This document shows, piece by piece, positions 1-64,000 of a stretch of DNA of 64,000 bases; positions within the stretch are counted from its first letter, which is position 1, and the number at the start of each line of letters is the position of its first letter. The position numbers and the translations under genes were made by a program. The stretch lies in NCBI RefSeq assembly GCF_004010195.1, contig NC_057757.1, forward strand, positions 9,777,154 to 9,841,153, given 5' to 3'. Source of the stretch: Chiloscyllium plagiosum. Its lineage: Eukaryota. The notes below the pieces were generated by a model. The model was not told where the DNA came from and ran no database searches. It saw only the letters and a list, made by a program, of their open reading frames with translations.

Positions 1-470
1 TTCCTGACTTTATGAATGAGCCTACCATGGGGAACCCGATCAAATGCTTTGCTGAAATCCATATACACCACATCCACTGCTCTACCGTCGTCGACCTGTC
101 TTGTCACCTCCTCAAAAAACTCAATAAGATTTGTGAGGCATGACCTGCCCCTCACAAAGCCATGCTGACTGCCTTTAATCACACTATGCTTTGCCAAATG
201 GTCATAAATCCTATCCCTCAGAATTCTTTCCAAAACTTTGCTGATCACAGGCGTAAGACTGACTGGTCTGTAATTGCCAGGGATTTCCCTAGTACCCTTC
301 TTGAAAAGTGGAACAATATTAGCCTCCTTCCAATCCTTCGGTACGACTCATGTGGAGAGTAAGGTGGCAAATATCCTCGCCAGCGGCTTAGCAACCTCCT
401 TTCTCGCTTCCCGGAGTAGCCTAGGAGAAATCTGGTCTGGCCCTGGGGACTTATCAATCTTAATGTTTTC
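1..470 (-). mobile_element. CR1/HER1 LINE fragment (RT region)
   Basis: Minus strand encodes the SQHGFVRGRSCLTNLIEFFEEVT...YMDFSKAFD motif of CR1 RT. Confidence 0.85.
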
Positions 471-769
471 TATATTCACAGTTCAGTTTCTGATTAATAA
501 TAACCCCTCTAGTGTTGGTAGTGGGGCATTTAGCGATGGTAATATCAAGTATCAAGAGACAATGGTTGGATTATCTCATGCTGGAGATGGTCATTGCCTG
601 GTTACAGAGTTGAACATTGCAATTATATTCAACAACAACAAAAACACAAAGAACTGCTGTTGCTGGAAATCTGAAACACAAACAGAAATTGCTGGAAAAA
701 CTCAGCAGGTCTGACAGTATCTGTGGAGAGAGAAACAGAATTAATGAGTTGACTCCAGTGAATTTATGT

Positions 770-2040
770 CATAGAGTCATAGTGTCCCACAGCACAGAGA
801 CAGGCCCTTTGGCCCAAACTGGTTCATGCCGGCCAAAATATCCATCCACGGAAGTCCCATCTCCCTGCACTTGGGCCAGATCCTTCCATCCCCTCCTATT
901 CTTATATTTGTCCAAATGCCTTTTAAATGTTATTAATGTACCCACCTCAACCACTTCTGTTGGCAGTACATTCCACATGAGTACCACCCTCTGTGTAAAA
1001 ACCCTCAGGTTCCCTTTTATTCTTTCCCCTCTAACCTTAAACTGAGTACATACGTTGGGAGGTCATGTTGTGGCTGTACAGAGCATAGGTAAAAGCACTT
1101 TTGGAATATTGTGTGCACTTCTAGTCTCCCTCCTATTGGAAAAATGTTGTGAAACTTGAAAGGGGTTAGAGAAGATTTAGAAGTAAGTTTCCAGAGTTGG
1201 AGGATTTGAGCTATAGGAAGAGGCTGAATAGGCTGGGGCTATTTTCCCTGGAGCATCAGAGGCTGAGGGGTGACCTTATAGAGGTTTATGAAATCATGAG
1301 GAGTATGGATAGGGTCAATAGACAAGGTCTTTTCCCTGGGTGAGGGAGTCCAGAACTAGGGGGTATAGGTTTAAAATGACAGGGCTAAAATTTAAAAGAG
1401 ACTGAAGTGGCAGCTTTTTCACACAGAGGGTGGTGTTTGTATGGAATGAGCTGCCAGAATAAGTAGTGGAGGCTGGTACAATTACAACATTTAAAAGACA
1501 TCTGGATGGATATATGAATAGGAAGGGTTTAGAGAGATATGGACCAAATGCTGGCAAATGGGACTCGATTAGGTTAGGACATCTGGTCGTCATAGAGGAA
1601 TTGGACCGAAGGTTCAGTTTCCATACTGTATATCACTATGACTCTATGATCTCCTCTCATCCTCGATTCCACAATCCTGTGAAAAAGACTGAGTGCATTT
1701 ACCCTTTCCATGCCTCTGATGATCTTATACACCTCTATAAGGTCTCCCCTCAGTCTCCTATGCTCTAAAGAAAAAAGTCCTAGCTTGTTGAATGTTACCC
1801 TATAACTGACTATTGAGTCCAGTCAACACTTTTGTAATTTTCTTGTGCACTCTTTCCAGTTTAATTACAACCATCGTGTAACAAAGGGACCAAATCTGAA
1901 CACAATACTCCAAGTGCTGCCTCAACAACATCCTGTATAACTGCAACACATCTTCCCAATTTCTATACTCAGTACCCTGACTGATGAAGGTCAGTGTGCC
2001 AAAAGTCTTCTTCACTGCCCCGTCTACCTTTTTCATTTAC
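770..2040. mobile_element. Cluster of CR1/HER1 3' fragments (770-1045 minus, 1050-1650 plus, 1650-2040 minus)
   Basis: Peptides WNELP/TFKRHLD and LEYCVQFWS, plus ctctatgactctat tails. Confidence 0.85.
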
Positions 2041-2849
2041 ACTTAGTACCTGAGGATAACACTTCAGTAATCTGTTTACATGGACACTAAACCTCCACTA
2101 TTTCTAACTTTTACCATCTCTATATCAGAGCTATCCGCACAAGAATGAAGGGCCTCACATGAGATCCATTTGCTATAATTTCACCCACTCACTTCATCTG
2201 TCAGTGTCTCTTTGTTATTTTTTGCTCCTGTCTACTTTACTTCTTGCACCTCACATCTTGAGTCTCAAACAAGCCTGGATAATGTCTTTCGTTGTGGTTA
2301 TCCAAGCCATTACTAAACAAGAGTTTTGGCTCCAGCCCAGGTCCTTTTAGGATACCACAAACTGAAGTTCCAGCCCTGGGTCTTCATTCCAAAGGCAGGA
2401 TCAAATGGGGAATCCAGAGATGTTGGGATCTGAGAGGTTATCTTGAAGGAGCTTATTGTGAAATTTTCTTGAGTGTTCCTTTTCCTTTCTCTGATGAGGC
2501 TATGTTTTCTGTTTGTGGGGATTATTACAACAAAGCAGAAATTGCAGTAGAAATAATGAAACTTGACTAATTGCCGATTCCCTGACAAACATGAAGGAGG
2601 GGAAAGGAATTTCCCACTTGAGATTTAAAACTCAATAAAGAGTAGATAGCTGTGGGTTGAGATTAACCTTCGTCCCAATGATGGGCAGGAGTGGGCTGTA
2701 TAATGTAAAGGGTTAATATGCAAATATGACAATCGTGAGTCAGTCATGATGGAAGAGATTACATAATAATGATATTCTGGAGGGTCATGGTACTGCATGG
2801 AATACATGTGAACTCCAAGAATGTATAGAGTTCACAGAATATAGAATAA

Positions 2850-3160
2850 ACAGTCATCATAAAAATAATATATATTCTCTTCCACCCTCTTCCCTCAGGC
2901 AGAAGATATAAAAGTTTAAAAACACATACCAATGGATTCAAGAACATTTACTTCCCTGCTGTGAGCAGACTTTTGAATGAACTCCCAATATATTAGAGTT
3001 GATCTTTCTCTGCACTTTCTCTGTCGCTGTAACACCAAATTCTGCATTCTATTATCCAATCTACTTAAGTAAGATGTGATTTGCCTGGTTAGCACGCAAA
3101 ACAATACTTTTCACTGTATCTCAGTTCATGTGACAATGATAATAATAAATTCAATCAAGT
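2850..3160 (+). mobile_element. Rex1/Babar-like LINE 3' end
   Basis: FHPLPSGRRYKSL-type C-terminus and tail, similar to the Rex1 copy at 60526-61841. Confidence 0.6.
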
Positions 3161-3377
3161 AAATATAGACTCTAGCAATCTCTCAAAAGTGATGTAGAAC
3201 ACTCAGTCTCTTTCAGCATTAAAAGGTGTGGGTGCTGAGGGGCTGGTTAAAGACTAAAATTCAGGAGCCCATGCCCACAACACCTATAATTAGCCTGCTG
3301 TTAATGTGATGATGGATTGTGCAGCGTACATGCAGCCTGCTCAGTGAGAGGAGTACCATATTAAATCAGGACCTTAC

Positions 3378-3594
3378 GGAAATAACTCCACAGAAACCTG
3401 TATCCCGACACCAACTCACCCTTTATTTGCACCTGTGGTGCCCTTGACACTGGCTCCTCAGAGCCATCTCTCAGAGGGAATAAGATGTCTGACACTCCTT
3501 TTTCTGTCTGTAGCCAGTGCTCCCTGATGGCATTGGGTTAACAGGAACTCATATTCTCAGAGGTCCACCTGCTGACCTTGTTATAATCACTACA
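3378..3594 (-). mobile_element. Solo LTR, same family as the Gypsy LTR at 59019
   Basis: Reverse complement starts TGTAGTGATT...GGACCTC...AGAATATGAGTTCC like 59019. Flanked by cttac (3373-3377) and cttcc (3595-3599). Confidence 0.8.
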
Positions 3595-3742
3595 CTTCCA
3601 CTATAGTGAGGAGGTGGGGGATTTAAATTTACCATCTGCTGGTCCCAGTTTCCCAGCGTTGGGGAAATCGAGCAGAGAATTAGAGGCATTGAAGCAATGA
3701 GGTCTGCTCCCCCTGCCATTAAATTTGACAAGTCTCCACAAG

Positions 3743-3814
3743 GCGATGGCGGTATAGTGGTGAGCATAGCAACCTTCCAAGCAGTTGACCCGGGTTCGAT
3801 TCTCAGCCGTCACG
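3743..3814 (+). tRNA. tRNA-Gly(TCC), probably a pseudogene
   Basis: Colinear with vertebrate tRNA-Gly-TCC (GGTATAGTGGTGAGCATAGC..CTTCCAAGCAGTTGACCCGGGTTCGATTC). Two mismatches in the anticodon stem, others in the T and acceptor stems. Confidence 0.85.
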
Positions 3815-3847
3815 GTGCAGTCCTTTCTAAACTGACTTTTAATGTGT

Positions 3848-3920
3848 GGGCTAGTGGCGCAACAGATAACACGTCTGACTACGGGTCAGAAGATTATAGG
3901 TTCGACTCCTACCTAGCTCG
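3848..3920 (+). tRNA. tRNA-Arg(ACG), degenerate, possibly a pseudogene
   Basis: Colinear with vertebrate tRNA-Arg-ACG. Acceptor and anticodon stems (TCTGA-CTACGGG-TCAGA) are intact, but D-loop GG is changed to AG and D and T stems have mismatches. TTTT at 3927-3930. Confidence 0.85.
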
Positions 3921-3930
3921 ATTGAGTTTT

Positions 3931-4097
3931 GTAACAACATTTAAAAGGCATTTGGATGGGTATATGAATAGGAAGGGCTTGGAGGGACATGGGCCGTGTG
4001 CTGACAGGTGGGACTAGATTGGGTTGGCATAACTGGTCGGCATGGACGGGTTGGACCAAAGGGTCTGTTTCCATGCTGTACATCTCTATGACTCTAT
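3931..4097 (+). mobile_element. 5'-truncated CR1/HER1 3' end
   Basis: TFKRHLDGYMNRKG followed by a 3' UTR ending ctctatgactctat. Confidence 0.9.
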
Positions 4098-5386
4098 CTT
4101 TGGGTCTCCTTACTGTTACCCTCCCAACGCTCTGAAAATGTCAGGGCAATGCTGTGAGGTTGGAGTTTCCTCAGGCCTCCAGGTTTGCAATAATGCTGAT
4201 CCGAAAATAACTCCAGAGATGAAGAATGTGGTTTACAAATGTAGATTCTGCATGAGCGGGTGATGGAAGAAGATCCACTTGATGTTAAGGGTTGGAATAT
4301 TGTCTGAAAAGGAAGAATGTGCAGGGCTGCAGGAAGAAGGGCAGGAAGTGACACTCAAGCCCATCATGATGGGCTTAAATGGTCTCAATCTTTACTATAT
4401 CTCTTCTGTCATTTTTAAGTTAGGGCCAATTCTGCAGAGTATATGGAGAAAAACACCAGAAACCTCCAAGTCCTGTGCTCACTGCTCTAGAAAGTTAATT
4501 CTAGATATTGGATGTAGATCAGATCAACTGCAATCCCCACCTGTGAGGAAGAGAGACTGGTTGGTCTCTCCTCCTGTTGGCATAGGCGGAAAATTGTTCA
4601 ACGACCAAGTCACCATAGCCATCCCAGAAACATCACAGGGGTGGATGAACAACGGGCAATGACCCACCCATGGTACCAACAGACACATGACTTCCACGGA
4701 ACTGTACCTCAACACAAAAAGACAGGCACAGAACAGGGAGAAAACTGGACAAGAAAAGACATAGCAAAACTTCATTGACAGCAACTCCATCACCACGTGG
4801 CAACCATGCATTAGGGAGTAGGCAATGAGCGGGGGGACTATACATGAAGTAAAGGTAGGAAAGGACTGAGGTTAAAAAATAATGAGAAACCATTGGGTTG
4901 TCTCCTACATTGCGTTCAAAATTGAAAGCCATTCTCTCATGATCATGTGGTGGCCTGTCTCTTGGTATCACTCGTCCTTCGTGCACCTGTGCCTACCCAT
5001 GTCTAGTCAAGTAAAGAATCTCTCTGATAGTGCCTCCTCCCAAATATTGACCCATCTCTCCTGTTCAAGCTGCTGGTGAATTGTATTTCATTTGGGCCCG
5101 CCTTAAGAGCATTGATGACATTCTTCAAACTAAAGGCACTTAGTTTAATATAAGGTCACCAGAAGCGATAGTAACATTGACCTAGACTCTCAACAGAGAG
5201 CTGTAGATCTGAACTCAATCAGAATTTGTCACTCTGATTAGTTCTGACTTCCCAGACAAGAATAAAGTTGGCTCAAAGAAAAATACCACAAATAGTGGAG
5301 CTCTGAAATTAAAACAGAAAGTTCCGGAAACCTTCAGTGGGTCCTGCAGCTTCTTCGAAGAGAGAAAGAGAGAAAAACATTTTCTT

Positions 5387-6572
5387 AGAGTCATAAAGAT
5401 GTACAGCATGGAAACAGACCCTTCGGTCTAACCCGTCCATGCCAACCAAATAACCCAACCCAATCTAGTCCCAACTGTCAGCACCCGGCCTATATCCATC
5501 CAAACCCTTCCTATTCATATACCCATCCAGATGCCTCTTAAATGTTGCAATTGTACCAACCTCCACCACTTCCTCTGGCAGCTCATTCCATACACGTACC
5601 ACCCTCTATGTGAAAACGTTGCAGCATAGGTCTCTTTTATGTCTTTCCCCTCTCACTCTAAACCTATGCCCTCTAGTTCTGGACTCCCCGACCCCAGAGA
5701 AAAGACATTTCCTATTTATCCTATCCATGCCCCTCATGGTTTTGTAAACCTCTATAAGGTCACCCCTCAGCCTCTGACGCTCCAGGGAAAACAACCCCAG
5801 CCTGTTCAGCCTCTCCCTATAGCTCAAATCCTCCAACCCTGGCAACATCCTTGCAAATCTTTTCTGAACCCTTTCAAGTTTCACAACATCTTTCCGATAG
5901 GNNNNNNNNNNNNNNNNNNNNNNNNNNNNNNNNNNNNNNNNNNNNNNNNNNNNNNNNNNNNNNNNNNNNNNNNNNNNNNNNNNNNNNNNNNNNNNNNNNN
6001 NNNNNNNNNNNNNNNNNNNNNNNNNNNNNNNNNNNNNNNNNNNNNNNNNNNNNNNNNNNNNNNNNNNNNNNNNNNNNNCTTACTAACTGTACCTCTTATC
6101 CTCGCATCCAAATCATTTATGTAAATGACAAAAAGTAGAGGGCCCAGCACCGATCCTTGTGGCACTCCACTGGTCACAGGCCTCCAGTCTGAAAAACAAC
6201 CCTCCACCACCACACTCTATCTTCTACCTTTGAGCCAGCTCTGTATCCAAATGGCTAGTTCTCCCTGTATTCCATGAGATCTAACCTTGCTAATCAGTCT
6301 CCCATGGGGAACCTTGTCGAATGCCTTACTGAAGTCCATATAGATCACATCTACTGCTCTGCCCTCATCAATTATCTTTGCTACTTCCTCAATAAACTCA
6401 ATCAAGTTTGTGAGACATGATTTCCCACGCACAAAGCCATTTTGACTATCCCGAATCAGTCCTTGCCTTTCCAAATACAGGTATATCCTGTCCCTCAGGA
6501 TTCCCTCCAACAACTTGCCCACGTCAGGCTCACTGGTCTATAGTTCCCTGGCTTGTCTTTACCATCTTTCTT
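5387..6572 (-). mobile_element. CR1/HER1 LINE, 5'-truncated, spans gap 5902-6078
   Basis: RT motifs [13 protein letters not shown] and YMDFSKAFDKVPH, plus 3' tail. Confidence 0.95.
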
Positions 6573-7874
6573 AAACATTTTCATTCAAATACGACTTCTT
6601 CAAATTTGACAGGAGATAGAAATGCGATGGGATTTTTGTTGATAGGAAGGAGGCGATGAAAGGGAATATTGGGATAGGAAAGGGAATGAGAGAGATTAAA
6701 TGAAAGAAGATGTCATGGTACAAATGGCAAAGGGATTGGAGCCGATTATAGGAAAGAAACGGAGGGCTAGTTCGTTCAGTTAGGTCGGCGATGTAGCATA
6801 ACAGCAACAGCATACATTCATTGCTTGCATTGGCTAGGGTTACCCTCTTTATCAACCCTCTTTCGCAAGGTGTGGTGACCCTCTGGTTAAACCACTGCCA
6901 TTTCTCTCTCTCTCTCTCACACATACACACACTACTAATGAGAGAGTAGCCCTATCATCCACCAGATTATGGCCACTTCATTTTTTAATAAAGAAACAAA
7001 GCACTGGTCTAGATTAAGTGCTAATGGAAGAATGATGAACAACTCTGTCTGAAAGCAAAAACATGAGAAGCAAGATTCAGGCAGGCACGTGGGAGTGAAG
7101 CATCATTAACATGGAGGACAGAGCCCCTGGTCTGAAACTGCAGAACTCCATTTGAATCCTGAAGGCTACAAAATGCCCACACAAAGGACGAAGAGTTCTT
7201 TCAATCTGTGTTGGGCTTCACTGCATGAGGACTGAAATGTGAGCCAGATGGTACATCACAATAGTGAGTGATTAGAAGGTTATGGACTGAGTGAAGGTGT
7301 TCCATAAGGCAGTTATCCAGTCTTTGTTTGATCTCCCCAGTTGCAAGGTTCACACCATAGAAACCATAGATTGAATTGAAAGGAACACAAGCCTTGATGG
7401 TGAATGAGGGCCGAGGTAAAAGGGCAAGTGTTGCACCCTGAAGTTTGGGAATGATCGAAGAGCAGACAGGGGTATCAATGAGTGAACAGACCGTTTGAAA
7501 TGCTGACATGGAAAGGGAGGATATGGTCAGTGTTGTAAGTGGTGGCATATGCATACACAACATTAACCTTATTTCTCTTTTTGTAGTTGATTCCAGATCT
7601 GCTGAGTTTCTTCAGGGCCTTCTGCATTGATAATGACCAGAGACTCTGCTCGAATGATACTGACTGGAAGTTGAAAGCTGGCAAGGTCACCAAACTTGCA
7701 TGAGTTGTGTCATGCTCCAAGCTGGAGACAGGCTTCTCTGTCATTTACAGTTGCAATAAATTTATAATCTGGAAAATGCCAATCAAATGTTTGGCTAGCA
7801 CTCTGTAATGGTAGTTAAAACCTTGCTGAGTCATTGTCAAATCTAATCTTTTAATCTCCCCCTAAATCAGTCAA

Positions 7875-8020
7875 GGTGGCTCAGTGTGTGGCACTAGAGA
7901 TGGTTTATTGCGAGTTCAAATCCCATTCCAAATGCTTGAGCATATGACCCAACTGAAACTCCAGCACAATTTAGTCAGAGTGCTATCCTACTGGACACAC
8001 TGTCCTTTCGATGAGAGATC
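7875..8020 (+). mobile_element. Degenerate DeuSINE-like (SacSINE1-type) element
   Basis: tRNA-like head (gagttcaaatccca) followed by Deu-like cttgagca...actccagcaca...gagtgct. Confidence 0.45.
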
Positions 8021-8029
8021 ACTGTCACT

Positions 8030-9015
8030 GGTGGTGCAGCACAGTGCCTCAGTGGTTAGCAATGCTGTCTCACAGCACTAGGGACCTGGGGTTCAATTCC
8101 AGCCTGGGGCAACTGTCTGTGTGGAATTTGCATATTCTCTCTATGTCTGTGTGAGATTCCACTGGGTGCTCCAGTTTCCTCCCATAGTCTTGAAGATGTG
8201 CAGGTTAGGTGGATTGGCCAGATGTACGGTGTGTTAGCTTTCCTTGGTAGAGGGATTGAGTTTCGGATGCATGAAGTCATGTTGCAGCTGTACAAAACTA
8301 TGCTGCATCCGCACTTGGAGTATTGTGTACAGTTCTGGTCACCGCATTATAGGAAAGATGTGGAAGCATTGGAAAGAATGCAGACAGGATTTACCAGGAC
8401 GTTGCCTGGTGTGGAGGGAAGGTCTTATGAGGGAAAGCTGAAGGACTTGAGACTGTTTTCATTAGAGAGAAGAAGATTGAGAGGTGACTTAACAGATACA
8501 TACAAGATGATAAGAGGGTTAGATAGGGTGGACAGGGAGAGCCTTTTTCCTCGAACGGTGATGGCTCGCATGAAGGGACATCACTTTAAATTGAGGGGTG
8601 ATAGATATAGGACAGATGTCAGAGGTAGGCACTTTACTCAGAGAGTAGTAAGGGTGTGGAATTCCCTGCTTGCAACAGCAGTAGACATGCCAACTTTAAG
8701 CGCATTTAAATAGTCATTGGATAAATATATGGATGATAATAGAATAATGTAGGTTAGATGGGCTTCAGATTGGTTTCAGGGGTCGGCAGAACATTGAGGG
8801 CCGAAGGGTCTGTACTGAACTGTAATATTCTTTGCTCTATCTATTATGCTAAATTGCCCATTGTGTGCAGGGATATATAAATTAGGTGGATTAGCTATGG
8901 GAAATACAGGGTGACAGGGATAGGGTAGGGAGTGAGTCTGGGTGGGATAGTCTTCAGACAGTCAGTGTGGACTTGTTGGGCCGAATGGTGTGTTTCTAAA
9001 CTGTAGGGATTCTAA
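8030..9015 (+). mobile_element. HE1-type SINE interrupted by a CR1 insertion (about 8221-8842)
   Basis: SINE head ctcagtggttagca...ggttcaattcc. Body resumes at tatgctaaattgccc after the CR1 ORF (LEYCVQFWSPHYRKDV). Confidence 0.85.
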
Positions 9016-9569
9016 GATGTGTCAGATGAGAATATAGGACAGATGTCAGAGGTAGGCACTTTACTCAGAGAGTAGTAAGGGTGTGGAATTCCCTGCTTGC
9101 AACAGCAGTAGACACGCCAACTTTAAGCGCATTTAAATAGTCATTGGATAAATATGTGGATGATAATAGAATAATGTAGGTTAGATGGGCTTCAGATTGG
9201 TTTCAGGGGTCGGCAAAACATTGAGGGCCGAAGGGTCTGTACTGAACTGTAATGTTCTTTGCTCTATCTGCTATGCTAAATTGCCCATTGTGTGCAGGGA
9301 TATATAAATTAGGTGGATTAGCCATGGGAAATACAGGGTGACAGGGATAGGGTAGGGAGTGAGTCTGGGTGGGATAGTCGAGGAGAAAGTGAGGTCTGCA
9401 GATGCTGGAGATCAAAGTTGAAACTTTATTGCTGGAACAGCACAGCAGGTCAGGCAGCATCCAGGGAACAGGAGATTCGACGTTTCAGTCTTCAGACAGT
9501 CAGTGTGGACTTGTTGGGCCGAATGGTGTGTTTCTAAACTGTAGGGATTCTAAGATGTGTCAGATGAGA
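8605..9569 (+). repeat. 427-bp tandem duplication (8605-9031 / 9032-9569), second copy carrying a Penelope fragment at 9380-9486
   Basis: Direct alignment by eye shows about 7 substitutions. Insert is flanked by agtc/agtc. Confidence 0.9.
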
Positions 9570-9755
9570 AAAGACTGAGATCCATCTTAGTTTCCTTCCA
9601 CCATGTCGGCAGTCACATGGTACACCAATCAATTAGTCCACACCAGACTCTGGTGTGAGGTGAGAATCGCCCAGTGGAAATCATAAAGCCTAATGATGGT
9701 TTCTTTGTGGAATCTTGCTGTGCGTTAATTGGCTTCCATCAGCTACAGTGAAACA

Positions 9756-10041
9756 ATTAGATTAGATTAGATTACATTACATTACAGTGTGGAAACAGGC
9801 CCTTCGGCCCAACAAGTCCACACCGACCCGCCGAAGCGAAACCCACCAATACCCCTACATTTACCCCTTACGTAACACTACGGGCAATTTAGCATGGTCA
9901 ATTCACCTGACCTGCACATCTTTGGACTGTGGGAGGAAACCGGAGCACCCGGAGGAAACCCACGCAGACATGGGGAGAATGTGCAAACTCCAACAGTCAG
10001 TCGCCTGAGGCGGGAATTGAACCCGGGTCTCTGGCGCTGTG
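9756..10041 (-). mobile_element. HE1-type SINE lacking the 5' end of the head
   Basis: Matches the reverse complement of 43010-43295, with an (attag)n tail. Confidence 0.9.
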
Positions 10042-11414
10042 CCACATGTCTGAAATACATGGCTACATGTCTAAAATATTTCATCCATCAATGAAACTCT
10101 GCACAGGTGAAAAACGCAAATTTTGGACTTATATTGAGTGCAATCCTTCTCCAACCTCACTGACCTGGCAAACTATTTGCAATTTAATGGAGAGTAATTC
10201 AGTCCTTTCCACCCCAGGTTCAACATTGCACACTCACTCCCCTATCACCTATGCAAAGTGTGTGTCCTCTGCCAAATACAAAGTTGCCATGCCTCCTTCC
10301 AAACCCATGGNNNNNNNNNNNNNNNNNNNNNNNNNNNNNNNNNNNNNNNNNNNNNNNNNNNNNNNNNNNNNNNNNNNNNNNNNNNNNNNNNNNNNNNNNN
10401 NNNNNNNNNNNNNNNNNNNNNNNNNNNNNNNNNNNNNNNNNNNNNNNNNNNNNNNNNNNNNNNNNNNNNNNNNNNNNNNNNNNNNNNNNNNNNNNNNNNN
10501 NNNNNNNNNNNNNNNNNNNNNNNNNNNNNNNNNNNNNNNNNNNNNNNNNNNNNNNNNNNNNNNNNNNNNNNNNNNNNNNNNNNNNNNNNNNNNNNNNNNN
10601 NNNNNNNNNNNNNNNNNNNNNNNNNNNNNNNNNNNNNNNNNNNNNNNNNNNNNNNNNNNNNNNNNNNNNNNNNNNNNNNNNNNNNNNNNNNNNNNNNNNN
10701 NNNNNNNNNNNNNNNNNNNNNNNNNNNNNNNNNNNNNNNNNNNNNNNNNNNNNNNNNNNNNNNNNNNNNNNNNNNNNNNNNNNNNNNNNNNNNNNNNNNN
10801 NNNNNNNNNNGAGACTTTGATGATATGGTTACAGAACTGGGAGAGTCCTGGGAGGAGAGCAGAAGGGGGATAAATAATCTCAGAACAGCCTGTCTTAAAG
10901 CCTTGCCACAAGCCAGCAATACTCTGAGAGCTAAATGCACAGAATTGGAACACTTCAACAAAGAGAAAGGAAAACTGACACTAAATTGTGTTAGGTGTGG
11001 GCAGTCAATAGAGACAGAGATTACCTCAACTACTTCATCACACAGTGAAGCCATGAGTAGGTACTCTGGAAGGGTCAGTTTCAATGCAATGGACAGGGAG
11101 CCAGCACCTTGTTATAGTTATTCCAATCAGCCCTTTCAGGATGTTATGACACACCACTGAGCTCTGGGGAGGTGGTGGCCAAGTGATGTTTTTTTTACAC
11201 GTGCATAGTACTTGTCAGAGGTCCAGCTTGCTCAGAGCCAGCTCTCAGAATAAGTAGAACTTCCGATACTCTTGTTTTGTTTTTCTTTTTTCTCTTTTCA
11301 TCACTACCATCTCTGGGGGGGTGAAGGCCAGACAGGTCTCCTGGAGACTTTGATGACACTGCGGTAGTGCTTATTTTTCCCCAGCACCCATGTTGTGTGT
11401 GTGTGTGCAGGTGT

Positions 11415-11760
11415 GAGACACAGTGAAGGACAACAGGTATACCAATCTTTAACCAATTTCCACCACCAGGAACAAAGGAAACACTCAAGTGGCCTTCACA
11501 TCAAAGGGCAATGCTGCGTGATCAAACAGTGAAGGGGAGGGAAAGGATTAAATCAAAATAAAGTTGGAAATAAGACAATCCACTCCCTGAGGCACCCACC
11601 TTTCCCTGGAAACATCGAGGGTGTTGGTGAACACTGTGTGCTCCTTCTCCAGGGACACCCGGGCACGGACAACATTTTTTAAAATTGTTTTTCTTTTTTC
11701 TTTTTTTTTCACAGTGAAAGACACAAGGTGTATAAATCTTTATTCAATTTCCACCACTAT
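11415..11760 (-). mobile_element. L1/Tx1-like LINE 3' end, with a second short 3'-end copy
   Basis: Minus peptide VRARVSLEKEHTVFTNTLDVSRERWVPQG. The 3' UTR segment occurs at about 11420 and about 11711, the latter with AATAAA. Confidence 0.6.
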
Positions 11761-12077
11761 GCACAGCGTTTAACATGGCAACTTCACACTTCTGACTGGT
11801 GGCCAGAGTGACGTAAATTAATGGTCATCCACCACCATTGGAAGATGTACACGCTGTGTCTCCAAACAGATGCAATGGCTGTCCTGCAGGGGGTGCTGAG
11901 AACTACATGTGGGGCATTTGTGAAAGTAATGTGAATGATCAGAACCTTTATGAGCTCAAAGACAAAATGAAAAATGAAAATTTTCCAGAGTCATGCAATA
12001 ATTCAACAAGGAAAAAAGTAATATAGAACAAAAGATGAAGGCAACATTCCTCAATGAGACCAAATAGATTCTAAACC

Positions 12078-12287
12078 TAGTTAAAAATCACACAACACCA
12101 GGTTATAGTCCAACAGGTTTATGTGGAAGCATTAGCTTTCGAAGCGACACTCCTTCATCAGGTGGTTGTGATGAAGGTGCAGCGCACTGAAAGCTACTGC
12201 TTCCAAATAAACCTGTTGGACTATAACCTGGTGTTGTGTGATTTTTAACTTTGTAACACCCCAGTCCAATACTGGCATCTCCAAATC
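12078..12287. mobile_element. Palindromic Penelope pseudo-LTR insertion
   Basis: Inverted arms aaaaatcacacaacaccagg.../...cctggtgttgtgtgattttt. 12-bp TSD agattctaaacc (12066-12077 / 12288-12299). Confidence 0.85.
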
Positions 12288-12384
12288 AGATTCTAAACCA
12301 TGAGCTTGAAGGAACAGGCTTTCAAACAGAATTTAAACCTGATGCAGGAACAGATGTTTCAAAACTGGCCAGGGTTAATGTTGA

Positions 12385-12695
12385 GGTAAAAACAATGACT
12401 GCAGCTGCTGGAAACCAGATTCTGGATCAGTGGTGCTGGAATAGCACAGCAATTCAGGCAGCATCCGGGGACAGGCAAAATCGACGTTTCGGGCAAAAGC
12501 CCTTCATCAGGAATAAAGGCAGAGAGCCTGAAGCGTGGAGAGATAAGCTAGAGGAGGGTGGGGGTGGGGATAGAGTAGCATAGAGTACAATAGGTCAGTG
12601 GGGGAGGGGATGAAGGTGATAGGTCAGGGAGGAGAGGGTGGAGTGGATAGGTGGAAAAGGAGCTGGGCAGGTCGGACAAGTCCGGACAAGTCATG
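12385..12695 (-). mobile_element. Penelope-like 3' fragment with hammerhead motif
   Basis: Same family as 52954-53570. Minus strand reads CTGATGAAGGGCTTTTGCCCGAAACGTC. Confidence 0.85.
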
Positions 12696-13914
12696 ATGAC
12701 AACTACACTAACTAATACAAAACTCCTAGGCCCAGGAGGCACAGATCTTTACGGCAATGGGTCAAATCACCACGAAGTTTACGGAAAGTGAAATGTCAGT
12801 GAAATTTTATATATGCTGAGGGATCATTGAGCAGAAATGCATGTATTTGTCTAGGTCTCTTAGACAGTGGATAAATTACTTCAGGATGAAAATTACTTCA
12901 GCAATACTTTCTAAAAATTGATTAGAGGTTTAGGCAAATGGAAGCAGCAAACTTCCATTACTCTGCAAGATAATGCTAAGCATCTCTGTTTGGACACTAC
13001 CTGGAACATTTCTCGTCTTTCTAATCTCAGTTAGACAGTACAAAAACAGGGTCAATATCACCAGTGACCGAAAGAACTCGGAGTGAGTCACTGTTCCCAA
13101 GACAAATAGTAAACGAAGACTGCATGTGGATCCGTTAATCAAAGGAGTCAGAAGGGAAATCCATCCTAGTTTGTCTGTCAATGATAGTTTGGTAAAATTG
13201 GCAACAGATAGTTTTCCACAAAACTGTATGCCGGCAACTAGTTTCCATCTATTGAGACCATGAATCAAGATTGTCATCTGCATTTATGCCATTCTGTTGG
13301 CATTCCCTCAAACATCTACCATTTGGAATTTCTTCTGTACCAGAGAATTTCCTAATGGCGATGGTTCACATCCTAGAAAGGGAAACTGGGAATCATTTTC
13401 TAAATGGATGACATCCTAGTGAATCACAACTGAAGAAGGAACACAATCAGAGGGACAGGGTTGTGCGAAAGGCACAAGACCTTACACTAAATGAGCAACA
13501 TTAATTCTGTCGAATGCCGATTACATTTCTAGGACACAGTATCCCAGAGGAAGGAACCACAATTACTTCAGGAAGGCAAAGGGCCATGAGTGAATTTCTG
13601 GCTTGGGAATCCAATGGGAAAGTAAATCACCAATTTATCCAGCCTTGTTCAATCTGTAAGGGGATTTTTCACAAAACGGTGATGCATACTGTATGCAGTA
13701 CTCTGCTTTTGTGCTACCAGTGAGCTGTATCACTAAAGCATAACCTCCTCACCCCTTTATTCAACTCCCTCAAGATAAAAGAGAACATTCTATTAGCATT
13801 GCTCTAGAATTATTAACTATAGTTATTGCAAATGTATGTCCTGTCCATGGGACGAGGAACAGTTACCTTGGGGGATGCATTATCCAGGTGGTGTTATCTC
13901 TGGATTGTTAATTG

Positions 13915-14160
13915 TAGTGGGTTTGAATCCCACTACAACAGATGGTGGAATTTGAATTCAATAAAAACCTGAAATGATGACAATGAAGTCATTGTCAATT
14001 GTTGGAAAAACCCTGCTGGTTCACTAATGTCCTTTAGGGAGGGAAACTGCTGTTCTTAACTGCTGGGCCTGTGGTTGACTCTCAACTGCCCTCTGGCTAA
14101 TTAAGGATGGGCAACAATTGCTGGCCCAGCCAGTGATGCCCACATCCTCTGAATGAATTG
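13915..14160 (+). mobile_element. tRNA-derived SINE with L2-type tail, family not assigned
   Basis: B-box gggtttgaatccc, body ctggttcactaatgtcctttaggg, tail gatgggca...gatgcccacatcc...tgaatgaa. Confidence 0.6.
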
Positions 14161-14744
14161 TTCAAAAGCCCACAAAACCTATCTATTTCATTTAATGGAA
14201 ACTTAAAGAGGTGTAAGACCACAGAGAAGAAAGCATTAGCAGCTATCAGGGCTGTGAAAGGTTCACATGAAATTCTGGTTGAGATGGACCACAAGTTCCT
14301 GGGACTGAAAGAAACCTCAAAAATGCCTCAACACGTTATGACTAAGGATGATGAAATAACAATGATGGAATGAAGTTCCAGGCAAGGCACAATTAACAGT
14401 AAATACACACTCGAGAGCAGCGAGTGGGTCACATAGAAAAAGAAGATCGTATTGTTGTAGAAGGGCCAGTCTCTTATTCCAATAGCCAGCCGTGTCACCT
14501 GAGAGAAAACAGACAATCTCATTCAGTTCAAAATCTGACAAAGAGTGCACAAAGGTCAGATGATCCTGCCGGCATGGATGGTCAGAGTATAGTGCATGTG
14601 CTGGAAAGCTCCCCCCTCGACAATAGTGAGGGATTTATCAATGTACAACCATCAGTTAGTGATGCCAATGTTGATGTGGAGAGAAATCCTACAGAAACTG
14701 CAGAGGAGATAGAGTCATACAGTCATGAGTTGGAGGCAGATAAC

Positions 14745-14954
14745 AAGCAGTTAAGAGAAAGGAGGCTTACAGCTGTAAATAGTTGTTGTTCTAGTGTTCA
14801 CTTTTAGAGTTAAAGAATAAAATGACATTTTTTCTTTAAATAGGGGAAGTTGGGAGTTCTCTGTCACTCATACTTTAACAGATTACGAGGCGAGGTGAGA
14901 TTTTTTTGTGCGTTTGATTTAATTAACAGAAGGGTTCACAGCCGTGTCGTAACA
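14745..14954 (+). mobile_element. LTR 3' fragment
   Basis: AATAAA and an LTR-like terminus ...gtgtcgtaaca. Confidence 0.45.
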
Positions 14955-15382
14955 AAAGGCTCATGACAGAGTTGTTCAATTTTACAGGGAAGGTGCATTT
15001 AGTTCCTGTCAAGGATGTATTGATGGTATAAGACTTGATCCAAACCCCACAGCAACTTAGTGATTGGAGCATTGAAGGAAATCTTTGCAATGCATGATTT
15101 CCTGGAAGAATAAAGTTTGGACAATGGACATCAATTGGTGAAGAAGGATTTCAGGAAACTGACTTGAGAAGGAGGCAATGACCAGGTGACAGGCTCACCA
15201 CTCCACCCTCAGTGAGAGGAGAGGTGTGAAGAGCAGTCTAGACTCTGAAGATACTGGTGTAGAAAAGGTCAGACTGGGAGACAGTTCTACTCAGTTACCA
15301 AGCAACACCATTGAACAATGATAAACACCAGCAGACTCGTGAATGGAAGGATGTTCAAAATAGATGCTCCAGTTTTAAATCA

Positions 15383-15960
15383 TGTTATGGACCAGACCAG
15401 ATCCCCTCAAACCACTTTAAGAATGTAGCCCGAACCCTAAATTTTCTTGTTGTTTCAGGCAGATGTAAGGTGGATATCCCAGGGGTGATGCAGCCAGTCA
15501 AACAACACCGCTTCAAGTAAAATAGCATTTATTTACACACCACCAAGAAAGTACAAACAAAAGAAATCAGAATTTAAAACAACAATGTTTTGAAAACTCG
15601 ACTGACACAATATCCCCCACAACTTAACAAAGAGCTGTTCCAATCGCCTGCACCATCCCATAAACACAACCCTCAGCAAAAAGGTAAATACAAACACAGG
15701 TTCTTACTAGAAAGATGTCAAAGAAAGTGTGTGAGAGAGAGAGAGAGAGAGAGAACCGGCAGAGATCATTTGCTGAGGCATGGAACCCCTTTCCACTGCA
15801 GCTGTTTCTCTAGGTCCTCAACTAAAACTAATCCAGACTAGAGTAATCCCTGAACTGGGAGAACTGGCCACTCCCCTTTCATTGTACAACTGTTTTAAAA
15901 AATATCTTAAAGCCTTTTCCCTAATTGCTGCCTTAGACAGTATCTGTTAGCCATTAGCGA
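15383..15960 (-). mobile_element. LTR-like repeat
   Basis: Begins tgttatggaccagacc (minus-strand end ...CATAACA). Confidence 0.4.
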
Positions 15961-16004
15961 AGATCCCAAATCGCAGACAAATGAAATAACCATGGATAAC
16001 ATAA

Positions 16005-16970
16005 CCTTGGAGGTGCCGGTGTTGGACTTGGGTGGACAAAGTTAAAAATCACACAATAGCAGGTTATGGTCCAACAGGTTTATTTGGAAGCACTAGCTTT
16101 CAAAGCACTGCTCCTTCATCAGGTGGTTATGGAACAGGACCATAAGACACAGAATTTATAGCAAAATATTACAGGTGTCATGCAACTGAAATGACGTATT
16201 GAACAAACCTGGATTAAGTGAGGACTGCAGATGTTAGAGATCAGAGCTGAAAAATGTGTTGCTGGAAAAGCGCAGCAGGTCAGGCAGCATCCAAGGAGCA
16301 GGAGANNNNNNNNNNNNNNNNNNNNNNNNNNNNNNNNNNNNNNNNNNNNNNNNNNNNNNNNNNNNNNNNNNNNNNNNNNNNNNNNNNNNNNNNNNNNNNN
16401 NNNNNNNNNNNNNNNNNNNNNNNNNNNNNNNNNNNNNNNNNNNNNNNNNNNNNNNNNNNNNNNNNNNNNNNNNNNNNNNNNNNNNNNNNNNNNNNNNNNN
16501 NNNNNNNNNNNNNNNNNNNNNNNNNNNNNNNNNNNNNNNNNNNNNNNNNNNNNNNNCAATGTATAGGAGGTCACATCAGGTGCAGCGGATGCAGTAAATG
16601 ATGTGTGTGGAGGTGCAGGTGAATTTGTGGCAGATATGGAAGGATCCCTTGGGGCCTTGGAGGAAAGTGAGGGGGGAGGTGTGGGCGCAAGTTTAGCATT
16701 TCTTGTGGTTGCAGGGGAAGGTGCCAGGAGTGGAGGTTGGGTTGGTGAGGGGTGTCGCGGGAGGGAGTCGCGGAGCAAGTGGTCTTTCCGGAACGCTGAT
16801 AGGGGAGGGGAGGGAAATATATCCTTGGTGGTGGGATCTGTTTGGAGGTGGCGGAAATGACGAAAGATGATATGATGTATCTGGAGGTTGCTGGGTGGTA
16901 GGTGAGGACCAGTGGGGTTCTATCCTGGTGGCGATTGGAGGGGTGGGGTTCAAGGGTGGAGGAGCGGGAA
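16005..16970 (-). mobile_element. Penelope-like fragments of two families, spanning gap 16306-16556
   Basis: pLTR sequences and GIY-YIG-adjacent coding remnant (PGTFPCNHKKC, IYCIRCT). Confidence 0.85.
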
Positions 16971-17985
16971 GTCAGTCCACCTGGAGGTCAGTGACCAGTG
17001 GTGTCCTGCAGGGATCTGTTCTTGGGCCTTTGCTCTTTGTAGTTTTCGTAAATGACTTGGATGAAGAAGTGGAAGGGTAGGTTAGTAAGTTTGCCAATGA
17101 CTCAAAGGTCAGTGGTGTTGTAGATAGTGTCGGGAGCTGTTGCAGGCTACAACACGACATTGACAGGATGCAGAGCTGGGCTGAGAAGTGGCAGATGGAG
17201 TTCAACCTGGATAATTGTGAAGTGATTCATTTTGGAAGGTCGAATTTGAGTGCTGAATACAGGGTTAAAGACAAGATTCTTGGCAGTGTGGAGGAAGATC
17301 TTGGTGTCCATGTGCATAGATCCCTCAAAGTTGCCACCCAAGTTGATAGAGTTGTTAAGAAGATGTATGTATTTTGTCTTTCATTAACAGGAGGATTGAG
17401 TTTAAGAAATGCAACTGCAGCTCTATAAAACCCTGGTTAGACCACACTTGGAAAATTGTGTCCCGTTTTGGTCACCTCATTACAGGAAGGATGTAGATGC
17501 TTTAGAGAGGGTGCAGAGGAGATTTACCAGAATGCTGCCTGGATTGGAGGGCTTGTCTTATGAAGAGAGGTTGAGTGATTTCGGGCATTTCACACTGGAG
17601 AGAAGAAGGAAGAGAGGTGACTTGATAGATGTGTACAAGGTAATGAGAGGCATAAATAGATTAGATAGCCAGATACTTTTCCCCAGGGCAGAAATGGCTG
17701 TCATGAGGGGTCATAATTTTAAGGTGATTGGAGGAAGCTATAGGAGAGATGTCAGAGGTAGGTTCTTACGCAGAGAGTGGTGGGTGCGTGGAATGCATGG
17801 CCAGTGATGGTAGTAGAGTCAGAGACATTAGGGACATTTGAGCGAGTGCTTGACAAGCACATGAACAGCAGTAAATTGAGGGGTGTGTAGGTTAGATTGA
17901 TATTAGATTAAGATAAATGCTCGGCACAACATCGTTGGCCAAAGGGTCTGTACTGTACTGTTCTGTGTTCTATGCTCTATGTACA
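16970..17985 (+). mobile_element. CR1/HER1 LINE 3' part
   Basis: [14 protein letters not shown] and WAEKWQMEFN motifs, plus 3' tail. Confidence 0.95.
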
Positions 17986-18454
17986 TCCTCAGAGTTAGTG
18001 TCTTTATGGCAGTGCATTAAACTGAGGCCCTGTCTGCCTGTGAGATGGAGAGAGAAGATCTCCTAGCACTGAAGAAGACCATGGTGTTACACTGACTGAT
18101 CACAACCCCAAGTACTATTACAATTACTTACAATTTCAAAATGTATCATTTGAAGGAGGGCTGATTCAGAGAATAATATTTTCTGATGTAAATTAAGTGA
18201 CTGCGTGTTGAGGTAGACTGATGAAAGATCTAAAATGTCAAAGGTACTTCAAACATTGGACTTTGAAGAATGTACAAGAACATGGTCCAGGAGCAGACAA
18301 ATAAGATTAGTCTAGTTTGGGATTATGTTTGGCATGGACTGGTTGGACCGAAGGGTCTGTTTCTGTGCTGTGTGAAACTATGATTCTATGACTCTATAAC
18401 AGGAGTTAAAATTCATGTTCAACACCATTGAAGTAGACTAGTGGGACTGAAATC

Positions 18455-19263
18455 TGTCATGTGTAGCAGCTTGTGTTTAAACTATAGCGTGCTGTAGCAG
18501 TCAGTGGAAGAACTATCCTCTAGTCATCCCTGAGTTGCAGGTAAAGGGAGACCTTCTCTCATTCTGAGTACAGCAAACTGGTTATAAAGGAAACAGGACA
18601 ACAAAAGGGCTATTTCTCATTCTGAGTACTCAAATTTAATCACAGCTGAAAGGGATTAGAACTACAGAATCTCAACCAACCTACAAAACTAAGGATCATG
18701 GAACAAAGTATTCAACTACCAAAATCAATGCAATCAGTAATCTCCATGCTGACGGCCACAATATTTAACAATCTGCTCTTCACAAACTATTTTAGAGATT
18801 GATCTACATATTTGACTTTTTACATTTTATTTATCTTTTTGACTACTTCTGTACGTGTGTTGTGTTACAATTCTTCCCGTGTTTGGAAATAAATAAGCTC
18901 ATTATTGTTGTTAATTCAAGAAAACCTGATGAAGTTGGCTCCTTTTAAAATGTAGTTTTATTTTTTCTGGAAGAAGTTTATCCACAAGGGAAGGTATGAC
19001 TTGGAGGTGCCAGTGCTGGACTGGGGTGGACAAGGTTAAAATTCACACGGGTTTATTTGGAAGCACTAGCTTTTAAAGCACCGCTCCTTCATCAGGTGGT
19101 TGTGCTCAGGTCTATTTGAATTCACCTTGTTGCAAGCAGGTGAGATGCTTGGTGAACCAAGAAGGGGAGCTCTCCACATTCAGGAGATTAACATTTTTGG
19201 GGTATCCATTATGGTCAACAACGATAATGAACGGGGAACCTGAATTAGGACCTGGCCATAACA
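18455..19263 (+). mobile_element. Probable solo LTR with a nested Penelope fragment (about 19000-19100)
   Basis: TG start, aataaa, ...ggccataaca end. No TSD seen. Confidence 0.4.
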
Positions 19264-19389
19264 AGGAATGGTTCCTAGTTCCTCAGTCAATATTGGTTCT
19301 TCACCCAATATCACAAAAAGCAAATGAACTCATTGTTTGTGGGATCTTGCTGTGTACAAATTCTCTTGTGTTTCTTATCTTCTCACAGC

Positions 19390-20990
19390 ACACATATGAG
19401 GTTGAGGGGAGACTATACAGAGGCTTATAAAATCATGAAGGCTATAGATAAGGTTAATGGCAGGAGTCTTTTCCCCAGGGTGGAGGATTTCAAGACTAGG
19501 AATGTACTTTTAAGGTGAAAGGAAACATATTTTAAAAAGACATGAGGAGGCAACATTTTTACACAGAGAATAGTTCATGTATGGAATGAATTTGCAGAGG
19601 ATTCTGAGATAAGGTATACATGCATTTGGGAAGACAGGGTTTGATTAGGAATAGTCAGCATGGCTTTGCGCGTACAAGATCATGCCTCACAAATTTGTTC
19701 AAGGTCTTTGATGAAATGACCAGGAACGTTGATGAAACCAGGGCATTAGACATAGTATATATGGATTTTAGTAAGGCTTTGGTAAGGTTCCACATAGTAA
19801 ACTGCTCTGGAAGATTAGATTGCATGGAATTCAGGAGGAGCTGGCAAATTAGATACACAATTGGCTTGATGGTAGGAAGCAAAGGGTAATAATGGAAGGA
19901 TGCTTGTCAGACTGGAGGCCTGTGACTAGTAGAGTGCCTCAGGGGTCAGTACTGGGCCCATTGCTGTTTGTTATCTACATCAATGATTTGCTTGAGGACG
20001 TACAAGGTATGGTTAGTGAGTTTGCAGATGACACTAAAATAGACGGTATGATGGACAGTGAGAAAGTTATCAGAAATTATAGCAGGACCTTGATCAGCTG
20101 GGGAAGTGGGCTGGGAAATGGCAAATGGAGTTTAATGGAGGTCTTGCATTTTGAAAAGTCAAATTAAGGCAGGAGTTTCACAATGAATAGTACGGCCCTA
20201 AGAAATGTAGTGGAACAGAGGGACCTTAGAGTTCAGGTGCATGGTTCTCTGAAAGTGGAATCACAGATAGGGCAGTGAAGATGGCTTTGGCACACTGACC
20301 ATCATCAGTCAGGGCACTGAGTATAAAGTTGGGAAGTTATGTTGCGGTTGTACAGGACATTGGTGAGGCCGCACTTGGAGTATCGTGTTTACATTTGGTC
20401 ACCTTGCTGTAGGAAGGATGTTATTAAACTGGCAAGAGTGAAGAAGAGATTTACAAGGATGTTGCCAGGTCTCAACGGTCTGAGTTATAGGGAGAGGTTA
20501 GACAGGAAATTACTAGGAGTTTTTTTTTAAGAGTGTACGACACCAAGGGGGAGTCTTATGGAATTGTATATGAGCATGAGTGGCATGAATAGGGTGAATG
20601 CACTCAGTCTTTTTCCCAGGGTTGGGGAATCAATGAGCTGCCAGTGGAAGTGGTTGAGGTGGGTACATTAACAACATTTAAAAGGCAATTGGATAAACAC
20701 TTGGATATGGGCCAAGTGCAGGGGAATGGGGTTAGCGTTAATGGACATGTTGTTCGGCATGGACCAGTTTGGGGCAAAGGGCCTGACTCCATGCTCAGGA
20801 CTCTATGACTCTATTAGTAAGTGGTTGATGTGGGTCCAGTTACAACATTTAAATGACATTTGGATAAGTTCATGGTTAGAGAATGTTTGGAGTGATGTGG
20901 GCCAAGTGCAGGCAGGTGTGATTGGGATTATTGTAGGCAAAGACAGGATGGATCTAAGGCTCTGTTTCCATGCTGCATGACTCTATAAAT
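19390..20990 (+). mobile_element. CR1/HER1 LINE fragments
   Basis: [30 protein letters not shown] and multiple 3' tails. Confidence 0.9.
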
Positions 20991-22629
20991 CCTGAGATTG
21001 TGATGGGGACTCCACTAACATCAGTGTTTCCTTTATTGTTAATTATATTTCTGCTATTTGGGGCATGATTAGTTAGCCTGAACTAAAGAAGGCTTCGGTT
21101 CCTTTGTGGTACATATTATCTAAAGTGCTCACTCCCAGAATGGCTCCTGTATTTTAATGTAATTGTATGGAAATCATCTTTGGCAGTTGGTTCTCTCCCT
21201 GCCCAGAAGGCAGACGGAGCAATGCAGGCACTGTCCAGTAGGGGTGCAGTGACACCGCTGTATCATGGAGCTGAGTGAACACAGGACAAAGGCAATGAGA
21301 TGTGAAGCTGCCGCTCGCTAATAGCAGACTGTCAAAGCAGAGGGGGTGCTTTCTGTAGGAAATAAGCACCCACAGGCTGTGGACACACACAGATCCGACT
21401 GCACGTCCTTCCAACCAGCATCCCAGACAGGCTGCCCTCTTATAACCAGGAGTACCGCACAGTAAATGGCACTGACAATGGAGTAAGTGAATTAAATCTG
21501 ATCCTGTGGAATAATCTATTGATCCAGCAGGCTGGTGTGGGAGGGTAGGGGGTGGTGGAGTGGGTATATCACTGTACTGCTGTCTGTGGGCATTTCATTA
21601 AGAGAACTGAATATTGCACAGCCATGCATTAGCCTGGGTGTCTGCTTGTGAGGCTGCAGGCTTTTGTGGTTGCTAATTCAGCTGAGATTGCAATGTGCTC
21701 GCACCTATGTCTTTGAAGGACGATGGGACGTATTGTCTATTTATTTTGCATTCTGAAATGGGGAATGTAACAGTGCTTCCCAGTGAATCTCAACATGGCT
21801 GCACCAGCCTGAAACCCCTTGCAGTTTATACTCAGTATCAGTTGATACCTATGACTCTATCAGAGAAAATTCATTGTGCATCATTAAAAAGCAGAAAATG
21901 ATTATTGTGATGTACTATCCGTGCTGTATAATATGATGTTGTGACCATGAAGGACAGGGGCAGAAGATAGACAGAAAGTTATTTGGTCCTTACCTCTGAA
22001 TCCATGCTTCTGAGTGTCCTGAGGTTTTAGATTAACCATTTGTTTGTTGAATTATTTATTCATTGTACCTGAGTTAGCAGAGGATTCTTATTGGGATAGG
22101 ATTTCTGGCTGTGTTTCTGAACAAGCTTTATTTTGATAAAATCTGCAATTTGCTGAATGCTTGGCATTTTGAGATGGTGCTGTTAGAGATGTGCATTGGC
22201 GTTTACAAACCTCCCTTTTCCCCTTTGCTATCCCTCCCATGAAGTGGGGGTCCCTGTGGGCAGTGGGTTTGGGCCCTGTGTGTCGTCAGCTGTCAGAGAA
22301 ACACTGTGCCCAACCTGGATGAGGATCCTCCATGCCAGCCATTTCTGTCCATGCCAGTGAGCAGACAGTGAACTGGAGACTGGGAGAGATCTGGGTCACT
22401 TGGTTCCACAGAGAACCAGTCAGGAACTTGTCATTCTTACTGAGTGAGACCCTCTTCCCAATAAAGAGAATCGTTTTTCAATGTTCGCCCTGCTTTTCCT
22501 GCTGGCTGTTTCTGAGATAACAGTGTGACAAGAACACATCTCCTCTTTGTTGCTTTGCCCAACTGCTCAGTCACATGTGAGGCTCGACAGTAAGCAACTA
22601 CAAACTATTTGGAGATATTATTACAATTA

Positions 22630-23740
22630 ATACTCTCACATACACTCATATTTACTCTCTCACACACACATTCACACTCTAATATTCTCACACACACCCT
22701 TATACTCTCATACACACATTTACAGTCACACACACTCAAACTTATATACTCACGCTAGAAGAAAGTAAGGACTGCAGATGCTGGAGATCAGAGTTGAGAG
22801 TGTGGCGCTGGAAAAGCACAGCAGGTCAGGCAGCATCTGAGGAACAGGAGAATCGACGTTGCAGGCATAAGCCCTTCATCAGGATGACCTGCTGTATTTT
22901 CCAGCTCCACACTCTCGACACTTATATCCTAACACATACACACTCACTAGTACTCATAACTCACATTTACACTCACACACACTAATATTCTCACACACTC
23001 ACATTTAGACTCAAACACATACTCACACACACTAATACTCTCTCACACTCACATTTACACCCACACACTCAAACACACACTTATACTCTCACATACACTC
23101 ACGTTTACACTTGCACATACATTCATACTAATATTTTCACACACACTAATGCTCTCACACACATATTTACACACATGAATACTCACATATATTCACATTT
23201 ACACTCAAACACGTAATAATACTCACACACTCGCATTTACTCACACACACATTAATATCACACACACTCACATTTACTCACACACATTCACACTAATATT
23301 TTCACACATATGCACACTAATACTATCATACACTCACATGTGGTTTCACTACAAATTCACACGCACACAGACACTCCATAAACCTACTCTACATACACAC
23401 AGTCCAACTTACAAACAAAAAGATAGCCATATGCACTGTCACACACATTCATGAACACTCAAGTTCCCATAAACACACACACATGTACACACACACACTT
23501 GTTCACAGACTTACATGTGCTCTCTGACACACACACCCATACACACTAACGCACACATAAACACATACAGACATACACACCTACAAGTGCAAATTAACAG
23601 AATGGCATAACACGTATGTATGCACATACACACAGATGTATGCACTGTAGTATATACATGTAAATGCATGTTTACATATGAAAATACACATGCACACATA
23701 CACAAATTCATACACATGTATTCATACACACATATTTTAA
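22630..23740. repeat. Degenerate (CA)-rich simple repeat with a Penelope insert at about 22755-22920
   Basis: Visible CA/CT/TA low complexity. Confidence 0.9.
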
Positions 23741-24984
23741 CAGAAGTTACTATATAGCAAGTCCGAAAGTGAACTGATCTCTGTCTATCTAGCTCCTGGG
23801 CCCTAAGGCTAGCTGCCTACCCTGGCCTGCGAATGAATTGGCAGTGATTTGTGAGTGATCCTAGAACATAATGCAGCTGAGGTTCAGCAGTTAATTCGTG
23901 AAGCTAGTGGACATCACCCCAAACACTTCTCTCATAAAATGTTTATCTCTCCATTTTAGATAATGTGTAACACAAGCTTATGATCATGTACTCGGGAACA
24001 GTAACCCAGATTCCGTAATTGCTGTTATTATGCTACTTGTGACAAGATAGCACCACCTAAATGATGCCAAGTGGAAAATAAGACTCATGTGAAAAGGCAC
24101 TTAGAAAATACGATTCAAGAAGGCAAAGAGTGGAATAGGGGAGAGACAGAGTGATTCTTGAAATTAGAACTGAGGATCTGGTCAAAACTGTCAACTTTAC
24201 AGAGCAGTCTGTTCTGATACAATGTGATAATTCCGTTCCCGTGCAATCCTGCGTTATAAGAAAATCACGTAATAGCAGCACCATTTAAACAATGGGATTG
24301 GAATTGTGTTATAGCCAATGCAGGCAAAGAAGGTTTGTGTTCTTCAAATAATGGTCTAAATTCTTCAATTATGTTAACGTGAATTAGTGTCAAAGAAATG
24401 CACGTTATAGCAGAACCGACTTTACCTTGTTTCACCTTTCCGTAACAATAATTTGTTGCTGTTTTTGGTCTCATTTGGTCCAAAGATTGCATTTGGAATA
24501 TAGCCATTTGATACTGGTAGAATTCATACAACACAGGAGACCATTCAGCCTTTGTATCCATGCTGTACATTTGGTGGCTACAGCTTTCCTGACAACTTCA
24601 GACCAGAAAGTGGGGCCTTGAATTTCTGACTTCTCCTCTCAGGTCAAGGAGTGACCGCTCTAATAATTGGTTGGACCAAACTTCCAGATCGACCACCAAC
24701 TTAAACTTACTTTGAGTGAAAAAAACTTGATGTTGGGAAGGGAGAAGCTTTCATATTTCATGGAGAGAGCATCTATTTTGCCAAGTTGTTTAAAGGGCAG
24801 GTAGATATTCCACTGAGTGATCAGTAAGGGCTTTGTGCTGGGAGTGACCCCACCCCTTCTGGGCATGATCAAATCTTCGGAGAGAGGAAGTATTGATGAT
24901 AGAACAAGTAATTAACATTAGAAGGGAAACTGTCAAATGGCAAGTGATTTAATTCTTCTGGATCAAAAGGACAGGTTCATCTAT

Positions 24985-25205
24985 GGTGCAGTGGTAGTGT
25001 CCCTACCTCTGATTCAGGAGGCATGTGTTCAAGACCCATATACATTAAAGGTTTGTCATACCATGACCAAGCAGGTTGATTAAAAGCGCCTTCTGTGTAG
25101 AAAGGGGCTCTTGCAGTGCAGTGGTTGTGTCCCTATCTCTGAGCCAGGAGCCCAGGTTCAAGTCCTATCTGCTCCAGAGGTGTGTCATAACAGCTGTGAA
25201 CAGTT
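24985..25205 (+). mobile_element. Two tandem tRNA-derived SINE heads
   Basis: gtgcagtggt(a/t)gtgtcccta...gttcaag repeated at about 24985 and about 25115. Confidence 0.6.
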
Positions 25206-25734
25206 TTTTTAAAGAAATATCTTGATGAGATATAAAGGGGGGCTGACCGGGAGAGAGAACCGTTAGGCTGAAATGGTCAATAAACTCTCAACACAATGAA
25301 AATTCATGTCCTTTCTTTTCTGTTTGACCAGCCTGGTTAGGATCCACTAACAATGGAATGTGAACAGTCTGTCAGGACTATAGAAATGTTATTACTGTAC
25401 TTGTTCTATTTTCAGTTTAGCCATCACTTGTTTATGAAGGATATGGTCTCTCCACAGGCAGTAGTCTACTATTGGTTGCCATCTCTTGATACAATTCTCC
25501 AGCACTTGGTAGAGTCTCTAATGATTAATGGTGAGTCAGGGTGTCTTGTCAATGTAATCTGAGCATTCTCCAGTGTTCAGACAGCCTTGCAGTACAATAC
25601 AGTAATGGGTAAGGTATACAAAGATGACCAATAAGGATGAGATCTCACATTAGTCTCAGTTGTAGGTTGAGCTTCAGTGACACTATTGTGATGTTCCCAG
25701 CCCTGGCCTTGCTAAATTCTTTGCCATAAAGAAC

Positions 25735-25945
25735 AACATGCTGGAGAAACTCAGCATGTCTGTAGAGAGAGAGAAAAAAAACAGAGTTAACGTTTCAGGT
25801 CAATAACATTTGCATCATGAATTCTAACAAATAATCATCAATAGGAAACATGAACTGTTTCTCTCTGCACTGATGCTGTCAAATCTGCTGAGTTCTCAAG
25901 CACGTATTTGATTTTATTTCAGATTTCCAGCATCTGCAGTTTTTT
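25735..25945. mobile_element. Old palindromic Penelope-type repeat
   Basis: ctggagaaactcagca.../...tgctgagtt...ttccagcatctgcag. Relatives at about 655-760, 5290-5385 and 46380-46560. Confidence 0.65.
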
Positions 25946-26659
25946 TCTACTTGGCTCCAAGTTGTCTAGGTGTTAGTAAGTGGTGGGTGTCTCCGCAGGG
26001 GGCCACTTGTGTAATTAAGTACTGCATTTAACGTCCTGACTGTGAGAAAGAAAAGAACTTTCATTTCTTTAGCACCTTTTGCAGTCTTAAATTATTCCGA
26101 AACATGTCAGGAAGCACTTGAGAAGTGTAGTCACCTGTTCCATGACAATATCAAAGCAGGCAGCCAGTGTTTGCAGACTGAGTTCCCACAACACGATGAT
26201 GTGAAAATGACCAGATATTTTGCTTTAATGATGTTGATTGAGGGGGAAATATTGCACCAGTATACATGGGAGAGCTCCTTTGCTCCTCTTTGAATAATGC
26301 TCTGGGATCGATTATATCGAGGTGAGGGAGCAGATAGAATCATAATCATAGAATCCTGATAGTGCACACAGAGAATATTCAACACACTGAAGAACACGGT
26401 TTTAAAAACATTGTTTAAAACAGTGGTTAATCCACCAACACTGCAGATCCCTGGAAACTACAGGGGAATTTCTACCACAGCTAACCCACCTCCCCTGCAC
26501 ATCTATTTTCCCTGGAGTGTTGGAGGCTGAGGTTTATAAAATCATAAGGGATATACATAAGGCGAATAGCCAAGGTCTTTACCTCAGGGTAGGAGAGCCC
26601 AAAATTAGAGGGTATAGGTTTAGGATGAGAGGGGAGAGATTTAAAAGGGACCTAAGGGG

Positions 26660-29376
26660 CATAGAACATAGAACAGAGAACATTGCAACGCAGTACAGGC
26701 CCTTCAGCCCTCGAGGATGCACCTACCTGTGAAACCAATCTGAAGCCCATCTAACCTACACTATTCCATTTTCGTCCATATGTTTATCCAATGACTATTT
26801 AAATGCCCTTAAAGTTGGCGAGTCTACTTCTGTTGCAGGCAGGACATTCCACGCCTCTACTACTCTCTGAGTAACGAAACTACCTCTGACATCTGTCCTC
26901 GATCTGTCACCCCTCAATGTAAAGCTATGTCCTCTCATGCTAGCTATCACCATCCGAGGAAAAAGCTCTCCCTGTCCGCCTTATCTAACCCTCCGATTAT
27001 CTTAAATGTCTCAATTAAGTCACCTCTCAATCTTCTTCTCTCCAACGAAAACAGCCTCTCTAGTCCCTCAGCCTTTCCTCATAAGACCTTCCCTCCATAC
27101 TAGGCAACATTCTAGTAAATCTGCTCTGAACCCTTTCCAAAGCTTTCACATCCTTCCTATAATGCGGTATCCAGAACTGTACGCAATACTCCAAGTGTGG
27201 CCGCACTCCAGTTTTGTACAGCTGCAGCATAACCTCGTAGCTCCAAAACTCAATCCCCCTACCAATAAAAGCAAACACATCTAAGCCTTCTTAACAAGCC
27301 CATCAATCTGCGTGGCAACTTTCAGGGATCTGTATACATGGACACTGAGATCTCTCTGCTCATCGAAACTGCCAAGAATCTTACTGTTGCCTAGTACTTC
27401 TTATTCCTGTTGTTCCTTCCAAAGTGAATCACCTCACACTTTTCCGCATTAAGCTCTATTTGCCACCTCTCAACCCAGCTCTGCAGCTTATCTATGTCCC
27501 TCTGTAACCTACAACATCCTTCGGCACTGTCCAGAACTCCACTGACCTTAGTGTCATCTGCAAATTTACTAACCCATCTTTCTACGCCCTCATCCAGGTC
27601 ATTTATAAAAATGACAAACAGTAGTGGCCACAAAACAGATCCTTGCGGTACACCACTAGTAACTGAACTCCAGGATGAACATTTCCCATCAACAACCACC
27701 CTCTGTCTTCTTTCAGCTAGCCAACTTCTGATCTAAACCACTAAATCACCTTCAATCCCATGCCTCCATATTTTGTGCAATAGCCTACCATGGGGAACCT
27801 TATCAAAAGCCTTACTGAAATCAATATACACCACATCAACCGCTTTACCCTCATCCACCTGTTTGGTCACCATCTCAAAGAACTAAATGAGGTTTGTGAG
27901 GCACAACATACCCTTCACAAAACCATGTTGACTATCCCTAATCAACTTATTCATATTTAGATGATTATAAATCCTAGCTCTTATAACCTTTTCCAACACT
28001 TTACCCACAACCAAAGTAAGGCTCACTAGTCTATAATTGCCAAGGTTGTCTCTACTCCCCTTCTCGAACAAGGGAGCAACATTTGCTATCCTCTAGTCTT
28101 CTGGCACTTTTCCTATGGACAATGACGACATAAAGATCAAAGCGAAAGGCTCTGTATTCTCCTCCCTGACTTTCCAGGGAATCCTCGGATAAATCCCATC
28201 CGGTCCGGGGACTTATCTATTTTCACACTTTCCAGAATTGCTAACAGTCCTGTCCAGTCTCGTAGCCTGTATCTCAGTATTCTTCTCGACAACATTGTCT
28301 TTTTCCAGTGTGAATACTGACGAAAAATATTCATTTAGCACTTCCCCTATTTCCTCGGACTCCACGCACAACTTCCCACTACTGGACTTGGCTGGCCCTA
28401 ATCTTACTTTAGTCATTCTTTTATTCCTGATATACCTATAGAAAGCCTTAGGGTTTTCCATTATCCTATCTGCCAACAACTTCTCATGTCCCCTCCTGGC
28501 TCTTCTTATATCTCTCTTTAGGTCTTTCCTGGCTAACGTGTAATTCTCAACCGCGCTGAGCCTTCACATCTCATCCTTATATAAGCCTTCTTCTTCCTCT
28601 TGACAAGAGATTCAACTTCTTTAGTAAACCACGGCTCCCTCGCTTGACCCTTCCTCCCTGCCTGACGGGTACATACTTATCAAGGATACGCAGTAGCTGT
28701 TCTTTGAATAAGCTCCACATTTCAATCGTGCCCATCCCCTGCAGTTTCCTTCCCCATCCTATGCATCCTAAATCTTACCTAATCGCACCATATTTGCCTT
28801 TCCCCCAGCTATGACTCTTGCCTTGCGGTATATACCTATCCCTTTCAATCACTAAAGTAAACATAACCAAATTGTGGTCACTATCACCAAAGTGCTTACC
28901 TACCTCCAATTCTAACGCCTGGCCTAGTTCATTACCCAGTACCAAATCCAATGTTGCCTCACCCCTTGTTGGCCTGTCTACATACTGTGTCAGGAAACCA
29001 TCCTGCACGCATTGGACAAAAACTGACCCATCTAAATATACACAGGGACTGCTGCTATGCATTAGTCAGAGGGAAATGGGTCTGGGTGGGTTACTCTTCA
29101 GAGGGTCGGTGTTGACTTGTTGGGCCGAAAGGCCTGTTTCCACAATGTAGGGAATCTAATATAAAGTTTGTCAATATTTGGAAAATTAAAGTCCCCTGTA
29201 ACAACTACCCTGTTACTCTCACTCCTATGCAGAATCATCTTTGCTGTCCTTTCCGTTACATCCCTGGAACAATTTAAAGGCCTCCAGAAAACTCCCACCA
29301 GCGTGACTTTTCCTTTCGTGTTTCTAACCTCAGCTCATACTACCTCAGTCGATGAATCCTCAAATGTCCATTCTGC
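26660..29376 (-). mobile_element. Long CR1/HER1 LINE (endonuclease to 3' end), inactive, with an HE1 tail nested at about 29063-29160
   Basis: APE motifs GDFNFP, LDLVLGN and SDH, and RT motifs, with frameshifts. Runs into gap 29377-29876. Confidence 0.95.
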
Positions 29377-29876
29377 NNNNNNNNNNNNNNNNNNNNNNNN
29401 NNNNNNNNNNNNNNNNNNNNNNNNNNNNNNNNNNNNNNNNNNNNNNNNNNNNNNNNNNNNNNNNNNNNNNNNNNNNNNNNNNNNNNNNNNNNNNNNNNNN
29501 NNNNNNNNNNNNNNNNNNNNNNNNNNNNNNNNNNNNNNNNNNNNNNNNNNNNNNNNNNNNNNNNNNNNNNNNNNNNNNNNNNNNNNNNNNNNNNNNNNNN
29601 NNNNNNNNNNNNNNNNNNNNNNNNNNNNNNNNNNNNNNNNNNNNNNNNNNNNNNNNNNNNNNNNNNNNNNNNNNNNNNNNNNNNNNNNNNNNNNNNNNNN
29701 NNNNNNNNNNNNNNNNNNNNNNNNNNNNNNNNNNNNNNNNNNNNNNNNNNNNNNNNNNNNNNNNNNNNNNNNNNNNNNNNNNNNNNNNNNNNNNNNNNNN
29801 NNNNNNNNNNNNNNNNNNNNNNNNNNNNNNNNNNNNNNNNNNNNNNNNNNNNNNNNNNNNNNNNNNNNNNNNNNNN

Positions 29877-32858
29877 TCAATTTTTAAACAGTGGCGTCAC
29901 ATTTGCTGTTTTCCAATCTGCTGGGACTGCCCTGGAATTCAGCAAATTTTAGCAAATTGCCACAATTGCATTACTATTTTTCCCGCTACCTCTTCTAGAA
30001 TCCTGGGATGCATTCCATCAAGGCCAGGAGACTTGCCTACCCTCAGCTCCGTCAGCTTGCGCAACACTATCTCTTCCAGAATAATGATTGTTTCCAAGGT
30101 CCTCACCTACCTCCGTCTCTTTGGCAATTACTAGCATGCTATTAGTGTCCTCCACTATGATGACAGATACAAAACACCTGTTCAATGTCTCGGCCATTTC
30201 GTCATATCCTATAACTAAATGTCAATTCCCATCCTCTAAAGACCAACATGTACTTGAGTCATGCTTTTTCATTTTATACATTTATGGTATATACAATCAT
30301 CTATGTATCTTTATATTCTGTACTTGTTTTTCTCTCTCTCGTGTTTATTCATACTTTTCTTTATTGTTCATTTTGTGGCGTTCTGTTGACCTTCAATGTT
30401 TTCCTCAATCTTTTAGGTTTCTGCTGTTCTTGTCCAGTTCGCAATCATTTTCTGTCAATTTGGTAGCGTTCCTTATTTCCTTAGACACAATTGACAGATT
30501 ACCCATTTTCTTAGAGTCTTTCCTTTTCACTGGAATATACGTTTGCCACGGAAATTAAAAATCTCCTTTCAAAATTCTCCACTGATTGTCAATTCTCTCA
30601 TCATGAAGTATTTGTTTCGAGGTGACTTTCGCCAACTCCTCCCTCATTCTATTGTCGTCTCCCTTGCTGAATTACAGCAACCTGGTATTGGATTTTATCT
30701 TCACACTCTCCGTCTGTATTCTAAATTCAACCATACTGTGATCACTCCTTCATTATGATGTGAATAATTATTCTTGTCTCATTGTACATGACCAGACCTA
30801 CGATACCTTGCTCCTCATAATGCGTGCTTTTATTTTAGACTTGAAAGTATTCCCAAGTAGTCAAACCCAAAATTTTTGGATTCGCAGCTTTTAAGACATC
30901 CAAGAAAAATAAAACAAGGCCAGAACAAACTTGTTAAAGGAGTAGCGTTGTCACAACACTAGACTTGGGAGTTCCTCAAAAATGTTTCTGATAATCCAAG
31001 TTCACTGCATCCATTGCTGCGCCATAATTTATTTCCCTTTCAGTTTCTCAAATATGAGTGGCCTTTAATAAATCGGCAATGACTTTATCTATGTTCGTTA
31101 CTGTATAATTAATGTAATTTTCAAAGTTCCCTGAAAATGCGTCCTTTCTAATAGACTCTTGTATTGTCCTGATTTTTTTTTTTTGGTGCTTAGCAGACTG
31201 TTTCCCTGCCTCCTTTAGAAATACTGGGATTACATTTGCTGCTGTGAAATCTGTGAATTCAGTTGCAGAATCAAGCATTTGGAAGAGGATAAACAGAGTA
31301 TTCATTATTATGTTGGCCACCTCCCTTAGTAATTATCGAGAAGATTACCAAGTCATGGGAATGTATTAGATTACAGTCAAAATAATTTTTCCAAAATGGT
31401 TTTTGTACAGATTTGATTCTATTTACATTTTTCTCAGTTTACTGAGAAGCGCTTGGAGTTTACTTTTTGAAACGTTTTCTTTTGTGAAGGCAGAAAAGAA
31501 GTGGTTGCTTAATAGTCCTGCCATTTTCCTGTTCTCTGGTTTCAGACTGTAAGGAAGATACAATGATCTTCTCTAACATTTCACCTTGGTATACTGTATG
31601 TTGAGAAGCTTTTACATTTCACTCTTGTTAATGTACGCTTCATACACCCATCATTTCCTGTCTTATGCTGCTCAGTGATTGACCTTCCACAGCCATGCAA
31701 TCACAGAAGCATCCTCTGTACAGTTAGAAATACAGTACAATCTATATTCGTCCCACTTTCATGCATCATAGACGTAAGTGTTATGACACTTCAAGTGCTT
31801 GTCCACGTACCTTATAACGGCTGTGCGATGACCCACAACAACTTCCCTCTCAAAAAGTGCATGCCAGACACCACATCCTCTGGGTGTAAAACCATCCTGA
31901 AATCCTCTCTAAACCTCAAACGCTTCACTTTAAAAGCGTGCTCCTTTGTTCTTGACCCTCTGACTAAAAGAAACCGCTACTGTCTATCTACCCTGTCCAT
32001 GTCCTTCGTAATCTTACCCTTCTGAATCACGTTCCCCTCAGTCTTCTCTGCTCCAAAGTAAACAACCCGAGCGTATCCAGCCCCTCTCCATAGCTGATAT
32101 GCTCCATTCCAGGGAACATCCGGGTGAATCTCCTCTGCACCACATTCAGTGCAATCACATCTTTCCTGTAATATGGATCCCTGCACTGCACACAGTATTC
32201 CATCTTGGCCTAACCAAAGTGCTATATAGCTCTTGTAATCTATGCCACGATTAGTAAAGGTTATGCCTGCTGTCTCCAATTACCTCTTTACTAATCTATT
32301 ACCCAGTCCCGTCATATACCGGGATGTGTGGAGAAGCACCCTCTAAACTTGCGAGTCTGCTGCCATTTATTGAGTCCTCCACCGTCTGGTTCATTCTTCC
32401 AAAGTGCATCACCTCATATTTATCAGGGTTACATTCCATCTGCCATTGATCTGCCCATCTGACCATTCCATCCGCATCTTCCTGTAACGGAAGACCTTCC
32501 TCCTCACTGCCAACCACCCGAATAATCTATGTGACAGACACAAACATAATTTTTACACTCATCCCATGCCCCTTCACATTCACATTTGTATCATTTATGA
32601 ATACCACAAATAATAAGTGACACAACACTGACACGCAAACAGTCTTCAACAACCAGCTATTTTCTGCAATAGTTTCTCGAACATTGATCTGATACTCAAA
32701 GGTCTGTAGTTCCTTGGTCAATCTCTGCAGCCCTTCCCAAAAAGGGTATTCTCCAGTCCTCGGCACCTTACCTGTGACCAGATTGTATTTAAACATTTTC
32801 ATCAGCGCCTTTCATCTCTTGTCTCCAACAGCAGCCTGAGATGTAATTGAGCTGGACC
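29877..32858 (-). mobile_element. Old degenerate CR1 fragments
   Basis: Remnants such as WADQWQMECNPDKYEVMHFG and the PGLDGMHPRIL-type motif. Confidence 0.75.
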
Positions 32859-32942
32859 NNNNNNNNNNNNNNNNNNNNNNNNNNNNNNNNNNNNNNNNNN
32901 NNNNNNNNNNNNNNNNNNNNNNNNNNNNNNNNNNNNNNNNNN

Positions 32943-32999
32943 CCCGGGTCTCTGGCGCTGTGAGGCAGCAGTGCTAACCACTGTGCCACCGTGCCGCCC
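32943..32999 (-). mobile_element. HE1 SINE head, remainder in gap
   Basis: Minus strand GGGCGGCACGGTGGCACAGTGGTTAGCACTGCTGCCTCACAGCGCC. Confidence 0.9.
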
Positions 33000-33244
33000 A
33001 CGAATTCTCGAATTCTGTTTCTGCATCCTCCTTCTCCCAAGTAAAACATACATGAAGCTTTCATATATCAATGTTCACCAGCTTCACAAACAGATTCCCG
33101 CCTTGATCTCAGGCCAAGTTTCGTCAGCAGAAAACCTTGCTATCTGAGGGATTAATGTGGAGAATGTCCATTCAGTATATGGGATTAGTATATTTTATTT
33201 CGATCAAGACATCAAAATTGTATACAATGCTCCGGGTACTGTCT

Positions 33245-33454
33245 AGGAGAAAGAGAGGACTGCAGATGCTAGAGATCAGAGCTGAAAAATATGTTGCTGG
33301 AAAAGCGCAGCAAGTCAGGCAGCATCCAAGGAGCAGGAGAATCGACATTTTGCACTTAAGCATTCCTGAAGAAGGGCTCATGCCCGAAACGTCGATCCTC
33401 CTGCTCCTTGGATGCTGCCTGACCTGCTGCCCTTTTCCAGCAACACATGTTTCA
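33245..33454. mobile_element. Palindromic Penelope insertion with hammerhead motif
   Basis: Inverted arms, CTGAAGA-agggctcatgccc-GAAACGTC core, and 16-bp TSD with 2 mismatches (33229-33244 / 33455-33470). Confidence 0.85.
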
Positions 33455-33799
33455 GCTCCAGGTACAGTCTCACCAGCACTCTGTGTAACTAGTGCAGAAT
33501 GTTTTTACTGCTCGTCTGAACAAATTACTGCAGAAGCTGGAATCTGTACTGAATCTAACAAATGCTAGTCATCACATCTGAGTCAGACAGCATCCGTAAA
33601 GAGAGAGCAAGTTAATGCTTTGTGTCCAGTTGACCCTTCATCATCTGTATTCGGATTCCCTTTAAATGAAGGCAAACGTAACTTTTACCTTCCGTGTTTG
33701 TATATGTTCCTTCCAATTCCCTTTGCTTTAATGCTTTCTGCTAACTTACTGTGTGTACTGATTAAGAATCCTCCTGAATATCTGACTACATTGCATCCA

Positions 33800-35720
33800 T
33801 TACTTCTCTATGTTTAGGTCTACAAGATAACTTCCCTTTTATAAATGCAGAATAATTCTCTTGAAGTTTGCTATTACTTTCTTAGTGTCCAATATCACAA
33901 TCGTAATGATAGATTGCAAAAGATTACTTCCGACGGATGACAAGTAAACTGGTCTGTAGTTTTCCACTCTACCTCTTCTTCCCTTCTTAAATAGTTGTAA
34001 TGCATTTATATCCTTTCAAATTGGATACCGATAAATACAGTCATCCACAATACAATCCATCTTTGTATTGCTGGTTTCACTGAAAGTGCAGTATGAAGTA
34101 CATCTGGACTGTCAGATTTATCAATCCTCAATCCAGGTATGTTGTCATATGCTACCACGGCACTAGTATGAAGGATTTTAGTGTTCAGTTACAAACGGCT
34201 GTGGTATTTCTGGGATATTTTCTGGATCTTCGTCCGTGAAGGCAGACATAATGTAACAGTTTCGTCTCCCTGTCAATTTTCTGTTCTCTACAATAAATTA
34301 TCATTTCCACACATTCACGCTGCCACATTTGGCCTTGTTTTCATTTTCCTTTCAAATATGGACAGACACTTTGCGCCAGTATTTACCAAGAACAAAACAA
34401 ATTGTAGCACAGGAACAGGCCCTTCGGGCCTTCCAAGCCTGCACCGATCCAGATCCTCTGTCTAACCTGTCACCTATTTTCGAAGCATCTGTATCCATCT
34501 GCTCCCTATCCATTAATGTATCTGTCTAGATACATATTAAATATCCCTATCGTGACCACATCTACCACCTCCGCTGGCAATGCGTTTCAGGTATCTGCCA
34601 GTCTCTGTGTAAAGAACTTTCAAAACATATCTCCCATAAACCTTTTCCCTATGATCTTGAATTCCTGGCCACTAGAAATTGAGTACCCCACTATGGGAAT
34701 AAGCGTCTTGCTATCCACCCTGTCTATACCTCTCATGATTTTGTAGAACCCAACCAGGTCCCCCGAACCTCCGTCAGTTTAATTAAAATAATCTTAATTT
34801 ACCAAACCTCTGTTCAGAGCCAGTTGCCTCCAATACCAGGTGAAACTCATCTGCACCATCTCCAAAGCATCCTTTTGGTAAGGTGGCGATCAGAACTGTG
34901 CGAATTATCCCAAATGTTGTCGAACCAAAGCCATACACAACTGTAACATGACCTGTCATCTCTTGTACACAATAGATTCCAGCAGGTTCTCTTTTGTGGA
35001 TGACAAGTTAACTGGTCTGTATTTCGCCAATTTCTCTTTTCTGCCCTTCATAAAATGGTGGAATGCAGGAAGCAAAGTATGCTGTATGCCTTCTTGAGCA
35101 CTCTATCGACCTGCCGCTGTAAGGAACAATGGATCTGAACAACGAGATCTCTCTGTACATCAATTTTGCCCAGGGCTTTTTCCATTTACCCTATCGTACA
35201 CTCTTGAATTGGATCTTCCAAAATGCATAATCTCACATTTGTCCAGATTGAACTCTATTTGCCATTTCTCTGCACAACTCTACAATCGATCTATTTTCTG
35301 CTGCATTCTCAGACAGTCCCCTTTACTTTCTGCGACTCCGCCAATCGTAGTGCTATTGGCAAACATATTAATCAGACCACCTTTACCTTCCTTTAGTTCA
35401 TTTATGTGCATCATAAACAATAGCGGTCCCAGCACTAAACCCTGTGAAATACCACTCACAAGAGTTCTTCATTTTGAGAAAATCCCTTCCACTGCTACTC
35501 TCTGTCTGCTGCTGCCCAGCCTGTTCTCCATCCAGTTAGCTAGTAGACCCTGGACCCCTTGCAACTTCACCTTCTCCGTCAGCTTACCTCATCAAATACC
35601 TTACTGAAGTCCATCATATAACATCTACAGTCTTTTCCTCACTACCAATTTTCACTTCCACAAAGAAATCTATTATGTTTGCGAAGATGTGATCTCCCCG
35701 AAACAAAACCAGGTAAGGTC
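33800..35720 (-). mobile_element. Degenerate CR1 fragments
   Basis: Antisense of WAEKWQIEFN and 3' tail caggcccttcgg. Confidence 0.75.
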
Positions 35721-35724
35721 TTGT

Positions 35725-36060
35725 TTGGAGTCTGTCTGTGTTGTACTCTGGAATCAGACGGGTTTTAATTCCAAGACAGAACTTTATAAAATGCCACATT
35801 GACTGACTGCCTACAAAATACATGTTCTTTTAAAATAAAATTAAAGGTATTTGCAAGTACAAACCTGCAAATTCAAATTCACCCCACAGATTCATGTGTG
35901 TGTGCATGTGAGAAATGCGGAGTGTGTGCGCGCGGGGGTGGGGTAAGAATGTGTGACAGAGAGTGTGTATGTGTGTGTGAGAGAGAGAACGAGCGTGTGC
36001 GTGTGTGTGTGTGCGCGCGCACATGTGCATGCAAGGGTGGTAGGTGCGTGTGTCCTCGTT
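35725..36060. repeat. Penelope-associated segment and (GT)/(GA) microsatellite
   Basis: Visible GT/GA runs at 35895-36050. Confidence 0.6.
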
Positions 36061-36324
36061 AAGACACAGACAGAGTTGGCAGATCCCTTTCCCCACTAAC
36101 GCTCTGGTTTAAGAGCATCCACACTCTGCAGCCTCTGCTCCAGTTGTTGTTCATGTTACAGACCCAGGTACTGTAACTACAGTCCCCGTGCTCCATCCAG
36201 AGTTGGGTCACAAAATCCTCAGGTCTCCATGAATGTCTGGGGCAGCTCACAGCACAACCTCCAGCAACCATCCCCAACACCTCCACTAAATTTTGAATAA
36301 CATGAGTCAGGCAGAAGATTTTCA

Positions 36325-36715
36325 TAGAGTCATAGAGTCACAGAGATGTACAGCATGGAAACAGACACTTTGGTCCAGCCCGTCCTTGCCGACCAGATAT
36401 CCCAACCCAATCTTGGCGTACCTGCTAGCACCCAGCCCATATCAGTCCAAACCCTTTCCATTTATACACTGATCCAAATGCCTCTTAAACGTTGCAATTG
36501 TACCAGCTTCCACCACTTCGTCCGGCAGTTCATTCCGTACATGTACTACATTGTGTGAAAAAGTTGCCCCTTCGGTCTCTTTCCCCTCTCACACTAAACC
36601 TATGCCCTCTATTTCTGGACTCGCCGACCCCAGCGAAAATACTTTGCCTATTTACTCTATTCATGCCGCTCATATTTTGCAAACCTCTATATGGTCACAC
36701 CTCAGCCTCCGACGC
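36325..36715 (-). mobile_element. CR1/HER1 3' end
   Basis: catagagtcatagagtc tail and antisense TFKRHLD. Confidence 0.9.
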
Positions 36716-37179
36716 AAGTTCGATGCCTGCCCTTTACAATAATACTCGAGGGTTTCCTCGTGTTACTGAAAACACGATCAGCTGAGAGCTACAACCACAG
36801 GCGTTCAGTGGATAGGCACAGACTAAGTTTCAAAGACGTGAGTCAAAGCTTCTGAATCCCTCCTGTCCAACATGGATCATTAAACTGTCAACCTTTATTC
36901 TTTCTTCCGTAGGTGGTAGTAGTGCAAGAGCACTGCAGGATTGCATTTATAACATGACACAAGGGACACACGGGGAAGTGAACAACAGCCCCCACACACA
37001 TTTCACTGTTTCTGAGTTTCACAATGTCAGCACTCAATACATTAGGGACCCACAACTCAAAGCCAGGGAAAGATACGGAGGGACAGAAAAAATCACATTA
37101 AAGATAGAAACAGATAATTAAGGCAGACATAGTCCATATGGTGAAATATGGGGAAAAGGACAGGGCAGTGGGACTAATT

Positions 37180-37330
37180 GGGGAGCTGTGCGGACTATGC
37201 CGAAGTATCGCTTAGTAAAATGAACTATCTACCCCGCAATGGAGAGCTGTGCAGACCATGCCAGTGTATTGCTCAGTAAGGTGGACTGTCTACCCAGCAT
37301 GGGGAGCTGTGCAGACCGTGCCAGTGCATT
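37180..37330 (+). repeat. About 59-bp tandem repeat, 2.5 copies
   Basis: g(g/a)gagctgtgc(a/g)gac..tgcc unit recurs at about 37181, 37241 and 37301. Confidence 0.8.
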
Positions 37331-37701
37331 TCAGCCTCAGTATTGGCCGGGGATGGGATGTAGTCAGAGGAACGAAATGCAATCTGTAACCAGAACAGAA
37401 CACAGTGATCTCAATGCTCTAAATATTAAAACAGCAAGGGCAGTGATAAAATAAATCATGTTTTACAATTGAAACTGGACAGATCAACATAGAGACCCAT
37501 AAGTAACACTGCCAGAAGCAAGGAGCGAGAGAGTGAATTAACAAGTTCATTGCTGCAGTTAGTCGTGGTTTGTAAAGTGAACATCTCGATTTAGAGTCTC
37601 AGCAGGAACAATAACAGCGACAATGATAGTAGAGTCAATGAAAGGACATTATTACAGTCAATTCGGATTTATAAAATTAAAGACTGAACATTGAGACTTA
37701 C

Positions 37702-37882
37702 CAGGGACACCAACGAAAGCCAGGATTGGATAATAAAAATATTGAATAATGTAAAGTGCATATTCGATCCGCCACGATAATGGGATTCGATCATAATATG
37801 TAGAAAAAAAACAAACATCCCAATCTAAACTCCTGTCCATTCTTGATACATTCCAGTCTAATGTTCTCAGATTCTGATTCAT
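37702..37882 (-). CDS. gpr139-like: First coding exon (N-terminus plus most of TM1) of a GPR139/GPR142-like class A GPCR; 7TM exon not visible
   Basis: MNQNLRTLDWNVSRMDRSL...ALYIIQYFYYPILAFVGVP, then a phase-1 donor G|GTAAGT. YYP.LA..GVP with an intron at this point is typical of the family. Acceptor TTCCGCAG at 37987. Confidence 0.75.
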
Positions 37883-38457
37883 TGTTGGAAAATTCCAGAC
37901 ACGTGTGGTCCGATTCTGATCTCTCCCCACTGCCTCTCTTGAGCTGCCGATCCCTGTTAATGCTGTCAGTGGAGCTGCCACTCATACTGCGGAATAGCAC
38001 ATTCAATGGAACTCATTTATCATTAAAAGATTGAACGCCTCCACTGGGATAATTACAATCCATGGAGATTGACATTAATCACAGTCACTAAACAAACAGG
38101 CTCAGTTAAAACCTGCCTTATGTAACATTTATTATCTCAATAAAAGGGAACATTTACTCAGTCTGGGTGGAATAGCTGGGCGTTGGTAAGGGATGGACCA
38201 TAAATCTTTCAATCTTCTTCTTCTTTCTTCCGTGTATGTGGGAGTAGTGAAAGAACACTGCAGGACTGTTTATATTACATACTGTTTGTAAAGGAAGATA
38301 GAGATACATAAACAGACCAGCTACATAAGGTGACCAGTAAACACTATATTTTTGCCCATTGGCGCTGTGCAGTGCTGCTCTTTGTGACATCATTCAGAGC
38401 ATTGAGACTGCTGATCAGGAACAGGAGAAGATAATTCTGTCCCCATATGTCAGTCAG

Positions 38458-38745
38458 AGAGGGAAAGGAGGAGACCATCAGCCTCTCGACCCTGTTACAA
38501 ATGGACAGTGGGAGGCCATAAAGCCCCTCAGGTTTGTTGCAGAGGGATAGGAGGAGATAATTCAGTTTCTCGGGCCTGTTGCAAATGGACAGAAGGAGAC
38601 AATTCAGCCTCTCGGGTCTGTTGCAAATGGACAGAAGGAGGCCATTCAGCTTCTCGGGTCTGTTGCAGAGGGTCAGGAGGATACCATTCAGCCTATTCAG
38701 TATGTTCCAGTGGGACAGAAGGAGGCCATTCTGCTTCGTGAGCCT
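38458..38745 (+). repeat. About 41-bp minisatellite, about 7 degenerate copies
   Basis: Unit ggacagaaggaggccattcagcctctcgggtctgttgcaaat. Confidence 0.85.
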
Positions 38746-38789
38746 GCTATTCAGTAACTACCACTTTTAAAATACTTATGGAGAAGAAC

Positions 38790-40390
38790 CGTCCTGACAT
38801 AAATGGTAAAGTTCTAAATTGAATCAGGCCAACTTTGAACGTTTTATATGGGCAATTTCAAAAGCTGCTTGGGAGGAGCTCGTGGCAGGAAAGTGGGAGG
38901 CCTTCAAAAATGAGATTACAGAGTCTAGATAGAGTATGTTCCAGTTCATGAGCAATGCAAGGCTGGTCGGGAATTCTGGATGGCGAGCGGAATTGAGGTT
39001 CTGTTCAAGAAAAAGACAGAAGCATATGATAGGTATAGACAGTAGGGATCGTGTGAATCCATTGTGGAGTGCCAGGGTTGTAGGCTAATACTCAAGAGGG
39101 AAATCAGGAGGGTAAACTGGGGGCATAAGACATCTTTCGAAAATAAGGTAAGGGACAATCCAAAGTTTTGCTACCAATACATTGAGGTCAAAAGAGTATC
39201 TAGGGAGAGGACAGGACACTTTCAACATCACCAAAGTGACCTATGTGTGGAACTACAGGAGATTGGTGAAATGCTACATCAATGTTTTGCATCAGTACTT
39301 ACTGTGGAGTAGGATATGGAAGGTAGAGAATTTGGGGAAATGAATAGTGATATCTTGAAAAGTGTCCATATCACAGAAGATGAGGAGCTTGCCATATTAA
39401 AATGCACTAAGGTGCATAACCACCTCTGACCTTTTATGTGACTTTTAGATAGGCACTTGGAAGTAAGTACATTGAAGGGCACATAGGTTAGTCTGATCTT
39501 AGAGGAGGAGAAACTGCCGGCACAACATTAACAGTTCAAAGGCCTCTACTATGCTGCACTGTACAGTGTTCTATGACCTGATCAGGTGTACCCCAGAATC
39601 TGTTGGGAATCGAGGGAAGCCATTGTTTGATATCGAGCTGAGATTTTTTTTTATCATGGACAGCCACAGGTGAGGTTCTGCCATTGTTTAAGAACAGTTG
39701 GTAAGGAAAAGTGAGGAAACTATAGACCGGTGGGCCTGATGTCATTAGTGGGGAAGTTGTTGGAGGGGATTCTGAGGGACAGGATTTACTTGTGTTTGGA
39801 AAGGTAAATTAAAATTAGCGATAGTCAACATGACTTTGCGTGTGAGAAATCTTATCTCAATAATTTAATTTAGTTTATTGAAGAAGTGATGAATAAGACT
39901 GATGAAGGCACAAAAATAGAACTGTGGAATAGAATATGGACTTTAATAAGGCATTCAAAAAGGTTCTGCGTGGTAAACTGTTAAGCAGGGTCAGATCGCA
40001 TGGAATACAGGGAGAGCTGTAGATACTTCGCTCGAAGGTAAGAGATTAAGGTAATGTTGGTGCAGCATACTTTATTTGGACTGGGGGCCTGTGACCAACA
40101 GTGGACCAAAAGGATCTAATGGATTTTGTCATTTCTGTAAATGATTTGGATGTGAATATTAGTAGGAATGGTTTGTGAGTTTACAGATAACACCAAAATT
40201 GGTGAGGTGGTGGACAGTAAAGATGGTTAACTCAGAGTAAGACGGGACCCTGATAAGATGAGTCAAAGGGCCGAGGAGTGGCTGATGGAGTTCATGTCAG
40301 ACAATCGGATGGTGTAACATTTTTCTGAGCCAAATTGGGTCAGCACTTGTAGGCAGGATCCTGGGAAGTGTTTCCAAACACAGACATCTA
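38790..40390 (+). mobile_element. Degenerate CR1 LINE
   Basis: NPKFCYQYI and VGKLLEGILRDRIY-type remnants. Confidence 0.8.
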
Positions 40391-40399
40391 ACTAGAAAC

Positions 40400-40740
40400 T
40401 ATAGAAACCCTGCAGTGTGGAAACAGGCCATTTGGCCCATCTAGTCCACACTGACCTTCCAGATAACATGCTGACCAACACACTCATACGTTACCCCAGT
40501 AACTCTACATTTCCCTAGACAATCCACTTAACCTGCATATCCCTGGATACTGTGGGGCAGTTTAGTGAGGCCACTGAACCTATCCTGTGCATTTTTAGAC
40601 TGTGGGAGGAAAACCAAGCATCCACAGGAAACACACACAAACAGGGCAAGAAATTGCAAACACCGCACAGAGTGTCACCAATGGATGGAATCGAATCCAG
40701 GTCATTGGTGTCCTAACGCAGTATTGAGAGCCGCTTTGTC
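40400..40740 (-). mobile_element. Old HE1-type SINE
   Basis: gtgtggaaacaggcc...gactgtgggaggaaa. Confidence 0.75.
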
Positions 40741-42067
40741 ACCTAATGATCATCAGAGAGAGTGACTGATTTCTCCCGCTTTCTCTGGATCTGTCACATC
40801 AGATGGTGTCAAATTCCAGCGTGGTGCCTCTGTCAAGCCCTCCTTTACCTTCACCCCAGGATTCACATTTCAATGGACAGGGCCTTAAGCTGTGACTGAC
40901 ACATTGCCTTCAAATCTGCCCTCACCCCTTCCCCTCCTTTCCAGATCAAGTGTTCCATTAATACTGCAACATGCAAGATAATTGCTGATCTAAAATAAAA
41001 CGAACAGCTGTATACTCTGGAGATCGGTAAACAGTACTGTTGTGATGACGACTCCCCAGATTTGAAACATTGACTATGCTCTCTTCTGACAAAGGATTGC
41101 GAGAAAGTGAATTCCTGATGAAGGGTTTCTGACTGAAACATAGTCTTTCCTGCTCCTCGGATTCTTCCTGACCTGCTGTTCTCTTCGGCGCCCACACTTT
41201 TCAACTTTCTTCCTTCAGCTGCAACCAGAACCGTTGAGTTTTACCTGCAAATTCTTGGTTATCTAATTTCCTGTTTATAACATAAACCAAGATTTCCCTG
41301 CAGTATTGACTTCCATGCACATCTTCCACCAGTGTTTGCTTCTCCTTCTTGGTTCTAAGCTGCAATCAAACTTTCTGTATAAACTGAGCACCGTGGTGAA
41401 ATGAATGGTAGATTCAGCGAGATTTTTCTTGAGGCCTTTCTTGATGTTACAAATTCTCCCTGCATTTTGTTCGAAAGATGCATGGATCAGAAAGACTGAG
41501 AAGGATATGGGCCAAGTGCAGGAACATGGAGTGAATGTGGACCGAATGTCATGGAAAGATACGTTCACAGGTTTCAGAAATCTGAATGTAGACATGTCGA
41601 TAGCATCTGGAAACATAAGCCAACATTACCAGGAATGCTGGGTGAATGGGATATTGTTGTGAGTTCAGATGATGGAGAGTTTTGCATGAGGATTTGTTCT
41701 GCAACTTTGTACCTGGGAGAGGGGTCTGCAGAGTCTTTGACTCTGGGCTGAATCTAACACTAATTTCTCTCGGTGTCATTTTCATTGAGTGACAGAGGTT
41801 AAGTCTGTATGAGACTGAGTTAGTTTCCTGGTGTTATTTGATCGAACTCACCTCATTAACTACTCTCCCCACCGCATGATGTCCATGTCATTCAATGCCA
41901 GACTGATTCTCCCACTCATCATGGTTAGAGGTACTTTCCATCGCCGGAAATCCCTGGATATTCCGTGATCCCTGGCACTGATGCCAAAAATAAAGGCCAG
42001 CGGGCAAATAATTGAGCTTTCTCAGTTCGGAGTTGCCCTGCCCAGTTTAGGCCGAGCATGGCAGTTA

Positions 42068-42240
42068 AGACAATACATAATATACAATAGACAATAGGCG
42101 CAGAAGTAGGCCATTCGGCCCTTCCACCCAGCACCAACATACATTATGATTATGGCTGATTATCCACAATCAGTATCCTGTTCCTGCCTAATCCCTGTAA
42201 CCCTTGATTCCACCATCTTTAAGAGCTCTATCCATCCATA
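42068..42240 (-). mobile_element. LINE (CR1/L2) 3' tail
   Basis: (acaatag) tail followed by gaagtaggccattcggccc. Related tail at about 54135-54280. Confidence 0.7.
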
Positions 42241-42508
42241 AGGGGTAATTACACTACGGGTTTGTCGACAGGGGCAATGATGTCCTGGTGGACGGGGTAG
42301 TAGAGAGGGGGAGCATTCTCTTCTCAAAGGGAGCCACACCACAGACCCACCAAGCTCAACCACCCAGCTCAGTGCAGTATCTGTGGTCTGAAGAAAATGT
42401 TCAGCAATAGAGGACAAGCATCAATAACTTTCCCCACTCTGTCAGGATAAGGGACACTGTATTCTCTCTGCTCCCTCACACTCACAGTATATCTGTTATA
42501 GCACTTAC

Positions 42509-42570
42509 CTCAGAACAGGACTCATGCTCCAACATTCTCACTGCTGCAGTCAGCACATCCCCCTCCTCTG

Positions 42571-42606
<36 letters not shown>

Positions 42607-42634
42607 GCCTTTGTTATACCCCCACAAATTTATA
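42509..42634 (-). promoter_or_regulatory. Candidate TATA box (TATAAAT, 42634-42628) and first exon with GAG|GTAAGT donor, upstream of the GPCR exon
   Basis: TATA about 30 nt upstream of a (GA)n tract, with a consensus donor at 42508. Confidence 0.4.
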
Positions 42635-43009
42635 GAATGCTCTGGAGAGTGCTGATTATGGAATGTTCCAGATAACGTTCCAAACAATTCCCAGTTTCAG
42701 GAGAATGACAGTGCACCAGTGTGGAAAACATGAGGGAAAGGAAAACCGTGCTTTTTTCAAATTAAAATTACAGGCACACGAAATTGAAATCCATCCTGAG
42801 ACCATTCCGTCCTTCAAACGTGTTCTAACATTTAATAAGATGGGGAGTGATCGAACTGTCTCCTGAGCTCAATGTTATAGCAACTTTCAGTCCTTCAGCC
42901 CCCGGCTTCCTGTCACTGACCAGGTGACACTCAGGCATTTTTATCCGGGGTTTCCTCAAGCATGTGTTCCTTAGGCATTTCCCATGGGGGCGGACTCTCC
43001 TTCCAATAT

Positions 43010-43295
43010 GGGCGGCACGGTGGTTTGCACTGCTGCCTCACAGCGCCAGAGACCTGGGTTCAATTCCTACCTCAGGCGACTGACTCTGTTGAGTTTGCAC
43101 GTTGTCCCCGTGTCTGCGTGGGTTTCCTCCGGGTGCTCCGGTTTCCTCCCAGAGTCAAAAGATGTGCGGGTCAGGTGAATTGGCCATGCTAAATTGCCCA
43201 TAGTGTTAGGTAAGGGGTAAATGTATGGGTGGGTTGCGGGTCGGTGTGGACTTGTTGGGCCGAAAGGCCTGTTTCCACACTGTATGTAATCTAAT
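43010..43295 (+). mobile_element. Full-length HE1-type SINE
   Basis: tRNA-like head, body and CR1-derived tail. aatatg duplicated at both ends. Confidence 0.95.
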
Positions 43296-43739
43296 ATGTC
43301 CCATCAGCTTTCTATTTTCATGCAATAATAAGCATGCTTCACATAGACCAATCAGAAATATACTGTTCTTTAATAATTGTCGATATCTAAACACAATTAT
43401 TATTCTGGTTATTTTGCTCGTGTCACCTTATTGCATTCAGCTCAGGATAGCATCTAAACACTTGTTTCTACAATTTCCAGCAAAGAACATTTTTATCCTC
43501 GGCTAGTACCTTGACCGTTACCTGAATTGTACCTTTTTCCTTGTTATGAAAGTTTCTCTTGCCCTTTGTCCGTGATTGTTTCTATCTGAAACAGTTACAC
43601 AGGATCCCACTCAGTTAGCTGGATGGCTGGTTTGTGATGCAGAGGGAGGCCAATAGCGCAGGTTCAATTCCCCATACTGACAGAGGTCACCATAATGGGG
43701 ACGTTCTCTCAGCCTCCAGGGCTCAACTCCCCTTTCCTG

Positions 43740-45600
43740 CTAACCCTTCATATCCCTCAACTCGCTGTTATGTCAAAAACCAATCTAGCCCATCTGTAAA
43801 AACATTCAGTGACCCAGCCTCTACAACTCACTGGTGAGTGAAATTCAGACTTCACGACCTTCTGAAAGAAGACATTTCTTTGTATCTCAGTTTGAAGTCG
43901 ATATCCCTTATTCTGTTTCTGAGTTTGAGACTCTGTCCAGGTGTGGAAACACATTCTCAGCATCTACCTTGTGAAGCCCCCTCTATATCTTTTATGTTTC
44001 AGTAACATCACGGTCATTAATTTCAAGCACAATGAATAATCGCCTCACCATTTTAGATGTATTCAATAATTCAATCCTTTCATCCCAGGAACCTGCGTAT
44101 TGTATCATTCTAGTCACTTGCTGCATCACCATGTTGACTTTATGTTTCATACACAGGAACACTCCAATCCTTTTTTACTGCTCCTTAGTTGGGAATCTTC
44201 TTCATTAAATAACAGCCTGTCTTTTGGTTCGCAGTGTCATTCACAAACTCGGATGTATATTGCATTCAGCTCCCGCCATCGGGCTGTCAGAATACACTGT
44301 AAATAACGGATGCCATCGGACTGGTATTTGTGATACCCCAGTAGATATGTCTTTATCATAACGATTCATTAATCCTGACACTCCGATTTCTATGTGCTAA
44401 CCACCGGTCATCCCATGCTAATACATTGTCCGTAACACTATGAGCTTCTATCTTGTGTAAGAACCTTTATTGAAGATCTCTGGTAAGCCGCATGCCTACC
44501 AGTTCCCCTTTATCAAGTCCGCATGTCACATTTTCCAGGCTCTCAGAATAACTTTGCAGGCAGAATATAGTTTCCCATTCACAAAACCATGCTGACTCTG
44601 CGTGCAGCTTTTCTAAATGCCCTTCAATTCTTGCCTTAATAATAGACTCCCGCAGATTCCTAGTAATTATGGTTGGGTTAAATGGTTCCTACTTTCTGCC
44701 TAGCTCCTTTCTCGAAGACAGGCGCCACATTGGAAGTTCTCCAGTTTCGCTGGAATACTCCTGAAATCCAAAGAGTTATAGAGTCTTTCACACAGCACCA
44801 CCAGCCACTCTGTAACCACTTTTAAAAAAAAAACAACTGTGAATTACTGCTGACCGGTCTATCCTGACTCTTATCTGTTTATCAAAAATCATTGCTCCTT
44901 TTGTTAGAGACAGTTCAAAAACTTGCCTCTTATTAACAGTTTGTTTATATCATTGACATGTTTACAATTCCTTCCCCTGTGAGGAACAATGCAAAGTACC
45001 GGTGTAATTCTTTGCCTGTTCCCTGTAGCCAGTTCCCCAGTCACATCCTCCAAAAGACCTCAATATACTTCCCAGACTTCATTTCTACGTAAGGTCACAC
45101 ACTCATTTTGAACTTCTTTCATATATACAGAAAAGTTTGTGATGCTTGTTTTCAAATTTCTTGCCAATTTACTTACATCATATCCATTGTTCCCCCTTTT
45201 CCTCGCTTTCTAGATTCTTACAGTCACATCACGCACGAACAGACCCTTTGGTCCAACTTGTTCATGCTCAACTAAACTCGTCCCATCTGCTTTCACGTGC
45301 CCCATATGCCTCTAAACGTTTCCCATTTATATTTGTCCAAATGTATTTTAAATGCTATAGCTGTGCTTTCATCTACCACTCTTCCTCCTGCAGCTCATTC
45401 CATACACCCATCACCCTATATGTGAAAAAGTTGCACCATTGGCACTTTCACATCTTCTAATGTTCAACTTAAATCGATGTACTCGATGTTTGAACCCCTC
45501 CCCCACTTCACCCCTCTCCGGGGGAAAATACCTTGGCTCTCCACCCAATCCATGCCTCTCATGATTGTATAAACTTCTATATCGTCACTTTTCAACCTCC
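43740..45600 (-). mobile_element. Old degenerate CR1 fragments
   Basis: acaaaaccatgctgact (SQHGFV antisense) and 3' tails. Confidence 0.7.
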
Positions 45601-46860
45601 TCCACTCCATCTAATAATAACTTCAAGAACAAGCATTTAATCGTAAGCACTGCAAATTTGAAACAATATTCAAAACGACAGGTAAACAGCACATACCAAA
45701 CTTCATTCTGTGATTTGTTTTATCTCAAAGTAACAATACTAAGACAGCGTGAAATCCTTACCAGTGCCATTAGGAAGTCAAACACTTGAATTCCTTTTTC
45801 GAAAGAGGGTGATGATCCCTACANNNNNNNNNNNNNNNNNNNNNNNNNNNNNNNNNNNNNNNNNNNNNNNNNNNNNNNNNNNNNNNNNNNNNNNNNNNNN
45901 NNNNNNNNNNNNNNNNNNNNNNNNNNNNNNNNNNNNNNNNNNNNNNNNNNNNNNNNNNNNNNNNNNNNNNNNNNNNNNNNNNNNNNNNNNNNNNNNNNNN
46001 NNNNNNNNNNNNNNNNNNNNNNNNNNNNNNNNNNNNNNNNNNNNNNNNNNNNNNNNNNNNNNNNNNNNNNNNNNNNNNNNNNNNNNNNNNNNNNNNNNNN
46101 NNNNNNNNNNNNNNNNNNNNNNNNNNNNNNNNNNNNNNNNNNNNNNNNNNNNNNNNNNNNNNNNNNNNNNNNNNNNNNNNNNNNNNNNNNNNNNNNNNNN
46201 NNNNNNNNNNNNNNNNNNNNNNNNNNNNNNNNNNNNNNNNNNNNNNNNNNNNNNNNNNNNNNNNNNNNNNNNNNNNNNNNNNNNNNNNNNNNNNNNNNNN
46301 NNNNNNNNNNNNNNNNNNNNNNNGATTGCAACAGATTTATTTTTAACAGCTTCTCGAATTAAATTAACAGATACGGAACAAAAACAGAAATTGCCAGAGA
46401 AACTCAGCAGGTGTGAACACTGTCAAAAATGAAGTTCTAAAGAAAAGTGATACTAGACTCAGAACAATAACTCCATTCCTCTCTCAGTAGATGCTGCCAG
46501 GCTTACTGAGTTTCTCCAGACGTCTTTCTGCCTGTTTCAGGTTTCCAGCATCTGCAATACTTTGAACAAAAGTCGATTATTTTTGCACACAACAGATTTT
46601 TTTTAAGAAACTCTTGAGCTTGAGCTCTATTAGTTGAGTCATGATGGAATTCCATGTCATGGACCTGGCTGTGATAGAGACTCTGAAATCCAGGCTCACC
46701 GAGACCATCGAAGATGGTGGTTAGGTTTGCGCTTCATGCTCCCCTCACCTGTGACATCGTGCCAAGTGCCAGCTGAAGTTGTGACCATGGATGTGATCAT
46801 GCTTTACATTAGCAACACTAGCCTCTCATCCCTCTGACCCACCCCTCACATCCCAATCCA

Positions 46861-47540
46861 CCAACACCAGCCTCTCACCCACCCCTCACATTCCAATCCT
46901 CCAACACCGGTCTCTCACCCATCCCTCACGTCCCAAACCTCCAACACTGGCCTCTCACCCACCCCTCACATACCAATCCTCCAACACTGGCCTCTCACCC
47001 ACCCCTCACATACCAATCCTCCAACACTGGCCTCTCACCCACCCCTCACATACCAATCCTCCAACACTGGCCTCTCACCCACCCCTCACATACCAATCCT
47101 CCAACACTGGCCTCTCACCCACCCCTCACATACCAATCCTCCAACACTGGCCTCTCACCCACCCCTCACATACCAATCCTCCAACACTGGCCTCTCACCC
47201 ACCCCTCACATACCAATCCTCCAACACTGGCCTCTCACCCACCCCTCACATACCAATCCTCCAACACTGGCCTCTCACCCACCCCTCACATACCAATCCT
47301 CCAACACTGGCCTCTCACCCACCCCTCACATACCAATCCTCCAACACTGGCCTCTCACCCACCCCTCACATACCAATCCTCCAACACTGGCCTCTCACCC
47401 ACCCCTCACATACCAATCCTCCAACACTGGCCTCTCACCCACCCCTCACATACCAATCCTCCAACACTGGCCTCTCACCCACCCCTCACGTACCAATCCT
47501 ACAACACCAGTCTCTCACCCACCCCTCACATACCAATCCT
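46861..47540. repeat. 40-bp minisatellite, about 17 copies
   Basis: Unit ccaacactggcctctcacccacccctcacataccaatcct. Identical copies across about 46941-47460. Confidence 0.98.
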
Positions 47541-47802
47541 CCTCCTCTGCCTTCAACCACTGAAGAATGTTTTCTTCTTTCTTCATCGCTGCGTGTGGGC
47601 GCCACTGGCAATGCTGGCATTTGTTGTCCACCCCTAGTTACCTAGAATGGAATGGATTGCTGGGCCTTCTAAGAGGATGACTAAGAGTCATTTACGTTGC
47701 CATGTTTTTGGAGTCACAGGTAGGCCAGACCAGATAAGAATGGCAGATTTCCTTCCTGAAAGACCATTAGGTACACCAGTTATGTTTTTGCAACAATTTC
47801 TG

Positions 47803-49010
47803 ATAGAACATTACAGCGCAGTACAGGTCCTCGATATTGCGCCGACCTGTGAAACCAATCTGAAGCCCATCTAACCTACACTATTCCAATCTCATCCATA
47901 TGCCTGTCCAATGACCATCTAAATGCCCTTAAAGTTGGCAAGTCTACTACTTTTGCAGGCAGTGTGTTCCACGCCCCTACTACTCTCTGAGTAAAGAAAC
48001 TACCTCTGACAGCTGTCCTATATCTATCACCCCTCAATTTAAAGCTATGTCCCCTCATGCTAGCCATCACCATCCAAGGAAAAAGGCTTTCACTATATCT
48101 TATCTAACCTTATCTAACCCTCTGATTTTCTTATATGTCTCACCTAAGTCACCTCTCAATCATCTTCTCTCTAAGAAAAGCAGCCTCAAGTTCCTCAGCC
48201 TTTCCTCGTAAGACCATCCCTCGAAACTAGGCAACATCCTAGTAAATCTCCTCTGAATCCTTTCCAAAGCTCCCACATCTTTCCTATAATGTGGTGACCA
48301 CAATTGTGCGCAATACTCCAAATGTAGCCTCATCAGAGTTTTGTACAGCTGCAGCATAATCTAATCATTCTGAAATTCAATCCCTCTACTAATAAAAGCT
48401 AATACACTGTTTGCCTTCTTAACAACCTTATCAACCTGGGTGGCAACTTTCAAGGATCTATGTACATGGACACCAAGATCTCTTTGCTCATCGACACTAC
48501 CAAGAATCTTCCCATTAGCCCAGTACTCTGCATTCCTGTTACTTCTTCCAAAGTGAATCACCTCACACTTTTCCACATTAAACTCCATTTGCCACTTCTC
48601 AGGCCAACTCTGCAGCTTATCTAGGTTCCTCTGTAACCTACAACATCCTTCATCACTACTCACAACTCTACCGACCCATAGTGTCATCCGCATATTTACT
48701 CACCCATTCTTCCACGCCCTTATCCAGGTCGTTTATAAAAATGACAAACAACCGTAGACCCAAAACAGATCCTTGCGGCACACAACTGGTAACTGAGCTC
48801 CAGGATGAATATTTCCCATCAACCACCACCCTCTGTCTCCTTTCAGCTTGCCAATTTCTGATCCAGACTGTTAAATCATCCTCGATACCATACCTCCGTA
48901 TTTTGTGCAATAGCCTACCATGTGGAACTTTATCAAACACCTTACTGAAATCCATATACACCACATCAACCACTTTACCCTCATCCATCTGTTTGGTCAC
49001 CTTCTCAAAA
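47803..49010 (-). mobile_element. CR1/HER1 LINE 3' part
   Basis: [21 protein letters not shown] and YADDT motifs. Confidence 0.95.
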
Positions 49011-49279
49011 AAACTTTGCCTTGGTAATCATTTCTTTATAGCTTTACATTCCATATTTATGAATTGAGTTAAATGCGAACCTCTGTCCCCAGAACATTAC
49101 TACACTACCATGCCACTGTCTTCCCATCAGCCAGGCCAGTGTGATTGAATGAATGGATATATAAGGAAGATCACATTACCCCAGTGATAAAGATATATTG
49201 TCTCTTTATCAGAGCCATCAGCCCAGATATTGGCCATGGGTAAATTGTGAAGCCTGGTACCAAGTTGGCATCGACACAT

Positions 49280-50432
49280 GGGAAGTTTGCAGATGACATC
49301 AAAATTGGTGTCATGGACAGTGAAGAAGGTTACCTCAGAGTACAATGGGATCTTGGTCAGATGGGCCAATGGGCTGAGGAGTGGCAGATGGAGTTTCATT
49401 TAGATCAATGTGAGGGGTTGCATTTTGGAAAGGCAATTCAGGGCAGGACTTTTACACTTAATATTAAGGTTCTGGGAAATGTTGCTGTACAAAGAGACCT
49501 TGGAGTACGGGTTCATAGTTCCTTGAAAGTGGAGTGTCAGGAAGATAGGATAGGGAAGAAGGTAAAAACAAGGACTGCAGATGCTGGAAACCAGAGTCTA
49601 GATTAGAGTAGTGCTGGAAAAGCACAGCAGGTCAGGCAGCATCCGAGGAGCAGAAAAATTGGTTTCAGGTAAAAGCCCTTCATCAGGAATAGAGGGCTTT
49701 TGCCTAAAACGTCGATTTTCCTGCTCCTCGGATGCTGCCTGACCTGCTGTGCTTTTCCAGCACCACTCAAATCTAGGATAGTGAAGAAGGCATTTGATAT
49801 GCTTGCCTTTATTGGTCAGAGCATTGAGTATGGAGCTGGGAGGTCATATTGTGGCTGTGCAGGACATTGGTTAGGCCATGCTTTGAATATTGTATGCAAT
49901 TCTGGTCTCCCTGCTATAGGAAGGATGTTATGAAACTTGAAAGGGTTCTGAAAAGATTTGCAAGGATGTTGCCAGGATTGAGGGTTTGAGCTATTGGGAG
50001 AGGCTGAATAGACTGGGGCTGTTTTCCCTGGAGCGTCAGAGGCTGAGGGGTGACCCTATAGAGTTTTATAAGATCATGGGGGGCATGGATAGGAGAAATA
50101 GAAAGAGTTTTTTCCCTGGGGTGGGGGAGTCCAGAAATAGAGGCCATAGGTTTAGGATGAGAAGGGAAAGATTTAAAAGAGACCTAAGGGGCAACTTTTT
50201 CACACAGAGGATGATGCGTGTATGGAATGAGCTGCCAGAGGAAGTGATGGTACAATTACAACATTTGAAAAGCACCTGAATGGGTATATGAATAGGAAGC
50301 GTTTGGAGGGATATGGGCCAAGTGCTAGCAAATGTGACGAGATAAGTTTAGGATATCTGGTCGGCATGGATGAGTTGCACTGAAGGGTCTGTTTCCGTGT
50401 TGTACATCTCTGTGACTCTATGATTCTATGAC
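49280..50432 (+). mobile_element. CR1/HER1 LINE 3' part with nested palindromic Penelope (49563-49773)
   Basis: KFADDIKIG and WAEEWQMEF motifs. Insert flanked by a 17-bp TSD with 1 mismatch (49546-49562 / 49774-49790). Confidence 0.95.
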
Positions 50433-50776
50433 TTGAAGTCGTCAGGCATTAGAGGGCTACAATCAGACCAAAAGTAACTTGTGACCAACTCATCACTGAG
50501 TGAGGTTACACACGAGTCCTGTTACAAAGTCCTCGGATAAGGAATTTAATGGTAGGAGAAGGCTGCTGATGATGCAGGAAATGACAATGTGGAAAGGGTC
50601 AGACTCTGTTAGAACCTGGTACCACACATAGCCTCTGCTGGAGTTTTAAAATTGGATTTGGCACTGAGTTACACGGAGCTCAATCCTGCTATCTCTCTTT
50701 CAGCAAGCAGACAAAATTTTACTGCCTTTGACAATATTCATCCCAGGCAGGAAGGAGTAAAGTTATCAGTGAGATT

Positions 50777-52562
50777 ACATAGAGCATAGACCATAGACCA
50801 TAGAACATAGATTATAAAACATAGAACAGTACAGCACAGTACAGGCCACGGGAAAAACGTCTCTGTCCATGCCTCTATGCCTCTCAACATCTTGTACACC
50901 CCTATCAAGTCACCTCTCATCCTTCTTTGCTCCAATGATAAAAGTCCTAGCTCACTCAACCTTTCGTCATCAGACATGCCCTCCAGTCCAGGCAGCTTTC
51001 TGATAAATCACCTCTGCACCCTCTCTAAAGCTTCCACATCCTTCCTATAATGAGGCAACCTGAACTGAACACAATATTCCAAGTATGGTCTAATCAGAAC
51101 TCTATAGAGCTGCAGCATAACCTCATCAATCTTAAACCAAATACCCCTGCTAATGAAAGCCAACACACCATTTACTTTCTTAACAACCCTGTCAACCTGG
51201 GTGGCAACTTTGAGGCATCTATGAATGTGGACTCCAAGTTCCTGGTGTTCCTCCATACTGCCAAGAATCCTGTCTTTAACCCTGTACTCTGCATTCAGAT
51301 ATGACCTTCCAAAGTGAATGACTTCACACTTTTCCAGGTTGAACTCCATCTGCCACTTCTCAGACGAGCTCTGCATCCTGTCAATGTCTTGTTGCAACCT
51401 ACAAAGCACTCCACACTACCCACAACTCCACCAACCTTCATATCATCTGCAAACTTATTCACCCACCCTTCCACCTCCTCATCCAAGTCACTTATAAAAA
51501 ATCACAAAGAGCAGATGCTCCCTGCGGAACACCACTGATCACCAAGCTCCAGGCTGAATACTTTCCATCTACTACCACCCTCTGTCTTCAATGGGCCAAC
51601 TAATTCTGTATCCAGACAAACAGACAGGTTTCCCTGTATCCCATCCCTCCTTACTTTCTGAATGAGCCCACCAGGGGGAACCTAAACAAATGCCTTGCTA
51701 AAATCTATGTACATCACATCCACTGCTCTACCTTCATCAATGTGTTTTGTTGCATCATCAACGAATTCAATACGGTTTGTGAGGCATGACCTGCCCCTCA
51801 CAAAGCCATGCTGACTATGTCAAATCAAACAATGATTTCCCAAGTAATCATAAAGCTTGTCTCTCAGAATCCTCTCCAATATTTTGCCCACCACTGACAG
51901 AAGGCTGACTGATCTGTAATTCCCAGGATTATCCTATTCCACTTCTTGAACAAGGGAATAACACTTGCCATCCTCCCATCATCTGATACTACTCCAGTGG
52001 ACAGTGAGGACACAAAGATCATTGCCAAAGGTGTAGCAATCTCTTCCCTCACTTCCTGTAGTATATACCTTGGGTATATCCCATCAGGCACAGGGGATTT
52101 ATCTATCCTTATACTTTTCAAAATATTCAGCACATCATCCTTCCTAATATCAACCTGTTCTAGCATATCAGTCTTTTTCTCACTGACCGAGAAATGTCAA
52201 GGTCCCTTTCAGTCATGAAGACTGAAGCAAAGCATTCATTAAGGATCTCCCCTACCTCTTCTGACTCCAGGCTCAAGCTTCCCCTTACCCTTACTCTGGC
52301 CATCCTCTTGTTCCTCACATAAATGTAGAACACCTTGGGGTTTTCCTTAATCCTTCCCACTAAAACTTTTTCATGCCCCTTTCTCGCTTTCCTAAGACCA
52401 TTCTTCAGTTCCTTCCTGGCTACCTCGTAACCCTCTAGAGCCCTACCTGATCCTTGCCTCCTTAACCTTAAGAAAGCTTCCTTCTTTCTCTTGACTAGAT
52501 GTTCCACATCCCTTGTCACCCAAGGTTCTTTCATCCTACCATCCTTTCCTTGCCTCAGTGGG
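50777..52562 (-). mobile_element. CR1/HER1 LINE
   Basis: KENPKVFY, KSPVPDGIYPR, FADDMK and LEYCVQF motifs. Confidence 0.95.
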
Positions 52563-52953
52563 ATTATCAGCAGGAGCTTCTAAAATATCCTCTGATAAGT
52601 TCTATTATTCTGACAAATGAACAATCTATCGCCATGGTTTCAGTTTTAGTGATGAGTGATTGGTGGCTTTGTCAATGAAGCTGACATCACAGTATTAGTC
52701 TTAAAGGCTGAAACTGGTGAAGTTAAGGGTTTGCTTGGAGGCCAGGTGAGGGCCAGAGAGCCTGGAGCGGTTACATATTGTCACTTAGAGCTGGCACACT
52801 GGGGCCATCGGGAATTGGTGCATGTTCTCAATTTAAACTACACCCTTTATATGAATGTATTTATTAATTTAAGTGCAATTGTACTTAATGAATGCATTTG
52901 TGAACTGGTATGCTTTCTTAATTACCCTATTAACCAGTTCCGTTGACAAGTAT

Positions 52954-53570
52954 TCAGGAGAAAGTGAGGTCTGCAGATGCTGGAGATCAAAGTTGAAACT
53001 TTATTGCTGGAACAGCACAGCAGGTCAGGCAGCATCCAGGGAACAGGAGATTCGACGTTTCGGGCACAGGCCCTTCTTCAGGAATGAGCAGAGAGTGTTC
53101 AGCAGGAGAAGATAAAAGGTAGGGAGGAGGGACTTGGAGGAGGGGAGTTGGAAATGTGATAGGTGGAAAGAGGTCAAGGTAAGGGTGATAGGTCGGAGTA
53201 GGATGGAGGCGGAGAGGTCAAGAAGAAGACTGCAGGTCAGGAAGGCGGTGCCGGGCTGGAGGGATCTGGCTGAGGCAAGGTGGGGGGAGGGGGGATGAAG
53301 AAACTGGTGAAGTCCAAGTTCATCCCCTGCGGTTGGAGGGTTCCCAGTCGGAAGATAAGACGCTCCTCCTCCGACCGTCGGGTTGTTGTGGTTTGGCGGT
53401 GGATGAGTCCAATGACCTGCATATCCTCGGTGGAGTGGGAGGGGGAGTTGAAATGCTGTGCCACAGGTTGGTTGGGTTGGTTCGTCCGGGTGGCCCAGAG
53501 GTGCTCTCTGAATCGCTCCGCAAGTAGGCGGCCTGTCTCCCCAATATAGAGGAGGCCACACCGGCTGCAG
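52954..53570 (-). mobile_element. Young 5'-truncated Penelope-like element with GIY-YIG endonuclease C-terminus and pLTR
   Basis: CSRCGLLYIGETGRLLAERFREH...VAQHFNS...EERLIFRLGTLQPQGMN. 13-bp TSD cgttgacaagtat (52941-52953 / 53571-53583). Confidence 0.95.
53050..53085 (-). ncRNA. Minimal type I hammerhead ribozyme motif in Penelope pLTR
   Basis: ATTC-CTGAAGA-AGGGCCTGTGCCC-GAAACGTC-GAAT: stem I ATTC/GAAT, stem II GGGC/GCCC, GUC cleavage triplet. Confidence 0.7.
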
Positions 53571-53589
53571 CGTTGACAAGTATCCCAAG

Positions 53590-54420
53590 GTTCCTCTGTT
53601 CCTCTAAACTTCCAGTGTTCTCTCATTCATTGAGCACTCCCTTGTCTTGTTCCTTCTTCCAATGTGCACCACTTCACATTTATCAAGTTACATTCCATCC
53701 GCCCACCTGACCAATCTGTTTATATCCTCCTCTAACCTCACACCTTTCTCCTCCCTGTCAACCACTCGGCTGATCTTTTTGACATGGACATACTAACTTA
53801 CCATCTCTCCCACATTCTCATCTACATCATTTTTGAAGGTCACAAACAATAAGGCAGCCAGCACTGATCCCAGTTGTACATCACTGCACACCATGCTCAA
53901 GCCACACAACCAGTCTTCTACCACCACACTCTGCCTCCAGTGGCTAAGCCAATTTCAGATCCATCTCACCAAGTTATACTGGATCTTATGTGCTTTTACT
54001 TCTGTATCAGTTTCCCATGAGTGAACTTGTCAAAGCCTTTGCTGAATCCACATACTTTACATCTGCTGCAATGTCCTGATCTGCTTAGTCACCTCAGCGA
54101 GAAATTCAACCAGGTATGAGCTCTATATGAAAAGTCCATAAGGCCATAAGACCATAAGACATAGGAGCGGAAGTAAGGCCATTCGGCCCATCGAGTCCAC
54201 TCCGCCATTCAATCATGGCTGATGGGCATTTCAACTTCACTTACCCGCATTCTCCCCGTAGCCCTTAATTCCTTGTGATATCTGATTATCCCTGATCAAA
54301 CCGTGCCTCTCCAAACAGAGATTAATTCTCTCTTGCAGAATTTTGTCCAATATATTCCCAACCTCTGATGTGAGATTTAGCATGTTTGTGATTCCTGGTT
54401 AATCTCTACTATGCTTTTGT
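53590..54420 (-). mobile_element. Degenerate CR1 fragment
   Basis: Antisense RT remnants. Confidence 0.7.
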
Positions 54421-54653
54421 CAATTAATCAGGTGTCTGATGCCTAACCATTGTAGTCTGTCAGAGCAATTTGGAACAGAGAAATCTGTCTGAATCCAGAA
54501 ACCAGGGACACACTTCCCTGCACCTAAAACAAGACTTCTGTTGAAATACACAGTACAGCACTGAGATCCACACAAGAGGAAAGATATTATGATTGTAGAG
54601 AGTGAGTAACCGGTTAGCTGGTACTGTCTGGTATGAAGACTTACAGTTACAAA

Positions 54654-54876
54654 TGATTTGGAGATTCCGGTGTTGGACTAGGGTGTACAAAGTTAAAAAT
54701 CACACAACACCAGGTTATAGTCCAACAGGTTTAATTGGAGGCACACTAGCTTTCGGAGCGCCAGGGATGTCCTCCACTATCACCTGATGAAGGAGCGGCG
54801 CTCCGAAAGCTAGTGTGCTTCCAATTAAACCTGTTGGACTATAACTTGGTGTTGTGTGATTTTTAACTTTGTACAA
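54654..54876. mobile_element. Palindromic Penelope pLTR insertion (second family)
   Basis: About 79-bp near-perfect inverted arms across 54684-54875. TSD ttacaaa (54647-54653 / 54877-54883). Confidence 0.9.
54781..54815 (+). ncRNA. Minimal hammerhead ribozyme motif
   Basis: CAC-CTGATGA-AGGAGCGGCGCTCC-GAAAGCTA-GTG: stem I CAC/GTG, stem II GGAGC/GCTCC. Confidence 0.65.
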
Positions 54877-55364
54877 TTACAAAGAAGGACTAAGAAAAAT
54901 CAACATGATTTAGCTTTTTTAAGGAGCTAAAGGATAGTCAACATTGTGAAAAGATATAAATAAATCTTTTGCTGATTATCGAGCAGTTAAGAACAAGGTA
55001 CTGAGGTTGCATGCGAGAGATATTGTACAGAAGGCGAGAGAAACATCCTTTAAGTAAAAGTTTAGTTGGTGAGAATTACTGGGGTAGTGGTTGATATTGA
55101 AACTCTTCACATTCTGGTGAATGCAGGAAATGGGAAGACGGATGCAGGATGGCATGGGTAAGTGTGTTCAGGACTACTTATTCACATAAAGAGCAAACAC
55201 TGCCACAGCCTAATTGGACTGAACGGCCTGTGTCTTTGTAACTTTCAATGATCAGCCTGTGTTGACTGGAACATAAAAACACAAGAATGAAGTATTTCAG
55301 AGCAGTGATATGCCCAGTGGCCCCGAAACTGCACATCCCTGGACACTAGGGGCAAGTTAGCAAA

Positions 55365-55908
55365 TGTTCTGTGCAATTCTGGTCTCCCTGCTCTAGGAAG
55401 GATGTTGTGAAACTTGAAAGGGTTCAGAAAACATTTACAAGGATGTTACCAGGGTTGGAGGATTTGAGCTACAGGGAGAGGTTAAATAGCCCGGGGCTGT
55501 TTTCCCTGGAGTGTCAGAGGCTGAAGGGTGACCTTATAGAGGTTCATAAAATCATGAGGGGCATGGATAGGGGGGAATAGCCAAGGTCTTTTCCCCAGGG
55601 TGGGGGAATCCAGAGCTAGAGGCATAGGTTTAGGGAGAAGGAGGAACGGTTTTAAAGGGACCTAAGGGGCAACCTTTTCACTCAGCGGATGGTGCATGCA
55701 TGGAATGAACAGCCAGAGAAGGTGGTGGAGGATGGTATAATTGCAACATTTAAAAGGCATCTGGATGGGTATATGAATAGGAAGGGTTTAGAGGGAAATG
55801 GGCCAAGCGTTGGCAAATGGGACTGGATTAATTTCGGATATCTGGTCGGCATGGACGAGTTGCACCGAAGGATATGTTTCCGTGATATATATCTTGATGA
55901 CTCTATAA
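55365..55908 (+). mobile_element. CR1/HER1 3' end
   Basis: QFWSP...KLERVQK and TFKRHLD motifs, plus tail. Confidence 0.95.
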
Positions 55909-56449
55909 CTCCAGCCTGCTCTGCCATTCAATGAGACCAAACGGGATCTGGTGTGGCCTAATCTCCAAACCTATAGACAGCCTTGACTACCCAAAACTTA
56001 ACTCAGTCTCACGTAAGTTCAATGACCCAGCCTCCACTGTTTACTGGAGAAGAGTATTTCACAGACTAACAAGACTTCAGCTTTTAGCTTTAATACAAGA
56101 AACCTTAAGGCATCCTTTCTAGCTTCCATGGGGCTCATTCCTAGATTCTACAAGGCAGATCCATGGGCTGGACAGGCTTGGTCTTCTTTAGTCTTCCCTT
56201 CCAGGGAAAACAATATCATTACTCTCTTCTCAAGGTTGAAATGGGCCATGAATGGCGATTTCATGATGGGCACAAAGGCAAAGAGCAATGTCAACTGAGA
56301 CAGTCCAGGTGTCAAAATAACTTCTCAGGATTTTCATGCTTTTAATTTGATTTTTCTCCCGGATTCGATTCGAAATAGAGAGCCTGTTTTGGATGTGGAG
56401 TGAAATGTCTTGAATTTGGAGGTTGAAGCACAAAAGATGTGCACCTTCG

Positions 56450-56732
56450 GAGGATTGGCCAAGCTAAATTGTCCTGTGGTGTCCAGAGATGTGCAGGTTA
56501 AGGTGGATGGGCCATGTTAAATTTCCCCATCGTGTCCTGAGATGTGCAGGTTAAGGTGGATTGGCCACGTTAAGTTGCCCAAAATGTCCAGGGTTGTACA
56601 AATTAGGTGGATTAGCCACGGAAAATGCAGTGTTAGGGAGGTGGGTCTGGGTGGGATGCTCTTCAGATGGTCAGTGCAGACTCAATGGATTGAATGACCT
56701 CTTTCCTTACTGTAGCAATTCCATGATTCTAT
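56450..56732 (+). mobile_element. HE1 SINE 3' part with about 52-bp internal unit in 3 copies
   Basis: gatgtgcaggttaaggtggat(t/g)ggcca repeated. Confidence 0.8.
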
Positions 56733-57679
56733 GTCAAACTTCAGAGGTGGGAAGTAGTTACAAGTAGATACAAAAACTTATTTCTAGAAACACAATGGGA
56801 AGCAAAATCTTAAAGCAGCTCACTCGTCGAGGAGTCCCGATATCAAAAACGGCCAACAGATCCTTCACTTACCCCTGGGCACTTGGAAAACATCCTGCAG
56901 TAAGTCAAACATTTTGTGTTAAAAAGATCACTCATAACTGTACATCCCTACTGATCTCCAAATTAGATTAGAGACCCCAAATATATTGCTAATGTAGTAT
57001 TACAGGAAGCGATTTTAGCAATATAGAGGAGGATACATATGGAAGTATTTAAAAGGTCGGCAGTCCTGAAATTAGAGCCATCATTTCACAGAATCATAGA
57101 ATCATTATGATGCAGAAGGAGGCCATTCGGTCCATTTGTCCCTGTATTGGCTGTATTCTCTAGTATCAGTCTCCTGCCTTTTCCCCAGATCTGAGCAATC
57201 ATTCAGCAATACCCTCCAGAATGGTTCAATTGAACCTGCCTCCACCACAGTTCCAGGCCCTAGGTTCTCACTGAGAGAAAAAGGCTTTTTTTCTCATATC
57301 ATCTCTGCTTCTTTTACATATTACATTAAATCCTTTCTCTCTTGTTCTGGTTTCTTTTATGAGCAGGAACAGCTGCTTGCGATCTACTTTGTCCAGCCCA
57401 CTCATGATTTGTAAAACCTCTACCAAATCTCCTCTCAGTCTTCATGTCTCTCCAAGGAGAAGAGTCACAGCTTCTTCCATCTATCCCAATCACTGAAGTT
57501 TCTCAGTTCTGGGTTACAGGGAGAAAGCAGGAAAATGACACCAAATGAAAAGGCCCTTCAGTGAGCCAGTGCAGACACAGTGGCCTCCATCTGCTCCATA
57601 ACAATTCTGTGATTTAAAGAAAATAAACTTGGAGGAAATGATTTGCATTTGGAAAAGTATAGGTCAACAAATGAAAGTT

Positions 57680-57810
57680 TCCTGATGAAGGGCTTTTGCC
57701 TGAAACGTTGATATTCCTGCTCCTCGGATGCTGTCTGACCTGCTGTGCTTTTCCAGCACCACTCTAATCTTGACTCTGATCTCCAGCATCTGCAGTCCTC
57801 ACTTTCACCT
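57680..57810 (+). mobile_element. Short Penelope pLTR insertion beginning at the hammerhead motif
   Basis: cctgatgaagggcttttgcctgaaacg, with 11-bp TSD aaatgaaagtt (57669-57679 / 57811-57821). Confidence 0.9.
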
Positions 57811-58682
57811 AAATGAAAGTTAATATTAACTTCTTCTAGGCAAATGTTGTATAAGCAATGTGATTGAGTTATTTGATTAAGTATTGGATAGTTTTGATGA
57901 GAATCATGTGATTGATGGCTTGTAAATGGAACTTTTAAAAGAATTTGAACAGGTACCATATAACAAACTGGTTAGCAAAATAAAATTCTAATGGGGTTAA
58001 AGTGACAGTGACGTCAAGAACGTAAACTAGACTATGGAACAAGAAACAAGGAGCACTTGGACACAGTTAATTAAGGACTGCCCAGTGATCAGTACCAGGG
58101 CCATTGCTGTTTCTAATATACAATCATGACCTGACCTCTTTACATAGCTTGCAGATGGAATGAAACTCATAATTATAGTGATCAAGAGGAAGAGAAGCAG
58201 CAAATTGAAGAGAATTAAGGCAGACATGTAAAATGGGCAGACGTGCAACAGATTGAATTTATTTTGACAAGAGTGAAGTGATCCATTTGATCGGGAATGG
58301 GGAGAGCTGATGTAATGTACACGAACAGAGTGGCCCAGGGAGTATCTTGTCTCTGAGAGAGGCAGGATGATTTGGGCTGGCTGGAATCCTTGTCTTTATT
58401 TTTAAATTGAGGCTTAGGGCTGATCCTTACAGGGGTCTGAATGATGTGGGTAATGGTAGAATGGGTGGCAAAATCAGTCAAGAGGTCTGGCGAGCCCTAT
58501 CTCAATGTCAGGATCATCTCATTCCATCTTTTATGTTTTTCACAAGTGGGAGAGCACGGTTTTTGTTAGGTAGTAGAAGTTTTCAGTTGACAGGAATTTA
58601 TAGAGTTATAGAGTCATACAACACAGAAATAAATTCTTCGGTTCAACTGGTGTATACCGACCAATTTTCCCAAGCTAATCAG

Positions 58683-58968
58683 CGTGATGGCTCAGTGGTT
58701 AGCACTGCTGCCTCACAGCACCAGGGACCCGGGTTCGATTCTAGCCCTGGGCAACTGTCTGTGTGGAGTTTGCATATTCCCCCCGTGTCTGGGTGCTCTG
58801 ATTTCCTCCCACAATCCAAAGATGTGAATTGGCCATGCTAACATGCTCATAGTGTTCAGGGATAAATATAGAATAGTAGGAAAATAGGTCTGGGTGGGTT
58901 ACTCTTTGAAGGGTCGGTGTGGACTTGTTGGGCCAAATGGCCTATTTCTACACTGTAGGAATTCTGTG
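58683..58968 (+). mobile_element. HE1 SINE nested in a minus-strand CR1 tail (58600-59018)
   Basis: ggctcagtggttagcactgctgcctcacagc head. Confidence 0.9.
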
Positions 58969-59018
58969 AAACTAGTCCCATTTGCCTCAATTTGGCCCAT
59001 AAACCTTCTAAACCTTTC

Positions 59019-62000
59019 TGTAGTGATTGTAATGGTGTCAGCCAGCCGGACCTCTTAGAATATGAGTTCCCTGATTGGGACTGTTAACCTGGTCCAATCA
59101 GGGAGCCCTGGCTGAAAAATAAGAACAGGAATGTCAGAGATTCTGTTCACTCTGACAGCTGTGGGTATGAAGGCCTGACTTGTAAATAAAGGGGCACTTG
59201 GTGATGAGATACGACCTCCATGGAGTTGTTTCAGTGGCAACGAGAGAAAAGCATGCTCCTGAAGACTTTTGCTCATAATTGTTGTCTTTCAGTTTGGGGT
59301 AAGCACCATGTAATTATTTGAGAAACTTAACTCGTTCAATTCTACTGTCAAAGACAGGGCCCAGTATGGGGCAAATATGCAATATTTTCTACAGGCAAAT
59401 GACATTGGGATAGATGAAAAGTAATGAGTAATTCTCCTGACAGCTTGTGGTCCCACGGATTACTTGGTTATTAGGAGCCAAATGTTCCCTGAGGCACCAA
59501 ATATTAAAACCATTCAAGAGTTGACAGATTTAGCTAAGGAATACTACAACCCTAAGCTTCCTCTAATTCTGAGCCACTATCATTTTCACTTGGCAGTTCC
59601 AGAACCAGAAGAACACAGGATTTTTGACTAGGTTGAGGCAACTGGCAGAGGCATGTAACTTTGGTTTAACCTTTAATGAGATGCTGAGAGACTATTTGGT
59701 ACGTAGGACTAATGATATAACCGTGCAAAAGTATGCAAAAGCCCACCTGGACTTAAAGAGGCATGATAACTGGCTCTGACATTGGAAAATGCAGTAAGTG
59801 GAGCATACGCATTGCACGGTATTCTGATGGAAGTGGACACCTTCACCAGTCCGACTGAGATTGTGGAACTCAATTGCTTAGCCTTATTCAGGACATATCC
59901 TGAACAGAGGGACTCTGGGTCAGCATACAACAAGACCCAAAACAAAACCACGTCTCAACCAAACCGTTCAAATTTTCTTCAGGAAGCAGGCTGGTAAGCC
60001 AGTATGCAGACACGAGACAACAGCAGAGTCCCACCAGATATAAATTGAATAAAAGAACTCATAGACCAATACCCAGGAGATTGCACACCTTGGGAAGTCT
60101 CCCTACACCTGGTTTGGAACAGTTAAATTGTTTTGCAACATCCAAATCAAAACCAATCAAAATAAATGTCTGGTTAAATGGTCATCCGGTTCTAATGGAG
60201 GTCGATACCAGCACAGCCATATCAATGATAGCAGAACCAGTCTTTAACAAAAATCAGTCTGGTCTCCAACCTTTCAATTTGTACAAAACCCCGACCAGAC
60301 TAAGAACCTATACTGGGGAACCTTTACAGATGAAGGGTACAACTTCGGTTCCGGTCTCGTCTGAGAAGCAACTAGCTCAGTTACCACTGATTGGAGTAAC
60401 CACGAAATTGGTTGAGAAAGATTCAACTTGATTGGCTCAATTATTCAATTAGAAAATGGCTAACTAAATGAAGTCCTAATTAAATACCCATAAATTTTTC
60501 AGAAAAAAGTCGAGGGACTATCAAATTGAATTGAATTGAATTTATTGTCACATGTACCGAGGCACAATGTCTTGAGAGCAATCAGGCAGATCATAGAGTT
60601 GAGTAGCATAAATAGTAAATAATAGGTAAACAGCAGCAAAAACAAAAACATAGGTACAGGCCAATGTTCAGAGTTTGTGAGTCCATTCAGTAATCTAACA
60701 ACAGTAGGGTCGAACTGTTTTGAAAGTGGCTGGTATGTGTGTGTTCAGGCTCCTGTACCTTCTCCCCGATGGTAGAGGTTGTAGAAAAACATTGCCAGGG
60801 TGGGATGGATCATTGAGAATGCTGGTGGCCTTTCCTTGACAGTGAGCCTGGTAGATGGATTCTATAGATGGGAGGTTGGCCTTTGTGATTGCCCGGGCTG
60901 AGTTCACCCCTCTCTGTATCCATCTCCAATTTTGAATGGTACGGTACCATACCAGGTAGTGATACATCCAGACAGAATGCTCATGATGGCGTACCTATAA
61001 AAGTTGGCAAGAGTATTCACCATCATGCCGAATTTCCTCAGCTGCCTGAGGAAGAAGAGACGTTGTTGGGCCTTTGTAACCAGTGCGTCCACATGAAGAG
61101 TCCAAGAAAGCTTGTTGTGGATGACCACTCCCAGGAGCCTGACACTGTCCACTCATTCCACCTCAGTGCTGTTAATGTATAGGGGGGCATGTGTAACATC
61201 TTGTTGAAAGTCAATAATGAGTTCCTTGGCTTTGCCAGCATTGAGATCTAGGTTTTTCCCATTGCACCATTTTTCCAGGTCTTCCACCTCCTGTCTGTAG
61301 TCTGGTTCATCACCATCTGAGGTTCGACTGACTACGGTGGTGTCATCAGCCAATTTGCAAATGGCATTAGTCTGGTGTTTGGTGATGCAGTCCTGGGTAT
61401 ACATTGAGTCCAATAGGGGGCTGAGTATGTACCCCTGGGGGACTCCAGTGTTGAGTGTTAGTGAAGATAAAATATTGTCCCCAACCTTGACTGATTGTAG
61501 CCTGTAGGTCAGGAAACTGAGGATCCAGTTGCAGACAGTGGGGCTTAGTCCGAGATCACTAAGTTTAATAATCAGTCTCAAGGGGATAATAGCGTTGAAG
61601 GCTGAACTGTAGAAAATGAGTAGGATTCTTACGTAGCTGTTCTTGGTATCAAGATGTTCTAGGATTAGTGGTGCTGGAAGAGCACAGCAGTTCAGGCAGC
61701 ATCCAAGGAGTGTTCTAGGCAGGAGTGAAGGGCAAGTGATATGGCATCTGACGTGGATCGGTTGGTCTGATAGGCAAATTGAAGTGGGTCAAGAGTAGTG
61801 GGAAGGCTAGAGTTGATTAATGCTATGACCAGCCTTTCAAAGGAGCTAAGACCAACTCAGATGTCGACCAGGAAGCAATTCCACGATTCTGCAAGGCCCA
61901 CCCAGTGCCATTTGCTTTATGGACAAAAGTGGAGGCAGAAATTAAAAGACTGGAAAGAGAAGGAATGATCAAACCAGAGCAGTCTGCAGATGGGCAGCAC

Positions 62001-63105
62001 CAGTCATACTGATTGTGAAGCTTAATGGGTTGGTTCACCTTTGTAAGGATTTTAAACAAATGGTAACCTGCTTCTCATGGCTGGATAAATACCAATCCTT
62101 TGCATAGAGGATTTATACTCAAAGCTGGCAGGGCGACTGTCCTTCACGTAGCTGGACATGAGCCATGCGTACCTGCGATTGTGGTTAGATGAGGATTGCC
62201 AGAAGTATGGGATAATTAATACCAAAAAGGTTTGTACCAATTTACAAGACTGCCACTTCGGGTATCATCAATCTGTGCAATCTTTCAGCAGATGATAGAG
62301 AATATTTTACAAGGTCTACCCTAGCTCACTATTTATGAGATGATGTGATAATAGAAGGGAAGACCAATAAGGAGCACTTAGACAACTTGGACATAGTCCT
62401 TTGATGTTTCTCCCAGGTGGTTGTATGCCTTAGAAGGGAAAAATGTATATTCTAGGCACCCCAAGTGACCTGCTTGAGCTACCCAGTAAACAAGATCGGG
62501 TTACACCCATTAGAAGATAAAGTGAGGACGAGTAAAGGTGGCCTAGCTCCCATGCCTGTACTAGAGCTTAGGTCTTGCCTTGTGCTGGGGAATTATTACA
62601 GAAAGTTAATACATAACCCAGCCTCTATCCTGGTACCTTTGCATCAACTCTTTAAAAAGGGTCAACATTGGAAATGGTCGCATAGCCAAGCCATAGCTTT
62701 GAGGGAAGTGAAGGAACAGCTATCAACATCTAAGATGTTGGCACACTATGATCCCAAGCAAGATCTAATATTGACATACAATGCCTTTCCACATAGTATT
62801 ATGGTAACATTAGCTCATAGGCGGCTCAATGGAGAGGAACGCTCAATAGCATATGCTTGCAGAACATTGGCTAATGCAGGATGCGAATACGGCCAGTTGA
62901 AGATGGAATGTTTGGTGGTCATATTTGGAGTCAAGAAATTGCACCCATACCTTTACGGATGTAAGTTTGTAATAATAACGGACCACAAATTCCTGCTCGG
63001 TCTACTTAGAGAGGACAAGGCAGTGCTGCCTGTAGCTTCAGGCCAAATTTAGCAGTGGGCTCTAATACCAACCACGTACAATTACAAGTTGGAATACTAT
63101 CGTCC
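59019..63105 (+). mobile_element. Gypsy (Mag-like) LTR retrotransposon, inactive and 3'-truncated: 5' LTR 59019-59233, PBS, gag, protease, RT, RNase H
   Basis: TG...CA LTR, PBS TGGCAACGAG (tRNA-Ser-like), MEVDTSTAISMI protease, LAHYDP...TDHKFLLGL RNase H. No integrase or 3' LTR. Confidence 0.92.
60526..61841 (-). mobile_element. Rex1/Babar LINE inserted into the Gypsy pol
   Basis: TGVPQGYILSPLL, LADDTTVV and KAQQRLFFLRQLRKF motifs, (ttgaa)n tail, tcaaa at both junctions. Confidence 0.9.
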
Positions 63106-63231
63106 TGAGATTAGAGATAAGATGTTAAATCTAAATGTTGCTTACTTAATATGTTTTTTTAATCATCTATGTGTGTTATTCCTAATTAACGTGATTAAAT
63201 CGTGATGATCATTTGTTTTCTTCTTTTGAAG

Positions 63232-63893
63232 GCTACCGGTTTTTCCCAAGTAAAGAAAACAGTTAATGGTCCTGGATCTGAAAGCGTTCCTCCAGGAAAG
63301 GACTCATCCACAAACAGTCAAGCAAAGCATTTTTCACTCAAAGATATGACAATCAGAATTGTCAAGTCACAAACAGGGATGACGGAGGGCATGCTGAGGA
63401 ACTGGCTCCTCAGGGAAAGCCTGTCCCAGCATCAGGGTTGGATGGGAGCAGTTCCTCAGTTACTGTTCACACCACGGTGCATCCATCCTTGAGAACAATG
63501 CCAGCAGATATGGTGACCAAAAGTGACATTGACACAAATGTCCACTCTGACCAAGCTGCTGTGGACTCATTATCAGCGTACAAAATGCCAGATCTGAAGA
63601 CCCCCTCCAGTCAGAGCCCTATGAAACAGCCAGATGGAGCTTGTCTGATCCAAGATGTCCAATCTGTGCACTTGCAATCTTACATACCATCCAATGCTAA
63701 CAGGCCTATTCAGTTCTACACCTCACCTTCTGATAAACCTCCAAATTACTACTTCTGGTACTGTCCTTACTGGCAGATTCAAAATAACCCCCTCTGTACT
63801 CCCATTGGCACAGGGCAATCTCCAGTCCCTCAAAACCCAGCAGAGATGTCGGAGCCAGCAGACGTGGAACCCACTGCCTTTGACCATGTCTGA
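63232..63893 (+). CDS. Candidate terminal exon encoding an S/P/T/Q-rich unknown peptide, with a probable 1-nt frameshift
   Basis: Strong acceptor tttgttttcttcttttgaag. One frame is open 63232-63492 and another is open 63282-63893. No transposon motifs. Confidence 0.45.
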
Positions 63894-63900
63894 ATGTGCT

Positions 63901-63964
63901 CATATCTCACCTATACCCGTGATGACAGGGCTCATACCTCGCCTATACCCGTGATGACAGGGCT
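63901..63964 (+). repeat. 32-bp tandem duplication
   Basis: cata(t/c)ctc(a/g)cctatacccgtgatgacagggct twice. Confidence 0.9.
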
Positions 63965-64000
63965 CTGTATGATATTTTCTTCCACATTCCTGATCCTCAC

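What the first reader, a model, noticed from the sequence alone, without database searches (positions are those of the whole stretch)
36162..63893. Hidden multi-exon gene remnant of unrecognised family threaded between the transposons (plus strand)
Seen: unique islands between transposons have AG/GT boundaries at 36162-36301 (donor reads ATGAGT), 36782-36837, 36913-36977, 37335-37385, 38373-38448, 40945-41026, (41571-41641), 41931-42063, 42774-42923, 46634-46724, 50704-50756, 52644-52745, 54464-54601, 56788-56899 and 63232 onward. Skipping the bracketed exon, they splice into one frame: PRYCNYSPRAP...[289 protein letters not shown]...NTMGSKILKQLTRRG...ATGFSQVKK. That is about 11 stops in about 430 codons, roughly half my rough random expectation. 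The ORF track misses most of it. Inference: a pseudogenised gene with a globular core and low-complexity ends that I cannot assign to a family. Caveats: I chose the splice sites by eye, several donors are weak, the bracketed exon does not keep phase, and an alternative frame over the later exons has a similar stop count.
Basis: partly seen in the sequence, partly recalled or inferred. Interest (0 to 1): 0.7.

Follow-up and report, generated by a model that had tools for sequence, protein, structure and literature searches.

The report
Broken shark gene, overextended exon chain
Only the last two of the fifteen proposed exons match a known protein: they form a broken copy of an unnamed shark gene that is intact in catsharks and the horn shark and likely encodes a membrane-anchored scaffold, while the first nine are likely chance picks from a much-repeated receptor-gene segment across an assembly gap.

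Summary
The 15-exon gene is a chimera.

(1) Islands 56788-56899 and 63232 onward are real. They form the two-coding-exon orthologue of RefSeq 'uncharacterized' proteins of Scyliorhinus canicula (LOC119953482), S. torazame and Heterodontus francisci. The coding region starts at ATG 56795 and ends about 180 bases beyond the window. This copy has a frameshift, a nonsense codon, a 32-bp duplication and accelerated change, and no intact copy was found: a likely unitary pseudogene. Its ~55-residue C-terminal module has no Pfam or PDB match and recurs in two repeat-rich open frames elsewhere in the genome.

(2) The nine islands at 36162-42923 lie in a 16-kb piece between two 500-N gaps. The coding piece there is on the minus strand: a first exon of a huge two-exon class A GPCR family, with no second exon nearby.

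(3) Four middle islands are single-copy, without homologue, and unresolved.

The scan noted the receptor family before on other DNA; four look-ups showed no note on the pseudogene or its module.

The parts
56788..56899 (+). First coding exon of the broken gene; ATG at 56795, 35 codons, phase-0 donor GTAAGT
   Evidence: 17/35 identical to Heterodontus XP_067872013 residues 1-35, pairwise E 3e-6; aligned at the N-terminus of all three orthologues
63232..64000 (+). Last coding exon; continues beyond the window to a stop at about 64183, AATAAA at about 64194
   Evidence: phmmer E 1.6e-30 to P0001; tblastn pieces in three frames, C-terminal piece 57/72 (79%) identical to P0001; single copy
63400..63430 (+). 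Frameshift (approximate place): similarity to the orthologues moves to another frame
63891..63893 (+). Nonsense codon TGA, aligned with Gln of the catshark proteins
63898..63965 (+). 32-bp tandem duplication (second frameshift) just before the conserved C-terminal module
   Evidence: TRF period 32, 2.1 copies
59100..63110 (+). Decayed Gypsy-type LTR retrotransposon, with a LINE RT piece at 61153-61788 (minus), inside the 6.3-kb intron of the broken gene; ends approximate
   Evidence: Pfam RT_RNaseH_2 E 5e-20, RVT_1 E 3e-12, weak aspartyl protease E 0.2
46634..46724 (+). Single-copy island, no homologue found; possible non-coding exon, unresolved
50704..50756 (+). Single-copy island with a good acceptor and donor; possible 5' UTR exon, unresolved
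52644..52745 (+). Single-copy island; possible 5' UTR exon, unresolved
54464..54601 (+). Single-copy island with GTGAGT donor; candidate 5' UTR exon (the next exon starts only 7 bases before its ATG), unresolved
29877..45823 (.).
45824..46323 (.).
37702..37882 (-).
   Evidence: a 67%-identical exon lies 15.5 kb upstream of an open 7tm_1 exon at C27; donor kept in 24 of 26 aligned hits
38039..38055 (-).
   Evidence: O/E-like 10-mer intact in 22 of 24 aligned rows, TAATTA in 13 of 24 (counted by eye; no background computed)
36077..36862 (.).
   Evidence: 71-76% identity to the introns at C27 (both islands) and C30 (island 2 only)

Best explanation
The proposed chain joins three things: a broken two-coding-exon shark gene (56795 to about 64183), four single-copy islands of unknown status, and, across a 500-N gap, flank and intron DNA of a much-duplicated minus-strand receptor exon; the broken gene is likely a unitary pseudogene of what is predicted to be a membrane-anchored, mostly disordered scaffold protein.

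Shown: orthology-level similarity, three lesions, accelerated change, single copy, and a C-terminal module shared with two other frames.

Inferred mechanism of the intact protein (about 50%): the orthologues begin MGNQISK or MGNKISK, which fits the N-myristoylation pattern MGxxxS (recalled), so the protein would hang on a membrane. About 170 Ser/Thr/Pro-rich residues would act as a flexible tether carrying two conserved patches, an aromatic and proline-rich motif and a ~55-residue module. The module would dock a partner protein, since the same module ends two otherwise unrelated repeat-rich frames of 696 and 3130 codons. In this genome the first frameshift would end the product at about 121 residues, before both patches.

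The receptor exon is most likely a stranded first exon amplified by partial duplication (birth and death), or one cut off from its second exon by the assembly.
For: Orthologues.
Lesions; the orthologous stop position also reads through by seven codons.
Relative rate on 315 non-overlapping columns: 74 changes unique to the window copy, against 30 (Scyliorhinus, p 2e-5) and 40 (Heterodontus, p 0.002).
No intact copy: 3 matches among 39 candidates scored, two being this locus.
Module: C26:47881274, 47% identical, E 1e-8; C100673:24860, genome E 0.04, pairwise E 1e-10 to P0006; 14 invariant columns.
First nine islands, splice sites in aligned copies: acceptor 36913 AG in 0 of 24; acceptor 42774 in 1 of 22 and its donor in 0 of 21; donor 42063 in 2 of 19; first donor GT in 0 of 26.
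Shared stops: 23 of 26 (36298), 22 of 22 (40996), 20 of 21 (41966).
Identity in the islands is 0.88-0.94, within the 0.83-0.95 range of 100-base bins; pN/pS is 0.92 against 0.87 and 0.90 in the other frames; nonsense variants 12 against 13.1 expected.
Against: The lesions are seen in one assembly and were not checked in DNA reads. Synteny with the catshark locus was not tested. Only three species gave homologues, and neither expression nor function of the protein is shown by my calls. Both structure predictions failed (mean pLDDT 30 and 39), so 'module' rests on sequence conservation alone.
Five of the nine islands keep both AG and GT in most copies (about 86-100%, near the background median of 88%). 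Island 36782 has no stop or indel in 25 of 25 copies. Two of the five stops are not ancestral: TGG at 36955 in 17 of 23 copies, TAC at 42826 in 12 of 22. An old or non-coding plus-strand exon among them is therefore not excluded.
Against 'dead receptor exon': nonsense variants are depleted, 1 against 6.1 expected among 23 close copies, p 0.016, and 0 against 7.2 with the diverged copies included.
Confidence: 0.85

Rival explanations
1. The reader's full 14-15-exon plus-strand pseudogene is real.
For: All acceptors are AG and the phases chain; stop density is about 60% of background; the last junction is right; two stops are sense codons in most copies.
Against: The chain crosses an N gap between multi-copy and single-copy DNA. 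Four sites are almost private to this copy or absent, three stops are shared, and there is no coding constraint. All three orthologues start at the Met of island 14. No homologue of the first 12 islands. Random islands reach the same stop density.
Confidence: 0.03
2. The two-exon gene is intact in the animal and the lesions are assembly errors or one allele.
For: Fragmented assembly (101,977 contigs); C-terminal piece still 79% identical to catshark; splice sites and poly(A) signal intact.
Against: Three lesions of different kinds, loss of the stop position and of Ser6, and a 2-fold rate excess are not what a sequencing error gives.
Confidence: 0.07
3. The receptor first exons in the amplified unit are live alternative first exons, each with its own promoter, spliced to a shared downstream second exon (UGT1A or clustered-protocadherin style).
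For: 10 first-exon hits (one partial) and no second exon in 320 kb of C8. A recurring order of exon types on C8, C26 and C101681, with no or only tiny gaps between several same-strand neighbours. On C26, two first exons precede one second exon. Frame open in 88% of 26 hits against a mean of 50% in 460 overlapping control windows. Nonsense depleted. Donor and promoter-like motif kept.
Against: Missense is not depleted (62 against 52 expected) and frameshift events are at background (5 against 5.6); only 16 of 23 close copies keep ATG, frame and donor. The nonsense test is one of several run. The C26 second exon is itself broken and 71 kb from the nearer first exon. The C8 region has 12 N gaps (13,840 N) and mixed orientations. 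Introns of 34-38 kb occur in the family. Earlier notes on similar layouts judged them birth-and-death (unchecked).
Confidence: 0.12
4. The four middle islands (46634-54601) are 5' UTR exons of the broken gene, so their in-frame stops mean nothing.
For: Same strand, single copy, usable splice sites; the coding exon begins at an AG 7 bases before the ATG, so some upstream exon is expected (inference).
Against: No junction seen among the 15 joints displayed (576 not shown); no cross-species DNA available.
Confidence: 0.3

Closest known systems
Scyliorhinus canicula LOC119953482 (XP_038633741.1); S. torazame XP_072338099.1 and GCB72182.1; Heterodontus francisci XP_067872013.1 (all 'uncharacterized' or 'hypothetical')
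   Same: Colinear from Met1 to the C-terminus; 53% and 50% identical over 315 columns, 79% in the C-terminal piece
   Different: Those records are open frames of 331-343 aa (GCB72182.1 is a 149-aa C-terminal part); this copy has a frameshift, a TGA, a 32-bp duplication, Leu for Ser6 and a read-through of the stop position
Unnamed open frames at G000 C26:47879396-47881483 (696 codons) and C100673:24830-34219 (3130 codons)
   Same: End in the same ~55-residue module
   Different: Long tandem Pro/Ala/Thr/Ser/Glu repeats instead of the short tether; open frames; no other similarity seen
Shark two-exon class A GPCR family that databases label 'probable G-protein coupled receptor 139' (label recalled and from earlier notes)
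   Same: The window's minus-strand exon is 67% identical to a first exon lying upstream of an open 7tm_1 exon; 140-141 second-exon matches scored from 7,231-7,966 candidates
   Different: No second exon in the window, 80 kb to its left or 80 kb to its right. Kinship to GPR139 itself is not shown by my calls: a second exon found no PDB chain at E 1 or better
Variable-first-exon loci, UGT1A and clustered protocadherins (recalled)
   Same: Runs of first exons with donors and no second exon between them
   Different: No shared constant exon or junction shown; mixed orientation; weak and mixed constraint

Membership tests
Unitary (non-processed) pseudogene | Intact counterpart in related species | tested here: met
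Unitary (non-processed) pseudogene | Disabling lesions in the coding region | tested here: met
   frameshift, TGA and 32-bp duplication in the assembly
Unitary (non-processed) pseudogene | No intact copy of the same gene in the genome | tested here: met
   only distant module-sharing frames; the assembly has gaps
Unitary (non-processed) pseudogene | Intron retained (not a retrocopy) | tested here: met
   6.3-kb GT-AG intron between codons 35 and 36
Unitary (non-processed) pseudogene | Relaxed constraint | tested here: met
   74 against 30 and 40 lineage-unique changes; protein level only, no dN/dS
Unitary (non-processed) pseudogene | Lesions present in raw genomic reads | not tested
Unitary (non-processed) pseudogene | Syntenic with the intact orthologue | not testable with these tools
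   no other shark genome can be searched here
N-myristoylated proteins | MGxxxS N-terminus (pattern recalled) | tested here: met
   met in the three full-length orthologues; the window copy has Leu at position 6
N-myristoylated proteins | Lipid shown on Gly2 | not testable with these tools
   needs experiment
Shark two-exon class A GPCR family | First exon ending inside TM1 with a phase-1 donor, homologous to first exons of intact genes | tested here: met
Shark two-exon class A GPCR family | 7tm_1 second exon downstream on the same strand | tested here: not met
   none within about 117 kb downstream, with N gaps in between; so filed as a gene fragment, not a gene
GPR139/GPR142 proper | Sequence similarity to solved GPR139 | tested here: not met
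   no PDB hit at E 1 or better for a related second exon; no tree built
Variable-first-exon array | Tandem first exons with own promoter and donor, none with its own second exon | tested here: inconclusive
   seen on C8, C26 and C101681, but with mixed orientation and gaps
Variable-first-exon array | Several first exons spliced to one constant exon | tested here: inconclusive
   38 reads in one run, no joint at the donor
Variable-first-exon array | Purifying selection on the first exons | tested here: inconclusive
   nonsense depleted; missense and frameshifts not

The most novel reading that the evidence does not exclude
The amplified unit inside the finding is one cassette of a variable-first-exon receptor array: runs of promoter-plus-first-exon cassettes of several types, kept free of nonsense changes although they have no second exon of their own, splice to a shared 7TM exon. 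That would give sharks a protocadherin- or UGT1A-style way of swapping receptor N-termini.
Probability: 0.12. Interest if true: 0.8.

Novelty: new member of a known kind. Interest (0 to 1): 0.3.

Why it matters
The long hidden gene dissolves, which is the main result. What remains is modest but real. It is a lineage-specific loss of a gene kept in catsharks and the horn shark, and a small C-terminal module with no Pfam or PDB match that marks at least three disordered shark proteins and gives a handle on their function. The surplus of open first exons over second exons matters for anyone counting the shark receptor family. If those exons proved to be alternative starts, it would be a new way of diversifying GPCRs.

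Tried and rejected
Rfam on 35500-64000: no match.

Recoding or selenoprotein reading: rejected, since the stops are TAA, TAG and TGA mixed. Immunoglobulin cluster: only one RSS-like heptamer of each orientation in 29000-46323 and no Ig-like frame noticed; dropped.

P0002 and P0003 (FIVAR-repeat proteins): treated as compositional hits. Longer and shorter homologues of the C-terminal half: none among 86 and 3 candidates (weak evidence). ESM Atlas: no usable hit twice. AlphaFold: two models below pLDDT 40, so no fold search was run. PDB by sequence or profile: best E 0.087-0.43. A weak likeness to Chlamydomonas FAP92 (E 0.43) did not reappear with a larger profile, which however modelled the full-length protein.

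RNA: no RNA holder listed. The lay on 47600-64000 was swamped by repeats. None of the 15 joints shown matches a proposed junction, 576 were not shown, one run laid nothing, and depth over 62916-64000 was zero in two runs and under 5 in a third. The lay on 36716-38460 gave 38 reads, none 99% alike, spread over islands and gaps alike, and 3 joints, none GT-AG.

Papers (search listings with abstract starts only; none read): 'LOC119953482' 0 papers; GPR139 + shark + expansion 4 unrelated; elasmobranch + olfactory + GPR139-like 0; two searches listed nothing on this gene. The library lacks most subscription papers, and supplements were not searched.

Full report
Setting. The window is G000:C48:9777154-9841153 in a 3.56-Gb, 101,977-contig genome. 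The homologues found are all from sharks, so I infer a shark.

Observation. The islands, boundaries and peptide are as quoted. The chain has 11 stops in the first 378 codons and 16 in 636, of all three types; background is 0.050 per codon. So the stop deficit alone carries little weight.

The chain crosses a boundary. Two gaps of exactly 500 N (29377-29876, 45824-46323) enclose a 16-kb piece. Probes from it match at least 40 places at 77-98% identity, flanks included (40 scored of 484 candidates; 41 matches from 40 scored of 1,771). Whole-unit alignments run up to the gaps and do not continue into the window's flanks. Probes right of the gap are single-copy: 46634 apart from a 60-base repeat at the probe's edge, 50704, 52644, 54464 and 63232.

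Islands 1-9. I aligned 20 fetched loci and four longer regions, chosen mostly from the DNA-similarity lists, giving 19-26 hits per site. Identity in the islands (0.88-0.94) is within the range of surrounding bins. The acceptor at 36913 is AG in 0 of 24 copies, the acceptor at 42774 in 1 of 22 and its donor GT in 0 of 21, the donor at 42063 in 2 of 19, and the first donor in 0 of 26. Stops at 36298, 40996 and 41966 are shared by 23 of 26, 22 of 22 and 20 of 21. pN/pS is 0.92, like the other frames; nonsense variants are 12 against 13.1 expected. Against my reading: five islands keep both dinucleotides in most copies, island 36782 is lesion-free in 25 of 25, and two stops are sense codons in most copies. 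Islands 1 and 2 also match intron DNA of intact receptor genes, so they may be conserved non-coding elements.

What the unit does carry. On the minus strand, 37882-37702 is an open first exon ending in a GTAAG donor. A 67%-identical exon at C27 lies 15.5 kb upstream of an open exon that scores as Pfam 7tm_1, and another at C30 lies 9 kb upstream of one. Of 10 regions of 20 kb fetched downstream of first-exon hits, those 2 held a second exon; two more have one at 34 and 38 kb. The family is very large, and earlier notes call it GPR139-like. That label is not tested here: a second exon found no PDB chain. No second exon lies within about 117 kb downstream of the window's exon, gaps permitting. 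In 320 kb of C8 there are 10 first-exon hits and no second exon, with 12 gaps. Constraint on the exon is mixed. It is open in 88% of 26 hits against a 50% control mean. Nonsense variants are 0 against 7.2 expected, or 1 against 6.1 among 23 close copies. But missense is 62 against 52, frameshift events 5 against 5.6, and 16 of 23 copies are fully intact. I read it as a stranded or assembly-separated exon and keep a variable-first-exon array at 12%.

Islands 14-15. The 203-codon frame at 63282 hit three proteins among 1.84 billion representatives; the best (E 1.6e-30) is S. canicula LOC119953482, clustered with two S. torazame records, and the other two are FIVAR repeats. A second search added only Heterodontus XP_067872013 (2 of 1,645 candidates passed, the query included). 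The orthologues start at the Met of island 56788 and continue through island 63232 in three successive frames to about 64183, followed by AATAAA. The lesions are a frameshift near 63400-63430, TGA at 63891, a 32-bp duplication at 63898-63965 and read-through of the orthologous stop. On 315 columns the window copy has 74 unique changes against 30 and 40 (one search's first count used overlapping pieces and is superseded). No intact copy was found. The first 12 islands show no similarity to these proteins (best E 0.62) or to 30 kb around the C26 paralogue.

The module. The last ~55 conserved residues recur at the end of a 696-codon repeat-rich frame on C26 and a 3130-codon frame on C100673, with 14 invariant columns. 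Pfam, PDB sequences and the Atlas name nothing, and both structure models failed.

Mechanism. Shown: orthology-level similarity, lesions, rate excess, shared module. Inferred (about 50%): the intact protein is N-myristoylated (MGxxxS, pattern recalled; Ser6 is lost here), mostly disordered, and uses its C-terminal module to dock a partner. The window copy would stop at about 121 residues, before both conserved patches.

Islands 10-13 are single-copy with no homologue. They may be 5' UTR exons; the RNA lays did not test this.

Verdict. This is a new member of a known kind (unitary pseudogene of an annotated but uncharacterised shark gene), interest 0.3. Papers were seen only as search listings.

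Noticed in passing
G000:C26:47879396-47881483 (L087, L088): 696-codon open last exon of Pro/Ala/Glu/Lys/Thr repeats ending in the shared module; it begins at a splice acceptor, so upstream exons are expected; not identified
   Followed up: partly
G000:C100673:24830-34219, minus (L155-L158): 3130-codon open frame in GC-rich DNA, repeat-rich, ending in the same module; followed at once by more than 10 kb of tandem repeat open in several frames
   Followed up: partly
G000:C8:10040001-10360000: Ten receptor first-exon hits in both orientations and no second exon in 320 kb (13,840 N in 12 gaps); the order of exon types recurs on C26 and C101681
   Followed up: partly
window 37846-37880 and copies: The receptor N-terminus varies between copies by in-frame 42-bp units carrying a WNV(S/T/P) motif, some of them potential N-glycosylation sites
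   Followed up: no
   Followed up: no
window 36077-36305 and 36716-36862: Intron segments kept at 69-85% in distant receptor loci (C16, C27, C30); possible regulatory elements; no Rfam or Pfam match
   Followed up: partly
window 12900-14830: Looks like a second decayed LTR-retrotransposon remnant by eye; its 134-codon frame at 14403-14807 was not searched
   Followed up: no
window 46831-47542: 40-bp minisatellite, 17.8 copies, 96% match; it gives the long Pro/His/Thr-rich frames of the ORF track
   Followed up: no
window 54145-54260: SINE-like piece hit by about 30,000 reads in run X1 that run on into other sequence: transcripts from another locus, not this one
   Followed up: no
G000:C26:52438217-52438849: Broken receptor second exon 71 kb downstream of the nearer of two first exons
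   Followed up: partly
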